Both the position numbers and the translations under genes were made by a program. From Eledone cirrhosa (lineage: Eukaryota): a DNA stretch of 64,000 nt. Below are positions 1 to 64,000 of the stretch, in pieces; positions within the stretch are counted from its first letter, which is position 1; each line of letters begins with the position of its first letter. Under the pieces are notes generated by a model, which was given only the letters and a program-made list of their open reading frames with translations, made no database searches and had not been told where the DNA came from. Location of the stretch: contig OZ024742.1 of NCBI GenBank assembly GCA_964016885.1, forward strand, positions 97,092,001-97,156,000. The letters are read 5' to 3'.

Positions 1-210
1 GATGATAGGGACTGGGGTCCATATAATTTCACTGCAAAGTGGTCGTGGAGGTGCCACAACAAAAAAAGCACCCAGCACTCACTGTAAATGAGGTTGGTGT
101 TAGGAAGGGCATCCAGCTGTAGAAATCAAGCCAGAATCAGTTCCCGTCTCACCCTTACAAGCAGGGAAAAAGTGGACATAAAATGAAATGATGATGATGA
201 TGATGATGAT
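1..210 (+). mobile_element. 3' half of tRNA-derived SINE (family 1) with (GAT)n tail
   Basis: Reverse complement of the body of the 9415-9735 and 23500-23850 copies (GGTGTTAGGAAGGGCATCCAGCTGTAGAAATCAAGCCAGAATCAGTTCCC), ending in (GAT)n. Confidence 0.8.
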
Positions 211-1616
211 ATATATATATGTACTTTTAAAGAAATAAGACAAATACAGATATGCAAAAACACATAGGCTTATTAGTATCATGCTTAGGAGGATTCGGTG
301 CTTCAGATACGCACACTCACACACATATGCGCGTGTGTGTGAATGTATATAAGTCTTAGTCGACTGGACTAATGGAAGAGGTACATCTAGGATGTGGTAG
401 TGAAGCTGAACATCACGACAGAAATTACAAAAGATTGCATGGTTTGGCTCCATGATTTAATGGTGAAGAGTTGCTATTGGCATAAAAATGAAACATGACT
501 CATTCACCCTCTCTCTTCTTTAATGTGCTACCACAGTAACTAACTTCAACATCACTGCCCTTCTTCCCAATCACACCTATTATACACCAATGATGTACTT
601 TCTTTGTAAAGTGGTTGGTGATAAGAAGGTCATTCATCTGTAGAAACCATGACAAACAAAGGATCAAGTAGACTTTTTACTTATGCCAAAGATGACAATA
701 TCTCTAGTGCAGATGTTAAGAGAAAATGTATTTGGTGCACTGTGTGTGTATATATAGAGAGACACAGATTTTGGGAACATATTTAATCAAGATATGACAT
801 CCAGCCCATCTGAGAAGTCAGTAGCTCCAATTTAGCACTGAATTGGTTTCTGTCCAGCTGTCGAATTCCTGTGAAGAGAAATGGAATGAATTAGCTGTGT
901 CATGTTTTGAGTAAAGATGAAAACTAAGTGGGGGAGAGAAATGATAGAAATATATGTAGAAGGAAGTAGAGAAAGAGGATGACCAAAAGGTCAAGGCTAT
1001 ATGTGATGGATGAGGAAACAAAAACACAGGGGTTAGTGTTGAAAGGATTCAGAGGATAGAGCAAATTAAAGAATCTTGCCATGGTGACCACAAAGTTAAC
1101 TCATGGTTTATCAGGGAAATAATATTAAAATGCTTGTGATGTTGTCTGATCTGTTTGTACTGGACATACTCAGGTAGGTTTCTACAAACAATGGGAAGGT
1201 CTGCTCTAGTGTTTTATTATGCAATATTCATTTGTTTGGTCAGTTTAATATAAAAACTAAGCAATCAACATATGTGATATTATAAGGGCAGGCCAGTACA
1301 TCGTTTATCAATCACTAGTTTGTACTTTGAAATAAAGAGTGGAATAACAATCAAGAGAAGAATGAATAGTTGTTTGTAAATAAGTGACAAGGTAGTATGT
1401 AATGAGATTTATATTGAACAATAGCAATCATCGTTATTGTTTTATGTTTGCCTTTTTCAATGCTAGTATGGTCTGGATAGGTTTTCTCCAGCATAGTATC
1501 TGACCACATGTGACTACTTTGTCATCTTCTTCCTGATGTTCACAGATTCTTCCAAACACTTCATCTTCTGAGATAATTTGTCACTGCCCACTTAAATTAG
1601 CCAGATATTTAATGCA

Positions 1617-1707
<91 letters not shown>

Positions 1708-1711
<4 letters not shown>

Positions 1712-2110
1712 CATCATCATCATCATTTTAATGTCTGCTTTCCCTGCTAGTAAGGGTTAGACAGATTTACATAGACCAAGTCAATACTGAAGCAGTGGCT
1801 ACTGATCCCCAGACAAACCAGTGATCTGTCATTTCACTTATGTACGACCATGCAGCCGGGATGTTTTCATGTCTTTGACACAACTGACAGTCCTCCCAAC
1901 CCTTTGTTTGGCAAGCTTTCTTCAGCTGGATGCCTGTGCTACCACCAACCTTTTTATAGCATGTACTGAGTGCATTTATCGTGTAGATCACTATCACTAG
2001 GGAGACTGTCAAGTCCTTGACATGACTGAATGGTCCTCCCAGCACTTTCTCTGGTAGGTCCTCCACTGTTGAATGCCCTTCCCATCACCAACCTCTTCAG
2101 AAGGAGAGGG
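1708..2110 (-). mobile_element. Degenerate interspersed repeat with (GAT)n tail (SINE or LINE 3' UTR)
   Basis: Co-linear with 13462-13900 (CATAGACCAAGTC, TCCTCCCAACCC, GCAAGCTTTC..CAGCTGGATG); (CAT)n at the left end. Confidence 0.55.
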
Positions 2111-2328
2111 CAGCTAAGAGCATGTGTGTCTGTGTGTGGGTGGGGGTGGGCATTGGGTGTTTGTGGTGATGGCTGTAGTGGATAGCTTTTGGTGAGCTGT
2201 GGTTGAAGTGGGGATATATGCATACCCACACACACACACACATATATATACATATATATATACATATATATATACATATATATATCATCATCATCATCTT
2301 CTCCATTTAACGCCTATTTTTTCATGCT

Positions 2329-2366
<38 letters not shown>

Positions 2367-5149
2367 AGTGTGCACTTAATCTACCCTTGCAAGCATGAGA
2401 AATGTTGATAAACAGTGATGATGATGATGGCTTAGTATTTATTCACCATACAGCATATATTAGATAATTTAAAATAAATTTAAAGTAGATATAACTATCA
2501 TTTAGAATCCAGACTGTGTAGATATAAATGAGTGTGAAAACGTTTTTGTTATTCTTTTCATACACAGAAAACTAGAAGGGTTGGCTATATTTACATGATT
2601 TCATGTACAGTAAAATGTTATAGCCAATCACGATTTATATCAACACAAATCAGAATTTAATAGAAATATTCACTCTAATTTGTGTAATATAATTAAAATG
2701 GTATATGTTCAAATTTAGATAAATATAATATAGGTTTAACGAAGATGATGTTTTCACATTTGTTTATATTTTTTAAGTAAGTCTATATGGGAAAATATAA
2801 ACAAATGTGAAGAGATCTGAAAAATAAATAAAAATTGGATAGTTATATTTAGAATAACATTTGATCATATGGTTATTTGATGAGACCTGGTCTCGGCTTA
2901 AACAACAATAACAGTGGCAACAATATAAAGGTGACAAAGAAGCCACTCTGTGAGCGCTCATCTTGCTAGAAATAACAGCCAACTCTCGTTTCAATCTGAT
3001 CCTTCACTCTAAAAATAGAGTGGCGACTTGAGTATGTAAGAGGGAAAATGGACAAGACATGAAAGTCTTGGATTATAGATCATCTGAATCAGAGCTGACC
3101 TGGCAATAAACACTAACAACATCTTGACTCTGATTTTTTCTAATGCCTCATGCTGCAAAAAATAAAATAAAAAAGATTGGAAAATAAACATTCTTTTTCT
3201 GATTTTATGCTGGATTTGTTCAACCCCAGTACTTATTTTTCAAGTCTGGCAGTTATTTTATCAGTTTCTTTTTGTCAAAAGGCTAAGTTATGGTACATAA
3301 GCAGTATGCAAAAACACACACATATATACGACAGCTTTTGCATTTTCCATCTCCCAAATTTCACTAATAAGGCATTGTGTAAACCAAAGCTATAATAGAA
3401 AACACTTGCCCAATGAGGTATTCAGTGGGACTGAACATGGTATTATGTAGTTACAAAGAAAACTTTGGAACCACACAGCCATAACTGCATCTATTGTTGC
3501 TAATTTTTTATTTAATTGCAAAGAAAGTCCATTCTTCTTCCATCCAAAGCATAGGGAAACTCAAATAGCACACAAAGTAGTGTTACATAACTTATTTCAC
3601 AGAAACAGTCAGTGTTTCGAACTAACCAGGCTTTTGAGCTTCTTCTTCACCTTAACAATAATATATATAACATAATAATTCACCTCATAACTTCATCAAA
3701 ATCTTCAAATCCCTTACACAACAGTTGCAAAGGAATGGCTTATAACTAAATTTGGCAGCTGAGCTAAAGCGAAATGAGCGAATCCCAAGACTGTTTGGAC
3801 AATTTCAATGAGGTGGCATTATTAGACCATTCCATTGCTAGTGGGAATTTCAATCAATGAAAAGCAAGCCTCGATCTAAACTAAAATGGTTGCTTTCACG
3901 ATTTTAATAAATCCATTTTAGACCAATCTGCATTTTGCCAGAATTGCCTGTTGGAATTTTATGAAGAATTTTGAAAACAAGAAATTAGAACTCTTCAATA
4001 TTACTTCTCTCTGTATTGCAAAGCAATTATCTCAAACCTATATATCTGCTCTATTGGGTGCGCGTATAAGGTTGAAGAGGAGTGTGTCTGTTTGTTATAT
4101 GTATGAGTGTGTGTATGTTTATTTCTATATGTGTGTGTGTGTGCATATTTCTATGTATGTGTGTTTACATGATTGTATATAACCCAAACCACCATAGAAC
4201 AGTGAACAAAAATTGATAATAATAATGATGAGAGAAAATGAAGGTGAGAGATTTACACAAATGTATTTGACATATGTATGTAGGTTTGAATATATATTCA
4301 TTTGAAATATCATTACATATATATGTATACACACACTCACATAGGTATACATGTATTTGTGAATGTATTTATGTGTGCAATTGTGTTTGACACTCAGGTA
4401 AATGTGTCTCTATGTTCTCTATATGTAATATGCATGTAAATGCTTAGATACATTGTATTTATATTTATTACACACACACATACAGTATAAAGATCCAGGA
4501 AGACTTGGAATGATGTGATAAAAGCTGTCCTTGCATAATTGCACCTCTCAAAGGCAATGACATAGGTCTGAGATCCCTGGCGTTATGCAGTAATACAGAA
4601 TACCCACCTTCCCATGAGAGCAGCTGAAGCATGCGTTTAGTGTGTACCACCTTCACTTCCATCCCCCTTTCCATGTACCTCCTACCCATGTCCTAACATT
4701 TTGCCCCCCACACATGCCTCTATACCTGCCTCCACAATCCCCACACACCTTCTCCATCAAAGTCTCCTCTCCACATTGTAAAGAGGTCATGTATGAGTCA
4801 CGACTAAAAGAATCCAGCACACACTGTAAATGTGGTTGGCGTTAGGGTGGCCATGCAGCCATAGAAACCTAGCCAGAAACAGTTCAGTATGGGCAAGAGA
4901 TGGTCACTTGTCCCACTTGCTTTAAATAGGACAACCTGTCTAACCCATGTGCTGGCATGGAAAATAGATGTTAAACAATGATGATTATGATGATGATGAT
5001 AGTAGGAACTTATCATTAGGTTTATTTGGTTATAGTTTCAGTTATACCTTATGGCATATTAGGCATGTGTCTTCTACAATGACCTTGGGTTGACCAGCGA
5101 CTTGGGAGTGTAAATGGTAAGCAGAAACTGCAGAAGCTTATCATGTATA

Positions 5150-5640
5150 CATGGTGAAAAAAAGTGGTCCTGTGCACATTTTGTGTTGCTGTTTATTCAT
5201 TTTCTACCTAGTTAACCTTATATTTCAGGACATGGCAAATACAACGTCTGAGAAGAAAACAAGATGTCATACAAGCTCCATCACTGGATTTTCTGTGTGA
5301 AATACTATTATAAATGTGACTCATTCAAGCAGTTCCGGGAACAATTTAATGAATTCTTTAGAATTGCTATATCTCCCTCCGAAGCCAATATATAAAACTG
5401 GGAGAAGAAGTTTGAGGTTTACAGGACAGTGGAGAACCCAAATGACTGAGGACCATCCTACCCACTCTCGATGACCCAAGAAGCATACACATGAAGTTAT
5501 TGGCTTATTCCGAGAATCTGTTGAACACAGCTCAAATCAATTGCTGCACATGGGAAGCCAATCCTTGTGTCTCTCCAGTGAAACTTGCAGAAGAATTGTT
5601 AAAGAGGATTTTCAAATAATCCCATCATGCATGCAGAGAA
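5150..5640 (+). pseudogene. Decayed Tc1/mariner-type transposase N-terminal (HTH) fragment
   Basis: Broken translation FSVKYYYKCDSFKQFREQFN..SPSEANI*NWEKKFE..RESVEHSS..LSSETCRRIVKEDFQIIP resembles mariner-like N-terminal domains; many stops and frameshifts. Confidence 0.45.
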
Positions 5641-6750
5641 ACATGAACATAGAAATGATGATGATGATGATGAGTCAGTGAATTTCCACAGATAATATGG
5701 CAAAAAATCAGTTAATTTGAATATTGAAAATAAATAACATTAGGATATATAAAGATAGGAAAACATGAGGCATTAGTCAAAGGTGACAGATTTAATGTGA
5801 AGGCTGTGTTTCTCTTGCCAGCAGGGAAAAGAGACATTAAATGATGAGGGTGGTGATGATGATAAGCTGTGTACTTGTTTGTATGAATCAATATGTAACA
5901 ATCCATCAATCAACATGTGAAAGATAAATGAAGACAGGAAGTTGGATTTGCCCCCTCAAAATATTTGTAAGTGATTTCTACTTTTGCAAGACCCTAGAAG
6001 AGAGGCTGATAACAAGAAAAATGTTGATTCTAATGCCTGGGTGTAGAAAGTAACCAGATGTTATCATTACTCTGCATTAATTTGTCAAATGGTGTTTGAC
6101 AACTGCTCTTCCAACTGGAAAGTCAATAAATTTTCTGGATTAATCTCATTTTACTTTTCCTTCTTCCAGCACCTGTGATTGATCCTGAAAAGGCCATCCT
6201 CTATTTAGATCTGGTCACAGAGAGACAAAAATATTAAATATAATTGCAACACTACCAACTACAGTGGGACTGGTCGTGAAAGAATTTCATGCTCCGGTAC
6301 TAAACGTTTAATTTGAAACTTTCCTCACCATATAGCTGATCATTTTCAAGGTCAGATATATATATTTGCACATTGGATGAGGCACAAAGTGAGATAAAAA
6401 TTTACATTCAAAATATTCATAATTGTTGTTTCATCGATGTAGGTTGGATGGTTAATTCACTTCTCAATCATGGTTCAAGCAAAATGTGTGGCATCTTCAG
6501 CAAGTGTCATTAGCATAGCTTCAAGTTAACCCAAATTTGGTGAGAGATAATTAGTAAAGTAAAACTGTTTGGAAGCCAATTAGAAGGATTGTATCTTTAA
6601 TGTAAATGTCCAGCCTTGACACATATTATCATATGCTAATTAACCTTGGGAATTTAATTAAAAGTACAAATAACTCTGGAATACACAACCACTTCCTTAA
6701 ACATTAATCAATGTTAAAGCTCAGCACCAAAACTAACGGAAGATCTATCA

Positions 6751-7823
6751 TCATTACATAACAATTAGCACTCTTCTGACAAGAAGTAGCAACATATATA
6801 TATATCATTACATAACAATTGGCACTCTTCTGACAAGAAGTAGCAACATATATATATATCATTACATAACAATTGGCACTCTTCTGACAAGAAGTAGCAA
6901 CATATATATATATCATTACATAACAATTGGCACTCTTCTGACAAGAAGTAGCAACATATATATATCATTACATAACAATTGACACTCTTCTGACAAGAAG
7001 TAGCAATATATATATATCATTACATAACAATTGGCACTCTTCTGACAAGAAGTAGCAATATATATATATCATTACATAACAATTGGCACTCTTCTGACAA
7101 GAAACAGCAACATATATATATATCATTACATAACAATTGACACTCTTCTGACAAGAAGTAGCAACATATATATATATCATTACATAACAATTGGCACTCT
7201 TCTGACAAGAAGTAGCAACATATATATATATATATCATTACATAACAATTGGCACTCTTCTGACAAGAAGTAGCAACATATATATATCATTACATAACAA
7301 TTGGCACTCTTCTGACAAGAAACAGCAACATATATATATATCATTACATAACAATTGACACTCTTCTGACAAGAAGTAGCAACATATATATATATCATTA
7401 CATAACAATTGGCACTCTTCTGACAAGAAGTAGCAACATATATATATATATCATTACATAACAATTGGCACTCTTCTGACAAGAAGTAGCAACATATATA
7501 TATCATTACATAACAATTGGCACTCTTCTGACAAGAAGTAGCAACATATATATATATCATTACATAACAATTGGCACTCTTCTGACAAGAAGTAGCAACA
7601 TATATATATATATATCATTACATAACAATTGGCACTCTTCTGACAAGAAGTAGCAACATATATATATCATTACATAACAATTGGCACTCTTCTGACAAGA
7701 AGTAGCAATATATATATATCATTACATAACAATTGGCACTCTTCTGACAAGAAGTAGCAACATATATATATCATTACATAACAATTGACACTCTTCTGAC
7801 AAGAAGTAGCAACATATATATAT
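6751..7823. repeat. Minisatellite, 20 copies of a ~54-bp unit (44-bp core + variable (TA)n)
   Basis: Core TCATTACATAACAATTGGCACTCTTCTGACAAGAAGTAGCAACA counted 20 times. Confidence 0.97.
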
Positions 7824-8026
7824 GGCATTAGGAAAGGCATGAAGCAGAAAAGAAGCCAAAATCAGTTCTGTGTTAGCAAAACATGCTCCTCAGTTCTGAT
7901 CTTTCACAAAAGAACAACGCATCCTACACATACTAGCATGGGAAATGGACATTAAGCAATGATGATGATGATATGTATATATATATATATATATACATAC
8001 ACTTACACATATATACAAACACACAT

Positions 8027-8083
<57 letters not shown>

Positions 8084-8111
8084 GAGAGTGGGTGAGAGAG
8101 ATCAATAAATA

Positions 8112-8159
<48 letters not shown>

Positions 8160-8564
8160 CATTTTGTATGATTGCTTGTATGTGTGTGTATATTTCCCTG
8201 TAAACCAAAGTGGTAATAATGAGGATCTTTTGAAATATGTGAACAATTTTTTGTTTATTTTTCTTTTTTTCTGATAACTCATCAAACATAATTCAAATTT
8301 CGAATTGATCTCATGTTTTCTTCTGAATGTTTTGTTTATTGATTTCTACATATTGAAATGGGATCGATTTTGTGAAGGATTGATTAGGATACAGTGAAAT
8401 GAGCAGATGAAACAAAGTGTTCTATAGAAGGTTTGACCCCATAAATCAACTACTTTTGTTACATCATCTGGCATTAAAGAAGATTAAACATTTCATGATT
8501 CATACATCCATACACACATACACATATACATATTGTGGATGTGTGTGTGTTTGCATATACATAC

Positions 8565-8607
<43 letters not shown>

Positions 8608-8794
8608 CACATACACACACAGACATATACATATATATATATATATGTATAAATTATATGAAATAATACTTGCATGCACATGAGTCTATGTATGAATATT
8701 GTAAAGTTTGTAATTTTAAGTATATAGGTAGGTCTTTATTACTAGTTTTGACTCTCTTCTTTTCTCAATGATGACATATCTCTCTCCCTCCCAA

Positions 8795-8873
<79 letters not shown>

Positions 8874-9046
8874 GAGTGAAAAGATAAAGTTGGAAATAGC
8901 ACAGAAAATATATTTAAGGGTCTGTTTTTCTTTTTTTATACTTTCTTTTATTCGTCAAAGTGACCGTATTGAAAAGATGACATTATTGAAAAAATGAGAG
9001 GGACAATTCTTTTTAACAAAAGTTTTATAAGGTATATAAAGTATAT

Positions 9047-9096
9047 AAGTATTACCGGTTTCGATGTATTATTAAAATTCATCTTATCAAATGTTG
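9047..9096 (-). ncRNA. Degenerate type I hammerhead motif, U3-A8 core
   Basis: Minus strand TTGATAA-GATG-(13 nt)-CATC-GAAA-CCGG-TA; helix II and palindromic helix III intact, helix I eroded. Confidence 0.5.
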
Positions 9097-9414
9097 AATA
9101 TTGAAATAAAAAATTTAAAAGAATTAATAAGAGTTAAAAACTTGGCTGGAGAATGAGTTCTTGTTAATAGAGAGGTGGTAGTGAAGATAGCAGCAGCTGT
9201 TTCTTCACAGAATAAAGTTGTTTTTTGGGGGCAAAGGTAACATCCTGTAAATATGTATGTGTATATCTGATTGTGTTAATTGACTGATCAAAAGTTCATA
9301 AGGGATTTGTAACGTAGAAGTAAGTTCTATGGCAGCAGCAGAAGTGTAAGAGAAATTCTATTATTGGAATATGCTTTTAGGGAGTGTGTGTGTATATATA
9401 TATATATATATCAT

Positions 9415-10064
<650 letters not shown>

Positions 10065-10284
10065 TAGCAATACACACACATATATGTGTGTGGGAGGTCT
10101 GTGTGTGTGCGTGTGTATTCTTCAGCCTGTCTGTCACAGATCCGTTTGTGGTGGGAAATTTAAAAAAAATTTTCAAAATTCAAAAATACTTTTTAATAAA
10201 TTATAAAGATTAACATTTTTTTCAAAATCAAAAGAATTCTCAAAATCTAAAAGATTTTAAATATTTTTAAAAATCCAGAGTAGA

Positions 10285-10342
<58 letters not shown>

Positions 10343-10499
10343 ATATACATACAGGGCAGTTATTGTTGTTGTTTTAAGTGAAGGCTACCATACAGAGCCT
10401 AGCATTCTGGCATAAGTATACACATAAACACATGTATCCTTTAGACTTATTCCATACTGAATACAACATGAAAATGGCTTAATCTATTTCTCTGTATGT

Positions 10500-12178
10500 C
10501 TAAGGCGGGTAAAATTCCCGAGATCGATGGACGAGTTCTCTCCAGCGTTCTCTGTCCCTCATTATCGCTGCCATGTCCTGCGTCACCAACAGACCAGTGT
10601 CTGTCCTTAGGGCATCAACATACGTTAACCTTGGTCTTCCTCTTCTAGTGTGTCCATATAGGGGCTCCCACAGGAGCACTGAGTGCAATGTCAACTCTGG
10701 ATGTCGGTGAGCATGTCCAGCCAACCTCAATCTCCTCTGTGTCACTTTTGAGCTGACTTCTGGGATGCTCCCATACAGCTCTGAGTTTTTCATCCTCAGT
10801 GTATACTGATTAATGTTCAGAGCCATCCTCAGCATTCTCGTGTAGCACCCATCCAACATCTGAGTGAGTCTCTTGGTCAGTGTCCAAGTCTCAGACCCAT
10901 ACAGCAGCCAAGACTCCACTATAGCAATGAAGAGGCGGATTTTCAGGTCTTTACGAAGGTCCGACTTCCACACCGATCTCAATCTGTGGCACGCCGCCCA
11001 GGCTTTGCTCTTCCTCTCAACCACATCATCTTCCGTATTCCAAATCTTTGCTCCCAAATATAGGAAGCCCTCAACCAATTCTAGCGGCTTCCCGCCTACA
11101 TTAGTGATCCCCTCTGGCTTCTCACTCATTCTCTACCAGATATTTTGTTTTAGTCTCATTCATTCTCAGCCCCACACTCATCGACACAGTCTCAACCTCC
11201 CGCATCAAATCCTCTGCCTCCTTCACTGTATTTGTCACCAAAACTGTGTCGTCGGCAAATTCAGCATCCGATACCTTTTTCGCCTTAACTCTCCTGCTCT
11301 GAGCCGGTGCTACAGTAAAGCCAGAGTCCTGGTGTTTCTCCAGTGCAAGGCGCATACAATAGTCCACTATGATGATAAAAAGGTAGGGAGCCAATGTATC
11401 TCCCTGGAGCACTCCAGCCAGTATCTCAAAGAACTCTGTCATCCCATCAGGTGTAATGAATTGGGCTTTGGTGTTGGTGTAGAGCAGTGATATCAGGTCC
11501 ACTATCTTCTTGGGGATTCCATAAGCTTGTAAGATCTTCATCAGGCAGTAACGGTCCCCAGAATCAAAGGCCTTCCTAAAGTCAATGAAAACCATGACCG
11601 CAGGAAGGCACTTTGCTCTAGCTCCCTCTAATATCCTCCTCAGCATCAGGATGTGACTGGTGGTTGATCTTCCCTCTCTGAAGCCATTCTGGTTGTCCCT
11701 GAGCTTCTTCTCCATCTCAGGCTGGATCCTGTCAAGAATCATCCTGTTGAGGGTCTTTGCCACAAGTGACGTCAGTGAGATCCCCCTGTAGTTGTTGGTG
11801 TTTGAGAGACCTCCCTTCTTTGGCACTGGGAGGATGTTACTGATCCTCCACTGATTTGGGGCAACTCCTTTTTCCAGTGCCCGGTTACAGAACCCCAGGA
11901 TGATATCATCAAAATCACACCTCTTCATCACCTCTGATGCCACTCCAACTTCTCCATGAGCCTTGCCCTCCTTGATCCTCTTCTTGGCTCTCTAGAGCTC
12001 CCCCCTGGTGAAGGGCCCTGTCTCAACATCCAGTTCCTCAAACAGCCACCTGATCTCCCCAGTGCTCTGGGCTGTGGAGGGTGGCTCTCCTAGTAGGGTC
12101 CTAAAATGGTCTAGCCATTTCCTCTTCCTATCCTCGAGCCCTGTTCCCTGGATCTGACTCGAACACCTTCTCTTCCTC
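10500..12178 (-). mobile_element. 5'-truncated RTE-clade LINE (reverse transcriptase and C-terminus), one stop and one frameshift
   Basis: ORFs 11992-12207 and 11122-11943 are in the same frame: NYRGISL, QNGFREGRST, FIDFRKAFDS, GVLQGDTLAPYLF, FADD. ORF 10500-11129 gives FLYLG, LLYGSETW, RRLRLAGH, RGRPRLTY. Confidence 0.93.
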
Positions 12179-12714
12179 TGTATGTATATTATCAAATTTG
12201 ATATCAAATGTTGACCAGATTTGCTGCCTATATTATATATGCTTCTGCGTGTTGGTGTGTTGCATAGAAAAGAAAAATCTATTATATTTTGATCTATTTA
12301 ATCCAGATCTTTTCATACTTGCAAACGAATTCTTTGCAGTTTGTTTAGAACACTAAAGTTTTAACTCCATTATCATTGTTTCTTAGACATTCACAATCAC
12401 ATCATTAATATCAAGTGATGGTGCTGTGTTGTTGCTAATTCTTTATAATTGGGAGGGCCATTGTAATATGTAGACATAATCAATGGAGTTTGAATTTTTT
12501 AATGTTTTGTTCATGTCATCAATCAGGTGTTTCTATTTGTTTGTCACTGTCTTGTATTGTCTATGTGAACAAGCATTCGTTTAGGATTCCTTTTACCGCC
12601 CCCTCCCTGTGTAGGGATAGCAGGTGTTCATATTTGTTTGTCACTGTCTTATAATGTCTATGTGTATATTGACATTGAGTAATGTTATGAGTATTTCCTC
12701 CATCAGGTTCGTGA

Positions 12715-12921
12715 ATTGGCAGAATCCGTAGAGCGTCAGACATGCTTTCCAGCATAGAGGTATATCCCTTTACCTTCTGAGTTCAAAATTCGCTGAGGTT
12801 AGGTACTTTCATATTTACGGGGTTGATAACATAAAGTACCAGTCATGCACTGGGGTCAATTTAATCAACTTTCCCTTCCCCCCAAAATTGCTTGCCTTGT
12901 GCCTAAATCAGAAACTATTAT
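12715..12921 (+). mobile_element. tRNA-derived SINE (family 2)
   Basis: TGGCAGAATCCG..GAGTTCAAA..GGGGTTGATAACATAAAGTACCAGT..CCTTGTGCCTAAATCAGAAAC; matches copies at 52341 and 61256. Confidence 0.75.
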
Positions 12922-13461
12922 TCATCTGGAATGGTTGTGGTTGGGGATAAGTTGGCAGGTTACCCTTGTTATGATGTGTAGAGTTCCTGCTTATTTCAGT
13001 CAAGTTAGAGCAACACTCCTTTCATAAAACCTTTAAATTTATTTTGATATCTAACTTCCCAAAGAGGACCCTATCACTATATCTTTGAAGTCACATCCCT
13101 CTATGTACAGAGGTAGGAGAGAGAGTAGTTTTAGTTTTGTCAGATAGTGCTCATGCTCTGAACTTAGATCATATATATACTAGATGTTGAAACAGCAAGA
13201 CCTCAGCTGTCAGGTTCCCTACTCTTTATAATATAGTTGAACTCTACTACCCTAAGTATTACGTACTTTGTTGAGTAATGGTTTAACTAGTTTTAAATAT
13301 ACATACACACACACACATACACACACAAGCGCACAAATACATAGACATATATATATATTTGTAACACCTAATACATTTTTTAAGGGACCTACAATTCTAG
13401 AAAGGACTCAGTGCATCTAAACTGTAGTGTATAAATGTATATATATATATATATATATATA

Positions 13462-13900
13462 TTCATCATCATCATTGTCATTTTAACATATGCTTTCTCT
13501 GCTACCAAGGGCTGGATAGGTCCATATAGACCAAGTCTGTGCTGAAGTGGACCCATCATTCTCTCAGGAAAGCTAGGCAACCGTATACATATGTATGGTC
13601 TCACATTCTATTGACACAATTGAAGGTCCTCCCAACCCTTGTTTAGCAAGCTTTCTACAGCTGGATGAGCTTGCTGTCACCAACTATATTACAGTATGTA
13701 TTGGGTGTGTCTATCGTGTAAATCATCAACACAGGGGAGTTTTTCATGACCTTGACATAACTTGAGGGTCCTCCCGTACCTTTTTCTGGCATGTTTTATA
13801 TGGCCGGATGACCTTTATATCACAAACCAATTTAGACTGTGTATCCATGTCATGATTGAAGTTCTCCATTGCTGAAAATCTTTCCTATCGCTAATCTCTT
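13462..13900 (-). mobile_element. Degenerate interspersed repeat, same family as 1708-2110
   Basis: Co-linear similarity to 1708-2110. Confidence 0.5.
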
Positions 13901-15079
13901 CACAGATTCACAGAGGGTTGGGGGAGAGCTGCCAGTAATGTGTGTAGGGGGGGGTTGAAGTAGTGAAGTTGAGAATAGCTGTTTGGGAGTGCCAATGGAA
14001 GGGGGGAGGGATCAAGTCATATTGTAAGCTGCAGGTCTAGTAGTCTTCAGCACTGCATAGCACTAGCCTTAGTGGTTTTATTCATTTCTGTTATAAGATC
14101 AAATTCTTTGCAGACTGAAATTAGCCTATGCCCATTTGAGTTATAGCTCTAACTCCATCAAAACCCAAAATGTTGATTGTCACTTCCAATTCTAGCATTG
14201 ACATGTCTCATTATGATGAACTTGTTTGTGTATGGAACAGTGCAAAACATTGTAAAGTTGATAATAAAATGCTATGATATAGTGTAACAGTAGTACTGTT
14301 TGCTAGATCCAGAGAAATATCCATGATACAATCAGTGACACATTTGGAGAAGGATGTTAGGAATCTAGCAATGTCAGGTGTAATGGCAAAACTAACATCA
14401 GACTTATGGTGGTCGTCTTCATTTGTTCCCTTCTCCCACTTCTTTCATTGGAGATATGCCAGTGAGTCAGGTTTCACTTATCACACAAATATCAATGTTA
14501 TATCTGTTGAGTGCATTACAGATATAGGTTGATCTTCATTCCAGACTTGAAATGCTGTCCTGGAGTCTTCTCACATTCCAGGAACCAAAATTTAAATTTA
14601 AATTCTTTGTTTTATTTTGACTGCATATTTGGATAACCAGACAGCCGTGGATTACTGCCAGGTTAAAAAATTGAGCAAGCATTCGTTTAGGATTCCTTTT
14701 ACCGCCCCCTCCCTGTGTAGGGATACAGTGCTGTTTCTAAAATGATGTGCTTTGTCACCATCAGATGACACAAACAGCACAAATTGCTCATATTTGATCT
14801 TGAACAGCCATTGCCTAATGGTTGGCACTCTGTAGAGCTTCAGTTAAGGATTTACTGTAATACCCTTTATATGTCACTGTCGCCTTTGCTCTCTTGCCAG
14901 TGTGCTTTGTATTAATGGTTGGATATAAAAATAGACAGAGCTGGTACAGCTGTTGAGTTACGCACACAAATGGATTGTTTATAGTAGTGAAGGTTTGTGT
15001 TTGACCAGCCACACTTTTCAGAAATGTTGATATGATTGACATAACGTTTTCCCTTTGCCAGGCTGCAAAGAATGTTCAT

Positions 15080-16220
15080 GATAAGAACCAGGAACTGATT
15101 ATGGTCTTTGTTGAGACACAAAGCTCCATGGAAAATTCTCAAAAAGTTTGGCATACCTAACAATATGCTGAATGTTATATCTTTTAATGGGGGTATGAGA
15201 GCATCAATTATGTCAAATTGCATATGCTCTGAACCCTTTGATGTCACAAATAGTACAAAGCAGAGTTGTGTCATGGCTCCTGTTCTTTTTTCTTTGTTCT
15301 TCACTGTAATGCTCCAGTATGCATTTGGCAACTCAGATACTAGTGTTAGATAAGAATTTGGTACATAAGGTGGGTTGCTTAACCATCAGCGCATTAAGGC
15401 TAAAACACTTAAATGAACAAGTATTATTCATAATTTATTGTTTGCTGATGAAGCTGCACTTGTTGCAACAACTCTTGAGAGGTATGAGAACTGATGAACC
15501 ACTTCTCATATGCCTATAAAGATTTGGTTTAGCAATCAAAATTAAGAGGCCTGAGATGGTATATCATCCTAGGCTAATCACTTCCAGACAAGTAGAGGAT
15601 ATTGGGCAAGGAGAACAAGGATATGGGAATTCCCATGTTTCCATCATTGTTAAAGACAATGATCTGAAGTATGTGAATTCCTTTACTTAACTTGGCAGCA
15701 AGATGAACAATTACATCTTTAAAGCAACTGATATCTTTGGCAAACCATATCATCCTCTGTGGGTTTCAGAGGTATATCCCTGAAAATGAAATATGCAGTT
15801 TATCATGCAGTGGTGCTGACAACATTCTTATATGGCTCAGAGTCATGTACACTTTATTGCCTCCCCATTTGTAAGTTTGTTGTCTTCCACTAATATTGTC
15901 TTCGGTCTGTCTGTACTTACGCACTTTCTAACAGAATCTCTAATGTCCATCTCTTCATGAGGTGCGCCATCAGTGGCATTGAGTCATTTGTCATGCAGTC
16001 TTAATTCACACTGTTATAGAGTTGACACACACTCTTATAGAGTTAACTTCATAATTGTACACGTAATATAGACAGACCATTACCCAGGTATAAAGACAAA
16101 TAGAAGTACAACCTTAAATCTGTGAACTTACCTTTTACTTCTTTTGAAGCCCTAGCTGTTGACCATGGAAAATGGAGAACTGTCTGTCATGAACCAATAA
16201 AGAACTTTGAAAAATCTTGT
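15080..16220 (+). mobile_element. Old, heavily decayed RTE (BovB-like) LINE, RT to 3' end
   Basis: WKILKKFGIP..SEPFDVTNSTKQSCVMAPVLFSLFF; LLFADEAALV at ~15434; VVLTTFLYGSES at ~15810; WRT near 16170. Confidence 0.8.
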
Positions 16221-16590
16221 CAGCTCCTTCTTCTTGATTTAAGATCTAACACCAATATACAATCAAACAAGCATCCCACAGACATATATACTCTTAACAT
16301 AGTTTGCAGTGAAATTAAGTATAACACAATGTGTGACAAAGTTGTTTTTTGAATCACAGATACATTTAATATTTTTCAGCTGAGTGTATTGCAGTAATAT
16401 GAAATAAAATGTCTTGCTCAAGGACACAATCAATTGATAGAAATTGAAATCATGACTTTATGCTCTAAGTACCCTAACCACTAAACCTCAGGCCTTTGCT
16501 CATATATGCACACATTTATATATACATACATAAAATTACACATACACACACACTCACATAATTCATATACACATGCACATGTACAATATA

Positions 16591-17884
16591 CAGGGTGCGG
16601 AGGATATTTGTTCGCAAGATTACTGTCTAGGAAAAGATAAGACAGTAGTTTTATTTTTTAAGATATATTTATCCTTGGGTCAGTTTGTCTTCATGACTTG
16701 TTCTTTAGATCTCACTCGATAAACCCACCATTGGCTTTGATGACGGCCTCAAGGTGGCCTCGGAACCGGCTACAGGCCTTCGTCACTGTCCCCCGACTTA
16801 GGCCCCTAGAGGCACTAGTGATCCTAGCCTTCAGATCGTCTTTCGTATTGCAGCTAGATCTGTTGGTGTCTCGTTTCACGGCGCCCCACAAAAAGAAGTC
16901 GAGGTGGTTGCAGTCAGGCGAGCTGGGAGGCCAGATGTCAGGTGAAGTGTGGTCGACGAAGTTCTCTGACAGCCAGGCTTGGGTCTTTCGGCTGGTATGG
17001 CAGGGCGCTTAGTCTTGGTTCCACACGCACGGCCTACCTGCTGCTATCTGGTCGATCTAGGGCCTTACTACCTCGCTCAGAACGCAGATGTAGCCATCGG
17101 TGTTCAGCTTGAGACCCTCAGGGAAGAAGTGAGGTGGCATGACGTCACCTTGACTGCTGACGACACTTAAGATCAATGTTGTCGCTGGAAACTTTGTCTG
17201 CATGACTCTGGGCACGTCTTTGGATGAGACAGCGAGTTCTGGGAGTTGATCTTCTGGTCTTGGCAGAGATTTTTCCCGTCGGAGAAAAACCACAGCATGT
17301 CTGGCTCCAGTGGATGTTTCAACTTGTTGATCAGCTTCTTTGCATGCTTCAGTCGCTTTTCTTGCATCGCCTTTGACAGAAATTGTCCTTTCCTCATCTT
17401 GTATGAAATGTAGCGAATGTCTTCATGTACCACCAGCCTAATGAGACTTTCATCCACGCCTTTCTCCCTTGCAATGACATGCATCGACTTTCTAGGTTCA
17501 TTGTTGATGATATCTTGAACTTCAGCGACGGACTCGGGCGTTCTGAAGGCGTTAGATCGCCGATCATCTGTTTTCCTCTCTGATGTTGCTTCGTAGTCGT
17601 ATCCTGAATCTTCCAATTCCTTTCTGACCTTTTCCACCATTCTCCTGCTGACGCTGAGAAAGTCTGAAATTTCCTTATTTGTCCCCCCGGCGCGGATTCC
17701 AAGAAGAACTCCGTGTCTCTTCCACAAATTTGGAGGTTCAAAATTATTCATAATCAATTATTCTGAAAATAAATAATGGAAATATAGTCACTGTTTTTAT
17801 GAAGATAAGAGTGACAATGTAAGTAAAAAAAATTTGCATAAAATTAGCAGTTGAAAATTGCGAACAAATATCGTCCACACCCTG
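16591..17884 (-). mobile_element. Full-length Tc1/mariner-superfamily transposon, DD37D (maT) family, 1294 bp
   Basis: 27-bp TIRs CAGGGTG(C/T)GGA(G/C)GATATTTGTTCGCAA with 2 mismatches; TA on both flanks (16589-16590, 17885-17886). Confidence 0.95.
16712..17751 (-). pseudogene. DD37D transposase, ~345 codons, one frameshift and two in-frame stops
   Basis: WFFSDGK (first D), WNQD*APCH (second D), WPPSSPDCNHLDFFLW (third D). I count 37 residues between the second and third D. Ends GGFIE*. Confidence 0.92.
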
Positions 17885-17889
17885 TAGTA

Positions 17890-18023
17890 CATACATCATA
17901 CATGCATACATATATACATAGATAGGCACATCCATCCATACATACACACATATATACACATATACATACATACATACATACATACATACATACATACATA
18001 CATACATACATACATACATACAT
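17890..18023. repeat. (TACA)n microsatellite
   Basis: Directly visible. Confidence 0.9.
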
Positions 18024-18254
18024 AGCTACATAAGAAAACACCAAGTACATACTCATATGTGTATTGTGATTGGTCCATACGTGATAAAGAGGAATATTCC
18101 AGAATGTTCTATGAAGGATTTATTCAAAATAGAATGATGGATGATGGGAGTAGCTGCTGGTTGACACCATAATTGGCTAAAGTCAGCCTGGCTTCCCCAT
18201 TTCTTTTATTATTCTAAAGGATTTCATTGATTTTGGTAAGGCTATAAGATAGCG

Positions 18255-18815
18255 GGTGTGTGTGTGTGTGTAAGCCTGCAAGTGTGTGAGCATGCTAGTG
18301 TGTATTTTAGCATTCAAGTGTATGTATGTGAGCATGCAAATGTGTGTGAGAGTATACAGTGTGTGAGTATGCAAGTGTGTGTGTGAGTATTCAAGTGTGT
18401 TTGTGAGCATGCAAGTGTATGTGTGACCATGCAAGTGTATGTGTGAGCATGCAAGTGTGTGTATGAACATGCATGTGTGAGAACATGCAAGTGTGTGTGG
18501 GAGTATGCAAGAGTGTATGTGAGCATGCAAGTGTGTATGTGAGCATGAATGTGTGTGTGAGCATGCATGTGTGAGAACCTGCAAGTGTGTGTGTGAGTAT
18601 GCAAGTGTGTATGTGAGCATGCAAGTGTGTATGTGAGAATGAAAGTGTGTGTGAGTATGCAAGTGTGTGTGTGAGAACATGTAAGTCTGTGTGAGCATGT
18701 AAGTGTGTGTGTGAATATGCAAGTGTATGTGTGACCATGCAAGTGTGTGTATGAGCATGGATGTGTGAGAACATGCAAGTGTGTGATGTTAAGTGTGTAA
18801 GCATGTATGTGATGT
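18255..18815. repeat. Degenerate ~20-bp minisatellite GAGCATGCAAGTGTGT(GT)n
   Basis: The motif recurs across ~560 bp and explains the His/Thr-rich ORFs. Confidence 0.9.
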
Positions 18816-18981
18816 TAAATATGTGTAGGTCGGTTTTGGTGAGTGTGTATATATATATATATGTGTGTGTGGTTGCGTATGCATGTGTGTGTATATGTAG
18901 GTATTTTCTAATAAAGATGTATGTGGGTGTGGATATGTGTGTGATGTTCTGTGTTGTGTTGAGTAATTATATGTAAGAAGT

Positions 18982-19017
<36 letters not shown>

Positions 19018-20833
19018 CATGCAAGTGTATGAAGTTGAGAGAGTGTACATACGTGTGACGGTGAATGCGTATGTGTAGCTGTGTTCTGGTGAGTGAGTAT
19101 CTTTATATTTGTATGCATACAGTTGTGTGACTTTCTTTAAATATATGTGTGAGTGTGTATGTGTGTGGATGTGTAGGTGTGTTCTAGTGAATGTATGTAT
19201 GTGTGCGTGTGGTAGTGTTCAGGTTGTTGATGTTAGATGTCTATGTGTATGTACTTGCAAGTGCATGTGTGATGTGAAATGTGTGTACATGTGTGTGTGT
19301 GCATGAGTGAAACAGTGTTTTGGGAGAGAGTAGGAGAGTTGGAAAGGAAAGAAATATTAAAAAAGAAAAACAATGTTGAAGAGTAAGAGAAAAGAGAGAC
19401 GGAGAGAGGGAGAGAAAGTAGATGTGTAGATATAATTGAAGAAAAAAGGAAGAGAGAGAGAGTTGAAAATGAAGGGAAGAGACACAGACAGGAAGTTCGA
19501 GATTGAATTAAGGGATATATATATAGAGAGAGAGAGTTGAAGAGGAAGGGCAGGGAGTGGGAGGAGGAGAAATTGAGCAATATTGTAATATGTATGTAGG
19601 CAGGGTGTATGTGTGAGCAGTAGATAAGGAAATAGATATATAGATAGATTTAAAATCAGCTGAATTGATTGATCGACATGTATGTAGGCATGGATGTATG
19701 TACATCTGTCTGTATCTATGTATTTATGCATGCATGCATATATGTATGAATGTGTGTATTATGTGTGCAGGTAATTAAGTAAGTTTTTATGTATGCATAC
19801 ATGTGTGTGTGTATGTATGTAAGAGAGGGGAAACTCTGAAAAAAACCTTCGGCTTCGGAAATATTTGATGATGTTGACCAGTTCTCCTTTTCGGGTAGTG
19901 TTTTCGATGCTCAGAGAGTGGAATTGGCCGAGTGCAAGGCCTTTCACCACTTAAAAATCCTTCAAAGCACAGGCATCGCTTGTTCAGGATATCTTACAGG
20001 TTTGTGTGGCTGGCTGTAGCCTAAAGGTGCACCATTTTCTGTAATCTGACAAGCGTTTGCAATACTGTTAGCAGAGTTTGCAACCACCATGTATGTATGT
20101 TTGTATGTATGCATGCATGTATGTGTGTATGTATGCATGCATGTATGTATGTATGTATGTTTGTATGTATGTATTAAAGAGCAATGTTCTTTCTCCATAA
20201 ATACAAGTTCAGTCGTACTTTGGTCCATTCAGGTTGGGATATATCCTGTAGTTCTAATACTAATAGGTATGTAACTGAACATGTATCTTGGGTACTGGAT
20301 CTACAAACACCACATCAATGGTCCATTGGTATCCTTCTACATTTACATGATGTGGGCTGCTGACTTCTAGAACATAGCATGTTTTTAATGTGTGGTCCTG
20401 TACGTGTATTGATTTTGTGGCAGTTTTTATTTTTAGATTCCTCCAGTATCACTTTAACCCTTCGGGCTCAACATATACCTCCCCATTTGTTTTTATTTTC
20501 AGCTTTTGTAGTACATTCCACATTGTTCTGGCTATCAAACTATGTTACACGGGCAGGAATAGAGAGAAGACATTCTTTCACAGTTGGCTATAATATGGCT
20601 AACATTATACACACACACGCATATATATATATGTGTATATATATAATAATAAAGTATGAATTCCTACGTGTAAAAAATACATATAGGGAAACAAGTATTA
20701 TCCAACCGTATGCCAATGTGGTTCTATGGCGGGTTAATAAATTAACAAGCCAGAACATATAAAATCAAGGTCTAGCAAATAGAGAAAAAGTTTTTAAATA
20801 AATTTTAAAAAATTCGCAGTATTTACTATATGT

Positions 20834-20915
20834 GCCTTTACCGCGGTTTCATGCTCCAGAATAAACAGAAAATCCAAACGGATTACCATTGAGAAGGGAG
20901 CAATCTTCAGAAGGC
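20834..20915 (-). ncRNA. Type I hammerhead ribozyme motif with long helix II domain
   Basis: Minus strand GCCTT-CTGAAGA-T-TGCTCC...GGAGCA-T-GAAA-CCGCGG-TA^AAGGC: helix I 5 bp, helix II 6 bp, palindromic helix III. Confidence 0.8.
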
Positions 20916-21150
20916 TCTTCTCCCTCGGAATATAACATTCCCGAGTTCAAATCACAAACTGAAGCCATACAAAACCATTCCCAAATGAGAGCGAATGATG
21001 AAAGAAATAATTCTGTCTGGTGCTTTGTGCAAAGACAAAAGACAGGGTGGACAGGTCAATGTCCTGCCACTAGAAATAGCAGCAGTCCAAACGGCCAAAA
21101 TGTTATCTCTACCTTAGGGGGAGATCAATGTATATATATGCATACTTACA

Positions 21151-21187
<37 letters not shown>

Positions 21188-21270
21188 GGATTCCTAATGA
21201 TTTCTAAAGAATGAAACAGTTCTAGTCCTGTAGAATCTCATCTATATTAAAACTATATATATATATATAT

Positions 21271-21320
21271 CATATGACCTCTTTTTTGATGATGATGATG
21301 ATATATACAGTATATATATC

Positions 21321-21352
<32 letters not shown>

Positions 21353-21399
21353 ATATATACTGTATATATCATCATCATCATCAAAAAAGAGGTCATATG
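21271..21399. repeat. Inverted repeat (~50-bp arms) around a (GAT)n spacer
   Basis: CATATGACCTCTTTTTTGATGATG..ATATATACAGTATATAT and its reverse complement. Confidence 0.85.
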
Positions 21400-22035
21400 G
21401 CAGACACTCTGTTGGTATCAATAGTGAAGTGATGTTTGCCTCACTCACCATAACATCCTTTCATTTTGTACCATATGCACATATATCTACACATAAAATC
21501 CAATTGATAATTGGATAGGTAAATCTGTGTACATTAACTCTGTATTTGCTCTGTATTTGCTCTGTATTTTCTTCAATCAAATCTGTCTTTCTCCTTCCTC
21601 CTCATTCCTCATTAATTGATATTACTATGTTGTTCCCCCATCCCACTACTCCTCTCTATCAGCTCCTATTCTCACCTTGTTGTCCACCTCCACTCTAATA
21701 GTCAAAATTCTATTGAACATGATTTACTCATTAAAAATGCTCCTGCTCTTCAACATGGCATCACTCTAAGACTAATCATATTTCATTCTTATCTCTTCTT
21801 CTATTACTCTACATTAATGAAATATTTTACCTGAAACCTCTAATCTTCTTTTCTTTGTAATTGGCATAAATATTTTCATTATACACATACTGTTGATGTT
21901 TTTAATCTTATTTTCTATCCCCCACCTGACTTTCTTTTCAATTGTTGGTTAATTTGATTTAAATTTCCATGGTATTTTCTCATCTTTCCTTCATTCTATT
22001 TGTGTTGTTGCAAACACACACACACACACAAACAC

Positions 22036-22087
<52 letters not shown>

Positions 22088-22683
22088 TAAGTATATGCAG
22101 AGGTTATATTTAATTTGTTGGGATTCAACAATCTTAAACATTTTTATAACTGATATAAAGCACTCAACAGTTTAGTGGAGTAAATATTCAATATATTAAT
22201 AAATAGAAACTATATTTATAAAACCATAATTATTTTATTATATATATTTAAAGGGCAACCAAGGCAAATTAGGGTGGACTTTCATCAGATAAAATACAGA
22301 TTTGTTTTATAAATAAATATTGAAATACCCGGAAAAAAGAAAACCTTAACGGTTGAAGTTCTCTGGATAGTGGAGATAATATTTTATTGAGGGTGATATA
22401 AAGTTATGAGTGAGTATGCAAATGAGTGTCAGAAAAACTGAAAAAACAATGGTTTATTTAAATTAAACTGTTGGAAGAAAGGAGATGTAAAAGGGAGAGG
22501 GAAAAAATATTGAGAGAGAGAAAAAGATATTTTTTCTCTCTCCCTCTCAATATTTTTTTTCTCTGATGAAAGCGCACCATAATTTATCTGATGAAAGCGC
22601 ACCATAATTTGCCTTGGTTGCTCTTGAAATATATATAATAAAATAATTATGGTTTTATAATTCTAGTTTCGATTTATTAATAT

Positions 22684-22760
<77 letters not shown>

Positions 22761-23482
22761 TCTTACTGCTATAAGTGTTAACCTAATATATCCCTTCCAT
22801 ATGCTGTACCGATTGTGTTGTTATTTCTGTTTACCTTTTACATATATATATATACATATATATATATATTTTTTTTTTTCGCTCTACATGGCTGAATACA
22901 ATAAATGTAATCTGAGTTTTTCGAATATTAATAATAATATTTGATTTGTTTCCAATTATGCAAACAAGCCTGTTTACATGCCAACATAAGAGCAAGAATG
23001 AGGGGCTCATTCTACTGACATGGCTTTAAAAATGAGGCTTATTTACATATTTGCAAACGAATCGAATATAATAATATTCGATTTTAATGGGTAATATTCA
23101 TTTTTAACAGGTAAATCAGGTTCAATAGAATATTGACTATTAGAGTGGAGGTGGACAACAAGGTCGGAATAGGAGCTGAGAGAGAGGAGTAGTGGGATGG
23201 GGGAACAACATAGTAATATCAATTAATGAGGAATGAGGGGGAAGGAGAAAGACAGAGTTGATTGAAGAAAATACAGAGCAAATGGAAAGTTAATGAAATG
23301 GGAGTTGTCTTGGTATACAAATGTATACAAATGTACACAGATTTACCTATCCAATTATCAATTGGATTTTATGCGTAGATATATGTGCATATGGTACAAA
23401 ATGAAAGGATGTTATGGTGAGTGAGGCAAACATCACTTCACTATTGATACCAACAGTGTGTCCGCCACATGACCTCTTTTGA
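21385..23482. repeat. Inverted duplication, arms ~21385-21735 and ~23100-23482
   Basis: ~350-380 bp arms, highly similar with one indel block. Confidence 0.9.
22188..22688. mobile_element. Head-to-head inverted pair of a hammerhead-containing element
   Basis: Plus copy 22583-22642 TTTAT-CTGATGA-helix II-GAAA-TATATA-TA^ATAAA; minus copy ~22231-22296 has an 8-bp helix I but GAAA changed to TAAA. Confidence 0.75.
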
Positions 23483-23499
23483 AAACTCAGATTACATTT

Positions 23500-23850
23500 T
23501 CCTTGCTTGCAAGGGTGGGACGGGAACTGATTCTGGCTTGATTTCTACAGCTGGATGCCCTTCCTAACACCAACCTCCTTTACAGCGTGTGCTGGGCGCT
23601 TTTTTTTTCGTGGCGCCTACACGTCCACTTTACAGTGTGGGCTGGGTGCTTATTTGCCGTGGCTCCTCCACGACCACTTTGCAGTGGAATGATAGGGACC
23701 CCAGTCCTTATCATCTCATTTTTACAGCTGAGTAAACTGGAGCAATGTGAAATAAAGTGTCTTGCTCAAAGAAACAACACATCACCCGGTCTGAGAATTG
23801 AACCCACAACCTTTCGATTGCAAGGCCAATGCTCTAACCACTAAGCCATG
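23500..23850 (-). mobile_element. tRNA-derived SINE (family 1)
   Basis: A box TGGCTTAGTGG, B box GGTTCAATTC; co-linear with 9415-9735. Confidence 0.85.
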
Positions 23851-23924
23851 TATATATATATATACAGTATATACTTATGTATAGGAGGCACAAAAGTAGC
23901 TATAATGATTTATTTACAAAGACC

Positions 23925-24242
23925 CACAAATTTGAGGAGGGGAAAGTCGATTAAATTGACCCCAGTGCATTAGTGATACATCATTGTATCAACCCCATAA
24001 TGATGAAAAGCAAAACTAACCTTGGCAGAATTTGAACTCAATATAATGGTTTCTTATTTAATGACAAGATGTCCAATTTGAAGCTGATTAAATAGACCCC
24101 AATAAATTACTAGTACTTTATTTTATTGACCTCGTAAGGATGAAAGGCAAAGCTAACCTTGACGAGATTTGAACTCAGAATTCAAAGGGCAATAACTATA
24201 TGATGCAAAGCATTTTGTCTAATGTTCTACCGACTCTGCCAA
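23925..24242 (-). mobile_element. Two tandem SINE family 2 fragments
   Basis: Twice GATGAAA(A/G)GCAAA..AACCTTG..ATTTGAACTCA, the reverse complement of the family 2 body. Confidence 0.65.
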
Positions 24243-25544
24243 TGATGATGTTAATAAAAATCATAATTAAACATATATCAATAATATTAATAAAAACCTG
24301 TAAAAAATAACTTTGCAGTAAAAGTTAATGATTGTATTCCTACTTGTGCTCCTACCATATGTGTGTATGAGTGTTTATGTGCACGCGCATGTGTGTGTGT
24401 ATATACACACATACAGGGACACACAAAGGTGCTCAACTGATATTTTATTGATTGCTAAAACTTCACAAATCGTTGATCTTCAGAGATTACTAACAAAAAG
24501 CTTATGGAATAAGGATTTGTGAGGTTTCAGCTTCTAATACTATATGTATTTATTGTATGTATTGTATGTGTTGTATGTAAGTAGTATGTATGTATTGTTT
24601 TTATGTATATATGTATGTGTTGTGTATATTTGTCTATGTATATACTGTGAGAAATCAACCATTGCACCACATGGATGCCTGGTGAGTGCTCAAACCATTA
24701 AACCATGTAATCCCTGGCAGTCAGTTGATTGCTCATTTTAGAAGATTCTAAGCCTGTAGCGAGAAGTGTAAACACTTTGTTAGCATTGAATTGTAGTTGT
24801 CCCGATGTTAATGACTTTAAAAGCTAATCACTATAGATAATATTTTAAATAATCTGGTAAAGTACCCCAGAGGACGGAGTGTAATGGTTAATCTGCCCCC
24901 CTAGCATATGAGAGATGTGGGGTTCAATTCCTCAGAAGCAGCTCTGAATACCTTTTTCCTTCCACATGGGTACTTTACCTAATTTTCAACATCTTGTTTA
25001 AAGGAACCAATTTTATTATAGCCATGTATGTTGAGACAACTATATTTCCATTTTCTAATATTCCCAATGCTTCTGAAGTAAATCAGATATTTACACTTCT
25101 AGCTACCGGTTTAAAATGTTCTAAAAGAATCCATGGCCAAGGATTCTTTAGTATAATGGTTAACACACTCGCACAACATCCAAAGAATGCAAGGTTTGAT
25201 TCCTCACAGGTATCTCTGTCAAAATATTTATGTCTCTAGGGTTACTTTAACCAATTTTTTTTACTATTTGTATATTCATTTGCATTGAGACAACTACGTT
25301 TTACACTTACACACTCATACACACTCACACACACTCATATATATGTGTATGTATGCATGGAAAAATGGACGTTAAATGGTGATGATGATATATATATACA
25401 TATATATACAGAGAGAGAGAGAGATAAGCAAATAATTGATAGATAAAAAGAAAGAGATTCGAAATCTACTAGGGAAGAGGGTGAGCGAGAACAAATTGAT
25501 AAAAATTGGTGGAGAAAGTGAGAAGTAAGAGAATGAGATTGCAA

Positions 25545-25980
25545 ATGGCGGATAAGATGATGATGATAATGATGAGTATTGTGGTGGGGGTGATAAAGAT
25601 GGTGAAGAAAAGAAGTGATTATGATGATAATGATGATGAAAATGACAACAGTAATTATGAAGATTATCGTCATGTTTATGCTGATGATGATGACCACAAA
25701 GGTGATGCACAGTGACTTTGATGATAACAATATAACAATGCAAGAATACGGTTACATGGACAATATCAGTTGATAATGATGGCAGTGCTGTTGATAATAA
25801 TGATAAGGATGATGAGAATGATTATAATGATGATGTGGATGCTGGTGATGATAATAATGTCAAAGATGATGAGGACGATGATGATGGCAACAACGTTGAT
25901 AATGATGATGATCACAAGTATATCGATATAAGAACAATACTCATGATGATTGGCCATTAATGCTGAACACAATGATTATT
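25545..25980. repeat. (GAT)-rich low-complexity tract
   Basis: Directly visible. Confidence 0.85.
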
Positions 25981-27744
25981 TTATAGTGGAGGGGAGTGTT
26001 AAGGTTGGTGGGTTTGGAGTTGCCAGGGTTGGGGTTTCTAACCAAAATAAATTAACAGCAAAAACTCAAATCTAAAAGTTAAGAATTTATTCGTTTTATT
26101 ATTTTTTTAGTGTCTATTTTTCACTCTTTATTTTATTTCGACTTTTTTAAAAACTTTAGTCTACTTTAGTCAGTTTTAATCTGGTATATTCAGCTTCTAG
26201 CCTTTGAAATTATCGAATCAGAAAGATGGTGATAAAGTATGGCATAGAACAATGTTGTTCAATAAACGATTTTGTGAAATTCCCTTCCCATTTGCTGGAT
26301 TATTGTCCTCTCATGATGGTTTATCATGTTTAGTAAGTTGCCAAATGAGAAATAATAGTTTATGTTTGAACTCCCGTTTCCTATGAAAGGCTAGGATCAC
26401 AATGAGGATATCTTTCAGATAAGTGACATATTTATTTCCTCTTACATTCAACTTTCAATAACAGACTAATACCACTTAGAGAGGGATAACTTCATTTGTT
26501 GGTCGCTGAGGGTAAAAGTGAAGTCAGTGTTGTGTAAGGGGTGAGAGATTGAAGAGAAGGAGAGGGTTTTGAGATGGCGTTGAAGGAATAGCAAATGGAG
26601 GAAGAGGTGAAGGAAAAGTAGAAAGGGTTGGATTTATTGTTGAAAGATACCTTTGCTAGTAAGAGGTGGTGTTTCATATGTGAACAAAGAGATACTCGTA
26701 TTAGCTAACCATTGTCAGCAAGATAACATATGGTCTATACCATACTTGATAAGAGGTTGTTGTTGTTGTTGTTGAAGTAGTTATATTGCAACAAAATCTT
26801 CCATGCTCTTTCAGCTATGGAGACAATACAGCTCAGCAATGCTTACAGACAGAAACATTTGTCAATTATTTAGCCCCTCTGCCACCCACACCAATGTTTC
26901 TATTCCTTCAAAGGAATAGATAAGAGATGATATGGCAAAGACCTATGTTAGAGAGAATGAAGACTATGGCCCAAGTAGCCTGACATTTCAAACCCCATAA
27001 CTGCAATGTGAACTTTTTAAACACTCAGCCATGCATGTGTATATTATAAATATAATGTTTAGTCATATTGGTGTCATGTAAAAAATGTACTCAGAGCTTT
27101 TTGAATGAACACAAAATGAAGTAGAGAGACTTTAGTTTTGCCAGGAAAATAAAACTCACTCTGTAGCTGGTGCCATTATAAAATAGACCCAGTATATTCT
27201 GTCCAGTTAATGGTGATATGAAGGTCATCTAGCCACAGAAAACAAGCCAAAAATGTGATATAAAAATACAATATGTTCAAGAAGGACTGTGGCTACAAAT
27301 AAGTATGAACTCAGTTCATGAAGAATTATCCAACCCGTACCTGAAAGAAGAAGCTTAAATAATTGGTTACATATATGTATGTATGTATGTATGAAAAATT
27401 GTATTTATACATATGGTTATACATATATTGACATACACATAGTGATGATTACAAACACCCAGACATATTTCCCATTATCTCTCTTTCTCTAATATATGTC
27501 ATCATCATAATATTTGCTAAAACAACAATCATGATCATGAGATATATTAGAGAATGAAAGGTAATGTGAAATATATGTGGGGAGTTGTATGCATCTCTAT
27601 GTGTGCGAGAATGTATGTATAATAATAGGCATAATGCATATATGCATGTATGTATATATCATATGTGAATGTATGTATATATCATATATATACATATATA
27701 TACATATATCATATATATCATATATATACATATATATACATATA

Positions 27745-28902
27745 TACATGTGGCCGGTGCTCTGGTGCAATAAGTAGCAGCAAGTGCCCACAAAATACTA
27801 GCTCCTTCAACTGCGCAGAGGGTTCTATAGAAATAGTGGACAGCTTCCGTTATCTGGGTGACAAAATCAGCAGTGGGGGAGGGTGCTCTGAAAGTACAGT
27901 AGCTAGAGTCAGAACTGGATGGAAAAAGTTCAGAGAGCTTATACCACTATTAGCCGCTAGAGGGTTCTCCCTAAAAATGAAAGGCAGGTTATACGATGCC
28001 TGCATACGAACAGCAATGCTGCATGGCAGTGAGACCTGGGCATTGTGTGCAGAGGATATACGCAGACTAGAGAGGAACGAAGCTTGCATGCTCCACTGGA
28101 TGTGCAATAGTAATATACGTGAACGGCAAAGCATAAACGAACTAAGAAAAATATTAGAAATAAGAGGGATCAGATGTTGTTTACTCGAGAGAAGGCTACG
28201 TTGGTACGGTCACGTGATGCGCATGAAAGACGACAGCTGTATAACAAAGTGCAGGGCAATAAAGATAGACGGTAGCCACGGAGTAGGCAGACCCAGAAAA
28301 ACATGGGACGAGCTGATAAATTCCGACCTCACACGCTTACACCTCTCCAAGACAATGTCACTGGACCGAGACCTTTGGCGGTACTCAGTAATAGAGAAGA
28401 CCCGCCTTACCTAAATACAAAGTAAAAACCTACTACAGTCAGTAGGCACCTCTATCAAAACACACCCCCGTCCCACCACCTCCACACCGCCCCTTTCAAT
28501 GTAAAGTTATGTTGGTCCCACAACATCCAGGCCGAAACAAATGAGATTGTGTAGGTGTCACGACAAAAAACACACAGTCCACGCTGTAAATGTGGCCGTG
28601 TAGGCAACACGGTAAAAACCTCCCAGCCCCACACTGTAAATGTGGTTGGTGTTAGGAAGGGCATCCAGCTGTAGAAAACCCGCCAGACAGTCCACGCTGT
28701 AATGTGGCCGTGTAGGCAACACGGTAAAAACCTCCCAGCCCCACACTGTAAATGTGGTTGGTGTTAGGAAGGGCATCCAACTGTAGAAAACCCGCCAGAC
28801 AGTCCTATGCGAGCAAGACAACCACTCTTGCCTCAAGTGGGAAAACCCCCGTCCAAACCCATGCAAGCGTGGAACACGGACGCTAAACCTGATGATGATG
28901 AT
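27745..28902 (+). mobile_element. 3' fragment of RTE LINE (PHD-bearing family) with 3' UTR and (GAT)n tail
   Basis: TCGRC..VDSFRYLGD..MLHGSETW..RRLRWYGHVMR..GRPRKTW, stop at 28412-28414; UTR contains a ~120-bp tandem duplication. Confidence 0.92.
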
Positions 28903-28923
28903 ATATATATACATATATATATA

Positions 28924-28991
<68 letters not shown>

Positions 28992-29793
28992 TATATATGC
29001 ATAATTACATCTTCAAAAAGATGCCTCACATTAATTCCCTTTCCCAGAACAGCCTTGAGCAAGAGTCTTTGATGTCATCATGTGTTGTCCAACATTCATT
29101 GAGCATTTTGACCTTCAATCATAATACTTTCTTGATGGTGGGTGAGCAGAAGTGACCAAATTACTACCCGTCTTCACCTCCTGGCTTCCACCTTGCCTCT
29201 TCCTTCTTACCCCAAAAGCCAACAAAAGGACCATTTCTGCCATCTCCCCCATCCTGCGAACTCCAGCCTTCTTCTCCCTACCTTTCATTTCAATGGCAAT
29301 GAGCATTCTCCATATTGAGTGAGCTGGATAAAGCCCTGCAGCCTACCTTGACTGGAAATTGTAAAGCTTTCTCCCTGTATTCCAGCACACATCTTTGATA
29401 CTTGGCACACTTTTCTTTAAAGGCATTGTCACAGGATTATCTTTTTCATCCTTTCAGTACTACAGCTAGCTTCAGGGATTTTTGAACAACACAGAGGAAC
29501 TACAACCAACCTCCCAGGTCAATCATCATATCCCTTGATTGGGCCATTTCTAGATGTGGACTCCAGCCTGTCTGGGCAGACAGTAGACTCACTTCAGTAT
29601 TGACTTGGTCTGGGAAGACCAGTCCAGATCCTACTAGGTAAGAAAGCAGGCTTTAAATGATAATTATGATATATACATACATATATATATATATACACTT
29701 AAATATGTAATTTAATATATATTCATATTTGTAGATGTAAATAAATAAATGTGTATTTGTGTATTTATGCATACATATATATCTGTTTATATA

Positions 29794-29824
<31 letters not shown>

Positions 29825-30237
29825 GCACTCATAAATATTTACACATATACATATATGCATATATATATTAAAAATCTACTTAGTCTCTAAAGACCTCGAA
29901 TATATTCCCCACTCCACCATACTCTATTGGATGTTCTTTCCTTGTTTTCCCTCTTTGACCCATAAGAATCTGCCAATTCCAAATGGAATGTCATACACCA
30001 CTTTTCCAATTACCCCAAAGAATTCTCATTGTAGAGGGAATGCATTACAAGGGTTGAAAGGGGTCAAAGATGAATGACTGCAAACATAAGTTGTGGAATA
30101 TCTTGATAATATGATTGAGTAGGTGTTTGGTGTTTATTTTACAGTTGTTTTTTTTTCTTCACTTATCATTGTATATGTGTGTGTATATATATATTTTTGT
30201 GAATGGGAGTCTCTTTCTCTTTCTTCTCTCTCTCTCT

Positions 30238-30242
30238 ATATA

Positions 30243-30330
<88 letters not shown>

Positions 30331-30350
30331 TATATATATATATATATATT

Positions 30351-30422
<72 letters not shown>

Positions 30423-30551
30423 TATATATATGAATATATATATATATGAATATATATATATGAATATATATATGAATATATATATATATATATATGAATC
30501 TATATATATATATATATATAGTACGTTATTCCGGGTTGAATCGGAGGTAAC

Positions 30552-30580
<29 letters not shown>
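30238..30580. repeat. Interrupted (TA)n tract abutting the Penelope-like element
   Basis: Directly visible. Confidence 0.95.
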
Positions 30581-30589
<9 letters not shown>

Positions 30590-31625
30590 AAGAATCAAAG
30601 AACTGTTCAAAACATTATTGTGCTTACAGCAGGTTTGGATTCTTCGGAGCAATTTATTAATGAATGGACAGTTATATGACCTCCTTTTCAGCCAAGAGAC
30701 ATACCGATACATATGCAAATATTGTGGGTCAACATTCATTACAGAATTTAGAGTGGCAGTACACACTTCGAGATTACATTCATATTAAAAGGTACAATCA
30801 AAAATACAGGTTAAAATACAACATGAAGATAAGCGGTTATATAGTGCAAATGTTATATGTGTGGCAAGCACGTGCGTCTTGTTTATATAGTGTGGCAGAG
30901 AGATACGTGTAGTAGAGGCACTTAGGTAGGTAAACAAGAGTGTTAGGTTGGTTGATCTGGTGGCAAATTCTTTATATGATTGATATAGTCTGTGTGTGGA
31001 GAAATGATATAAGCATTAAAAATAGTGCAAGCATTAAAAATATTAAAAGTATTGGAGATGCATAGCGAAGGGATGGCAAGTACTTCATGTACTTCGACAT
31101 TTTCATGGTCAGGGGAGTGTATTTTTCGATTATATGGCCCTCACATAATCCACGACAATTTGATATTGAGCGTTTGACAATCCAGTTAGAGAATCGTAGT
31201 CTGATGTTCTTTAGTTCAATACGTTTCGTTTCGAGAAACGACATTGAATACCACCCCGAAGTGTGTGTGTGGCTAAGGGGAGTTAATGCATGAGGGGAGG
31301 TAACTCCGGGGTTTCTATACCTAGCTATTGAAATTTGTCTCAATATAGACCCTAATTTCTATGGTTATGCGCAACTTCCAAAAAACTTCTAAAGCATAAA
31401 GTGTTTTAACTATAGAGTAGTTTAATTAAGTTGTGCTGAAGGTGTTCGTATTATTATGGGGAAATAACCCCTATCGTGGGGTGCCACAAATGAATATTAT
31501 AGACGATGAGCGAGGATGCTAAATTAATGATCTCTGTGGTTGTAGTCTACTCATAGGACCAGGCGCGGTGATTCGAGGACCAACTATGGACACGCAAGGA
31601 TACGCACAACAACTTCGACATAACC

Positions 31626-33122
31626 ATGGGATTTAGTGACTCGGCGCAGGTCACTGATTTGGTCGGCCTATACCTTCTCAATGAAATCCATAAGGACCTC
31701 CCTTACCTCAACGGTGGTTTGTACCGCGATGATGCACGTCTACTTATAGAATATAAAAAAATTAATATAGAAAGAACTAGAAAACAATTGCATAAGACAT
31801 TCAAAAACTTTAACCTTAGTATCACCATGGACAAAAACACTAAAAATGTTAACTTCCTAGACGCCACACTATACCTAGACTCAAAAATATATACACCTTT
31901 CCATAAGCCTAACGAAAAACTCATTTACGTAGATACCAAGTCTAATCACTCTAGATCAATATTAAACTCTATCTCTAAGGGGGTGTCCAATAGAATCACT
32001 AGTCTGTCCTATGATGCAAACATATTTAGCAAAAACTCACAATATTACAATCAAGCATTAGCTAGATCCGGCCATAATATAGAAATTGAGTTCCTACCTA
32101 AGAAAACACATAGCTACAACATCATCTCGCACAACATGTCCATGAGGAAACCTAATAATAGGAATAGCAACCACAAGTACACCAAAGCGGAGGGTGCCAC
32201 CGGAAGTAACCATTACCATGGAAACTACTGTGGTGCCTTAGGAAGAAACAACACACCTAACACTAAAAACAAAAATAGAAGAAGAAATAATACATTTTTC
32301 AACCCTCCTTTCAACCTAAATGTCTCCACCAACATACCCAGGGCTTTCTTCTCGCTACTAGATAAAAACTTCCCTCTAGGACACAAGTACCACAACCTTT
32401 TAAACAAAAAAACTATTAAAATCTCATACTCTACGACGCCTAACATAGCATACCACATAGCTAGCAGCAATAAAAGTAAAATTAATTCTTACTTCCAACA
32501 AACAAAATCACAACAGGATGCAAACCTTCTAAATACCTCTGTAGCAAGCAACCATAGTAATGGCAGTAACAATAGAAATAACACTAGTATAAGAAATAAC
32601 ACCGGGGTTGACAACCCGAATGTCCAAAATCCTATAGCTACCACCCAGACTTCTGCACTGCATTATAACCAGCAGACTAACACACAGGATAATTGTAACT
32701 GTAGAGCTAATAGAACCTGCCCTTTAGATAAAAAATGCCTAACCAAGGGTATCATATACTCATGCACCGTCACAACTAGCAACTCTTCAGAAACCTATGT
32801 AGGCTCCACTTCTAACTGCTTCAAAATCAGATATAATTCGCACATCCACTCGTTCAAAAAGCACAGCCTAGCCAACTCCACCTCACTTTCTAGCTACATA
32901 CACTATCTAACAACTAAAAATAAACCATACACACTCAAATGGGAAGTGATAGGCAGCGCGACCTCGTACAAACCACCTAATAAATTTTGTAACCTCTGTA
33001 TACTAGAGACCCACAATATTATCTTCTCCAACCGTAACCTACTTAACAAAAAATCTGAGGTATTTGCAACTTGCCAGCACCGCTTCAGACATTCCTTCCA
33101 AAACTTTAAGCCCAATATATAG
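31626..33122 (+). CDS. PLE polyprotein C-terminal part: RT palm/thumb, Cys linker, GIY-YIG endonuclease (N-terminus lost; the frame begins at ~31575)
   Basis: FDITMG..LVGLYLL..GLYRDD, VNFLD, FNPPF, IKISYS, CNCRANRTCPLDKKC, GIIY..YVGST..FKIRYNSH, CNLC..E..LLNKKSE..CQH; 498 uninterrupted codons. Confidence 0.92.
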   Translation: MGFSDSAQVTDLVGLYLLNEIHKDLPYLNGGLYRDDARLLIEYKKINIERTRKQLHKTFKNFNLSITMDKNTKNVNFLDATLYLDSKIYTPFHKPNEKLIYVDTKSNHSRSILNSISKGVSNRITSLSYDANIFSKNSQYYNQALARSGHNIEIEFLPKKTHSYNIISHNMSMRKPNNRNSNHKYTKAEGATGSNHYHGNYCGALGRNNTPNTKNKNRRRNNTFFNPPFNLNVSTNIPRAFFSLLDKNFPLGHKYHNLLNKKTIKISYSTTPNIAYHIASSNKSKINSYFQQTKSQQDANLLNTSVASNHSNGSNNRNNTSIRNNTGVDNPNVQNPIATTQTSALHYNQQTNTQDNCNCRANRTCPLDKKCLTKGIIYSCTVTTSNSSETYVGSTSNCFKIRYNSHIHSFKKHSLANSTSLSSYIHYLTTKNKPYTLKWEVIGSATSYKPPNKFCNLCILETHNIIFSNRNLLNKKSEVFATCQHRFRHSFQNFKPNI

Positions 33123-34563
33123 CAATATCGGACTTGAACCAAACACCACACCTAGCATCAAACACCAGGGCACACCTTATACAACATACCCAACACTAAC
33201 TGATCTAATATAACACAAACAACGACATCCCTCTGGAACCCTTCGCAGGGAGAATACCCATTTATACCTCTACGTCAGGTGCGACAACATCCACCCACTT
33301 GAACTGCACTACACCGCTCTATGGGTAATTTGAGCATGAATTGATTGGTTTGGTGGTGTTGTGCGGAGGAAGTGCCTTCCTTAGACAGATGAAAAACGAT
33401 TTAATCTCGTAACGCTGTTGAGCAGTAGGACCGGACGCTGAGCGCAGAGAATGAATGTATTGCAACTGGCGTGCGGGTTGTACATATATAGATGATTTGG
33501 CGGTCTGAGAGGGGTCGTGAGGACTGCGGATTGACCTCTGGCCGGACCTGGTGATGATTATCTTTCGACGTCCAATGTAGCAAGCGATGACCCAGAACTT
33601 ACCAGAGATCATTGTGTCTTGAAGTGATTCTGCAATCACCGCGCCTGGTCCTATGAGTAGACTACAACCACAGAGATCATTAATTTAGAATCCTCGCTCA
33701 TCGTCTATAATATTCATTTGTGGCACCCTACGATGGGGGTAATTTCACCATAATAATACGAACACCTTCAGCACAACTTAATTAAACTACTCTATAGTTA
33801 AAACACTTTATGCTTTAGACATTTTTTGGAAGTTGCGCATAACCATAGAAATTAGGGTCTATATTGAGACACATTTCAATAGCTAGGTATAGAAACCCCG
33901 GAGTTACCTCCCCTCATGCATTAACTCCCCTTAGCCACACACACACTTCCGGGTGGTATTCAATGTCGTTTCTCGAAACGTAACAGCCTCCTGTATTGAA
34001 CTAAAGAACATCAGACTACGATTCCCTAACTGGATTGTCAAACGCTGAATATCGAATTGTCGTGGATTATGTGAGGGGCATATAATCGAAAAATACACTC
34101 CCCTGACCATGAAAATGTCGAAGTACATGAAGTACTTGCCATCCCTTCGCTGTGCATCTCCAATACTTTTAATATTTTTAATGCTTGCACTATTTTTAAT
34201 GCTTATATCATTTCTCCACACACAGACTATATCAATCATATAAATAATTTGCAACCAGATCAACCAACCTAACACTCTTGTTTACCTACCTAAGTGCCTC
34301 TACTACACGTATCTCTCTGCCACACTATATAAACAAGAAGCACGTGCTTGCCACACATATAACATTTGCACTATATAACCGCTTATCTTCATGTTGTATT
34401 TTAACCTGTATTTTTGATTGTACCTTTTAATATGAATGTAATCTCGAAGTGTGTACTGCCACTCTAAATTCTGTAATGAATGTTGACCCACAATATTTTC
34501 ATATGTATCGGTATGTCTCTTGGCTGAAAAGGAGGTCATATAACTGTCCATTCATTAATAAAT

Positions 34564-34610
34564 TGCTCCGAAGAATCCAAACCTCGATTTGGAGGAAACA
34601 GCTGTAAGCA
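34564..34610 (+). ncRNA. PLE-associated type I hammerhead motif (C at position 4)
   Basis: TGCT-CCGAAGA-A-TCCAAA-CCTCGA-TTTGGA-G-GAAA-CAGCTG-TA^AGCA. The inverted copy at ~30622-30651 has lost GAAA by deletion. Confidence 0.75.
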
Positions 34611-34814
34611 CAATAATGTTTTGAACAGTTCTTTGATTCTTATATTTCATATAACTGCTCTGTAAATCATCTGATGTTTTTACATTGAGCTACTTAACTT
34701 ACTGGTAATAAGGTAGTAATACATTACTGCCTACCACTATTTAGGGTTTGTATAAAAAATACATATAACTGCATAAGGTTTTTGTATTTACATAAACATA
34801 AATAGTATAATTAA

Positions 34815-34905
<91 letters not shown>

Positions 34906-34944
34906 TATATACATATATATATATATACATATGAATATATATAT

Positions 34945-35685
34945 ATTATCATCATTACCATTTTACGCCCATTCTTCCACACTAGCATGGGTTGGACAGG
35001 TTGTCCTGTTTTGGGCAGTGTCCGGTCGGCTGACAATGCCTTGCTCATACGGGAACTGATTCTGGCTTGGTTTCTACAGCTGGATGCCCTTCCTAACACC
35101 AACCTCATTTAAAGTAAGTGCTGGGTGCTTTTTTCCATGGCGCCTACATGTCCATTTTACAGTGTGGGCTGGGTGCTTTTTTGCCGTGGCACCTCCACGA
35201 CCACTTTGCAGTGGGAGAGTGTGGGGGCATATTGTCTATATGCTTCCGCTTCGGCTTGTACCCGTTACTGCGTGACGCCAGAGGTTACGGTCGTGTGTCA
35301 TTGCCTTTGAGGAGTGTAATTAGGTAAGGTTGGCTTTTATCACCTCATCCCAGGTCTTCTTGGGTTTCTCCACTCCGCGGTTTCCATCGACTTCTACTGC
35401 TCTGCACCTTTTTATGCAGCTGTCATAATTCATACACATCAGATGTCCATACCAACGCAACGGTATCTCCTGCACACAGCATGTGATTCCTCTTATGCTC
35501 AGTCTCTCTCTCAACTCCTTCATGCTTTGCCGTCCGCGTATATTACAATTACACATCCTTCGGAGCATGCAGGATTTGTTTCTTTCTAATCTACGCAAGT
35601 ATTCCAAAGACAGCGCCCAGGTCTCACTACTATGTAACATTGCTATTTGTATACACGCATCATACAGTCTGACTCTCATTTTCAG
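34945..35685 (-). mobile_element. 3' fragment of RTE LINE plus UTR sharing the SINE family 1 tail
   Basis: LKMRVRLYDAC..LHSSETW..LRWYGHL..KPKKTWDEVI (35320-35685), followed by the SINE-shared sequence. Confidence 0.88.
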
Positions 35686-35982
35686 GAAAAAAAATATATA
35701 TATATATAAAATATATATATATATATTCATATATATATATAAATGAATATGTATATATAAGTATGTACACGTACATACATATATGTATACAGACGTACAG
35801 TAGTATGTATATATATATACATACATGCACACATATATATATGTACGTATGGAGTCACCGAACATTTATTATAATGCTCGATGTGTTTGTAAACAAACAT
35901 CCCGTATTAAGCCATAGTGTCTAGCAACCATCGTTGCTCATTTGCTCAACACTGACAAAGGAACGCTGTACTAGTTTCAAGC

Positions 35983-36025
<43 letters not shown>

Positions 36026-36077
36026 TCATTTATATATATATTCATATATATATATTCATATATATATTCATATAGAT

Positions 36078-37620
36078 GTATCATCATCATTATCCTCATC
36101 ATCTTCGTTTAACGTCCATCTTCCATGCTGGCATGAGTTAGACGGGAGTTGTCCCACTTGAGGCAAGGTTGGTCGGGTGACTGTGTCTCGCTCATATAGG
36201 ACTATCTACGGCTGGATGCCCTTCCTAACACCAACCACATTTACAGTGTGGACTCGGAAATTGTTACCGTGTTACCTACACGGCCACATTACAGCGTGGA
36301 CTGTGTGTTTTTTGTCATGACACCTACACTATCGCGATCTCATTATCTCATTTATTTGTACTGGATGTTGTGGTACCAAGTTTACAGAGAGAGGGAGGTG
36401 TTGGTGGGAGTGGAAGGATAGAGTAGGGGTCGTGGATTGGGGTGTATATTTGGTTACGAGGTGTCTAATGACACTAGGTTTCACTTTGTACATAGGCAAG
36501 GTGGGTCTTCTGTATTACTGCGTAGCGCCAAAGATCTTGGTCCACTGACATTATGTTAGAGAGGTGCAAGTGTTTAAGGTCGGAATTTATCAAATCGTCC
36601 CAGGTTTTTCTGGGTCTACCTACTCTGTAACTTCCATCAATTTTGATAACCCTGCACTTTTTATACAGCTGTCGTCTTTCATGTGCATCACGTGACCATA
36701 CCAACGTAGTCTTCTCTCAAGTAAACAGTATCTGATCCTTCTTATTCCTAATTTTTCACTTAGTTCATTTATGCTTTGCCGTTCACATATATTACTATTA
36801 CACATCCAACAGAGCATGCATGCTTCATTCCTTTCTAGTCTGTGCAGGCCCTCTGCACGCAATGCCCATGTCTCACTGCCATGTAGCATTGCTGTTCCTA
36901 TACAGGCATCATACAATCTGCCTTTCATTTTTAGAGAGAAACCTATTGTGGCCAACGGCGGTATAAGCTCTCTGAACTATTTCCATCCTGTTCTGACTCT
37001 GGCTACTGTACTTTCAGAGCACCCTCCACCACTGCTGATTTTGTCACCCAGGTAACGGAAAGTGTCCACTATTTCTATAGAACCATCTTGGCAATAGAAG
37101 GAGCTAGTGTCCTGTGGGCACTAGTTACTTATTGCACCTGAGCATCGGCCGCATATAAAATCTACGTTCTTAGACAGTTTACCTGTGATCCCATTACATC
37201 TTTTATGTACCCATAGTTTGTATTTGGGACATAAAATGGAATTTCTACCTACTCCTTTCCTACAGTGAGCATGGCCATTTCCCTGAGGGCACCTGTGCTC
37301 TATTTTTCTTTCTACAAACTAGAACTTTAGTCTTAGACAAGTTAACTTTAATGACTTTTGATTCTAGGCCATGTTTGGAATTTCTTCTCTAGTTCAGTCA
37401 TAGATTCAGCTATGAGAGTTAGATCATTTGCGTATAGGAGTTCCCATGGGCAGCCAGTCTTAAACTCCTCTGTTATAGCCCGAAGGGCAATAATAAATAG
37501 GAGGAGGCTAAGGACAGAGCCATGATGAACACCAACTTTTACACTAAATTCTTCACTATATTCATTGTTAATTCTAACCTTACTGACTGTTTCTTTATAC
37601 ATGACTTGTATAGATAATGG
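36078..37620 (-). mobile_element. RTE LINE fragment (RT C-half, PHD-like finger, thumb, UTR)
   Basis: VGVHHGSVLS, WELLYANDL, LWVHKRC, MLHGSETW, GRPRKTW; close relative of 27745-28902. Confidence 0.92.
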
Positions 37621-37621
37621 A

Positions 37622-37877
37622 GCGTGGTTTTGTCTTTGCGTGTAATTGTTCTCCACGCTCCTTATAATGACGTATTATCTTCGTTTATTTTCGTTCTTTG
37701 TCATGGAACGCTTCCACGAACCAAAGTATCGTCTTCCTGTCTTCCTTCGGTTGCAACGTTTTTCGAAATATTTACTTCTGCGTTCACAGATTGCTTTTTT
37801 TTAGTTTCAGAGCATCCCCTTAAGGGTGGAAGCAGCGATTCTTTGCTTAAACTTTAATCTGTTATTTTAATAAATAA

Positions 37878-37882
<5 letters not shown>
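37622..37882 (+). mobile_element. Fragment of the CAGAAGA-hammerhead repeat family
   Basis: Co-linear with 56410-56640; degenerate HHR at ~37803-37853; ends in (TA)n. Confidence 0.75.
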
Positions 37883-37950
<68 letters not shown>

Positions 37951-37953
<3 letters not shown>

Positions 37954-38460
37954 CAACTCACATAATTTTCGGCAGACAGGGAGAGTAGTGAGTTTTGATA
38001 AGTACCAAAAAGTACGAAACAGAGCTGTGAACTTATCTCCCCCTGTCTGCCGAAAATTTAAGTAAGCGACAATGTCGCTACTTTAAAACAATTGCATATA
38101 GTCTTCAAAATATTTTTAATTAAGCATACAGTGTATTGCAAAATACACTATATATACATTCATATATAAATCGCTATTTCAGAGCACCAATTCTAATTAT
38201 CAATTTCTGCTGGGCCGGCGACCGCTTGTAAAATCAGTTCCCGATTGTTACTGGAATTCTATAAGAATCCAACACACATAATTTTCGGCAGATAGGGAGA
38301 GTAGTGAGTTTTGATACGTACCAAAAAGTACGAAACAGAGCTGTCAACTCATCTCCCCCTGTCTGCCGAAAACTTTAGTAAGCGACAATGTCGCTACTTT
38401 GAAACAATAGCGTATAATTACGCAAACAGTGTATTGCAAAATACACTATATATACATTCA
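37951..38460 (+). mobile_element. ~1.6 tandem copies of a 316-bp hammerhead repeat (sister family of the 310-bp array)
   Basis: GGCAGA recurs at 37971 and 38287; HHR motifs at 37989-38035 and 38305-38351; 38100-38243 is homologous to the 310-bp unit; (TA)n on both sides. Confidence 0.85.
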
Positions 38461-38484
38461 TATATATATATGTATATATATATA

Positions 38485-38535
<51 letters not shown>

Positions 38536-39189
38536 ATGTTGGTGTTACATAAGAATATAGTTGGCTTTTGACTTTTCTCTATGTATCTGTAAAAATTCCA
38601 ACTTATCCCAGCCATCCATAGGTTATTTCATTTCTACAGGTATTTATGTCCACACTTTGAAAATGTTCTGTATACATTATTATTCACTTATTTTTCCCAT
38701 TTTATATTTCAGCTATTTTCGAAATAAACCACATTGTATATTCTCTCCCCCCCCCCCTCTTTCTCCAACTCTCTACATATTTGAACTCTTCCCAATCAAT
38801 CTATCCTTTGGTCGGTGACTGTCTTCAAAATTCTCACACATTCGCCTTATCGAATATGCCTACTTGTATCTGCTTATTTTGCCCTGAATCTTAAACAACA
38901 ATATGCGCCATGATGGCTACCTATCTCACCATTCCCCTGCCGCCTTCCCACACACACCACCATAGACTCTTCGATCAATCAAACCACAGCAACATATCCT
39001 CACACATTATCTTCACCAACAAATTCTTCCATTTCTACTACCAAATTCTATTTTATCGTTATCTATGGATGAGCTGAAGAAGATAGAACAACCCGAATAG
39101 ATAAATGAATATGAATCCACGAGTTACCAAGCATCCATGTGAAGCTTTAATTTGGAGACAGAAAGCATACACACTCCCCCGCAAAAATT

Positions 39190-41672
39190 CCCCCTCTCCC
39201 ACCAGTGACGGCAAATGCCCAAAATTCCGAGTTGGCACCATCAATGTGAGCACAATGAAAAGAAGAGCAGGAGAAATCGTAGATATGTTAGAGCGAAAGG
39301 AAATTGATACATACTGTGTGAAAGAGACTAGATGGAGAGGAGAGTCTGTTAGAGTACTTGAAGGCAAAAATCAGTGATACAAACTTTTCTGGGTGGGAAA
39401 TGACAACGGTTTGGATGGTGTAGGTATACTATTAACTACCAAATTGGTAGATCAGCTGATCTCAGTGAACAGTGTGAATGCAAAAATCATTAAACTTAGA
39501 CTAATCCCGAATAAAATAGTTTCTACAATTATATCAGCTTACACACCCCAAGCTGGGTTGCCAGACGAACTTAAGGATAGGTTTTATGAGTCCTTAATGC
39601 ACGCTACTACCCTAACAAACAACAATGACTTCCTAATCATTGCAGGAGTCTTTAACGGCCATGTTGCAAAACACAGTGACAGCGTCTATAGAGTCCATGG
39701 AGGCCACGGGTTTGGCACAAGAAACGAAAAATGCTTCAGGCTTCTAGAATTCTGTGACGCCAATGACATGTCGATATGTAACACAAACTTCACAAATACC
39801 GACAACCACCTGATCAACCCTAGATCAGGGGAGCATTCTAGTCAGATACATTTTATCCTTATCAGAGGACGAGATAGATGGATGGTTGTAAACACAAACA
39901 CCTTCTCTGGTGAGGAATGTACCTGCGACCTCTTTGTCAGAACTAGAGGAACATGGAAACAAAAGGCAACTTGGAGAAGAAAGATCTGGTTGCTGAAAGA
40001 CTCCTCAGCCAGTAACAGATTTAAAGATATCTTACGCGACGCCTATGACAGTAAAGAAGAACAGGAGTTCCTAAAATATAACTTGCTAAAGGCGACTAAC
40101 GAGATCTGTTGTTGGAGAAGGAGAGTGACTTGGTGGAGGAACAAAAGGTAGCGAGGCAATTAAGGCTAAGAGACAGGCATGGAAATAATGGAAGAATGGG
40201 GGAAGCAGGGTACATTACATAGAGATCAGGAGGGAAGCTAGGCGATAAGTATACTTAGCTAGAAGGGAAGCAAGAATTTTTTGCAGCATGAGGACCACAA
40301 ATAGGAGGTGTTCAGAATTGCAAGGCAGTGTGTTAGAAAAAATTGTTATGTCATTGGAGAGAAGTTTGTCCGAGATGATAAAGGTGATCTTGCCCTCACA
40401 AGTCCCGAGAAGAAAGCTGCTTGGAAGAGTCATTATGAAAGATTACTGAATGAGGAGAATGCATGGGAGAAAAAGACTCTACACCAAGTGGGCTTTATAG
40501 AGGCCCAGTAATACAAGTCTGCAGCAGTATAGTAAGTAAAGCAATTAAGGATATGAAGACTGGGAAAGCAGTCTGTCCATCTGGTATAGCTGCCGAGATT
40601 CTGAAAGCATCTGGGTCGGTAGGTCACACCATAACCACACGTATTGTTAAAAAAGTAATACTAGTGGGCATCATACCAAATGATTGGCACAACAGCATCA
40701 TTGTCAACTGCTACAAGGGTAAAGGAGATGCACTAGATAGAGGAAAATATAGAGGTATAAAGCTGGTGGACCAGGTCATGAAAGTAACGGAAAGAGTTAT
40801 AGTACAGCTGATTAGGGACAGGGTAAATCTAGATGAGATGCAGCTTGGGTTAGTGCCAGGCAAAAGCACCACTGATGCTCTCTTTCTTGTGAGGCAGTTA
40901 CAGGAAAAGTACCTAGCTAAAAGTAAGCCACTCTACCTAGAATTTGTGGATCTGGAAAAAGCCTTCAACAGAGTGCCCCGTGCCATAATCTGGTGGGTTC
41001 AAAGAAAACTAGGAGTAGATGAATGGCTTGTGAAAGCAGTACAAGCCATGTACAGTTAGGGTTAACAATAAATATAGTGAGGAATTTAGAGTATATGTCA
41101 GTGTCCATCAGGGCTCTGTTCATAGCCCTTTCCTGTTTCTTATTGTAAACAGAGAAGTTTAAGACTGGATGCCCATGGGAACTTCTGTACGTGGATGATG
41201 TTACACTTATAGCTGAATCTATGGTAGAACTAGAGAAGAAATTCCAAATATGGAAGCAGGGGTCTCAAAGTCAACCTGACAAAGACTAGGGTCCTCATAA
41301 GTAGATGAGTAAACTGAATCCAGATCCCCTCAGAGAAACGACCTTGCTCAGTATGTAGGAAACGTGTCGGTAGAAATTCCATCCTCTGCCCCAAATGCAA
41401 ACTATGGGTATACAAGAGATGTGGTGAGATCTCAGGAATATTTGTTAAGAACGCAGCCTTTACATGTAGCAGTTGCACCAAGACAGTAAGCAGCAAACGG
41501 CCACAGGAAACACACACCACCAAATTCTGGGCGGGCTCTGTAGAGACAGTAGACAGCTTCTGCTACCTAGGTGACTGAATTAGCAGCGGAGGTGCATGTT
41601 CTGAAAGTACAGTAACTAGGGTAAGTATGGGATGGAAGAAGTTCAAGAAGATACCACCTTTACTAACTGCAG
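39190..41672 (+). mobile_element. Decayed RTE LINE: APE endonuclease, RT and PHD-like finger; 3'-truncated
   Basis: VGTINVSTM..VKETRWRG, ISAYTPQ, GVFNGHV (APE); YRGIKL, FVDLEKAFNRVP, ELLYVDD (RT); many stops and frameshifts. Confidence 0.93.
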
Positions 41673-42016
41673 TGTTTGATTCCTCAAAGTAGCCGATGGC
41701 TACTTCTTCCATCTGTAAGGTTTTCTACCTTATTTTATAAGCTATTTCATCACATCTCTGTGCATATCATGCAAAACATATTAATGTACAAATACTGAGC
41801 TCAGCTTCAGCGATCATCTGTTCATAGATAACACTGTGTAATAAATATTGCTATGCATAATTCAAAAACTAGCAGGCCTGAAACTTTGGGATCATTTTCA
41901 ATTCTATATCATACAGAATTTTGTCTCAAAATACAAACATGACAGTAAATCACACTCACACACAAACACACAACAAACACGCCCACATGCACACACTCAC
42001 ACACAACAAACACGCC

Positions 42017-42070
<54 letters not shown>

Positions 42071-42190
42071 TATAGACATAGAATATTCGAAAATATTCTG
42101 TATGTTTATAATAAACATTTTGAAGACCTAATCGCTATAGAATAGAATACGTCACGTATTACAATTAGATTCTCGATAAAAGCAAGGGAA

Positions 42191-42233
42191 GTAATCTACG
42201 CGTTTCATTCTAGTTAGAAATCATCAGGACTAC
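42191..42233 (-). ncRNA. Type I hammerhead ribozyme, first of 9 minus-strand copies spaced 310 bp
   Basis: Reverse complement of GTAGTC-CTGATGA-TTTCTAACTAGAAT-GAAA-CGCG-TA^GATTAC. Confidence 0.88.
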
Positions 42234-45066
42234 ATATCCAGTGCTTTTATCGAGAATGACACAGCTAGAGACTTATAGAATACTTAGCTGTGTACAGGAA
42301 CTGGTTTGAAAGAGCGGTTGCCGGTCCGGCAGAAATTAGAAATTGGAATAAATGCTCTGAAATAGCGATATATATGTGAATATAGACATAGAATATTCGA
42401 AAATATTCTGTATGTTTATAATAAACATTTTGAAGACCTAATCGCTATAGAATAGAATACGTCACGTATTACAATTAGATTCTCGATAAAAGCAAGGGAA
42501 GTAATCTACGCGTTTCATTCTAGTTAGAAATCATCAGGACTACATATCCAGTGCTTTTATCGAGAATGACACAGCTAGAGACTTATAGAATACTTAGCTG
42601 TGTACAGGAACTGGTTTGAAAGAGCGGTTGCCGGTCCGGCAGAAATTAGAAATTGGAATAAATGCTCTGAAATAGCGATATATATGTGAATATAGACATA
42701 GAATATTCGAAAATATTCTGTATGTTTATAATAAACATTTTGAAGACCTAATCGCTATAGAATAGAATACGTCACGTATTACAATTAGATTCTCGATAAA
42801 AGCAAGGGAAGTAATCTACGCGTTTCATTCTAGTTAGAAATCATCAGGACTACATATCCAGTGCTTTTATCGAGAATGACACAGCTAGAGACTTATAGAA
42901 TACTTAGCTGTGTACAGGAACTGGTTTGAAAGAGCGGTTGCCGGTCCGGCAGAAATTAGAAATTGGAATAAATGCTCTGAAATAGCGATATATATGTGAA
43001 TATAGACATAGAATATTCGAAAATATTCTGTATGTTTATAATAAACATTTTGAAGACCTAATCGCTATAGAATAGAATACGTCACGTATTACAATTAGAT
43101 TCTCGATAAAAGCAAGGGAAGTAATCTACGCGTTTCATTCTAGTTAGAAATCATCAGGACTACATATCCAGTGCTTTTATCGAGAATGACACAGCTAGAG
43201 ACTTATAGAATACTTAGCTGTGTACAGGAACTGGTTTGAAAGAGCGGTTGCCGGTCCGGCAGAAATTAGAAATTGGAATAAATGCTCTGAAATAGCGATA
43301 TATATGTGAATATAGACATAGAATATTCGAAAATATTCTGTATGTTTATAATAAACATTTTGAAGACCTAATCGCTATAGAATAGAATACGTCACGTATT
43401 ACAATTAGATTCTCGATAAAAGCAAGGGAAGTAATCTACGCGTTTCATTCTAGTTAGAAATCATCAGGACTACATATCCAGTGCTTTTATCGAGAATGAC
43501 ACAGCTAGAGACTTATAGAATACTTAGCTGTGTACAGGAACTGGTTTGAAAGAGCGGTTGCCGGTCCGGCAGAAATTAGAAATTGGAATAAATGCTCTGA
43601 AATAGCGATATATATGTGAATATAGACATAGAATATTCGAAAATATTCTGTATGTTTATAATAAACATTTTGAAGACCTAATCGCTATAGAATAGAATAC
43701 GTCACGTATTACAATTAGATTCTCGATAAAAGCAAGGGAAGTAATCTACGCGTTTCATTCTAGTTAGAAATCATCAGGACTACATATCCAGTGCTTTTAT
43801 CGAGAATGACACAGCTAGAGACTTATAGAATACTTAGCTGTGTACAGGAACTGGTTTGAAAGAGCGGTTGCCGGTCCGGCAGAAATTAGAAATTGGAATA
43901 AATGCTCTGAAATAGCGATATATATGTGAATATAGACATAGAATATTCGAAAATATTCTGTATGTTTATAATAAACATTTTGAAGACCTAATCGCTATAG
44001 AATAGAATACGTCACGTATTACAATTAGATTCTCGATAAAAGCAAGGGAAGTAATCTACGCGTTTCATTCTAGTTAGAAATCATCAGGACTACATATCCA
44101 GTGCTTTTATCGAGAATGACACAGCTAGAGACTTATAGAATACTTAGCTGTGTACAGGAACTGGTTTGAAAGAGCGGTTGCCGGTCCGGCAGAAATTAGA
44201 AATTGGAATAAATGCTCTGAAATAGCGATATATATGTGAATATAGACATAGAATATTCGAAAATATTCTGTATGTTTATAATAAACATTTTGAAGACCTA
44301 ATCGCTATAGAATAGAATACGTCACGTATTACAATTAGATTCTCGATAAAAGCAAGGGAAGTAATCTACGCGTTTCATTCTAGTTAGAAATCATCAGGAC
44401 TACATATCCAGTGCTTTTATCGAGAATGACACAGCTAGAGACTTATAGAATACTTAGCTGTGTACAGGAACTGGTTTGAAAGAGCGGTTGCCGGTCCGGC
44501 AGAAATTAGAAATTGGAATAAATGCTCTGAAATAGCGATATATATGTGAATATAGACATAGAATATTCGAAAATATTCTGTATGTTTATAATAAACATTT
44601 TGAAGACCTAATCGCTATAGAATAGAATACGTCACGTATTACAATTAGATTCTCGATAAAAGCAAGGGAAGTAATCTACGCGTTTTATTCTAGTTAGAAA
44701 TCATCAGGACTACATATCCAGTGCTTTTATCGAGAATGACACAGCTAGAGACTTATATAGTCCTGATGATTTCTAACTAGAATGAAACGCGTAGATTACT
44801 TCCCTTGCTTTTATCGAGAATCTAATTGTAATACGTGACGTATTCTATTCTATAGCGATTAGGTCTTCAAAATGTTTATTATAAACATACAGAATATTTT
44901 CGAATATTCTATGTCTATATTCACATATATATCGCTATTTCAGAGCATTTATTCCAATTTCTAATTTCTGCCGGACCGGCAACCGCTCTTTCAAACCAGT
45001 TCCTGTACACAGCTAAGTATTCTATAAGTCTCTAGCTGTGTCATTCTCGATAAAAGCACTGGATAT

Positions 45067-45109
45067 GTAGTCCTGATGATTTCTAACTAGAATGAAACGC
45101 GTAGATTAC
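45067..45109 (+). ncRNA. Type I hammerhead ribozyme, one of 4 plus-strand copies (44758, 45067, 45377, 45687)
   Basis: Helix I GTAGTC/GATTAC, core CTGATGA and GAAA, helix II TTCT-AACT-AGAA, palindromic helix III ACGCGT; predicted cleavage after GUA at 45103. Confidence 0.88.
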
Positions 45110-45882
45110 TTCCCTTGCTTTTATCGAGAATCTAATTGTAATACGTGACGTATTCTATTCTATAGCGATTAGGTCTTCAAAATGTTTATTATAAACATAC
45201 AGAATATTTTCGAATATTCTATGTCTACATTCACATATATATCGCTATTTCAGAGCATTTATTCCAATTTCTAATTTCTGCCGGACCGGCAACCGCTCTT
45301 TCAAACCAGTTCCTGTACACAGCTAAGTATTCTATAAGTCTCTAGCTGTGTCATTCTCGATAAAAGCACTGGATATGTAGTCCTGATGATTTCTAACTAG
45401 AATGAAACGCGTAGATTACTTCCCTTGCTTTTATCGAGAATCTAATTGTAATACGTGACGTATTCTATTCTATAGCGATTAGGTCTTCAAAATGTTTATT
45501 ATAAACATACAGAATATTTTCGAATATTCTATGTCTATATTCACATATATATCGCTATTTCAGAGCATTTATTCCAATTTCTAATTTCTGCCGGACCGGC
45601 AACCGCTCTTTCAAACCAGTTCCTGTACACAGCTAAGTATTCTATAAGTCTCTAGCTGTGTCATTCTCGATAAAAGCACTGGATATGTAGTCCTGATGAT
45701 TTCTAACTAGAATGAAACGCGTAGATTACTTCCCTTGCTTTTATCGAGAATCTAATTGTAATACGTGACGTATTCTATTCTATAGCGATTAGGTCTTCAA
45801 AATGTTTATTATAAACATACAGAATATTTTCGAATATTCTATGTCTATATTCACATATATATCGCTATTTCAGAGCATTTAT

Positions 45883-45956
<74 letters not shown>

Positions 45957-46559
45957 AATGTATATTAGCTTAAAGTAAGCTGCATCAATGCAGGGTGAAA
46001 AGGATTACAGATAATAGGGAAAAACGGAGAAGATTGCTGAGGAGTCTGCAAGGTTAATCCTTTCAATCTTTTTTATGAATTTCAAAATTAATTGAAATAC
46101 ACAGGTGATGTAATTAATAGGAAATACAGTAACTAAGGTGCGGTAGTGAAGGGATCTAAAGGTATTAAGTGGGGCAATAGCTAAGGAATGAATACAGGAG
46201 GAGGTATGGAATGAGTGTGGAGGGTGTAATGATGGTGGGAATAGCTGCTAGTTGAGTTGGGAGGGGTGGGGTGTATAGGAGTGAAGAGAGTAGCTCTTAG
46301 GATGCGATAGTGAAGGTATCTAAGAGCATTTGAAGAAGCATCAGCTAAGGAATGAATACTAGAGCGGAGTAGGCTGTATGGGGGAGGTGTAATACTGATG
46401 ATGATTGCTGCTTGGCAGCGCTAGTGGAAGGGAGGGCATGGGATAAGTCAGGCCACATTGTATGCTTCACCAGTACAGCTTAGCACCAACCATTGTGGTC
46501 CTGTGTCATATATGTTGTGAGGTTTGGTTCTTTAATGTCGGCCTACTGATCCCAAACAC

Positions 46560-46880
46560 TGGGGTTTCACTGCAATCTTTATGCAGCTGCTGTCTTTCAT
46601 ACATAGTACATGTCTATCCAATGCAGTCTTCTCTCTTGCACAATACATCCAATTCCTTTAAAGCCAATTTTTTCCCTCAGTTTGCTTATGCTATGTCACA
46701 CTAACTTGTCACACTATACTTGGAGCATACTCATTTCATTTCTTTCTAACCTCCGTAGTTCTTCTATGGTGAAGATTCATTTTTCAGTGCATTGTAGCAT
46801 TGTAATTTGCAGAAAGGCATTATACATTCTACTTTTCTCTCTGGGAAAGAAGCCCTTTGTTGTCAGCAGTTTGCAATCCT
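46560..46880 (-). mobile_element. Highly decayed RTE LINE 3' fragment
   Basis: Minus translation GCIVQERRLHW matches the C-terminus of the other RTE copies. Confidence 0.6.
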
Positions 46881-47339
46881 CTCCCACTCTTAATTTGATC
46901 GCCTATGTATCAACGGATGTTGGCAACTGAAAAAATCTATAATCTTACTGCTTACTTTCTCTGCATCTTACACATTGAAATTGTATCTTTGTACAATCCT
47001 AAAATGTTTGCCAATATGCCCCTAATCCATTTCTCCACCCTAAACAAGAATAAGCAGAGAGATGGAACAACTTTCAGGCCCTCACCTGCCAATATACTCC
47101 TGACTACTTCACCCAACTAATGCAAGCATTGAAACTTAAGAGGAACCTTGACCGATTCACCTTTCTCAATGCAGGAAAGCCTAGTACACTCCTAAAATGA
47201 TCGACACCACCCAACCAACCACTTGCCCAAAGCACTATATGAATGACCTCCCTTTTAGACCACAATGGGAAGTCGGGCACCACCATAACCCCACTCCCTA
47301 GCATGACCATGTACACTGTGCTGTAACGAATTAGTGCTT

Positions 47340-47632
47340 TAAAAGTACCCAGGTGTTAGTGCTGGTGCCATGACAAAAAGCAGCCAATACACTCTATGAA
47401 GTGGTTGGTATAAAGTAGGGCATCCAGCTGTAGAAACCATGCTCCTAGTACGTGCTGTAAAGTGGTTGACTTTAGTAAGTGCACACAGTTGTAAACATCT
47501 AGCCAAAACAATATATATGGGCAGGACCTATTTACCTGACCAAACTGGCCTCAGCATGTGACAGCCATGTAACCCATGCAAGCATGACAAATAGACATTA
47601 AACGATGATAATAATGATGATGATGATGATGA
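47340..47632 (+). mobile_element. SINE or LINE-UTR 3' fragment with (GAT)n tail
   Basis: GGGCATCCAGCTGTAGAAACC..AACCCATGCAAGCATG..GACATTAAACGATGAT. Confidence 0.65.
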
Positions 47633-49123
47633 TATATTACATTAAAGTTAATAAAAATAAACTAAATCTTACTTTCTATTAGAAGTTACATAAAAACCGT
47701 TTATTAACATATGTTTTGAACACCAGCTTAATACTTATAAAATCACTTATTTCACTAAATTTGTTCTTACTTTCTGGTGTGGCCAGCTGTTCTCCTAGGC
47801 AATACTTTTACCTTCTTTTCTGTGGGCACGGCTTAGACATACCACACCTAGACAGGTGTATGGCGTCTGCTCACACTTCCCTTCCTTTTTCACATTAATT
47901 AATTTTTTTCTCTTATGTGAAATATTTTTATGAATATAGTTTTCTGGTTTTAGATGGAAAGCCACAGATATTCACCATATTATGGCATCTCTTTCTCTCC
48001 ACACTTTTCAAAATTAATTGAATCACATAGGCAGAATATTCCGTTAGAAATATCACCAGAAAAAGGTAAAATAGGAAGTAGAAAGTAATAGCGAAGGTGA
48101 ATAAAGATTTGTATCAATAACATAGACAAATGTGGAGGGGTAAATTTCTATACTAGAAATGTTTCATTCAGTCGAAATACTCATCGTAAGGATTATAATT
48201 TGAAAAACACTATGTATATATAAATATAGTGAGAAGTGTTGAACGTTGAGAGGATAACAACTACCATATCATTAAGCTAAAAATAAATCTTATAGCTCTT
48301 CGATGTCAGAAGTACTCTAAGAGGAGAAAATTGTCAGAAGAAAGGTTTGCAGAAAAATAAAACTAAGAGAGTCTGTATTTTTGGCAAATATATTAATCAA
48401 TTTTATTGCATAAATAAATAAAAGAGAATTGAAAATTTAATATATATGCTGCTAGGTAATACAGTTAGGAACATTCTTTCAGTGTATTTTAAAAAGATTA
48501 TACTATTAATAATTTGTTTAACAAGTCAACATTGAGGCACTCATGATGTAGTTTATTAAAAATAAATACTAATAAAAGATTTTTTTTAAATTTATATATA
48601 ATTACATCCCAATCTCAACAGTAACATACAGTCTTCACACATTTTGTAATCATATTTCTAATGAAATATACTGCCTATAATTTTGAATTCATTATTATAA
48701 TAATCAAGAATTTGGAGAGATTAAGAAATATAACTAACTTTCTCAATATTTCGTTGGTGTTTGGATATAACAAATGTTGGACATTTTTTTAGATGAATAT
48801 AAGCATTTTAGAATAACCAGCTTTGTATAACAGAACCAGAAGCTGTTTTACAAGATTTAGTACCAAACGGGTAAATAACTAATTAAAACCTTGATACTCA
48901 TAACTGCATTAGATAGGAGATTTAAGGTAGACTTGTATGCATTAAGTGTTCACATTTTTTATATTTATTGAGCGAATGAAACTGATTTAATATATTCCCT
49001 AATATTGCTGACATTCATAGTTTTATTTCTCTGCCATCCTTCCATCTATCAATCTTTTCTACTTAAAGTACTTCTGACTTTCTAGCTCTATAATATCCTC
49101 TCTAGCGTCTATAATATACAAGT

Positions 49124-49189
<66 letters not shown>

Positions 49190-49191
<2 letters not shown>

Positions 49192-49367
49192 ATAGTTTCT
49201 GATTTAGACAGAATGCCAACAATATATGGGGAGAGGGAAAGTCGATTAAATTGACCCCAGTGCATTACTGGTACTTTATTTTATTGACCCCATAACGATG
49301 AAAGGCAAAGCTAACTTCGGTGGGATTTGAATTCGTAAAGGGCCGTAACTCTTTGCCAATCCACTGC

Positions 49368-49370
<3 letters not shown>
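49190..49370 (-). mobile_element. SINE family 2 copy
   Basis: ACTGGTACTTTATTTTATTGACCCC..GATGAAAGGCAAAG..GGGATTTGAATTC. Confidence 0.7.
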
Positions 49371-49408
<38 letters not shown>

Positions 49409-49438
49409 TATAACAAGAAGAAGAAGGATTTAGATCGA

Positions 49439-49469
<31 letters not shown>

Positions 49470-50984
49470 TTGGAAGCATAATGGCTAACTAACTACACAC
49501 GTTTTCTACCACAAAATATTTTTCACATTTTCGTTCTTTACTTATTCTCATCTATCTTTCTCCTTCTTTTGCCTCTCATTTCATCTTCCAGTGAAGGACT
49601 AACGTTTCAAACGTTAACTGTCTTTTCCTACTCTCATGTTTTACGCTAATTCATGAATCCCAAATTTGTTTATTTACTTTCTTAACAATCTATATATTTA
49701 ATTTTGCCGATACATTTTCCAATATGTAGATTGTGATTACAGTGATAAAATTGAAATACAGAATTAACAACATTTTTTTAACACCTTCATTAATATATAT
49801 ATTTCCATTTAATAATAATCTCATTTACTAAATACTTTCGATAATTATTTGTAGTAGACTAAACAATAAACTCGGGAGTTTTTTCATCAGCCTATTACAT
49901 TTTACATTGTTAACAAATATCAACTAGGAAAATCTTTTAGATTTTCCGCACACCTGCAACACGATCTCTACAACTATGAACTACAAACAAACATTAAATT
50001 CTTTTTCATTTCATCAACATAAAAGTAATATAAACCTTTGAAAATGTATTGCTGTATAATTACGTAAAAAAATATGCATTATTAAGAAGCTTACGAGGAA
50101 ACAAATTCAAATGGGCACTCACTAAACTGTAGTTATGCAAGCAACAAAAGGTCAATTAGTCTTGCTTAAACAAATTCTGTTTGAGTGTGGATGAGTGTTG
50201 TAATTGCCTTTGTTCACATTCTTCTGTTAATTATGTTTGAAATAAGACAACAGGAAATAAACAACGATAAATTGAAAGCAGATTATTGCTTTCTCTTTAT
50301 TTACTCTGATAATTTAAAACACTCGTTTCACTATTATTGGTTTGTTTTTCTTCTATGTATTTATGTTTATTGATAACTTATGTTTTATTGTTTTTTAAGG
50401 GACTCTTTGTATGTAGGCTTTTGTTAGTCATTGATGGTATAAAACAAATTATCCCTAGATAGATGTATTTTAATTGATGTGCTAACAAATGAGGTTCTGG
50501 AGCTAGTTAGATTCTTTAATTAGGGGCATTTGTATATATATATATATATAATTATTCCAACTAAAAAGCTTTGGCTGATCAAACAATCGACCTATTGTAG
50601 TGTAAACAGACATAAGCAGTCCATGATGTGGGTACCTTAAAGTATTGCCTATATGGCACCAAACGAAGTGTCAATATTATAAAAGCTGCGAATGCTGTAG
50701 CACCCTTACCACTGCATCCAGGATGTGGGAAGAAGCAAAAGAGTCACTAAATGTGACGTCCCAGATAAGGAACCTGCCTCAACCAGGTGTACAGAGTAAG
50801 ACTGTCAGGTCTTTTCCAATCAATTCTGGACAACCCAGACGGTTCTAAAATTGAGGGGATGTTTGCCATGGCCAAGGCTCTTAAGTGGTAATAGGGCAGT
50901 GTGTGTATGTGACTTTGTCAGCATTCTTAAATTAGAGACGTGTGTGTGTGTGTGTTTGTGTGTGTCACCATTTTTAAGTTAGAG

Positions 50985-51360
50985 ACATGGAGTAACATTA
51001 CATCTGAAATGGAATAACATTACTCGATAAAGTGCATAGCTCTGTTATCAGAGAGTCACTCCTGGTAGAGCCGCTACTTTTCCGAATTGAGAGATCACAG
51101 CTCCGATACTATGGGCATGTGGTTAGAATGTCTCAGGAAAGAATCGCTGCACAGATTTTACAGGCAAAACCATCCAGCAAGAGACCCAGAGGTAGATCAT
51201 GAGCAAGATAATCGGATAACATCCATGAGCTTGGCTGCTCATTCTTTTGGATCCTTCTGGATCAGTAAGAGATGTTTGCTTTTGACAGACTCCCTGGAAG
51301 GAGTGTTTGAGATGGATTCTGTGCCCATGACCCTTTCAGAAATAATTGGTCGAAGAAGAT
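50985..51360 (+). mobile_element. RTE LINE 3' fragment (same family as 61795-63235)
   Basis: GITLLDKVHSSVIRESLLVEPLLFRIERSQLRYYGHVVRMSQERIAAQILQAKPSSKRPRGR. Confidence 0.8.
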
Positions 51361-52340
51361 ATTGTCACTTTAATTTTCAATTTACATATATCTATATAGT
51401 ACCAATATGCACATTACACATGCCAGCAGAAAACCACCCGCAGGGTGGTTTTTCTGCTAGTTACTATAATGCTTAATGTAATGTTTCAGATGTTGTTTCT
51501 TCAGCGGAAAATAAAATGAAGGAATAAAGAAACAATAAAAAAATCGGTAAGAGTAAGGAAAGAATGGAAACCAGAATATTTTTTTCTGGAGGAAAACATG
51601 TTTGTAGTTAGTTATTTGGGCTTCTGTTGGGGATTGGTTGGCCTGAAGCTTTTTTAGAAGACACTTATTCAGGAAGCTACACAGGAACATCAAACCGACA
51701 ACCATAAGGTTGTAAAATGGATTTCTAAACCATACAACAATACCAATATTTATCCAATTATAATCTGATTCAATAAATATTTCCATTTCCATGGAAGGAT
51801 AACTCCTACTATAGAAAGTTTCCTCTACTTATCTCTGTGTGTTGTAGATAGCTATGTTTATTTATACCAGTTTCTTATCATTATTTTCCCTGCTCTATTA
51901 GCTACTCCCACTATACTCAGCTTCACTCATCAACTCCCAAACTACTGTTTATTTCAATGAAATTTTGTCATGTTACTCTTTTATGCTTTTACATGTTCCA
52001 GCATATGGGCTCTAGCCATGCTGGATCACTGCAATTATTGCCAAACTTTCTATCTCCCACCCTTCCTTATTTGGTAATACATGAATAAATAAGTTTGATA
52101 TTGCTGCTCTCATTCACATGTAAGCTTGTTTGGGATCTTGGACAGAAGAATGTTGAGATGCTTCCTGAAAGCATCTACAGCTACTCTATGTAGATGTGTT
52201 AGGTCTATTTGTAAAATATTAAAGAGCATTTCAATGTTTATTTAGATATTCATCCTCATCATCATCATTTTATCACTTAGATTGGTCTTAAGTGACAGTG
52301 TCTGGGTTACATCAGTAATAATCAAGCATTATTTTTAAAA

Positions 52341-52600
52341 GGGCGGTGGATTGGCAGTATCGGTAGATTGTCTGACGCCATGCTTTCCAGCATAGTTACG
52401 TCCCTTTACAGTTGGAGTTCAAATCCCACCGAGCTTAACTTTGCCTTTCATCCTTACGGGGTCGATAAAATAAAGTACCAGTAATGCACTGGAATAATTG
52501 CTTGCCTTGTGCCAAAAGTAGAAACAATTATTTTAAAAAATAAAGAACCAGTAATGTACTGGGTAATTTGCTGGCCTTGTGCCAAAATTAGAAACAATTA
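52341..52600 (+). mobile_element. SINE family 2 copy with duplicated 3' end
   Basis: A box TGGCAGTATCGG, B box GAGTTCAAATCC, CTTTGCCTTTCATCCTTACGGGGTCGATAAAATAAAGTACCAG. Confidence 0.8.
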
Positions 52601-53523
52601 ATTTTAAACATATATACTCTGGAGTTTACTAACTAACATGTTCCTAGATATGACTGTATGATGTTAATTACCAGGTTTCCACCTCAATCTGATCATCGAC
52701 AGTCTCAATCATTTTATCATCAGCCTCAAATATGGTATCAACAATTTTGATTTCATCACTGTCAACTTAATTTTCATCGCTACTGTAAGACGGAGTGTAT
52801 CTCTTTTGCATTATGAAGAGTAGGACATCAGTGATTACTTGTTACAGAATTGCAATCGAATGTAAACAATTTAAAGTTTTGACAAAGATTATAATTACTC
52901 TATTTAGAAACCATCAACAACCTCATTATTATAGAATTACTCACTAAACTATATACAACTGAAGAAAGATGAAAACGAATAACATTAATTTAACATCTAT
53001 TTATTATTCCCATTGCCTAACTCTCTTAACACACACAGTCCTAAAATATCCCCTGATGACTAGATTTAGTACATAAAGTAATCACAGTGATATGTAAATA
53101 CATAATCAAACAACAGGTTTATTTTGTTGTAATGACAAATTTGTAAGAGAAAACTTGCATAACAGCCCAAGAGGTCACATAGAGACTCCTCATTATTTCA
53201 TTTTGTATAATGATGTAACATAGATTGGTGATAAATAACAAGATTTTAGTTATGTCAATAATAGTCAGACACTATTTCAAATTTATCAACTCTAACTCTC
53301 CTCTAGACTTTATGTATGCCAACATCTATTTTTACTTTAATTGGTCTTCAACTAAGTATAATTGTTTGATCGTGACCATTGATTATTGATTGCAGTTGAA
53401 CGGTTTCTAATTGCTATTGCAATCTTATATAGCGTAAAAGCTGTTGAAAAATATCTATCTATCTATATATCTATCTCTCTCTCTCTCTCTCTCTCTCTCC
53501 CTCTCGCTCTCTCTCTCTATATA

Positions 53524-53612
53524 TATTCTATTCTATTCTAAGGCGGGTAAAATTCCCGAGATCCATGGACGAGTTCTCTCCAGCGGTCTCTGTCCCTCAC
53601 TATCGCTGCCAT
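53524..53612 (-). mobile_element. 75-bp extreme 3' stub of the 10500-12178 RTE family plus (TAGAA)n tail
   Basis: 53538-53612 matches 10500-10574 with about 3 substitutions. Confidence 0.88.
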
Positions 53613-53617
53613 ATATA

Positions 53618-53935
53618 TATATCATCATCATCACCGCTTTACGTCCGTTCTTCCACGCTAACATGGGTTAGACGGGTTGTCCTGTTGTGGGCAGTAGCTG
53701 GTCGGCTGACTATGTCTTACTCATATGAAACTGATTCTGGCTTGATTTCTACAGCTGGATGCCCTTCCTAACACCAACCTCATTTACAGTGAGAGCTAGG
53801 TGCTTTTTTTCCTTGGCGCCTACACGTCCACTTTACAGTGTGGGCTGGGTGCTTTTTTGCCGTCGCACCTCCACGACCACTTTCCAGTGGGAGGAGGTGG
53901 GTTCATATTATCTATATGCTTCACCTTCGGCTGAA
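53618..53935 (-). mobile_element. LINE UTR / SINE family 1 3' part
   Basis: Co-linear with 34945-35255. Confidence 0.8.
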
Positions 53936-53948
53936 TATATATATATAT

Positions 53949-54021
<73 letters not shown>

Positions 54022-54255
54022 ACTCTGTAAAGTGCACTGTATCGTTCATAATAAAATGCTCCCAGTACATACTGTAAATTGATAGGCATTAGTAACGGTA
54101 TCCAGACAGAGCAACCATACTAAAATGAATTATGTGATCTTGACATATTCACCTGCCCATTCTAACTACAGAATGGAACAGCACACCGATCCATTGCAAG
54201 CATGGAAAATAGACAATAATTAGATAGACAATAAATGGGTTGATGATGATGACTA

Positions 54256-54323
<68 letters not shown>

Positions 54324-54996
54324 ATAATAATAAATGTGAAGACTAAAATCTAAAGAGGGCTCGATAAGGATAAATATATATCAAATATATAAGAACCATA
54401 GAGCAAACATAGAGGTGTGTATGTATATATTTAATCTAAACTATAATAATGAAAGGTCTGCGGGATTGCGTACGGTTTATCTTTTTTTATCCCGTTTGTA
54501 AAATAAGTTGGATTACTTTGAATAAATAATGAATGAATATTGCATAATTTATCTACTCAATTTCGTAAACAAAAATAATTTCGTAAAAATAAATAATTTC
54601 AAATTGACTTCTTTTCAAAGTTGCACTTCCGGAATATAGTCGCCACTACTTCAACTACCAAATATATAGAAAGAGAGAATTTGTGATGAGAGAGATAGAG
54701 AGATTATGATTTTCTACACCTGACGCGTATGATTCTGCACATACATACATCTATATGTATGAGTATATAATTATTATGAGTATATAACTATAATCGCGCA
54801 AACTCAAACTTATAAAAATACACTCTCACGGACATAATTCACACAAATACACATACTTTCACAAAATATACATACATTCATACATACCTTCACAGAAACA
54901 TGCATACATTCACACAAACATACATTCTTTCACACAAATATACATACATTCACACATATACTTTCACTCAAACATACATACATTCACACATATCAT

Positions 54997-55500
54997 ATAT
55001 TGAGTTATAAACTCAAAATAGTCTTTTACAATTAAATAGCTCAAAGAAGGGAATCTTTCCGAGCCGTGTAATAAAGTAATAAATCAATAAAAATAACAAA
55101 CCTATATTGGGCAATCGCCGTTTAATAATTTTTAGCGGCACGAGTATGCGAGGCGTTAGGCGCTGTGACATGTGCGTTCAACAACACATAGTTTTCAGTC
55201 TACTTAAATCTTTTGAAGTGAAAGGTACGAATTTCCTGGATACCCGCAGAAGAGCACAGGGATAGTGACTTTAACTTAATAATTGTTGCGAAACAGATTT
55301 AGATCTGTCCGGGTTTCAAACGGCGATTGCCCAATATAGGTTTGTTATTTTTATTGATTTATTACTTTAAATCGAGACAGGCAAACCATATTATTTTAAA
55401 TTAGTATTTTTCAACCTAGCTAACTTGGTCATTTACAATTCGAACACATGTATACTTGTATTGGTGTTCAACTCTCTCATATATTCAATTGTAGTACATT
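54997..55500. mobile_element. ~505-bp hammerhead family, diverged copy with 5' inversion
   Basis: HHR 55242-55314 (+): ACCCG-CAGAAGA-GC..GC-GAAA-CAGAT-TTAG-ATCTG-TC^CGGGT. 55072-55123 is the reverse complement of 55318-55369. Homologous to 60498-61008. Confidence 0.8.
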
Positions 55501-56234
55501 CACGCATATACATTTACACAAACACACACATGCTAGCGTTCGGTTTAATTGGAGATTGGAGGGTATACTTTCACACAAATATACATACATTCACACAAAT
55601 ATACATACTTTCACACAAACATACATACATTCACAGATACCATCACACAAACATACATACATTCATACATATACATTTACACAAACATACATTTACACAA
55701 ACGCACATATACAGTCATGACAGCGTTCGGTTTAATTGGAAATGGGAGGGTAAACAAGTATAACGTTTTATTTATTTATTAACTCTTTATTTACTTATTA
55801 ACTCTTTTTTTTTTTAAACTCATCTAAACTATAATAAAGTAAGGAGTGCGGGACTGCGTACAGTTTATAATTTTTTATCCCATTAGTAAAATAAGTTGGA
55901 TTACTTTGAATAAATAATGAATGAATATTACATAATTTATCTACTAAATTTCGAGGCTATTGATTAAATATATTTTGTTTATTTAAAGATTCACTTCTTT
56001 AAAATTTCTGAAATGTCAACACTTCCGGTTGGCCATCGCTTAAATAAACATATTAATTTTATGTCACTAATTTTCTCCTAATGTAGTTTAAATATAATAT
56101 CGTCTATTTTAATGTATCATGGATTACGTTACTGATTACATAAGACAGTCTTCGTTCAATTTCTATGTATTATATATTGTCAATTACGATTTTATTTGAT
56201 GTATCATATCTACATGTATATATACCTGCGTATA

Positions 56235-56640
56235 ATATCAATATACACACTACGCATGGTAGCAGAAAACCACCCGAAGGGTGGTTTTTCTGCTAGTTAT
56301 TATAATAACCTCTGTTATTTTCGTTCAACTAATTTATTTACATTATTCTTACTCCGAAACCGAGAATCATTCGGTTTCCTAAATAGAATGACTCCATTTA
56401 TACCATAAACGTGGTTTTGTCTTTGCGTGTAATTGTTCTCTCCACTCCTTATAACGACGTATTATCTTGGCTTTTTTCTGTTTTCACGAACCAAAGTATG
56501 ATCTTCCTGTTTTCCTCCGGTTGCAACGTTTTTCGAAATACTTACTTGTCAGTTCACAGATTGATTTTCTTCATTTCAGAAGATCCCGTTAAGGGTGAAA
56601 GCAGCGATTCTTTGCTAAATTTTAATCTATTATTTTAATA
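56235..56640 (+). mobile_element. CAGAAGA-hammerhead repeat family copy
   Basis: 5' hairpin shared with ~51410-51470; body shared with 37622-37882; HHR motif at ~56574-56620. Confidence 0.7.
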
Positions 56641-57034
56641 TATATACATATATACATATATATATTATATATATATATGTGTGTATGTATTTGCATATGT
56701 ATGATCGGCCTTTGTTGGTTACAATTGTGGGTGTTTCAGTTATTTGATAAACCATACAACAGCATGTTTGTGCAATTACCATGCAAATGGCTGGGTATTT
56801 AACAAACATAAGTATTATTAACATATTCATCAGGAAGATTCAGCAGGTTCATTTTTTTCCCAGATGAATGGACTGGAGCAATGTGAAATACTATGTCTTT
56901 CTCAAAAGCATAACAAGCAGACTGAAAACAAACTCAAGACCTTATAATTGCTAGATAAGCCTTGTGTTTCTAAAAACATAGATACATGCACACAGGCACA
57001 TGTATGTATCAAAATGTATGTTTAATACATGATT

Positions 57035-57830
57035 ATTTGGAACATAACTTACGAGAAATATAAATACTTTAAAAGAACAAATATGTATTATAGAACCAGG
57101 GGCGATTTCAGTCTGGATTTGGAACACAACTTAAAAAAGGTTCTTACATAAAATTATGGCAGCAGATTTTGAGATAAAATATAAACATTTTAAAACAAAC
57201 AATTTTGCATCATAGAACCAGGTGCGATTTCAGGCAGTTTGGTATCAAAAGTTTTAATATTGTGTTTGGCACATAAATTAACAAAGGTTCTTATAATAAA
57301 TGATAATGATAAACACTTTAAATGAAAAGGTTTTGTATTGGAGAACCTGTGTCAGTTTGAGACAGCTAGGTATAAAAAGTATTAAGCTGATGTTTGGAAC
57401 ATAATTTACCAATGGTTCTTACAAAATTATGGTGGACGATTTTTAGATAGATATAAACATTTCAAAACAAAGAGCTTTGTATGATAGAACCACATGCGAT
57501 TTCAGACAGTTTGCTATCAAAATGGTTAAACTGTTCTTTGGAATAGAATTTATTACATAAAATTATAGTGGAAGATTTTTAGATATATATAAATGCTTTA
57601 AAGCAAATAGGTTTTTATCATAGAATCATATGTTGTTTCAGGTGGTTAGTATCAAAAGGGTTAAGCTAATGTTTGGAACAAAATCTAACAAAAGTTCTGG
57701 AAGATTTTTAGATAAAATATGTTCGTTTGGAAACAAACAGTTTTGTATTGTAGTCTCAGGCACAATTTCAAGCAGTTTGTTATCAAAAGAGTTAAGCTGG
57801 TATATGGAGCATGGTAACAAAAGGGTTATC
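57035..57830. repeat. Old tandem repeat, about 6 units of ~120-145 bp
   Basis: TAGAACCA-like anchor near 57091, 57213, 57341, 57485, 57621 and 57751, each followed by TTTCAG..GTATCAAAA..TTTGGAAC. Confidence 0.8.
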
Positions 57831-58114
57831 AGCGCCAATATTGCGTTACACACCACCATCACCAGCACCACGACAAACAATAATGATCTCTTACTATAAT
57901 CTTATGTTCTATCATCTTGCAATAAATATGTCTAACCAATATCCAGTATCCTATATTTTAAACTGAAAATCATTTGTTAGAAAGATTTAATCATGCAACT
58001 TATTGCTTTAAAACACATTAACTCAGACCAGATTTCTAAGTCAACAAATATCATGTCGACAAAGAAATCATTCAAATTCAACTGAATCCTTATTTTGTTT
58101 CTTAACAAAAGTAG

Positions 58115-58390
58115 AAATCACAATAATATACATCATCAACAGAAGAAAGTAGAACCTGTAACAACAGCAATAACAACATTTGGGACAACAACAGCAATAG
58201 CAATAATAATTGGTGCTGCAATAACACCAACCACAACAACAACAACAACAACAGCCACAGTGAGAGTTGATACTGTAACAATAACAACAAAAGCAACAAC
58301 GATAACAAGTGTAATAGTAACAGCAACAAGAACAATGCAAACAATAACGGCAATAAAAACATTAACAATAGCAGCAACCATAACATAGTT
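58115..58390. repeat. (AAC/AAT)-rich low-complexity tract
   Basis: Directly visible. Confidence 0.85.
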
Positions 58391-58872
58391 GCTGTTAGAA
58401 ACAATAGCTAAATTTACCTCAAATCAAACTAAACATTCTTAACATAGGAAGGACACATTAGATAATCCAGTCGTAGGTACATTATGTCTGAATGGGAGAT
58501 GTGATGTTAATAGCTGTAAAACGTTTGATCACAGGTTTGCTGGATCAGGGTTGATTTGGGACTAAGCAACATCAACATTACCTGGCTTTTAGCTTTGAGA
58601 CGAGCTATTTAGTCTGACAATCACTTATGCCCTTCATGACAACAGTCTTTGAGTCTATGATAAAGGGTTGTGTGTGCTTTTATCCAACTTCTGTCTAAGC
58701 AATGAGAAAAAATAGAAAAAATAAAATATAAAACCAAAACAGCAATAATAACAACAAAATGAGCGGTAACAACAAATAAAATTACAACAAAAATTGTAAC
58801 AATAAAATATATACATAGGTGCACATACGAATAGAAACAACAATAGTGGTGGCATCAATTAGCAATAAAAAC

Positions 58873-58907
<35 letters not shown>

Positions 58908-59002
58908 TTTTGAGTATATGTTGGTTGTATACCAACACCTCAGTATGCCGGCTGGAGCACTCGACGAAGTGCGCAGGTTGGTTTGGTTACTCCGGGGTAA
59001 TG

Positions 59003-59440
59003 TAAAATAAAGTAAAATAAATAAGTAAAATGTTTAAAATTTAGCTTCGTTTATTACTGCTATATATATTTCGATGACAGCCATCTTTGGCTGTCACCTC
59101 TTCAGGCAGTCCGAATTAGTGTGGTATAGACAAGTACATATGTTGTTGAGGTGTATAATTTTGTCAATACTCTGATATACCCAGTTCCTGGTTGGATTGT
59201 TATTTCACTGAGGAACTGAAATCATATGATTCCAGTTCCTCAGTGAAATAACAATCCAACCAGGAACTGGGTATATCAGAGTATTGACAAAATTATACAC
59301 CTCAACAACATATGTACTTGTCTATACCACACTAATTCGGACTGCCTGAAGAGGTCACAGCCAAAGATGGCTGTCACCGAAATATATATAGCAGTAATAA
59401 ACGAAGCTAAAGTTTAAACATTTGACTTTTTATTTTACTT

Positions 59441-59447
<7 letters not shown>
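59003..59447. mobile_element. Spacerless palindrome (~222-bp arms) carrying two hammerhead motifs
   Basis: Centre ATCAT|ATGAT (59225/59226). HHR on plus 59341-59395: ACTGC-CTGAAGA-long helix II-GAAA-TATATA-TA^GCAGT. HHR on minus 59056-59110. Confidence 0.9.
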
Positions 59448-59533
<86 letters not shown>

Positions 59534-59537
59534 ATGC

Positions 59538-59940
59538 CATGTGCGCTATTATATATAGCACACTATTCAGTTTCTTAATATACTTAGAAGTGTCTAGGAT
59601 ACTAATTCCTCACCCACTGATGAGCTTGAATTCGTAATTCTATTCACAATTAACATTGCGAAACAACACCAAGTTGTCTGGGTGATTGGTAGTTATCACA
59701 ATTCCGGTTTGTATTTATTTTCTTGATTTTTTCTTAAATTGAGACAAGCAAACCCAATTGTCTCTAGATAGTATTCTTTTCACCTTAGCGAATCTGGTCC
59801 CTTACGATTTGAACACATATATGTATATATCTGTGTTCGTTTTTCTTTTATATTCTTTTATAATATAAGGCTCGGAATTATTTCTTTCTTTGAGCTATTT
59901 TGTTGTAAGAGACTATTTTGAGTTCCTAACTCAATATATA
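59538..59940 (+). mobile_element. ~505-bp hammerhead family, diverged copy
   Basis: HHR 59610-59685: TCACCCA-CTGATGA-GC..GC-GAAA-CAAC-ACCAA-GTTG-TC^TGGGTGA; flanks homologous to 60600-61008. Confidence 0.85.
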
Positions 59941-59961
59941 CCTTTGATATATATATTTATA

Positions 59962-61008
59962 TATATAATTGAATAAACTAAAGAGATGAACACTAATATA
60001 AACATACATGTGTTCGGATCGTAAGGACTAGGTTAGCTAGGGTGAAAAAATACTAACTACAGCAATGTGCTTTTTCAGAGTTAATTTTTAGTAGTAAATT
60101 AAGAAAAATAACAGACCTATATCAGGCAATAGCCTGGTAACAACTGGACAGTTTTGAAAACTGTTTCGCAACATCTTATTAAGTGAAGTCAACACGTTTC
60201 TCTGCTCCTCAGTAGTTGTTGAGAAATTAGCGATCCTTCCACTTCTAAAAATATTAGAAGACTGAATTGTGTGCGATATGAAATAGCGCACGTGTCTCCG
60301 AAACCTAGCATGTCTCGAAATCCCATGCCGCTAGAAATAACAGTCTGGTTAACAAGACATTGAAATTAGCTCTACATGATGGAGCCGACAAATATATAGT
60401 GAGTTAGAAACTCAGAGTAGTCTCTTACAATTAAATAGCTCTAAGAAAAAAGCTTTTCCGAGCCGTGTAATATAATTGAATAAATAAGAGAGATGAACAC
60501 TATATATTTGTCGGCTCCATCATCTAGAGTTAATTTTAATGTCTTGTTAACTGCTATTTTTAGCGGCATGGGATTTCGAGACAAGCCGGGTTCCGGAGAC
60601 ACGTGCGCTATTCCATAGCGCACACAATTCAGTCTGCTAATATTTTTAGAAGTGGAAGGATCACTAATTTCTCAACAACTACTGAGGAGCAGAGAAACGT
60701 GTTGACTTCACTTCATAAGATGTTGCGAAACAGTTTTCAAAACTGTCTAGTTGTTACCAGGCTATCGCCCGATATAGGTCTGTTATTTTTCTTAATTTAC
60801 TACTTAAAATTAAGTCTGACAAACCATATTGCTGTACTTACCATTTTTTCCCCCTAGCTAACCTAGTCCTTACGATCCGAACACATGTCAGTTTATATTA
60901 GTGTTCATCTCTCTTGTTTATTCAATTATATTACACGGCTCGAAAAAGCTTTTTTTCTTAGAGCTATTTAATTGTAAGAGACTACTCTGAGTTTCTATCT
61001 CACTATAT
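59962..61008. mobile_element. ~505-bp hammerhead family, head-to-head pair (minus ~59962-60502, plus ~60498-61008)
   Basis: HHR on plus 60674-60755: AACAACTA-CTGAGGA-GC..GC-GAAA-CAGTTTTCAAAACTG-TC^TAGTTGTT. HHR on minus 60139-60220. Confidence 0.9.
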
Positions 61009-61025
61009 ATATATTTATTTATTCA

Positions 61026-61175
61026 TTTATTTAAGATAACAGATTAAAGTTTAAGCAAAGAATAGCTGCTTTCACCCTTAACGGGATCTTCTGAAACTTC
61101 TGAGTTTCAGAAGATCCTGTTAAGGGTGAAAGCAGCGATTCTTTGCTTAAACTTTAATCTGTTGTTTTAATAAAT
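61026..61175. mobile_element. Foldback (arms ~73 bp, 4-bp spacer) of the CAGAAGA-hammerhead 3' end
   Basis: Plus 61103-61153: AGTTT-CAGAAGA-TCCT-GTTAA-GGGT-GAAA-GCA-GCGATTCTT-TGC-TT^AAACT; minus copy 61048-61098. Confidence 0.8.
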
Positions 61176-61255
61176 ATTTACGCTATGGTTTTATATATTT
61201 ATATCTATATTATCCTTATCGAGCCCTCTTCACATTTATTAATATTACTATATAT

Positions 61256-61440
61256 GGATTGGCATTATCGTTAGAGGGTCGGACGCCATGCTTTCCAGGA
61301 TAGTTACGTCCCTTAACTATCTGAGTTCAAATCCCGCCGAGGTTGACTTTGCCTTTCATCCTTACGGGGTCGATAAAATAAAGTACCAGTAATGCACTTG
61401 GTAATTGTTGGCCTTGTTCCAAAAGTAGAAACAATTATTA
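61256..61440 (+). mobile_element. SINE family 2 copy
   Basis: Co-linear with 52348-52532. Confidence 0.8.
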
Positions 61441-61794
61441 TTACTATATATATATATATATATATATAGATATAGATATATATATAGAGAGAGAGAAATA
61501 TTATCTTTTAAATCGTATTTAATACCTTACACATGATTCAAGGGAGTTGTACTTCCAGTTATTTGAAAATATTATGAGACTATTAGCATAATCAACATCT
61601 ATACATACGCAATGATACATAGATATCATATGTGCACCTCTCCATCGTCAGAGTAATAAAAATATATATCAAATAGCAGCACAATGTGTCCGAAATACAA
61701 TTCGCAACTTAGACAGGAAGGAGGATTCTAGAAGACGAGCCATTAGTATAGTGCAAAATATGTTGCACCATACTAATGGATCATATTCGCCCTT

Positions 61795-63235
61795 TTATTC
61801 CTGATAAGGTTTGGGGACAGAGTTCTCAAACGCTCCTTCTGGCTGGATCCGCAAGCGAGAGCAGCCAAGCTCATAGATGTTAACCCTCCATCTTCCTCGG
61901 GGTCTACACCTTGGACTTCTGCCAGTTGGTTTTGTTTGTAAAATCTGTCCAAAGATTCCTTCCTGAATCATTTTAAAGACGAGTGTCTTAGTTTTTACAG
62001 TACTGATTTTCATTCCAGCCATGCAGTATATAGCTTCAAATCTATCAAGTGGAAGTCGGATATCACCTTCTTTCGAGTTAAGTAACACCATATCTTCTGC
62101 AAACCACCGCCGTGATATCACTTCTAACTCAGCTGCGCATGTCAATACTTTTCATGAAAATATTGAGTAGGAGAGGTGACTGTACGCACCCATCGTTTAG
62201 ACTGATTTCCACATTGAATAGTTTCGATTTATCCGAACATAAATACTCGAGCATTTGTATGGAGACCTGGGGGCAACAAGAAGATGACTATCGATCCCAT
62301 ACTCCTGCAGAACCTTCCACAACAGAGCCTAAGGAACTCGGTCGTATGCCTTTTCAAGGTCTACGAAACAAGAATATACCTCTTGGCAATACTCCAACGA
62401 TTTCTCGAGTACCTTCCGCAGTGTGAATATGTGATCATCTGTGCTACGACTGGGGCGAAAACCACACTGTTCATCAGCTAGTTTGGACGCAACAACCTCC
62501 CAGTATCTTTTTGCCAGAAACTTAGAAACTTTTCTGGGGAGGCTTAACAAGGAGATCCCTCTGTAATTGAAACAATCTTTCTTGTCTCCCTCTTAGAAGA
62601 TTGGGATTATCACTCCCGGTTGCTATTGCTTAGGTGTCTTTCCAGAGATCAGGTCACCCGGCACACACGATTCAGTCAGAGAATGTATTTTCTATTTAAG
62701 GCTTTTAACATCAGCGGCCTTTCCACATTTGAGTTATTTGACTATTCTTGCGACCTCAACCTCCAAGAGATTAGTCACTGCTCCCAGATGCACTTCGTGT
62801 ACATCAAATGATGTTGCTGTGATCAGGTTTAGGATCTCAGCAATGTATTCTCTCCAGCTATCGAGGAGGCAGCACTCTGAAGAGAGGAGAACCCATGATA
62901 TGTTTCTGATAGCAAGTGTGGAGGAGGACTTCTTATTACAATGTCGGTAGAGGGCCTGCCAGAACACTTTATTTGCTGATCTAAAGTGAGATTCTAGGTT
63001 AACCCCAACGTCCTCCCACGTGTTAAATGTTGGCACCTTTACTGTCTTAGCTGCGATTCTTTGTTCCTGCTTGTATCGCAAGTGCAAGACAGAGGAATTA
63101 TTTCCAAGTCAAGCTTTGTAGGCCTCCCTCTTTGCTCGGATAGCATCTTTGATCTCTTTATTGAAACAAGGGTCCTCCTGCCATCCAGTGCCACACCAAG
63201 ACTCTTTTGCCAGCAGCATTTAACAGCTGGACCCT
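61795..63235 (-). mobile_element. Decayed RTE LINE (Expander/Rex3-like) with internal deletions
   Basis: QCGFRPSRSTDDHIFTL..FVDLEKAYDRVP, FAEDMVLL, GMKISTVKT, RPRGRW. Confidence 0.88.
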
Positions 63236-64000
63236 TTTTTTAACAAGTCTTAGAATTACGAAGTCATCATTAATGTTACCAAGAAGATAATATATAGATG
63301 AAACATGACCGAATGTTTAAGGTGTTTACTTTGAATTCATTAGATCTTGAGTCATAGACCCAATCATTCTGAACGAAATTGAGTAGACGGAAACTGAATG
63401 GAGGCCCTTCAAATTGACTGTACCTGTAATTCAATGGATCAGATATGTTGCACCCTGTCCCCTCAATCTCCATGTGAATTACGTAGCGTATGAACGTATT
63501 TGTAACCTACCCAGTCAATTATGTGTTAATTTCATAGACAGGCTGTCTCATTGATTGAACTACAAGAACACTTATCATCGAAAACAATACAAATCCATTG
63601 CTGTGTAAAGAATAACGTAATAAAATAACACAAAACATAAAATATTGTATCTCAGAGAAAATAACGAGAACTAACATATGAAATAACGACATATAACAGA
63701 AAAAAAAAGAAAGAAATAGAATGATAGACAACAGATAATATAGCGACCCATTACAGATGAAATAATACACAATAGATAAAATAACGACATATGTAACAGA
63801 AGAAAATGACATTTAGGAAAATATGTTCTAATCCTTATTTCCGCGTAAGGCAGAATACAAAACATTACGAGCATATTTCAATTGATACGAAATAAGGTTC
63901 AAGATTGCTTTTTTTAGAACAATTACTTTCCGTGAGAGACCAGCCTGTTGGGTTTGGAATGACATTTAAAAGACACCCTTATGTCACATAACGGAACAAT

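Follow-up and report, generated by a model that had tools for sequence, protein, structure and literature searches.

The seven inverted insertions in the window (the whole 64,000-nt stretch of Eledone cirrhosa DNA analysed here) are head-to-head pairs of arms from Penelope-like elements (PLEs) or ribozyme repeats, and in pairs of this kind the two arms nearly always carry different 3' ends. In every family, the 3' ends fall at two fixed points, short (U) and tailed (T), roughly 26-167 nt apart, and one U arm and one T arm were found in 137 of the 144 fully classed pairs. Coordinated double target-primed reverse transcription probably explains the insertions; the case for it was built throughout on genomic scars, no intermediate having been seen.

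Seven insertions and their families

The initial annotation had described seven inverted insertions of one polarity, the left arm antisense and the right arm sense. This held at all seven sites: the hammerhead lies on the + strand of the right arm, and the left arm carries the right arm's family in reverse complement. In the 30.6-34.8 kb element, hammerhead and ORF lie on one and the same strand. The chance of one polarity alone at 7/7 sites is p ~0.016 (arithmetic). The places given earlier were right, and several boundaries, which had been drawn too short with the tail missed, were corrected (Table 1). The left arms at 55.0 and 61.0 kb are without a whole hammerhead. At site 1, the left arm spans -316 to +97 of family C (counted from the short end), and the 74 nt separating the arms contain a hairpin as well as a second copy of part of the hammerhead core. 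A tail-to-tail neighbour of site 6 (with ~22 nt of TA between) had been overlooked, and at least four unpaired copies had gone uncounted.

Table 1. Arms and other features of the seven insertions (positions in the window; U, short end; T, tailed end; cores are those of candidate hammerheads)
Site	Corrected span	Feature	Position	Strand	Description
1	22092-22691	Left arm	22092..22505	-	PLE family C 3' end, antisense; 93-nt tail, T end outward
1		Right arm	22580..22691	+	Family C, U end; core at 22588
2	30579-34821	Left arm	30579..31573	-	Inverted 3' UTR of PLE family A; U end outward
2		Right arm	31572..34821	+	5'-truncated PLE with Hydra-clade motifs; family A
2		ORF	31572-33122	+	End of RT, CxCx5C linker, GIY-YIG
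2		Core	34568	+	U4C variant
2		Tail	~34654-34820	+	167 nt
3	~42060-45888	Left arm	42060..44757	-	310-nt hammerhead retrozyme, 8.7 units; U end outward
3		Right arm	44758..45888	+	310-nt retrozyme, 3.6 units; T end
3		Right-arm cores	44763, 45073, 45383, 45693	+	
4	54990-55498	Left arm	54990..55127	-	Tail of ~495-nt retrozyme family F and 55-nt jumped piece; no hammerhead
4		Right arm	55128..55498	+	Family F, U end; core at 55247
5	58901-59449	Left arm	58901..59229	-	PLE family B 3' end with 97-nt tail
5		Right arm	59217..59449	+	Family B, U end; core at 59346; palindromic junction
6		Neighbour	59538..59940	+	Older E/F-type copy, ~70% alike; tail-to-tail with site 6 across TA
6	59963-61009	Left arm	59963..60507	-	~503-nt retrozyme family E, 1.1 units; U end outward
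6		Right arm	60500..61009	+	Family E, one unit, 75-nt tail; core at 60682
7	61025-61252	Left arm	61025..61098	-	PLE family D 3' end, U end; in TA adjoining site 6
7		Right arm	61103..61252	+	Family D with 87-nt tail; core at 61108

On the + strand, all seven right arms (7/7) accommodate the topology of a type I hammerhead: stem I (4-8 bp), the core C-[U/C/A]-G-A-N-G-A, stem II, GAAA, stem III, then a UH site. The core was conserved at 94.6-100% in six families (33-56 copies in each); the U4 variants were C in family A, and A in 32/33 family F copies and 52/52 family D copies. The seven hammerheads gave no match in Rfam at the gathering score, and at E up to 10 the sole match was a weak HH9 at 37977-38052, outside all seven sites. 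Free folding recovered the hammerhead shape for the motif at 59.3 kb only (z -2.8) and was no better than shuffles for the other six. They are candidate hammerheads on the basis of motif, topology and family-wide conservation.

The description of these families as non-coding held for the 310-nt and ~500-nt tandem repeats (the latter families E and F), which are the only retrozymes. It was ruled out as a general statement because the families of sites 1, 5 and 7 have PLE ORFs in long copies: the families at 22.6, 59.2 and 61.1 kb are the 3' ends of three other PLE families (C, B and D, respectively). Upstream, on the strand of the hammerhead end, their long copies have an ORF for RT or GIY-YIG, so these three could be mobilised in cis. 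The family B long copy L183 has an RT ORF plus its own inverted arm, the family D long copies L185 and L186 have a GIY-YIG ORF ~1 kb upstream, and inverted arms occur likewise in the long copies L189, L191, L195, L196 and L200. RT and GIY-YIG motifs (names in part after PMC8557442) were recognised by alignment in the site 2 ORF and the longer copies L192 and L196; the site 2 ORF matched no family in Pfam.

By their motifs, families A-D resemble EN+ PLEs of the Hydra clade. The CxCx5C linker, CxxC and CxH are present and CCHH absent in families A and D; RWK and EKT were found in family B and DKT in family C. Neither RWK nor DKT was seen in family A, where the N-terminus falls outside the open frame, and no single copy has every Hydra motif. 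The passages of PMC8557442 on the clade likewise give a C-terminal GIY-YIG without the CCHH cysteines, the same linker, CxxC, CxH, hammerheads, RWK and DKT (seen here in related families) and (TA)n insertion. The unit of the clade is usually <3 kb according to these passages, whereas family A has a pLTR-like tandem unit of 4171 nt (L192).

The pairs are extremely unlikely to stem from fold-back chimeras in long reads or from misassembly. The arms differ by 2-8% at five sites and also in length, end type and flanks; many family D antisense-to-sense joints, with 21-28 nt on the short side, were found in short-read contigs of one sample, and one strand-switch joint (65 reads, 2 starts) in raw reads of another. 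An artefact would accord with the ~99.8% identity of the 310-nt arms and with the result that, among the pieces listed, no read or contig clearly bridged the exact junctions. Three contig sets and one raw-read run were compared with 59960-61300, where thousands of family copies piled up and no listed piece clearly spans the locus junctions. The proposed check against independent reads turned up joints of this kind for family D, in short-read contigs, and did not confirm the seven locus junctions among the listed pieces.

Polarity and end types among the copies

Orientations were counted in a fixed-interval sample (0.8 Mb from elsewhere in the genome, with the six known families covered), which we regard as the unbiased count because tallies of search hits favour young copies and the query span (the family E query included the tail). 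This count, set as a check of the polarity, bore it out, with 18 head-to-head versus 2 tail-to-tail pairs (p ~4e-4, arithmetic), or 18 versus 0 at junctions without a TA tract. With all sets together there were 152 head-to-head versus 8 tail-to-tail pairs; all eight of the latter span a (TA)n tract and are likely separate insertions into TA beside an older copy. In the 310-nt family, 18 of 21 loci were inverted, all head-to-head. Inverted pairs account for about half of all insertions.

Under independent choice of ends, about half of the pairs would be T+U. The 17 pairs of the 310-nt family were all T+U; the 127 classed pairs without this family comprised 120 T+U, 6 T+T (one of which had a U end on inspection) and 1 U+U. 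In families A-D, 89 of 91 classed pairs were T+U. Over all families, the pairs at odds with double priming were of the T+T type in five cases, in families E/F, and of the U+U type in one, in family D. The tail measures 167 nt in A, 97 nt in B, 93 nt in C and 87 nt in D (75-167 nt over six families, and ~26-35 nt in the 310-nt family). TA tracts lay within 25 nt of both ends in 95/120 pairs; TSD-like matches, mostly TA, were found in 17/120 pairs versus 4-15 in shuffles. Of 102 unpaired arms, 11 had at the 5' junction an inverted stub (9 nt or longer) of the opposite end type and none had one of the same type; in ~91 no second arm was seen.

Breakpoints and the origin of the pairs

The proposal in the initial annotation that both ends of the target prime cDNA was upheld as the best-supported mechanism (by the T/U pairing, the non-overlapping arms and the slipped repeats at both ends). 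The PLE enzyme would cut both target strands in a (TA)n tract, and two cDNAs would be begun in one coordinated step at two fixed points on the element RNA, a protein dimer likely giving each strand one start site. The 3'-OH of the top strand would prime the cDNA of the left (antisense) arm and that of the bottom strand the right arm; head-to-head polarity would be forced because each strand's 3'-OH primes its own arm. The cDNA 3' ends would then stop and be joined by microhomology of 1-6 nt or short templated fill, and a very short cDNA would leave a stub or no second arm. Tandem retrozymes would likely use a similar enzyme in trans, the copying probably running repeatedly round a circular monomer. 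In vitro, a purified PLE protein was shown to cut both strands and extend each of them, beginning at two neighbouring internal sites that mark the limits of the tail, and it is a predicted dimer (PMC11167929); that element was Poseidon, not Hydra.

Inner breakpoints varied, with recurrent hot spots. Terminal inverted repeats of a DNA transposon were rejected, the arms being unequal and the breakpoints variable. In the 89 A-D pairs, the U arm reached further 5' in 51, the T arm in 14, and the two were equal in 24. If priming occurred once, at T, and the first cDNA folded back with its copy stopping at U, then the common variants, the palindromic hot spots and the one-sided tails of the 14/89 pairs with a longer T arm would be accounted for. 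Such a copy must, however, sit within its template, and the U arm lies further 5' in 51/89 pairs; short tailed arms stand beside long untailed arms in L096, L108, L112, L195, L199 and L200. This course of events is therefore very unlikely: as a general rule, simple fold-back is refuted by the U arm lengths, and it may account for a minority of the palindromic junctions. The 19/89 pairs in which the T arm is tail only and has nothing in common with the U arm did not come from simple fold-back because their arms have no common sequence.

The breakpoints of the two arms were >15 nt apart in 65/89 pairs, by up to kilobases. Junctions were near-palindromic in 24/89 and clustered at hot spots (near -223 in B, -182 in C and -72 in D); palindromic hot-spot junctions would arise from fold-back too. 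Slipped repeats were found at U ends, whether the arm was long or short, and L195 and L199 have them at both outer ends; some of these calls are TA-tract variants. It is decidedly unlikely that an antisense transcript folds back and self-primes the sense cDNA, with the hairpin then integrated and one tail trimmed by the endonuclease. Self-priming has been published for head-to-head pairs with palindromic junctions (Arkhipova 2013; PMC3846280), with the tail attributed to EN-mediated resolution in the relevant passages of PMC8557442, and it agrees with the near-palindromic junctions and the common variants of the arms. It agrees poorly with the widely separated breakpoints, the tail-only arms, which had no partner sequence to copy, slippage at both outer ends of one insertion, and the use of both tail boundaries as RT start sites in vitro (PMC11167929).

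Joining was followed in 36 clean junctions (14 with inserts); the overlap was at least 2 nt in 13/22 insert-free junctions versus 18% under the null (p 2e-5). The A-D references were single real copies, the source of exact-tracing failure at 42/61 traced A-D junctions, which were dropped as noisy.

The arms were closer to each other than to the median other copy in 56/78 pairs, and locus-specific variants ran through both arms in 6/6 variant inverted 310-nt arrays. We read the slipped repeats and the source variants common to both arms as support for double priming. Conversion between arms after insertion could be a partial source of common variants. Two separately loaded complexes, carrying different RNAs of one active locus and with U/T set by cut geometry or an asymmetric complex, would fit polarity, breakpoints and slippage equally well; the common variants show only a common source, and T arms often pass U, which on one RNA would need strand displacement. 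We think this unlikely: 0/6 variant inverted 310-nt arrays were of mixed haplotype between arms, a template switch being seen in L205 only, and the 5' ends of T arms mildly pile up at the U site (10 lie no more than 12 nt from it, versus 3-5 per ~25-nt neighbouring bin). The pile-up fits collision on one RNA; TA microhomology could also cause it.

Relation to known PLEs, L1 and retrozymes

The second priming site of L1 is variable, and inversions are a minority of L1 insertions. In L1 twin priming, as described in the cited part of PMC10760644, second priming occurs at the target and the two cDNAs are joined by microhomology. The 19/89 tail-only pairs have the same non-overlapping geometry; unlike L1, the second start is fixed near the first, the arms mostly overlap as an inverted duplication, and there is no poly(A).

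The polarity is nothing new and is ordinary for PLEs. The earlier remark that 5' inversion is typical of PLEs agrees with the passages on EN+ PLE insertion units in PMC3846280 and PMC8557442, where an inverted 5'-truncated copy lies at the 5' end, head-to-head most frequently, with one of the arms tailed, certain junctions palindromic and a type I hammerhead near the 3' end. The tails given there are 30-40 nt and optional, whereas here they are longer in six families and, with the few misfits above, on exactly one arm. Self-priming was favoured for the inverted structures in PMC3846280, and the cited passages of PMC8557442 call the origin of tandem and inverted structures undefined. Searching open-access text, we found no paper that counts the one-U-one-T pairing. 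The value of the present data lies in the counts: double priming is favoured by the strict combination of a U with a T end in seven families, by the arms that are tail only and by slipped repeats at the two outer ends.

Of the idea that one PLE machinery moves all the non-coding hammerhead families, part survives: three families have ORFs of their own, and the 310-nt, E and F repeats bear a scar of PLE type. From this common scar, we infer that PLEs may mobilise these retrozymes. Their arrays reach 14.5 units, with unit-to-unit joins in E and F, and unit variants are fixed along an array, which indirectly fits a circular template. Among 68 endonuclease hits, no PLE endonuclease ORF was linked upstream of the 310-nt, E or F repeats; in the DNA covered, a small part of the 3.0-Gb genome, neither these hits nor four PLE references included a PLE with a 3' end like that of the retrozymes. 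The animal non-LTR retrozymes in the cited passages of PMC7229834 are similarly non-coding tandem units (310 and ~500 nt here) with one type I hammerhead each. PLEs have been proposed as their mobiliser, and circular RNA as the template of the tandem cDNA, in the relevant passages of PMC7229834 and bioRxiv 10.64898/2026.07.22.740005. The case made there used co-occurrence and pLTR homology; here it is the integration scar, no pLTR homology having been found, and inverted arrays tailed on one side are absent from these passages. That non-coding hammerhead arrays bear the PLE-type scar adds independent evidence for the mobilisation of animal retrozymes by PLEs.

More tentatively, double priming may be the normal integration of PLEs rather than an accident, in which a dimer would cut both strands and start cDNA at each tail boundary on one template, and retrozyme circles may hijack the reaction and be copied round from the break in both directions. 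If this is true, the tail would be a two-primer loading site, and the one-tail scar would mark out, in genomes, whatever a PLE has moved.

Polarity in the window and beyond

The genome is 3.0 Gb, and the window (G000:C3:97092001-97156000, on contig OZ024742.1) has 27-43% GC and is rich in (TA)n tracts. The initial annotation had claimed seven inverted insertions with the hammerhead sense strand on the right arm throughout; arm pairs are present at all seven places (sites 1 to 7), and every right arm accommodates a type I hammerhead on its + strand, which bears out the shared polarity. Stem I is 4-8 bp, and the core positions are 94.6-100% conserved in six families (33-56 copies each). At core position 4, nearly all copies of family A have C, and nearly all of families D and F have A; judged by sequence, these changes are family variants, not decay. 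None of the seven hammerheads matched Rfam, and unaided folding gave the hammerhead shape only for the 59.3 kb motif; by motif and topology, all seven are putative ribozymes. Since the ORF strand is the hammerhead strand in 4/4 ORF-bearing families, "sense" is fixed independently. The tails, the unpaired copies and one tail-to-tail neighbour had been overlooked.

Features of the window (positions within the window)
Feature	Position	Strand	Remark
Hammerhead core, site 1 right arm (family C)	22588	+	topology drawn
Hammerhead core, site 2 right arm (family A)	34568	+	topology drawn
Hammerhead core, site 3 right arm (310-nt family)	45383, plus three further + copies	+	topology drawn
Hammerhead core, site 4 right arm (family F)	55247	+	topology drawn
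Hammerhead core, site 5 right arm (family B)	59346	+	topology drawn
Hammerhead core, site 6 right arm (family E)	60682	+	topology drawn
Hammerhead core, site 7 right arm (family D)	61108	+	topology drawn
Tail-to-tail neighbour of site 6	59538-59940 facing 59963		~70% alike, ~22 nt of TA between
Tandem hammerhead repeat	37950-38469	+	unit ~316 nt, 77% like 310-nt family, changed core, unpaired
Unpaired family D copies	37623-37876, 54317-54410, 56332-56678		
~54-nt minisatellite, two old inverted pairs, old ~121-nt tandem	6750-7830, 24645-25209, 48287-49096, 57056-57811		
Presumed LINE-like RT/AP-endonuclease ORF fragments and Tc1/mariner-like transposase	10500-11991, 27635-28414, 35320-35865, 39378-41059, 17173-17757		by motif

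Pairs were counted in a fixed-interval sample (40 blocks, each 20 kb long and placed at fixed round coordinates) and in a further set (the best loci from six family searches); duplicates were dropped before counting. Head-to-head pairs, with 5'-to-5' junctions, were far from equalled by tail-to-tail pairs, both in the fixed-interval sample (18 vs 2) and with all sets pooled (152 vs 8). For the 310-nt family, 20 of the 21 other loci among the matches listed were fetched (43 matches lie beyond those); among the matches listed, 18 of 21 loci including the window are inverted, all 18 head-to-head. A TA tract lies at the junction of all eight tail-to-tail pairs and is absent from 150 of the 152 head-to-head pairs; at L183, a locus elsewhere in the genome, the tail-to-tail partner belongs to a full head-to-head pair that lies within TA next to an older copy. 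Elements were also seen nested in TA tracts flanking earlier insertions, giving clusters of PLE ends (L096, L108, L117, L183 and window 61010-61025).

As for assembly artefacts, arm divergence is 2-8% at five window sites, and the window-site arms have unequal ends and different flanks. Many family D antisense-to-sense joints were found in short-read contigs of one sample and one strand-switch joint in raw reads of another; among the contigs and raw reads listed, no piece clearly bridged the exact window junctions. The head-to-head observation is real and genome-wide, and the layout is already known for PLEs: passages of PMC3846280 give head-to-head as commonest, with a tail on one of the inverted pLTRs, and a passage of PMC8557442 gives a one-sided tail with an inverted 5'-truncated copy as typical.

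Families and neighbouring elements

The element at site 2 is a PLE truncated at its 5' end; its ORF matched nothing in Pfam, and by motif comparison it and its relatives carry the Hydra-clade motifs listed in part of PMC8557442. An asparagine-rich stretch lies between RT and endonuclease (window 32500-32700), and the N-rich inserts described in a passage of PMC3846280 resemble it. Sites 1, 5 and 7 are 3' ends of PLEs from three other families, in whose long copies (L183, L182; L188, L189, L191; L185, L186) RT or GIY-YIG frames lie on the same strand and end 1.0-1.5 kb upstream. Non-coding retrozymes in tandem array make up sites 3, 4 and 6 (units 310, ~495 and ~503 nt), and families E and F are 75% alike. 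E, F and the 310-nt repeat gave zero matches to the four PLE references and were linked to none of 68 endonuclease hits. The claim that one PLE machinery mobilises all the non-coding hammerhead families fails for sites 1, 5 and 7, which are ends of PLEs with their own ORFs; for the other three it is unproven and likely in kind. PLEs are proposed as retrozyme mobilisers in passages of PMC7229834 and bioRxiv 10.64898/2026.07.22.740005. A neighbouring retroelement at L200 (3949-6966) has a different GIY-YIG ORF with CxxC within the core and is probably of another PLE clade.

Site 1 is enclosed by an inverted duplication of single-copy DNA (window 21392-21739 and 23099-23473; 375-nt arms, 87% alike, no further genome matches), in which no hammerhead was seen; a 125-nt palindrome of ATG/CAT repeats (~21270-21395) lies just to its left. 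The two old inverted pairs (arms 70-72% alike) contain no recognised hammerhead, and the tandem hammerhead repeat includes a weak Rfam HH9 match at 37977-38052.

End types and priming

Arms end either short (U) or with a tail (T) of 167 (A), 97 (B), 93 (C), 87 (D), 75 (E), 84 (F) or ~26-35 nt (310-nt family). All seven window sites have one U and one T end. Among head-to-head pairs with both ends classed (n = 127, excluding 20 in which one end was truncated and 5 cut by a fetch edge), 120 were T+U, six T+T and one U+U; on inspection, one of the six proved to have a U end, leaving five T+T (E/F) and one U+U. The 310-nt family was T+U in 17/17 complete arrays, and the T arm was left-hand in 51/120 T+U pairs. 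Of the 102 arms without a partner, 11 bear at their 5' junction an inverted stub (at least 9 nt) of the other end type, and none bears one of the same type. The family D copy at 54317-54410 is a tail alone, beginning at the U site. Counts of U/T pairing were not found in the open-access main texts searched.

A passage of PMC3846280 proposes an antisense template with self-priming. Fold-back is ruled out as the general rule, because a copy made by fold-back cannot extend beyond its template, and in families A-D the U arm extends further 5' in 51/89 pairs, while the T arm is the tail only in 19/89. Slipped repeats of the last bases mark priming in TPRT; they were found at U ends, whether the arm was long or short, and L195 and L199 have them at both ends. 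They were called at nine loci, three of which resemble TA variants. With the pairing of one U and one T end and the tail-only T arms, they support well the earlier proposal of priming from both target ends. Parts of PMC11167929 describe both strands being cut and extended, give two adjacent start sites as bounding the tail, and predict a dimer; L1 twin priming is treated in parts of PMC10760644 and bioRxiv 10.1101/2024.12.14.628481.

After 42 of 61 A-D junctions were dropped as too noisy, overlap of at least 2 nt occurred in 13/22 clean junctions without inserts (null 18%), and 14/36 clean junctions had inserts, several copied from nearby. Arms were mutually closer than the median other copy in 56/78 pairs, and closer than any other copy in 22/78, most clearly in rare subfamilies. 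Among the variant inverted loci of the 310-nt family, 6/6 carry their locus-specific variants throughout both arms, and single-unit changes are not common to both; this pattern fits, without proving, a circular monomer template. One array unit has a base change at window 45228 that is fixed in both arms of L208; such a variant unit could have been the circular template of that insertion, recurrent change being the alternative. At L205 (G000:C3:282882200-282888400), L220-like variants of a different haplotype occupy the innermost stretch of each arm, which suggests a template switch near the junction.

T-arm ends pile up mildly at U (10, against 3-5 in neighbouring bins), which leans towards one RNA over two. 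Against double priming stand the six end-pairing exceptions (five T+T, one U+U), the ~91/102 unpaired arms that carry no stub, and a set of 24 near-palindromic hot-spot junctions of a kind that fold-back would give too. We nevertheless regard double priming in its coordinated form as the probable cause of the head-to-head pairs, and double priming as a whole, with the two-RNA variant included, as a highly probable one.

What the first reader, a model, noticed from the sequence alone, without database searches (positions are those of the whole stretch)
37951..38460. Sister 316-bp family shows RNA-level selection: compensatory stems and a UUCG-to-GCAA tetraloop swap
Seen: 38100-38243 aligns with the 310-bp unit. 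The hairpin AGAATATT-TTCG-AATATTCT has become AGTGTATT-GCAA-AATACACT, which is two paired substitutions plus one stable tetraloop replaced by another. The ribozyme half differs in sequence but keeps the layout: an 18-bp stem AATTTTCGGCAGACAGGG/CCCTGTCTGCCGAAAATT enclosing the HHR, followed by a small hairpin AGCGAC-AAT-GTCGCT. Inference: these are diverged lineages of one structured RNA replicon, possibly with a swapped ribozyme module.
Basis: partly seen in the sequence, partly recalled or inferred. Interest (0 to 1): 0.85.

Follow-up and report, generated by a model that had tools for sequence, protein, structure and literature searches.

The report
Retrozyme lineage flipping its catalytic pair
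This is a decayed copy of a protein-free repeat with a hammerhead RNA motif predicted to cut itself, likely pasted into AT microsatellites by a Penelope-type retrotransposon; across six related families in this animal genome the RNA stems, and one base pair of the ribozyme's core, have changed on both sides together more than once, which likely records selection on the RNA's fold and chemistry.

Summary
Observation confirmed. The 316-bp unit aligns to the 310-bp unit (score 129; 2,000 shuffles reach at most 35), and the hairpins and the 18-bp stem are where stated. Both belong to one lineage of at least six subfamilies of non-coding type I hammerhead repeats (non-LTR retrozymes). They carry Penelope-type footprints: (AT)n targets, head-to-head arms, and one short plus one long 3' end in 32 of 36 pairs. 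Selection on plus-strand structure is well supported: 30 of 47 stem changes between subfamilies are two-sided, against 3 of 95 within families. The tetraloop swap is not supported (GCCA and ACCA loops also spread), and a whole-module swap is not needed. 310-bp arrays carry one haplotype across both arms, which suggests rolling-circle copying of one circle. There are no RNA data, cutting is untested, and the partner element was not identified. Natural U3-A8 and retrozymes are published. The scan noted the two-armed pattern before, on other DNA. Verdict: new member of a known kind.

The parts
37870..37950 (.). (AT)n microsatellite, left flank (target)
   Evidence: sequence
37951..38266 (+). Unit 1 of the 316-bp repeat (subfamily A); no ORF of its own beyond short chance frames
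37964..38058 (+). Outer 18-bp stem (37964-37981 with 38041-38058) enclosing the hammerhead
   Evidence: 7 of 11 counted pairs change on both sides across subfamilies
37989..38035 (+). Type I hammerhead motif, copy 1: stem I 37989-37994/38030-38035, core UUGAUAA 37995-38001 (U3 at 37995, A8 at 38000), stem II 38002-38005/38012-38015, GAAA 38016-38019, stem III to 38028, G at position 17 (38029; family has C)
   Evidence: sequence
38065..38079 (+). Small hairpin after the outer stem
38110..38127 (+). Second conserved 6-bp hairpin (one pair U-A to C-G between subfamilies); damaged in this copy
38130..38149 (+). 8-bp hairpin with GCAA loop, about 20 nt upstream of the short 3' end; likely part of the signal bound by the reverse transcriptase (inferred)
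38172..38197 (+). 26-nt 'tail' between the short and the long 3' end of the family
38267..38469 (+). Partial unit 2 (unit positions 1-221, 18-nt deletion), ends at the short 3' end
38305..38351 (+). Hammerhead motif, copy 2: core UUGAUAC (A9 changed to C at 38317), GUC site 38343-38345
38428..38447 (+). 8-bp GCAA hairpin, copy 2
38447..38533 (.). (AT)n microsatellite, right flank
42058..44757 (-). Sister 310-bp family, minus arm, 8.7 units, short 3' end at (AT)n; C3-G8 hammerhead with 2-bp palindromic stem III
44754..45888 (+). Sister 310-bp family, plus arm, 3.7 units, long 3' end at (AT)n

Best explanation
The stretch is a 1.7-unit, decayed insertion of a protein-free hammerhead repeat (a non-LTR retrozyme) that was likely copied into an AT microsatellite by the reverse transcriptase-endonuclease of a Penelope-like element, and whose parent RNAs were likely selected for both fold and ribozyme chemistry. 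Shown: six subfamilies on a ladder-like tree; two-sided stem changes between subfamilies but not within; the core pair C3-G8/U3-A8 switching at least twice; (AT)n targets; head-to-head arms with one short and one long 3' end; one haplotype per 310-bp array. Inferred: tandem copies are transcribed, cut by the hammerhead into ~316-nt monomers and ligated to circles; the enzyme binds the conserved 3' hairpins, nicks both strands of (AT)n, starts cDNA at the two ends of the 26-nt tail and runs round the circle, giving tandem arms joined at their 5' ends. Only copies whose RNA still folds and cuts found the next subfamily; genomic copies such as this one then decay.
For: Covariation: 93.3% of 1,908 cells paired, 23 of 46 pairs with two-sided change, slid controls 31-43% paired. 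Between neighbouring subfamily consensuses 30 two-sided kept, 11 one-sided kept, 6 broken of 47 changes; partner-permuted null mean 8.5, max 18 in 10,000; copies against their own consensus 3/31/61 of 95; G-U 7, A-C 0 in 259 consensus cells. At least 26 two-sided changes in 20 pairs by parsimony. Core: 1,552 scaffold sites = 1,123 U3-A8 + 392 C3-G8 + 37 mixed by subtraction; 2 changes on the tree built without those columns, single origin rejected, p-AU 0.0009. Penelope footprints: 32 of 36 inverted pairs have one long and one short end (binomial 1e-6), 148 of 159 ends next to AT repeats; this matches the tail and two start sites of PMC11167929 and PMC8557442. RT plus GIY-YIG elements with the same layout exist in the genome, three families of them with U3-A8 hammerheads. 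Circle: 35 loci of the 310 family hold 12 haplotypes, each fixed in its array and in both arms in 17 of 17 two-armed loci with a fixed variant, arms up to 14.5 units; 5' ends do not gather at the cleavage site (2 of 165 arms).
Against: No RNA evidence was obtained and cutting was not tested. No element with an ORF sharing the 3' module was found in 46 GIY-YIG loci (of 150 scored, 10,596 candidates), so the partner is unidentified. The hammerhead-competent fold is 0.7-7.4 kcal/mol above the predicted minimum in all six consensuses, 4.6 for this family. Cell counts are not independent events, and the neighbour comparison counts some changes twice; the core switch rests on two events. The structure was drawn from these same sequences. 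A long homogeneous linear transcript could also give homogeneous arrays; one locus (L258) has 2 of 17 units of another haplotype; 25 of the 35 loci were picked by similarity to the window unit. In vitro, a Penelope-like element inserted without hammerhead cleavage (PMC11167929). Arms in the 316 clade are short (median about 1 unit, max 3.4).
Confidence: 0.83

Rival explanations
1. The paired changes come from DNA-level or reverse-transcription template switching that perfects inverted repeats, without selection on an RNA fold.
For: Most counted helices are simple local hairpins in AT-rich DNA; the elements show frequent strand switches at their 5' junctions.
Against: The 3-8 core pair is a single tertiary pair, not an inverted repeat, and still covaries; G-U 7 vs A-C 0 points to one strand; copies decaying in the genome show 3 two-sided changes of 95.
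Confidence: 0.05
2. The units are orphan pseudo-LTRs copied from linear, uncut multimer transcripts; arrays grow at the DNA level and the hammerhead is kept only as a folded binding site, not as a catalyst.
For: Cleavage was dispensable for insertion in vitro (PMC11167929); 8 of 9 Xenopus dimers did not cut (bioRxiv 10.64898/2026.07.22.740005); 5' ends ignore the cleavage site; no RNA seen here.
Against: All six consensuses keep the full core, GAAA and GUH; haplotypes are fixed across both inverted arms of very young arrays whose outer ends are the two start sites (28 of 31 two-armed loci by my count), which needs a one-unit bottleneck and re-multiplication at insertion.
Confidence: 0.12
3. 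One reading: an RNA replicon that also copies itself RNA-to-RNA, with a ribozyme module exchanged between lineages.
For: Fast turnover of the ribozyme half; 8 of 17 distinct array-fixed variants of the 310 family fall in 36 of 310 nt around the hammerhead; the 310 core plus stem II match another short AT-targeted element at 26 of 28 columns. RNA-to-RNA steps were raised as a possibility in PMC4209133.
Against: No minus-strand hammerhead was found in the 310 array; retrotransposition explains all the ends; the outer stems of 310 and subfamily E are plainly homologous; about 11 of the 26 matching letters are the conserved core.
Confidence: 0.07

Closest known systems
Metazoan non-LTR retrozymes (Cervera and de la Pena 2020, PMC7229834; Li, Clavereau and Pollet 2026, bioRxiv 10.64898/2026.07.22.740005)
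   Same: Tandem non-coding units of 150-450 bp, low GC, one type I hammerhead per unit, highly paired monomer, dispersed, co-occurring with Penelope-like elements.
   Different: Three of six subfamilies have a U3-A8 core, which a CUGANGA descriptor would miss; strict two-armed insertions with one short and one long end; expression, cutting and circles untested here.
Penelope-like element pseudo-LTRs and their tail (Frangieh 2024, PMC11167929; Craig 2021, PMC8557442; Arkhipova 2013, PMC3846280)
   Same: Head-to-head inverted arms, optional tail at one end, two 3' ends, AT-rich or (TA)n targets, hammerhead upstream of the 3' end.
   Different: No ORF; tail is 26 nt rather than 30-40; arms are multimers of the unit; no homologous coding parent found.
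U3-A8 hammerheads (Perreault 2011, PMC3088659; Schistosoma Cercyon minimal hammerheads, about 1,300 hits, PMC4209133)
   Same: Same compensated core pair; reported active in vitro by citation in PMC3088659.
   Different: Here it sits in a hammerhead with a 3-4 bp stem III inside a tandem repeat, and the pair switches at least twice inside one traceable lineage, each state amplified to hundreds of copies or more.

Membership tests
Type I hammerhead ribozyme | Core C3/U3-U-G-A-N-G8/A8-A, GAAA, UH, with three stems and open stem I | tested here: met
   All six consensuses; stems covary. The two window copies each carry one core defect (G17; C9).
Type I hammerhead ribozyme | Match to an Rfam hammerhead model at gathering score | tested here: not met
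   No hit at gathering; HH9 only at E 0.02-0.29.
Type I hammerhead ribozyme | Self-cleavage at the predicted site | not testable with these tools
   Needs an in vitro assay.
Non-LTR retrozyme | Tandem non-coding repeats of 150-450 bp with one type I hammerhead per unit, no LTR | tested here: met
Non-LTR retrozyme | Dispersed multi-copy family | tested here: met
   24,403 hairpin-pattern hits, control 0; 1,552 scaffold hits.
Non-LTR retrozyme | Expressed as linear and circular monomer RNA | not testable with these tools
   No run on record as RNA was listed.
Non-LTR retrozyme | Target-site duplication longer than 4 bp, when present | tested here: inconclusive
   Flanks are AT microsatellites, so a duplication cannot be read.
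Non-autonomous derivative of Penelope-like elements | Inverted 5'-joined arms and a tail at one end only | tested here: met
   32 of 36 pairs; 310 arrays. The window's 316 insertion itself is one-armed.
Non-autonomous derivative of Penelope-like elements | RT plus GIY-YIG elements present in the same genome | tested here: met
   L151 938 aa and L154 636 aa with RVT_1 and GIY-YIG (RVT_1 just under the curated cut-off); L151 has a Cx4CxxC linker as described for the Neptune and Nematis clades.
Non-autonomous derivative of Penelope-like elements | Sequence homology to the pseudo-LTR of a coding element | tested here: inconclusive
   None in 46 GIY-YIG loci of 150 scored and 10,596 candidates; the sample is small.
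Autonomous Penelope-like element | ORF with RT and GIY-YIG | tested here: not met
   No such ORF at the locus.
Viroid-like RNA replicon | RNA-to-RNA replication, minus-strand intermediates | not testable with these tools
   No RNA reads; no antisense hammerhead in the 310 array.

The most novel reading that the evidence does not exclude
These families are the genomic fossil record of a self-perpetuating lineage of small circular RNAs in an animal. Selection acts on the circle's ribozyme, whose catalytic base pair has flipped between C3-G8 and U3-A8 repeatedly, and part of the evolution happens in extra rounds of RNA-templated copying outside the chromosome, making it a viroid-like endogenous replicon that uses a Penelope enzyme as a rolling-circle replicase.
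Probability: 0.1. Interest if true: 0.82.

Novelty: new member of a known kind. Interest (0 to 1): 0.5.

Why it matters
Whether the hammerhead matters for Penelope-type mobility is open: cleavage was dispensable in the one in vitro system (PMC11167929), most tested Xenopus dimers did not cut (bioRxiv 10.64898/2026.07.22.740005), and its function has been called unclear (PMC8557442). Here a single lineage keeps the one-pair tertiary contact of the active site through at least two double substitutions, with only 37 of 1,552 sites mixed. That is natural evidence that the active fold is selected in the copies that go on to multiply, and it offers six ready ribozyme variants for a test. It also means searches with the standard core undercount retrozymes (at least 1,123 sites here). 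The one-haplotype, two-armed arrays give a direct test of rolling-circle reverse transcription. Each ingredient is published separately, so the gain is evidence and testability, not a new kind of element.

Tried and rejected
Tetraloop swap: rejected by the loop census in 161 copies. Whole ribozyme-module swap: not needed. Rfam: only chance microRNA hits on AT repeats and weak HH9. Coding function: no meaningful ORF. Search for the coding parent: BLAST of both units against 46 GIY-YIG loci found only inserted copies; five pseudo-LTR regions against the two 3' modules gave no score above the shuffled maxima; a guessed pattern 'tail followed by ATG' gave 35 hits that read as ordinary copy variants in the listing, and their 10 loci were not examined further. 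5' ends at the cleavage site: 2 of 165 arms, no clustering. Expression: no RNA holder listed; two runs of unrecorded kind (X1, X2; contigs, one sample) hold many variants of the repeat but say nothing on RNA. Rows dropped: of 170 extracted segments 9 were left out (junction or wrong-strand artefacts, and two copies with broken 5' arms), leaving 161; the tree and pair counts use 42 of these, the 7 per subfamily nearest their consensus from distinct fetched loci (for the 310 family several of these overlap the same arrays); the 310 consensus was left out of stem I, stem III and the first small hairpin because its alignment there is unreliable. Literature: 'cephalopod' + 'retrozyme' listed one paper, on other Penelope clades; 'hammerhead' + 'octopus' listed nothing on this; 'U3-A8' was found only in PMC4209133; 'U3A8/G3C8' nothing. 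The kinetic paper on 3-8 exchanges (PMC1986816) is not held. The supplement of PMC7229834 could not be read, one of PMC4209133 was not searched and bioRxiv supplements are closed; any of them may list related repeats or core variants.

Full report
Observation. The window holds 1.7 copies of a 316-bp unit (37951-38469, + strand) between two AT microsatellites. Its 3' half aligns to the 310-bp array at 42058-45888 with score 129, against a maximum of 35 in 2,000 dinucleotide shuffles and 40 in 585 real window stretches. The hairpin change, the 18-bp stem and the small hairpin are as described. The enclosed motif is a type I hammerhead, but its core reads UUGAUAA, that is U3-A8 in place of C3-G8. 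Copy 1 has G at the cleavage position and copy 2 has C at position 9; most of the 65 relatives listed from 30 loci have neither defect. G17 lowers but need not abolish activity (PMC3884650, passages). Rfam does not recognise the motif at its cut-off.

Family. The genome (G000, 3.0 Gb; an animal, octopus-like by my impression, not tested) holds 24,403 matches to the shared hairpin pattern, control 0. The 316 family is older (best hits 87-96% identical), the 310 family very young (99-100%). From loci fetched I extracted 170 segments, dropped 9, and grouped 161 into six subfamilies: 310, E, D, C, B and A, the window's. A maximum-likelihood tree of 42 copies, built without the two core columns, is a ladder 310 | (E, (D, (C, (A, B)))) with starred support on the main branches, though E, D and C are not each resolved as one clade.

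Selection on the RNA. On the named structure 93.3% of 1,908 cells pair and 23 of 46 pairs change on both sides; slid controls pair 31-43%. Because related rows inflate such counts, I compared subfamily consensuses. Of 47 stem changes between neighbours, 30 are two-sided and paired, 11 one-sided and paired, 6 break a pair; permuting partners gives a mean of 8.5 co-changes, maximum 18 in 10,000. Copies against their own consensus give 3, 31 and 61 of 95, that is plain decay. G-U occurs 7 times and A-C never in 259 consensus cells, which points to the plus strand (p 0.008). Parsimony gives at least 26 two-sided changes in 20 pairs. RNAalifold independently finds the outer stem and three hairpins, with a covariation term of -4.9, but not the hammerhead's inner stems. 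The strongest single case is the catalytic pair: C-G in 310, D and C; U-A in E, B and A; two changes at least; one origin of U-A rejected (p-AU 0.0009). Genome-wide, on the scaffold shared by A, B and C, 1,123 sites are U3-A8, 392 C3-G8 and 37 mixed, of 1,552; these copies descend from few masters, so the count shows fixation, not many events. Against my reading: the active fold is 0.7-7.4 kcal/mol above the predicted minimum in every consensus, and the structure was drawn from these sequences.

What fails. The loop of the 8-bp hairpin is TTCG in 310 (19 of 19), GCCA in E (16 of 25) and D (10 of 13), ACCA, GCAA or GCCA in C (10, 8, 3 of 24) and GCAA in A (50 of 59) and B (20 of 21). GCAA arose late by one base from GCCA, and loops outside the GNRA and UNCG classes spread as well; the stem is what is kept. 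The ribozyme half of 310 aligns to the others above shuffled level (0.58-0.64 vs 0.51-0.52) and this half is the faster one in all 15 pairs, for example C vs A 0.79 against 0.97, so no wholesale swap is needed. A 26-of-28 match of the 310 core and stem II to another short AT-targeted element leaves a local exchange or shared ancestry open.

Mechanism. Copies end at two fixed places 26 nt apart; 148 of 159 ends abut AT repeats, and 32 of 36 head-to-head pairs have one short and one long end (1e-6; one of the exceptions looks like a misclassified long end). This is the tail described for Penelope-like elements (PMC3846280 and PMC8557442, passages) and traced to two internal start sites of reverse transcription (PMC11167929, parts 1-2 of 4). 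Coding RT plus GIY-YIG elements with the same layout are present; L151 has the cysteine linker described for Neptune and Nematis, and the L151, L157 and L145 families carry U3-A8 hammerheads while L154 carries C3-G8. None of 46 such loci shares the 3' module, so the partner is unknown. In 35 loci of the 310 family there are 12 haplotypes, 7 of them seen once; each is fixed along its array and in both arms in 17 of 17 informative loci; arms reach 14.5 units; 28 of 31 two-armed loci end at the two start sites (counts by hand; 25 loci were chosen by similarity to the window unit, 9 by position; L258 mixes two haplotypes). The simplest reading is that both nicked strands prime on one circular monomer. 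5' ends do not gather at the cleavage site (2 of 165), so the template was not a linear cut monomer. Transcription, cutting, ligation and the enzyme are all inferred; no RNA run was listed.

Comparison. It works like, and meets the sequence-level definition of, the metazoan non-LTR retrozymes (PMC7229834, parts 2-4 of 6), whose Penelope origin was argued from vertebrates (bioRxiv 10.64898/2026.07.22.740005, parts 1-3 of 5). Natural U3-A8 is known (PMC3088659, passages) and was reported in about 1,300 Schistosoma minimal hammerheads, with circle-templated more-than-unit copying proposed there (PMC4209133, parts 1-2 of 4). My searches found no report of repeated switching of this pair within one retrozyme lineage; an octopus repeat annotation does not use the words ribozyme or hammerhead (PMC13282606, passages). 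PMC7151607 (passages) added only the core consensus. Unread supplements may bear on this. Earlier notes of this scan describe the two-armed 310 family and similar elements elsewhere; I saw them after my own tests and they agree.

Verdict. A real feature, well supported as structure selected on the RNA strand, in a new member of a known kind. Interest 0.5.

Noticed in passing
window 37816-37870: The 316 insertion sits in the AT tail of a different short element ending ...TCTGTTATTTTAAT; the same end flanks L030 and appears inverted in L161, so several AT-targeted families nest in each other's tails.
   Followed up: no
L151 (G000:C1:145868500-145877500), L160, L152, L156, L159, L164: A young (96-98% identical) coding Penelope-like family with a 938-aa open frame, a U3-A8 minimal hammerhead with palindromic stem III in its pseudo-LTR, inverted 5' arms and a tail of about 66 nt. 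Candidate source of enzyme for the 310 family, untested.
   Followed up: partly
L157:2580 region, L134, L163: A coding family whose hammerhead-like motif has U3-A8 and GCAA in place of GAAA in three loci; possibly a further core variant or a dead ribozyme.
   Followed up: no
L160:6995-7205, L163:4620-4826, L156:179-323: A short AT-targeted, two-armed element whose hammerhead shares stem II with the 310 family and the start of stem III with the 316 clade but has a different 3' end.
   Followed up: partly
L242-L275 (310 arrays): 8 of 17 distinct array-fixed variants lie in 36 nt around the hammerhead (loop II, positions 7 and 10.1, next to the cleavage site); tolerance, tuning or hot spot is unresolved.
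   Followed up: partly
window 42058-45888 vs 37951-38469: The 310 hammerhead has a 2-bp palindromic stem III (dimer type) and arms up to 14.5 units; the 316 clade has a 3-4 bp stem III and arms of at most 3.4 units. A circle that cannot cut as a monomer may allow longer rolling-circle runs; age is a rival cause.
   Followed up: partly
L161:6720-8001: An unrelated ~500-bp tandem repeat with a C3-G8 hammerhead and an internal AT tract.
   Followed up: no
window 36500-37660 (-) and 39080-40000 (+): Decayed LINE-like reverse transcriptase and endonuclease fragments flank the locus (read from the sequence; not classified).
   Followed up: no
window 6750-7830: A 52-54-bp tandem array, 20 copies, 93% matches, each unit ending in an AT tract.
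   Followed up: no

Follow-up and report, generated by a model that had tools for sequence, protein, structure and literature searches.

A tandem hammerhead repeat with a mostly U3-A8 core and Penelope-type copy ends in the genome of Eledone cirrhosa

Two hammerhead copies in a decayed tandem repeat

We analyzed a stretch of 64,000 nucleotides of the Eledone cirrhosa genome (assembly GCA_964016885.1, contig OZ024742.1, positions 97,092,001 to 97,156,000 of the forward strand), referred to here as the window. Its plus strand carries a 5'-truncated insertion (37951..38471) of about 1.65 units of a 316-nt tandem repeat, which ends at the main fixed 3' end of its family. The insertion lies between two (AT)n runs, one on the 5' side (37870..37950), likely the insertion target, and one on the 3' side (38472..38533), and no open reading frame of at least 110 aa was found over 37951-38471. 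It holds two hammerhead copies whose cores are 316 nt apart, and a full 316-nt unit, the predicted monomer or circle, stretches between their predicted cleavage sites (38030..38345, +). Within this unit, a stretch of about 27 nt (38172..38198, +) corresponds to the optional 3' tail of other copies.

Re-reading the sequence returned the letters of both hammerheads as a preliminary description of this DNA had quoted them. Copy 1, delimited with its extended helix I by folding and Rfam alignment (37966..38056, +), comprises the 5' strand of helix I (37989-37994), an intact core at positions 3-9 that reads TTGATAA and thus pairs U3 with A8 (37995-38001), a 4-bp helix II GTAC/GTAC with G10.1-C11.1 and a 6-nt loop 2, CAAAAA (38002-38015), the GAAA (38016-38019), a near-palindromic helix III in which 8 of 10 letters are self-complementary, followed by N17 (38019..38029), and the 3' strand of helix I (38030-38035). 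This order of helix I, core, helix II, GAAA, helix III, NUH and helix I is that of a type I hammerhead. Copy 2 (38282..38372, +) is also U3-A8; its core reads TTGATAC (38311-38317) with an A9C change at 38317, and its GUC site is intact, with N17 at 38345, followed by AACTCA (38346-38351). In both copies, the hammerhead parts were correctly described beforehand, but the surrounding element and an extension of helix I had been overlooked: the 6 bp of helix I lead through an internal loop 1 into about 20 further bp (37966-37985 with 38036-38056 in copy 1), and the folds that include this extension stand well apart from shuffles (z -8.6, for copy 1, and -8.4).

Copy 1 follows the layout of the Rfam family Hammerhead_HH9 in its 6-bp helix I, its internal loop and its 6-nt loop 2, and the letters of loop 2 are those of the HH9 consensus. 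A small-region scan aligned the whole HH9 model (RF02275) to copy 1 at 19.7 bits and E 0.025, far below the gathering score of 52 bits, and a scan of the whole window returned no hammerhead at E<=1, only microRNA matches driven by microsatellites. This shortfall is not due to U3-A8 alone, since a copy from a C3-G8 sister subfamily also stays below gathering (14.6 vs 34 bits, RF00163). In 20 shuffles of the window, no descriptor match reached the score of copy 1 (11 or more).

Each window copy departs from its relatives at one catalytic position. Copy 1 has a GUG site, with G at N17 (38029) where the family has C, and copy 2 has A9C. The preliminary description had regarded these as private lesions, and the family bears this out: among 43 copies of the window subfamily, 42 retain A9 and 39 retain GUC, and GUG and A9C each occur once, both times in the window. 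In one sample comprising three contig runs, C at 38029 and A at 38317 were the common letters. The locus is a decayed copy of the 316-nt repeat. As G17 lowers the rate 8- to 100-fold in tertiary-stabilized hammerheads (PMC3884650), copy 1 is weakened but need not be dead. If the two copies folded as a dimer, copy 1 would bring its intact core to the GUC site of copy 2, which is likewise intact.

Several other repeats share the window. An inverted and tandem array of 310-bp units (42058..45888) is a distant relative in the same superfamily (77-78% identity over 142 aligned columns) with C3-G8 cores, nine on the minus strand and four on the plus strand, 99% alike. It has U-U at 10.1-11.1, a tail like that of the 316-nt family followed by (AT)n, and G12 changed to A in one core. 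An inverted pair of canonical C3-G8 hammerheads lies at 59061-59105 (-) and 59346-59390 (+), with an 11-bp helix II in the intact copy and TATATA as loop III; a decayed motif like these is found at 22588-22637. A canonical-core hammerhead-like match with an 8-bp helix I, a 7-bp helix III and a long loop 2 occupies 60682-60747, and a 54-bp minisatellite of about 20 copies, each closed by an AT run, occupies 6750-7830.

The U3-A8 core in the family and the genome

The preliminary description had proposed that the consensus of this family is U3-A8 and not CTGATGA, and genome searches uphold it. A pattern left open at positions 3, 7 and 8 has 39 exact matches in the genome, of which 37 are U3-A8, one U3-G8, one C3-A8 and none C3-G8. 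A looser, family-level pattern gave 1,537 matches against none for the reversed control, and among the 100 listed there are 90 with U3-A8, 8 with C3-G8 and 2 mismatched. Sampling through the repeat body gave a similar picture: the genome holds 4,280 exact matches to a 20-nt hairpin of the body, and among 37 anchors sampled through it, 21 had a readable core, 16 of them U3-A8, 4 C3-G8 and 1 other.

A genome-wide search allowing U3-A8, which had been put forward as a check, was run with a descriptor that fixed G10.1, C11.1 and C15.2-G16.2 and left the stems unchecked. It returned 28,004 U3-A8 matches (control 573) and 13,854 C3-G8 matches (control 226); all four 3-8 states together gave 42,613 (control 1,155), with 755 mismatched, or about 1.8%. 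By match count, U3-A8 thus exceeds C3-G8 about 2:1 across the genome, in counts that contain some double ends and in which a few expanded families predominate. As had been foreseen, a search for CUGANGA only would lose about two-thirds of these descriptor matches. At least six unrelated-looking U3-A8 stems occur among the matches listed.

The commonest U3-A8 family among the 100 U3-A8 census matches listed, of which it fills more than half, has a GCAG/CTGC helix II, a GUA site and a short helix I. It often forms inverted pairs, and no ORF was linked to it in the four loci inspected (L226, L227, L231, L241). Two other loci (L235, L242) hold tandem arrays of 466-469 nt units whose canonical C3-G8 hammerheads have a long, extended helix I; these are classic retrozyme-like arrays, with more than 30 units at one locus.

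Positions 3 and 8 vary together among relatives of the window repeat. A C3-G8 sister subfamily (106 matches) has a consensus 89% identical over 351 aligned columns and a like spacing of 317-318 nt. Across 169 distinct copies, a non-random sample gathered from all loci, 123 carry U3-A8, 39 C3-G8 and 7 another combination; the pair is Watson-Crick, U-A or C-G, in 162 of them, the window copies having U-A and not C-G itself. The double change had been described as compensatory, and homologous subfamilies do carry either C3-G8 or U3-A8, with a mismatch in only these 7 copies. In the consensuses of the 10 subfamilies with at least two copies, 120 of 130 cells of helices I-III are paired, several pairs having been altered on both sides, and U4, G5, A6, A9, G12-A14 (GAAAC), A15.1-U16.1 and H17 are invariant.

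Trees built without columns 3, 7 and 8 require three changes of the pair, two of which well-supported branches make unavoidable. A clade uniting all U3-A8 members was rejected both with 28 copies (p-AU 0.011) and with 15 consensus or single rows (4e-35), the latter tree leaving out 11 singleton clusters. The window subfamily belongs to a U3-A8 clade (support 100/97) nested among C3-G8 rows, and another subfamily that is U3-A8 in 27 of 27 copies falls outside this main clade. As judged from these trees, subfamilies appear to have swapped between C3-G8 and U3-A8 at least twice, and recombination between subfamilies may have contributed. The long outgroup branch leaves the root of the tree uncertain; a reading in which U3-A8 is ancestral and C3-G8 derived is not favored, with the main U3-A8 clade lying inside the C3-G8 rows. 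Restricting the tree to the 3' body gave little resolution, and we set this tree aside because it is confounded by the difference between tail and AT run. The covariation in the superfamily rests on only two or three switches, the copies being non-independent events. The length of loop 2 follows the pair, with a longer spacer in 94 of 95 U3-A8 copies and a shorter one in 35 of 38 C3-G8 copies (6 nt vs 5 nt in the sister subfamilies), again through only two or three events.

Related subfamilies carry U-U or C-A at 10.1-11.1. One U3-A8 subfamily (27 copies at L289-L317; for example, L291:1545-1620) combines a fixed C-A at this position with a perfectly palindromic helix III, and its core is therefore doubly non-standard.

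The switch from C3-G8 to U3-A8 most likely arose by compensatory drift, with selection keeping the pair. It would have taken two transitions, C-to-U and G-to-A, probably via a U3-G8 wobble, and U-A would keep the Watson-Crick geometry of a pair known as a contact of the active fold (PMC3884650). U3-A8 ribozymes are stated to be active in vitro (PMC3088659, citing earlier work). U3-A8 could instead be a selected attenuator, in which cutting that is slower or depends on protein would leave a Penelope enzyme with more multimeric template. The 2:1 excess, which rises to about 1,400 vs 106 among matches with the GTAC stem, the at least two switches and the sharing of U3-A8 by several unrelated families would all fit this explanation, as would the report that RNA left unprocessed serves as the main template of a Penelope enzyme in vitro (PMC11167929). 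However, drift predicts the same direction, because both transitions go toward A+T in an AT-rich genome; moreover, a few expansions dominate the counts and C3-G8 families form large arrays too. We regard selected attenuation as quite unlikely and retain compensatory drift as the favored explanation.

Copy ends and a probable Penelope-type route

The repeat is a non-coding head-to-tail unit whose length falls in the range of 170-400 nt, and each unit has a single type I hammerhead, as in retrozymes. Nine site-to-site intervals from other loci give units of 316-320 nt. Its copies end in an ordered way: 145 of 170 3' ends fall into two modes about 27 nt apart, and AT runs follow 94 of 144 modal 3' ends. 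The 5' ends, 208 in all, are scattered, the 5' part is often inverted, and 73 of 170 segments extend beyond one unit. An optional tail, 5' truncation with inversion and (TA)n targets are thus all present in the repeat, and a tail, inversion and (TA)n bias make up the signature of Penelope-like elements (PMC8557442). The tail of about 27 nt is slightly below the 30-40 bp of those elements, and in vitro the tail length is the distance between two internal reverse-transcription start sites (PMC11167929). At the predicted cleavage site, 5' ends are weakly enriched at most (within 5 nt, 11 where 7.2 are expected, and within 10 nt, 21 where 13.8 are expected). The scattered 5' ends, the two fixed 3' ends, the inversions and the (AT)n flanks mark the repeat as a probable non-coding retrozyme that is likely moved by Penelope-type enzymes.

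A second U3-A8 hammerhead-like motif lies on the minus strand of the window (9047..9096), with its core at 9090-9084, a GATG/CATC helix II, a GUA site and a helix I of 2 bp. The preliminary description had presented it as an independent occurrence of the same TTGATAA core. The motif is real and the core is the norm of its family, with TTGATAA in 33 of 33 aligned copies and U3-A8 in 97 of the 100 matches listed of 3,159, none of which is C3-G8. The strength that had been implied did not hold up: shuffled versions fold as well as the window copy does (z -0.18), and its activity is more doubtful because helix I is only 2 bp. The independence of the two families has negative support, in that they show no similarity beyond the core (best E 0.055), together with the position of the first family's U3-A8 clade inside C3-G8 relatives.

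The short repeat of the 9047-9096 family resembles the terminal repeat (pLTR) of an autonomous element (68-71%, E 7e-15), and both pLTRs of that element carry TTGAAAA cores, also U3-A8. These hammerhead-like motifs have a helix I of 2 bp, and the element that carries them has spread to many copies. A 777-aa frame of the element resembles HTH_animal/GIY-YIG/RT clusters of look-alike proteins and was not recognized in Pfam and PDB sequence searches; we take the element to be of Penelope type from these look-alikes together with known motifs. Seen at four loci (L218, L219, L220, L224), it is about 4.7-4.9 kb long with two long frames, and is young and abundant. The window itself holds another Penelope-type element (30580-34700), with a 516-aa frame (31572-33122, +) that has a faint GIY-YIG match and a long inverted repeat flanking it; a descriptor search found no hammerhead in this element. 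Between the 316-nt repeat and the autonomous element there is only a weak likeness at the 3' end (E 0.004), partly owing to the AT run, and no autonomous partner with the sequence of the repeat was found among the examined loci; in L274, tblastn gave no ORF match within the 2.45 kb that separate two direct repeats.

We propose, at a probability of roughly 80%, that the repeat is a tandem unit with a family-wide U3-A8 hammerhead, predicted to cut at GUC, that is likely circularized and likely recopied into (AT)n by a Penelope-type enzyme. Tandem transcripts from source copies would be cut at GUC by the hammerhead of the source element, giving unit-length RNA. Cutting would probably take place in a strand-swapped dimer formed through the palindromic helix III, since the folding predictions pair this helix across copies and not inside a single one: its self-duplex reaches -9.0 kcal/mol, or -16.9 in a common variant, and no monomer hairpin is predicted. 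The monomers would then be joined into circles, as shown for retrozyme RNA in coral, mussel and axolotl (PMC7229834). In the predicted fold, the site-to-site unit as a circle reaches -78.9 kcal/mol (z -6.7), with none of 60 shuffles as stable, and is 63% paired; much of this pairing comes from the extended helix I, which holds the two ends of the unit together. A Penelope-type reverse transcriptase/endonuclease acting in trans would start at one of two internal sites and copy more than one round into AT-rich DNA. Several points count against this explanation. Cleavage is dispensable for insertion of an anole Penelope element in vitro (PMC11167929), and minimal Penelope hammerheads cleave poorly (PMC4209133); an intact copy in the hammerhead fold is 4.6 kcal/mol less stable than its predicted minimum, and the low Rfam scores, the weak enrichment of 5' ends and the missing autonomous partner weigh in the same direction.

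Such observations could also mean that the motif no longer cuts, its fold being kept as a structural or protein-binding element or as a long hairpin, and that uncut tandem transcripts are copied. The 20-bp extended stem does dominate folding, 5' ends cluster little at the predicted site, related subfamilies tolerate U-U or C-A at 10.1-11.1, and the 9047 family makes do with a helix I of only 2 bp. However, the catalytic letters are invariant across the 10 subfamilies while the stems change in pairs, and each switch preserved the 3-8 pair, one of the contacts in the active fold (PMC3884650); we consider a non-cutting fold very unlikely. Alternatively, the repeat could be no more than an ordinary satellite or a terminal repeat truncated from an autonomous Penelope element, as the one or two units of most copies and the pLTR likeness of the 9047 family might suggest, but both readings are largely refuted and highly improbable: head-to-tail units have no ORF between them and form arrays of at least six units (six cores in L225), the Penelope ORF fragments in the flanks vary by locus and are not joined to the unit (tblastn with two Penelope-type ORFs at sampled loci), and dispersed copies with fixed 3' ends misfit unequal crossing-over alone.

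Relation to known hammerheads and significance

The preliminary description had implied that the U3-A8 core is new, and this does not stand, as natural U3-A8 cores are already published (PMC3088659, PMC4209133). Perreault and colleagues reported in 2011 that C3-G8 covaries to U3-A8, rarely and in several examples (PMC3088659). They also noted a U10.1-U11.1 mismatch, as in the older subfamilies here; switching within a family, which we see in the Eledone repeat, is absent from the relevant section of that report. In Schistosoma mansoni, Cercyon Penelope-like elements hold about 1,300 U3-A8 motifs beside about 2,000 canonical minimal ones (PMC4209133). The Eledone repeat resembles these in U3-A8 covariation, genome scale, Penelope context and a palindromic helix III region. 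Whereas the Cercyon motifs are minimal, with a long helix II and a poor loop 1 (PMC4209133), the Eledone repeat has a helix I of 6 bp, a helix II of 4 bp with a 6-nt loop and a helix III of 3-4 bp. It also differs in that U3-A8 is the majority state and an 89% identical C3-G8 sister is present. The marks of minimal hammerheads, namely a long helix II, an unpaired letter after A9 and a helix III that is absent or of 1-2 bp, do not apply to the 316-nt family, in which the 4-bp helix II starts directly after A9.

Metazoan non-LTR retrozymes share with the repeat a tandem unit of 170-400 nt, a type I hammerhead and low G+C, as well as a highly self-paired predicted circle, co-occurring Penelope-like elements and proposed mobilization by them; they have been proposed as non-autonomous Penelope derivatives (PMC7229834; bioRxiv 10.64898/2026.07.22.740005). 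Unlike the accounts of retrozymes in these sources, which make no mention of U3-A8 in the parts available to us, the Eledone repeat has U3-A8 in most subfamilies. It further differs in its mostly 1-2 units, Penelope-type tail and 5' inversion, and its circular RNA is a predicted one.

In the main texts of the literature we consulted, U3-A8 appears only in PMC3088659 and PMC4209133. Neither a U3-A8 majority core nor switching within one family is reported in these main texts. The U3-A8 variant itself is thus already known, and what appears new relative to the literature found, as judged from the sequence comparisons, is its majority status together with repeated switching within a family. Work on dimer-cleaving Penelope hammerhead variants may bear on this novelty.

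These findings have several implications. Censuses built on CUGANGA, such as the core search of PMC8557442, would miss about two-thirds of the matches in the Eledone genome. The switches seen among close relatives in the family are direct evolutionary support for the 3-8 pair, and the copy ends provide independent evidence that animal retrozymes are inserted by Penelope-type enzymes. The sister subfamilies are ready pairs for asking whether U3-A8 is neutral or slows cutting. A bolder reading, which we consider unlikely, is that U3-A8, the majority hammerhead in this genome, was reached repeatedly from C3-G8 within a single retrozyme superfamily and separately in autonomous Penelope elements, because it sets cutting at a rate favorable to retrotransposition. 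If this were true, the C3-G8 and U3-A8 sisters, which differ in loop 2 length as well, would offer a natural experiment on the traits for which genomic hammerheads are selected.

Follow-up and report, generated by a model that had tools for sequence, protein, structure and literature searches.

The window, a stretch of 64,000 nucleotides of Eledone cirrhosa DNA, contains what we read, with a probability of about 0.65, as a single insertion of a young non-coding retrozyme: two head-to-head arrays set in a TA microsatellite, copied from a predicted 310-nt RNA circle by an enzyme of the Penelope-like element (PLE) type that used both strands of the cut target. One array stops at a short end and the other at a long end of the repeat unit, and this fixed pattern likely records a PLE-type enzyme copying one small RNA circle from both strands.

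Tandem Repeats Finder reports two 310-bp arrays, 42058-44757 and 44754-45888, flanked by (AT)n. The two arms are reverse complements of each other, with their RNA 5' ends meeting at the centre and their RNA 3' ends directed toward the flanks. Ends excluded, a comparison of the arms with one reference unit shows just two differing positions. With unit positions numbered from the predicted cut site, the locus comprises the following features:

42032..42066, no strand: left part of the (AT)n target microsatellite (sequence reading and repeat finder).
42067..44757, minus strand: left arm, 8.7 units with nine hammerhead cores; RNA-sense 3' end at unit position 130 (the short 'A' end), on the left flank; 5' end at unit position 230, at the centre; predicted cuts after 44677 (mutant copy), 44367, 44057, 43747, 43437, 43127, 42817, 42507 and 42197.
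44671..44713, minus strand: hammerhead copy with a core G>A at window position 44686, predicted inactive.
44757..44758, no strand: head-to-head centre junction, blunt, joining unit position 230 to 275.
44758..45888, plus strand: right arm, 3.65 units; 5' end at unit position 275, at the centre; RNA-sense 3' end at unit position 165 (the long 'B' end); predicted cuts after 44793, 45103, 45413 and 45723.
45067..45109, plus strand: complete type I hammerhead by direct reading, with a predicted cut after UA (45103).
45104..45413, plus strand: full unit from predicted cut site to cut site, i.e., the predicted monomer or circle, 310 nt, 34.5% GC.
45854..45888, plus strand: 35-nt 'tail' (unit positions 131-165), lying between the fixed ends and found at one insertion end only.
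45889..45954, no strand: right part of the (AT)n target microsatellite (sequence reading and repeat finder).

The preliminary description had presented the locus as one tandem array of a near-perfect 310-bp repeat, bounded at 42067 and 45888. The period (99% matches) and both boundaries are confirmed, but the array is actually two inverted arms, 42067-44757 with the ribozyme on the minus strand and 44758-45888 with the ribozyme on the plus strand. What that description overlooked was that the locus is inverted, that its target is (TA)n, that it has two fixed 3' ends pointing to a PLE enzyme, and that it is one of about two thousand insertions. Since both flanks are (TA)n, a target-site duplication longer than 4 bp is not resolvable at the window locus.

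An exact, slightly degenerate core pattern matches 13,231 times in the 3.0-Gb genome and its reversed control 0 times; this copy count, proposed in the preliminary description as a check, corresponds by hand arithmetic to about 4.1 Mb of the family. Pairing rates, also by hand arithmetic, lead to an estimate of about 1,700-2,100 loci, all told a population of young insertions. The first set of loci consisted of the window and the 23 best-matching loci among the top BLAST hits (n = 24). Twenty of these are two-armed and head-to-head, and 4 are single-armed; 23 of the 24 lie in (TA)n-type repeats, the exception being L038, in AT-rich non-microsatellite DNA. Each of the 20 two-armed loci has one arm ending at unit position 124-139 and the other at 158-172.

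Because these first loci were top BLAST hits, the end rule was retested on genome position lists. Genome-wide, junctions with (TA)n number 1,250 for the short end and 1,312 for the long end, and the reversed-pattern controls give 0. In the first 217.8 Mb of contig C1, where exact patterns list 100 short and 96 long ends, all 63 divergent end pairs closer than 20 kb combine a short end, at unit position 130/139, with a long end, at 165/167 (30 AB, 33 BA, 0 AA, 0 BB), with a median span of 2.5 kb and a longest of 14.9 kb. The same segment has 5 further close pairs that are non-divergent, and 70 of its 196 listed ends lack a partner matching the exact patterns.

The set was extended to 39 loci by adding 15 from the position lists, most of them picked because both ends were listed, and centres were located in 34. 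The joints are varied: 19 overlap by 1-6 nt and 1 by 16 nt, 4 are blunt, and 10 carry 1-5 extra bases. The 5' ends of the arms are scattered: just 1 of 68 falls within 5 nt of the predicted cut site, so cut linear monomers were not the building blocks of the arrays. There is a slight excess of near-perfect palindromic centres (8 of 34 lie within 15 nt; p 0.017 at a post hoc threshold; KS p 0.29), but it is too weak to support a claim of snap-back joining at fold-back centres.

The footprint matches that of a PLE-type insertion: an inverted, 5'-truncated, head-to-head copy with a tail at one end, in a (TA)n or AT-rich target. Endonuclease-bearing (EN+) PLEs are described as leaving inverted 5'-truncated copies with a 30-40-bp tail at one end and a bias to (TA)n (PMC8557442; PMC3846280), and in accounts of EN+ PLEs, especially the Hydra clade (PMC8557442) and Poseidon PAc (PMC11167929), the likeness extends to the head-to-head arrangement, a 30-40-nt tail, (TA)n/AT-rich targets and a hammerhead upstream of two internal start sites. 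By contrast, the array has no RT/endonuclease ORF (neither RT nor GIY-YIG), and is thus no autonomous PLE; and the repeated unit, a closed permutation of 310 nt, was copied through many laps, whereas EN+ PLEs are reported to form a partial tandem of a 3-6-kb element. In work with the purified Anolis PLE, the protein cut both strands of AT-rich DNA and extended them, and RT began at two internal RNA sites bounding the tail; in that system cleavage is dispensable and the main template is unprocessed RNA (PMC11167929). At the window locus an RNA 3' end lies at each flank, the outcome expected when both nicked strands act as primers.

In the mechanism that we propose, the arrays would be transcribed, and the hammerhead, probably working as a dimer via its palindromic helix III, would free monomers to be ligated into circles. 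A PLE RT/GIY-YIG dimer would bind the RNA, and (TA)n would be nicked on both strands. Priming would occur at two internal sites, unit position 130/139 on one strand and 165-172 on the other; each cDNA would run for 0.5 to 27 laps, and the two cDNA ends would be joined with little or no microhomology. The one-of-each end rule suggests that, within one complex, each of the two subunits uses its own site on a single RNA. We would give even odds to the broader proposition that the insertions are a genomic record of germ-line rolling-circle RT of a ribozyme-made circle, carried out by a PLE dimer from two fixed sites with occasional jumps between circles. L1 twin-priming likewise produces a head-to-head inversion from two primed cDNAs, joined at short microhomology; here, by contrast, there is no poly(A), and both priming sites are fixed, internal and used one each per insertion.

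Palindromes trouble assemblies, and the unit is found at 0-2 differences in runs under three other organism codes; the inversion might accordingly be an assembly artefact of fold-back reads, or the locus an exogenous viroid-like replicon that occasionally integrates. This is very improbable: the flanks differ, the arms stop at two different fixed sites, the centres vary by locus, and an older sister family is resident in the genome. Moreover, short-read contigs of run X1 contain TA-joined ends at unit positions 139 and 170 (the window centre joint is absent there). A viroid or viroid-like replicon is rejected on two further counts, as no hammerhead core was found on the antisense strand and 13,231 cores are genomic; nothing points to RNA-to-RNA replication, and the 'viroid-like' of the preliminary description is not supported. 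A look for expression listed no RNA dataset among the holders of the unit. Runs X4, X5 and X6, of unrecorded kind, contain one 340-nt closed-loop contig of the unit each. These were not accepted as circular RNA, since tandem DNA yields the same contig.

The nature of the template can be approached through variation in 382 full units from 39 loci. On average, units of the same arm show 0.57 differences, units of opposite arms 0.42 and units of different loci 3.05, and single-unit variants occur at 0.57 per kb. Near-uniform arms combined with differences between loci are expected if each array came from one RNA circle. Compared with the window unit, 22 loci carry locus-wide variants, making up 15 distinct haplotypes, several of which are private to one locus and found in both arms; e.g., all 14 laps of L048 carry 35T and all 17 laps of L050 carry 20G. 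A new mutation would become array-wide only via a one-unit bottleneck followed by repeated copying, which a circle would provide. A circular template is well supported by these locus-uniform haplotypes, i.e., favoured but not proven.

Some arrays are non-uniform. In L146, both arms open in one haplotype and the long arm runs 15 units further in another; in L042, the haplotype switches within an arm, near the centre. Variants are scattered in L038 (3 of 4 units) and L046 (3 of 12 units), and are repeated in two units each in L136 and L145. These patterns fit template switching or later DNA-level exchange, and the mid-arm change in L146 also fits a chimeric linear donor. Such a donor belongs to a different account, in which the template of PLE-type two-site priming is a multimeric transcript, linear and uncleaved, the arrays owe their uniformity to uniform donors and gene conversion, and the hammerhead is weak or dispensable. 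The end rule is accounted for equally well, a PLE did not need cleavage in vitro (PMC11167929), and helices II and III are weak in fold prediction. However, linear copying holds a one-unit mutation in one unit, making 15 two-arm locus-wide haplotypes hard to produce; in the 11 loci for which each unit was listed, a variant confined to one unit never reappears in the other arm at an equal distance from the 3' end; and 5' truncation would shorten the arrays each generation, yet L136 has one arm of at least 26 full units. We consider copying of a linear transcript unlikely.

The uniformity of the arms bears equally on the idea that one- or two-unit PLE-type insertions expanded later at the DNA level, by slippage and unequal exchange, in a minisatellite-like manner. 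Li et al. favour local amplification after insertion in the available text of their report (10.64898/2026.07.22.740005), and a few variants are shared by neighbouring units (L145, L136). Against this, both arms are multimeric and have private variants in common, units from opposite arms resemble each other as closely as units from the same arm (0.42 vs 0.57 differences), the period is constant at one unit, and single-unit variants at only 0.57 per kb leave little time for expansion at about two thousand loci. Later expansion is, in our view, quite improbable, and the copying of a circle by a PLE-type enzyme is retained as the preferred reading.

The preliminary description had counted 13 complete hammerhead cores in the window. 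The count of 13 stands, although not all are complete: 12 have an intact core (that at 44713 is core-mutated) and the copy at 44758 is 5'-clipped. A stem-I/core 13-mer matches 12 times, 9 on the minus strand and 3 on the plus; the 13th core is the clipped copy, which opens the right arm without the 5' side of the long stem. In the minus-strand copy at 44713, GAAA has become AAAA at a conserved core base, and from the hammerhead consensus we presume this copy to be inactive. The hammerhead reads as type I, with a 6-bp helix I running into a 16-bp stem, CUGAUGA and GAAA; helix II has 4 bp with a U-U mismatch at its base, and helix III is a 2-bp helix with the palindromic ACGCGU. ViennaRNA pair probabilities of 0.85-1.0 for helix I and 0.95 for the 16-bp stem support these elements as they were first described. 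Prediction hardly recovers helices II and III (0.1 and 0.0, respectively); for helix III, a 6-bp intermolecular duplex is possible, at a computed -9.5 kcal/mol. Recurrent hammerhead variants, at unit positions 2, 277, 284, 287, 294 and 295, lie by direct reading in loops or preserve pairing.

Five of the seven pairings listed in the preliminary description are upheld with mean pair probabilities of 0.76-0.98. ATGTTTA/TAAACAT reaches a probability of 0.42, and ATAGCGAT/ATCGCTAT (0.57) is a long-range pairing, not a hairpin. The comparison with dinucleotide shuffles, proposed at the same time, has the expected outcome, the circle fold beating 150 of 150 (z -4.5), but the antisense strand also beats its shuffles (z -4.3), so the fold z-score is uninformative on which strand matters. 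The Rfam scan that had been suggested gives no family at gathering score in the window, the only signal being Hammerhead_HH9 with 16 bits and E 0.54. Consequently, the case for a hammerhead depends on the core and stems as read directly, and on covariation. The absence of an ORF is borne out in a tetramer of the unit, where the longest stop-free frame is 59 aa and the longest ATG frame 30 aa, and a simple pattern finds no Pol III B-box in the unit.

As far as sequence can tell, the unit is a metazoan non-LTR retrozyme, a known kind, and agrees with that kind at each point open to such a test: it is a tandem unit of 310 bp (range about 150-450), has a type I hammerhead, is non-coding, has a GC content of 34.5% (<50%), is dispersed and multi-copy, shares the genome with PLEs and forms a stable self-paired circle fold. 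Published metazoan retrozymes (PMC7229834; 10.64898/2026.07.22.740005) are described as alike in their 150-450-bp unit, type I hammerhead, GC below 50%, lack of an ORF, strong self-pairing, weak helix suited to dimeric cleavage and PLE company; the axolotl Rtz_353/HHR_Amex2, a retrozyme, is reported to have a U-U mismatch at the helix II base too. They differ in that cleavage and circles are demonstrated there and predicted here, and in that the arrays here form head-to-head pairs in (TA)n whose 3' ends lie at two fixed internal sites. The claim of a very young retrotransposed concatemer that is not an ordinary satellite survives: the family is dispersed, its ends are fixed and its haplotypes are locus-uniform.

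That retrozymes depend on PLEs is already proposed. Cervera and de la Pena put forward a PLE route for their copying, without testing it (PMC7229834), and Li, Clavereau and Pollet 2026 (10.64898/2026.07.22.740005) back PLE dependence by co-occurrence and phylogeny; in the latter work, 8 of 9 predicted Xenopus retrozyme dimers were uncleaved in vitro. The two-armed fixed-end footprint was not found in print. A literature search returned no paper on inverted retrozyme arrays or on a cephalopod retrozyme; 'inverted', 'inversion', 'microsatellite' and 'cephalopod' occur 0 times in the main text of PMC7229834, whose supplement may list related species; the available text of Li et al. (10.64898/2026.07.22.740005) does not describe the paired inverted arrangement, and neither ribozyme nor retrozyme is mentioned in that of the Octopus vulgaris repeat annotation (PMC13282606).

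Several observations count against our preferred explanation: the dispensability of cleavage for the Anolis PLE, helices II and III that are not predicted, and Xenopus dimers that are mostly uncleaved, together with the non-uniform arrays, the 4 of 24 loci with a single arm, the 70 of 196 ends without a partner, and a candidate PLE whose tail length and sequence outside the hammerhead do not match the unit.

The copying mechanism of animal retrozymes is left open in the available text of both studies (PMC7229834; 10.64898/2026.07.22.740005). With the present family it becomes directly testable: the RNA and the target DNA are specified, both start sites are placed to a few bases, open-frame candidate enzymes are at hand, and statistics can draw on about two thousand recent events. 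For the head-to-head ends of PLEs, self-priming on an antisense template has been proposed (PMC3846280), and the strict short/long pairing bears on their origin. If the insertions are indeed a rolling-circle record, they would show how animal retrozymes move, and would explain the inverted ends and tails of PLEs by a reaction obliged to use one site per strand. Genome writing, too, would have an interest in a natural target-primed RT that laps a small circle from both ends of a break.

A candidate enzyme was reached through the hammerhead itself. A 25-mer almost the same as the hammerhead core occurs 9,826 times genome-wide and lies in the terminal repeat of a PLE whose ORF has RWR, DKT and CxCX5C motifs, which, read against the description in PMC8557442, assign it to the Hydra clade. 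A first look at GIY-YIG in the genome gave 10,597 candidates, of which 150 were scored; Pfam returned nothing in two Hydra-type PLE proteins. Open frames of about 758 aa are present in many of 73 scored copies of the Hydra-type PLE, which is a young element: nucleotide identity among 5 copies is 96.3-99.1%. Like the retrozyme, it inserts into (TA)n as a head-to-head pair whose ends are one short and one long, and 26 of 28 nt of the hammerhead core are common to its terminal repeat and the 310-bp unit. It is a plausible ribozyme donor and a possible mobiliser. Its tail is about 68 nt, against 26-42 in the retrozyme, and outside the hammerhead its likeness to the unit is no better than that of shuffles (77 vs a mean of 78; 29 vs a mean of 38), so the Hydra-type PLE is not identified as the partner. 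A two-family retrozyme HMM run over L066-L130 and the window found only more retrozyme insertions, and among the handful of PLE families sampled, no terminal repeat contains the module at unit positions 59-235.

The same module links the unit to an older sister family, located via a motif in a public contig and represented by 104 matches to one 23-mer with at most 1 mismatch. Sister units are 317-322 bp long, about 90% identical between loci and 62% identical to the 310-bp unit, rising to about 76% over positions 59-235. The sister hammerhead differs, and its helix III is palindromic. The unit may be a modular chimera that combines a conserved module for PLE loading with an exchangeable hammerhead derived from the terminal repeat of a PLE. 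Projected on 13 sister units, the long stem has 196 of 207 cells paired, 97 of them changed on both sides, whereas slid controls give 75-107; as the 13 copies are related, this covariation amounts to one lineage contrast. The hairpin at unit positions 98-117 has 99 of 104 cells paired in the same units, and the same two end positions recur in several of the 12 sister loci listed. Judged by this comparison, the fold and the start sites have outlasted the sequence, and the structure is under selection.

Within a single arm, the haplotype, or set of unit variants, changes at two of the sampled loci of the host genome, L146 (G000:C1:136718500-136727000) and L042 (G000:C3:282880800-282889800). These changes may mark template switches, with copying passing from one RNA molecule to another in the course of a single insertion. 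Three public sequencing runs (X4, X5 and X6), which belong to three other studies and carry three other organism codes, also contain the 310-bp unit: each yielded one closed 340-nt contig, a form that tandem DNA also produces, with 0-2 differences from window 44700-45110 and without flanks. A relabelled host, contamination and a wider spread of the unit are all possible.

The array shares the window with a member of the older sister retrozyme family, 3.6 kb away, and with other repeats and mobile-element remains:

6750-7830: 52-54-bp unit that includes a variable (AT) stretch, repeated in tandem about 20 times
10500-11991 (-), 17057-17757 (-) and 39378-41650 (+): judging by their translations, presumably decayed LINE-like RT/endonuclease frames and a mariner-like transposase fragment
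31572-33122 (+): open frame of 516 aa, similar to the half that carries RT thumb and endonuclease in a second Hydra-type Penelope-like element (PLE) family
37953-38500 (+): sister-family insertion of about 1.7 units in one orientation, flanked by (TA)n runs
about 59040-59445: long head-to-head palindrome whose right side ends in (TA)n

Positions 3 and 8 of the hammerhead core form a base pair. The sister-family insertion in the window has the hammerhead-like core UUGAUAA, as do most of the family's sampled copies, which include L094, L095 and L097; L097 has CUGAGGA instead, and by sequence the 3-8 pair would be preserved in this copy because U3:A8 is exchanged for C3:G8. A double change at this pair is reported to rescue the hammerhead (PMC11167929).

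Pfam gave no match for the 516-aa frame. The palindrome holds two hammerhead-like motifs, at 59105 (-) and 59346 (+), and probably represents the inverted termini of another PLE family. Elsewhere, L123, L124 and L131-L135 belong to a young Hydra-type PLE family with open frames in many copies; its hammerhead 25-mer has 9,826 exact matches, which often lie in short head-to-head terminal palindromes that combine one short and one long end.

Follow-up and report, generated by a model that had tools for sequence, protein, structure and literature searches.

Animal non-LTR retrozymes, described by Cervera and de la Pena (2020; PMC7229834) and in a preprint by Li, Clavereau and Pollet (2026; 10.64898/2026.07.22.740005), are non-coding units of a few hundred bases and low GC content. 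Each carries one type I hammerhead, and the units occur both in tandem and as many dispersed monomers, with a proposed dependence on Penelope elements. All of these features recur in a repeat unit of Eledone cirrhosa; at 506-515 bp it is longer than the 170-400 nt given in the first study but falls within the 51-972 bp of the preprint, and it differs in having a helix II of 2 bp with a loop of 28-36 nt. In animal retrozyme circles the ribozyme is mostly not blocked by self-pairing, and how they avoid opening themselves is stated to be unresolved (PMC7229834); the Eledone unit, in contrast, contains a conserved self-pairing strand and is a concrete, covarying candidate for how such circles avoid cutting themselves.

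The sections of Perreault (2011; PMC3088659) drawn on here describe pseudoknotted hammerheads with a base-paired contact between domains I and II, belonging to all three types, making up ~40% of examples and including human C10, in which a helix II of 1-2 bp is tolerated. The paired contact and the very short helix II are common to these and to the Eledone unit, but the pseudoknots in those sections measure 4-6 bp, against 5-15 contiguous proximal pairs and ~18 in total here. The predicted Eledone pseudoknot is about three times the known length, a length previously unreported as far as those sections extend, and would lengthen the I-II pseudoknot of hammerheads, half a turn so far, to one or two turns. 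An earlier note on this DNA had called the architecture distinctive; going by the same sections, the short paired contact with a 2-bp helix II has been known since 2011, and it is the length that sets the family apart.

Penelope-like elements carry minimal hammerheads, also of type I, within terminal repeats of Penelope type (Cervera and de la Pena 2014; PMC4209133). Such repeats occur as tandem and as inverted arms, and their targets are (TA)n (Craig 2021; PMC8557442). Acting as dimers, these minimal hammerheads combine a long helix II with a helix III that is a stub or a palindrome, whereas the helix sizes of the Eledone unit are the reverse. RAGATH-1 (Rfam RF03152) is likewise of type I; its helix II is a single pair, and it has a structured extension at the 5' end. 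That 5' part forms a hairpin, however, and loop II is short. No Rfam hammerhead model matched the unit at its gathering score; the best score was 21.2 bits to RF03152 (59588-59683, with another weak match in L131), where the cut-off is 56.3 bits, and the family is invisible to Rfam.

The window, i.e., the whole 64-kb stretch of E. cirrhosa DNA that was analysed, contains four unit copies, with three hammerhead motifs on the plus strand and one on the minus strand. Its features, where U denotes the strand upstream of helix I that complements loop II, are as follows.

54995-55123, minus strand: inverted partial arm of copy 1, from inverted-repeat comparison
55125-55498, plus strand: unit copy 1, A4-core lineage, 5' truncated, ending ~+189 from the cut site
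55216-55238, plus strand: U of copy 1, complementing loop II at 55257-55277 (duplex -15.4 kcal/mol)
55239-55317, plus strand: type I hammerhead 1, with core CAGAAGA (55247-55253), helix I, helix II GC/GC, loop II (55256-55287), GAAA, helix III and GUC; predicted cut after 55309
59538-59952, plus strand: unit copy 2, 5' truncated, ending ~+274 inside (TA)n
59590-59608, plus strand: U of copy 2, complementing loop II at 59628-59647 (duplex -12.7 kcal/mol)
59610-59685, plus strand: type I hammerhead 2, with core CTGATGA (59617-59623) and loop II (59626-59657); predicted cut after 59678
59963-60401, minus strand: unit copy 4, which forms the inverted arm in the insertion of copy 3 (92% identity to copy 3) and carries a hammerhead itself (core 60212-60206); its outer end lies at +184 in (TA)n
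60392-60507, minus strand: short inverted piece of the unit 3' part between both arms, from inverted-repeat comparison
60500-61010, plus strand: unit copy 3, a complete unit whose outer end lies at +263 in (TA)n
60639-60673, plus strand: U of copy 3, complementing loop II at 60692-60724 (duplex -22.8 kcal/mol)
60674-60755, plus strand: type I hammerhead 3, with core CTGAGGA (60682-60688) and loop II (60691-60724); predicted cut after 60747

The three diverged variants named in the earlier note are real, though its count missed the minus-strand fourth copy. Its helix I and III strings, GUC triplets in all three variants, short GC stem (GC/GC) and long loops (32, 32 and 34 nt) were all recovered at these places. 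Minimal hammerheads of the Penelope-like kind were also seen at 59015-59436, and constitute a family separate from the 506-515 bp unit.

The non-coding unit is dispersed genome-wide, with more than 1,500 exact motif matches. Exact matches to the core pattern numbered 1,180, while the reversed pattern gave 0, so that chance is not the explanation. Five distinct tandem loci showed head-to-tail spacings of 506, 506, 507, 515 and 534 bp, in agreement with the ~505-bp period first proposed, although truncated monomers were the majority of copies. A single type I hammerhead in each non-coding unit, combined with head-to-tail repetition, is the pattern that identifies animal non-LTR retrozymes. Across 71 copies, 3' ends lay at +181 to +191 in 27 and at +260 to +276 in 24, 5' ends were ragged and spread from -80 to -800, and (TA)n adjoined 61. 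Inverted arms were present at 20 loci; in L001, L062, L097, L104 and L088, one arm stopped at +184-189 and the other at +237-276. The constant 3' end with 5' truncation to varying extents, the partial arm in inverted orientation, the (TA)n target and the tail at a single end, all seen in this unit, are hallmarks of Penelope mobilisation. The unit is very probably an animal non-LTR retrozyme of Penelope type, and was likely spread by Penelope-type enzymes. Among the fetched loci, no copy was found joined to a reverse transcriptase or endonuclease frame. Some loci had GIY-YIG frames nearby; where read, these showed 3' ends and (TA)n of their own, and at every junction read they belonged to Penelope elements distinct from the unit (L037, L083, L026, L101, L022, L072 and L019). 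On C1, a pair of identical motifs separated by 10 kb reflected a local duplication, rather than the termini of a long element.

The elements CUGANGA, GAAA and NUH stood in type I order in copies 2-4 and in most of the family. Core segments GA.GAGC and GCGAAAC were invariant, and helix II was GC/GC in 38/38 representatives, i.e., invariant at 2 bp. Helix I was 91% paired with 5/7 pairs covarying, and helix III, a stable hairpin of 5-7 bp, was 95% paired with 3/5 pairs covarying, so the covariation of both helices first suggested from three variants extends across the family; helix I, however, measured 7-8 bp throughout, which the strings quoted earlier did not all convey. RNAalifold applied to a MAFFT alignment recovered helix III alone, an outcome expected from the crossing helices and indels. 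An IMG/VR pattern scan gave at least 120 matches; among 57 distinct sequences from the 80 matches listed, helix I was 5 bp in just two and the long pairing was in neither.

The earlier note had reported short complementary pairs between loop II and the segment 5' of helix I: CAGGGA/TTCCTG at 55.2 kb, GAATT/AATTC at 59.6 kb and GAGAAA/TTTCTC at 60.7 kb. These were confirmed, but the complementarity is far longer than 5-6 bp: it spans 19 alignment columns immediately 5' of helix I, with ~18 bp, and engages two thirds of loop II. In the 154 copies with intact upstream sequence, the U-loop II duplex had a median of -17.6 kcal/mol, against -6.7 in downstream control segments. Raw pair counts were excluded as evidence because unrelated sequences also give 8-25. 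Loss of the pairing in further copies, named beforehand as one refuting outcome, was not what emerged: a proximal run of at least five contiguous pairs abutting helix I, the position of a Perreault-type pseudoknot, was found in 130/154 copies, where 18.4 were expected from shuffled loops.

The two strands also changed together, although kinship among the sequences inflates all of the covariation statistics that follow. Loop II paired better with its own partner than with those of other subfamilies (-17.1 against -13.2; 41 representatives, permutation p = 5e-5), and did so in the inner half and the outer half, each alone. The 19 columns were 80% paired, with 12 pairs changed on both sides; this score was reached by 0/500 shuffles, and slid registers were paired at 39-54%. 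Double changes placed on the tree numbered 6 in the proximal part, against 0-1 in slid registers, and 3 in the middle part, against 0; the inner 11 columns covary on the tree. The outer 8 columns were paired at 72% and passed the swap tests, but had just 1 double change, against 1-4 in slid controls, and their pairing may in part reflect conserved sequence. A relic origin, in which the two strands descend from an old inverted duplication of the sort often found in Penelope-type DNA and have no RNA function, would fit these outer pairs and the frequency of inverted arms. It is nonetheless highly improbable given the compensatory changes in the inner columns, a register fixed relative to helix I, and the distant subfamily of L169 and L170, where both strands were replaced and the duplex was kept. 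The pseudoknot had been proposed as the helix I-II tertiary contact; the pairing does lie where that contact belongs, and its covariation supports the prediction at the level of sequence, with the reservation that one variant of the three is altered in its core.

From the observed motif, unit, ends, complementarity and covariation we infer the following course. Once transcribed, the unit would cut itself, and a Penelope-type reverse transcriptase, provided in trans, would copy it back into (TA)n DNA. U and loop II would zip together during transcription, giving a long hairpin with the helix I 5' strand and CUGANGA-GC in its loop. Helix I would form next, as a pseudoknot, with the inner 11-14 pairs stacked upon it; helix II would be tied alongside helix I. 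This tie would stand in for the usual loop-loop contact and make up for a helix II of only 2 bp. The outer pairs would then have to open before the linker of 5-13 nt could return the GC-GAAA strand, so the fully zipped form should be inactive, and this outer-helix brake would let uncut multimers or circles persist. These would be the template for insertion, as suggested by copies that read through the cut site and by the tandems. A Penelope-copied unit with a pseudoknot brace and an outer-helix brake is the best overall explanation and is judged moderately probable; of its parts, the inner brace is held with good confidence, while the outer helix as a brake, a candidate built-in off-switch, has slightly less than an even chance.

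Folding and geometry bear on the brake. When a transcript ending at loop II was folded, at least 8 U-loop pairs formed in 106/154 copies, which supports the proposed course. Weighing against it, just 85/154 kept that many once the helix I 3' strand was made, in a nested-folding program that cannot fold pseudoknots, and in circular monomers U was paired elsewhere in the minimum-energy fold of 3/4. The outer helix is followed by a linker of 5-16 nt (mode 10). In a crude geometric model (worm-like chain, assumed distances), a straight 22-nt span exceeded its reach in 36/39 representatives and the full duplex was reachable in cis in 3/39; the best closable form kept 11-13 pairs at a cost of 7.5-10 kcal/mol. 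The model allows ~12 pairs once the 2-bp helix II closes, so that the full duplex would hold the ribozyme open; the cost is large for helix II and the core to repay, and activity in cis could be low. The pseudoknot's length may therefore, as modelled, make the element a switch as well as a brace.

Two alternatives read the same geometry differently. The whole 18-bp duplex might stay in the active ribozyme and merely speed cleavage, either bending at its internal loops or bridged by an A/U-rich linker under tension; the common internal loops, the narrow range of loop II length (28-36 nt) and the preference of each duplex half for its own partner agree with this, yet it is unlikely given the shortfall of the linker in nearly all representatives. 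Alternatively, the hairpin might stay shut and offer the helix I 5' strand and CUGANGA-GC to an adjacent unit's GC-GAAA-helix III-GUC half, with cleavage of tandem transcripts only. Such a domain-swapped dimer solves the linker problem, tandem units are present, and dimer-only cleavage has precedents in Penelope and amphibian hammerheads (PMC4209133, PMC7229834). It is distinctly unlikely, however, since helix III is a stable hairpin, unlike the palindromic stub of known dimeric forms, and the register abutting helix I is expected equally in cis.

The 55.2-kb core does not follow CUGANGA; its letters are CAGAAGA. This is a fixed change of its lineage, with A at position 4 (527 against 12 matches), which has been amplified into at least five loop variants with the remaining core and GUC unchanged. 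Single changes in the position-4 region gave low activity in another hammerhead (PMC9901934); a literature search for the activity of a position-4 A variant found none. Amplification of this lineage would suit a long hairpin acting mainly as a signal for recognition or packaging by the Penelope enzyme, with the ribozyme slow or dispensable, as would poor in vitro cleavage by Penelope hammerheads and the absence of cleavage in 8/9 Xenopus retrozyme constructs. Against this, the other core positions and GUC are fixed across subfamilies of scored similarity 0.38-0.89, the A4 lineage included, and a signal role of this sort is quite improbable. Under the preferred combination of brace and brake, a more tentative proposal, and a rather doubtful one, is a zipper switch in which the inner turn braces the active fold, a second zipped turn separates the catalytic halves, and the brace keeps the A4 core variant working lineage-wide. 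If true, this would equip an animal retrozyme with a lock based on self-pairing, of a kind its circles were reported to lack.

The family supplies dozens of natural variants, together with a lineage-wide core substitution, for structure-function work. A scan for A-to-G editing scars gave a nominal excess over T-to-C changes in loop II (19 against 9; p = 0.035, uncorrected), with no such excess in U or elsewhere. A possible alternative partner for U, downstream of helix I, matched one subfamily when compared by eye.

Four copies of a non-coding repeat of 506–515 bp, each with a type I hammerhead, were located in the window:

Core 55247, predicted cut after 55309, plus strand: type I hammerhead 1
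Core 59617, predicted cut after 59678, plus strand: type I hammerhead 2
Core 60682, predicted cut after 60747, plus strand: type I hammerhead 3
59963–60401, core 60212–60206, minus strand: fourth copy, the inverted arm of copy 3

All sequence strings quoted for these motifs in the earlier note were found in the window. The core of copy 1 read CAGAAGA where CUGANGA was expected. Rfam models produced no match to the window hammerheads at curated scores, the best (RF03152) reaching only 21 bits. By eye, a small hairpin just 3' of helix I (60757–60769 and equivalents) seems to be kept, with differing sequence, among the three lineages.

The exact core pattern matched 1,180 times in the 3.0-Gb genome, against 0 for a control pattern, and its CAGAAGA form 339 times, both counts taking in a few double and unrelated matches. 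When the three copies served as DNA queries, first-look candidates numbered 1,016, 2,220 and 2,061. Fetched loci, a sample in which close relatives of the window copies and the places listed first on two contigs are over-represented, yielded 185 distinct hammerhead-like matches; 174 had downstream sequence in common with the window copies, and 154 an intact upstream region. Head-to-tail spacings were 506, 506, 507, 515 and 534 bp, the last containing a local duplication.

The strand directly upstream of helix I was complementary to loop II throughout most of the family. At least five contiguous pairs abutting helix I were present in 130 of 154 copies, where 18.4 were expected; the pairing of the earlier note is thereby kept well beyond the window. 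The duplex had a median of -17.6 kcal/mol (z = -3.5; p ≤ 0.05 in 133/154), whereas control segments had -6.7; copies lacking the upstream motif reached only -11.0. Among 41 cluster representatives, the upstream strand preferred its own loop to the loops of others (-17.1 vs. -13.2, p = 5e-5), both in the inner half (-7.5 vs. -5.5) and the outer half (-7.3 vs. -5.9). Other hammerhead families in the fetched loci (by the duplex test) and viral hammerhead-pattern matches were mostly without such long pairing.

In an alignment made from sequence only, with 38 rows (37 representatives plus L171, a locus with its 3' end cut off), the 19 columns of this pairing were 80% paired, and 12 pairs were changed on both sides. 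No shuffle of 500 reached their score, and slid registers were 39–54% paired, although the register was picked from the data and is favoured over these controls. Helix II was GC/GC in all 38 rows. On a tree of 37 rows made from downstream sequence, helix I had 11 double changes, the proximal part 6 and the middle part 3, where slid controls had 0–2; the outer eight columns had only one, against 1–4. Given these counts, support is good for the inner 11 columns and moderate for the outer eight. In a rival account, the complementarity would be a relic.

Since the upstream strand would be transcribed before loop II (with the 5' strand of helix I and the core between them), a hairpin of the two could form first. 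In nested folding, 106 of 154 copies had at least eight such pairs, and the hairpin locally outweighed the plain three-way fold in 27 of 41 representatives. In another rival account, such a hairpin would be an enzyme-recognition signal. In the favoured model, helix I would next cross the hairpin and create a pseudoknot, its junction connecting the point where helix I ends with the point where loop II starts, at the site of the usual I–II contact. The linker remaining after the outer helix was 5–16 nt. A crude worm-like-chain model of 39 representatives showed the fully zipped duplex (22-nt span) to be bridgeable in cis in three; the best closable form retained 11–13 pairs and lay 7.5–10 kcal/mol above the zipped form. 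A fully formed brace and a domain-swapped dimer are further rivals. Because the 11–13 retained pairs coincide with the part covarying on the tree, we favour a model in which the inner pairs, about one turn, would brace the ribozyme, and an outer zipper would compete with helix II, which has only 2 bp. The high energy cost speaks against this model, as does the pairing of the upstream strand elsewhere in three of four circular minimum-energy folds.

With the loop start of copy 1, cores with A at position 4 gave 527 matches and those with U gave 12, and the A4 lineage spans several loop variants; therefore, this lineage was amplified with the position-4 change, the rest of the core being kept. 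Changes in the same core turn gave low activity in another hammerhead (PMC9901934), and the change to A is not named in the core-variant section of Perreault 2011 (PMC3088659). Either the proposed brace would rescue the variant, or fast cleavage may be unneeded.

Domain I–II pseudoknots occur in about 40% of hammerheads, with 4–6 bp in described cases, and a helix II of 1–2 bp is also known (PMC3088659). Hence, the loop II pseudoknot proposed earlier is backed by sequence, but not as a distinctive architecture, being known in principle. What appears to be new is how far the pairing extends, together with the core change found across a whole lineage; among the papers listed by literature searches, none described so long a pseudoknot, or the family. 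The strand order is standard, unlike that of permuted hammerheads (PMC10085705).

Of 97 hammerheads in 3-kb loci, 71 aligned to a monomer at ≥85%, and insertion ends were mapped for these. Relative to the cut site, 3' ends fell at +181 to +191 in 27 and +260 to +276 in 24, and (TA)n adjoined the 3' end in 61; 5' ends were spread from -80 to -800. Copies lay on both strands in 20 loci, and in five with both arms measured, one arm ended at +184–189 and the other at +237–276. Penelope-type elements show the same pattern: they target (TA)n, carry a tail at just one end, and have tandem as well as inverted arms (PMC8557442). Copies extend across the predicted cut site, and so the copied template would have been uncut, multimeric or circular RNA. 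None of the copies in the fetched loci proved to be joined to a coding frame; GIY-YIG frames nearby had their own ends wherever a junction was read. The family fits an animal non-LTR retrozyme (PMC7229834; preprint 10.64898/2026.07.22.740005). In the view of Cervera and de la Pena, the block on animal retrozyme circles probably has a cause other than self-pairing (PMC7229834); this family is a candidate exception.

Several neighbouring elements were observed. A perfect 211-bp fold-back (59015–59436), a separate family, bore a classic minimal Penelope hammerhead per arm, with self-paired helix II and TATATA helix III; minimal Penelope hammerheads have a long helix II and a stub helix III (PMC4209133; PMC6765202). 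A Penelope-like GIY-YIG endonuclease frame lay at about 32370–33120, plus strand (profile E = 7e-19). Among the fetched loci, L021 (2290–2430) held a single copy of a different hammerhead family; its helix III is palindromic, and its 57-nt loop II likewise pairs with the upstream strand, as far as helix II (-29 kcal/mol, z = -3.9). Further families (L023, L075, L193, L205, L201) had a hairpin within loop II and, by eye, short upstream-loop complementarity by helix I, for which the duplex test was not significant. The window also contained a diverged tandem repeat (57068–57830; 5–6 copies of ~130–140 bp), 310-bp arrays forming a pair of opposed arms with 99% identity (42058–45888), and a palindromic element with 68-bp arms directly 3' of copy 3 (61005–61170; related piece, 56574–56665). 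A tRNA-like SINE at 61270–61440 presumably resembles an octopus family.
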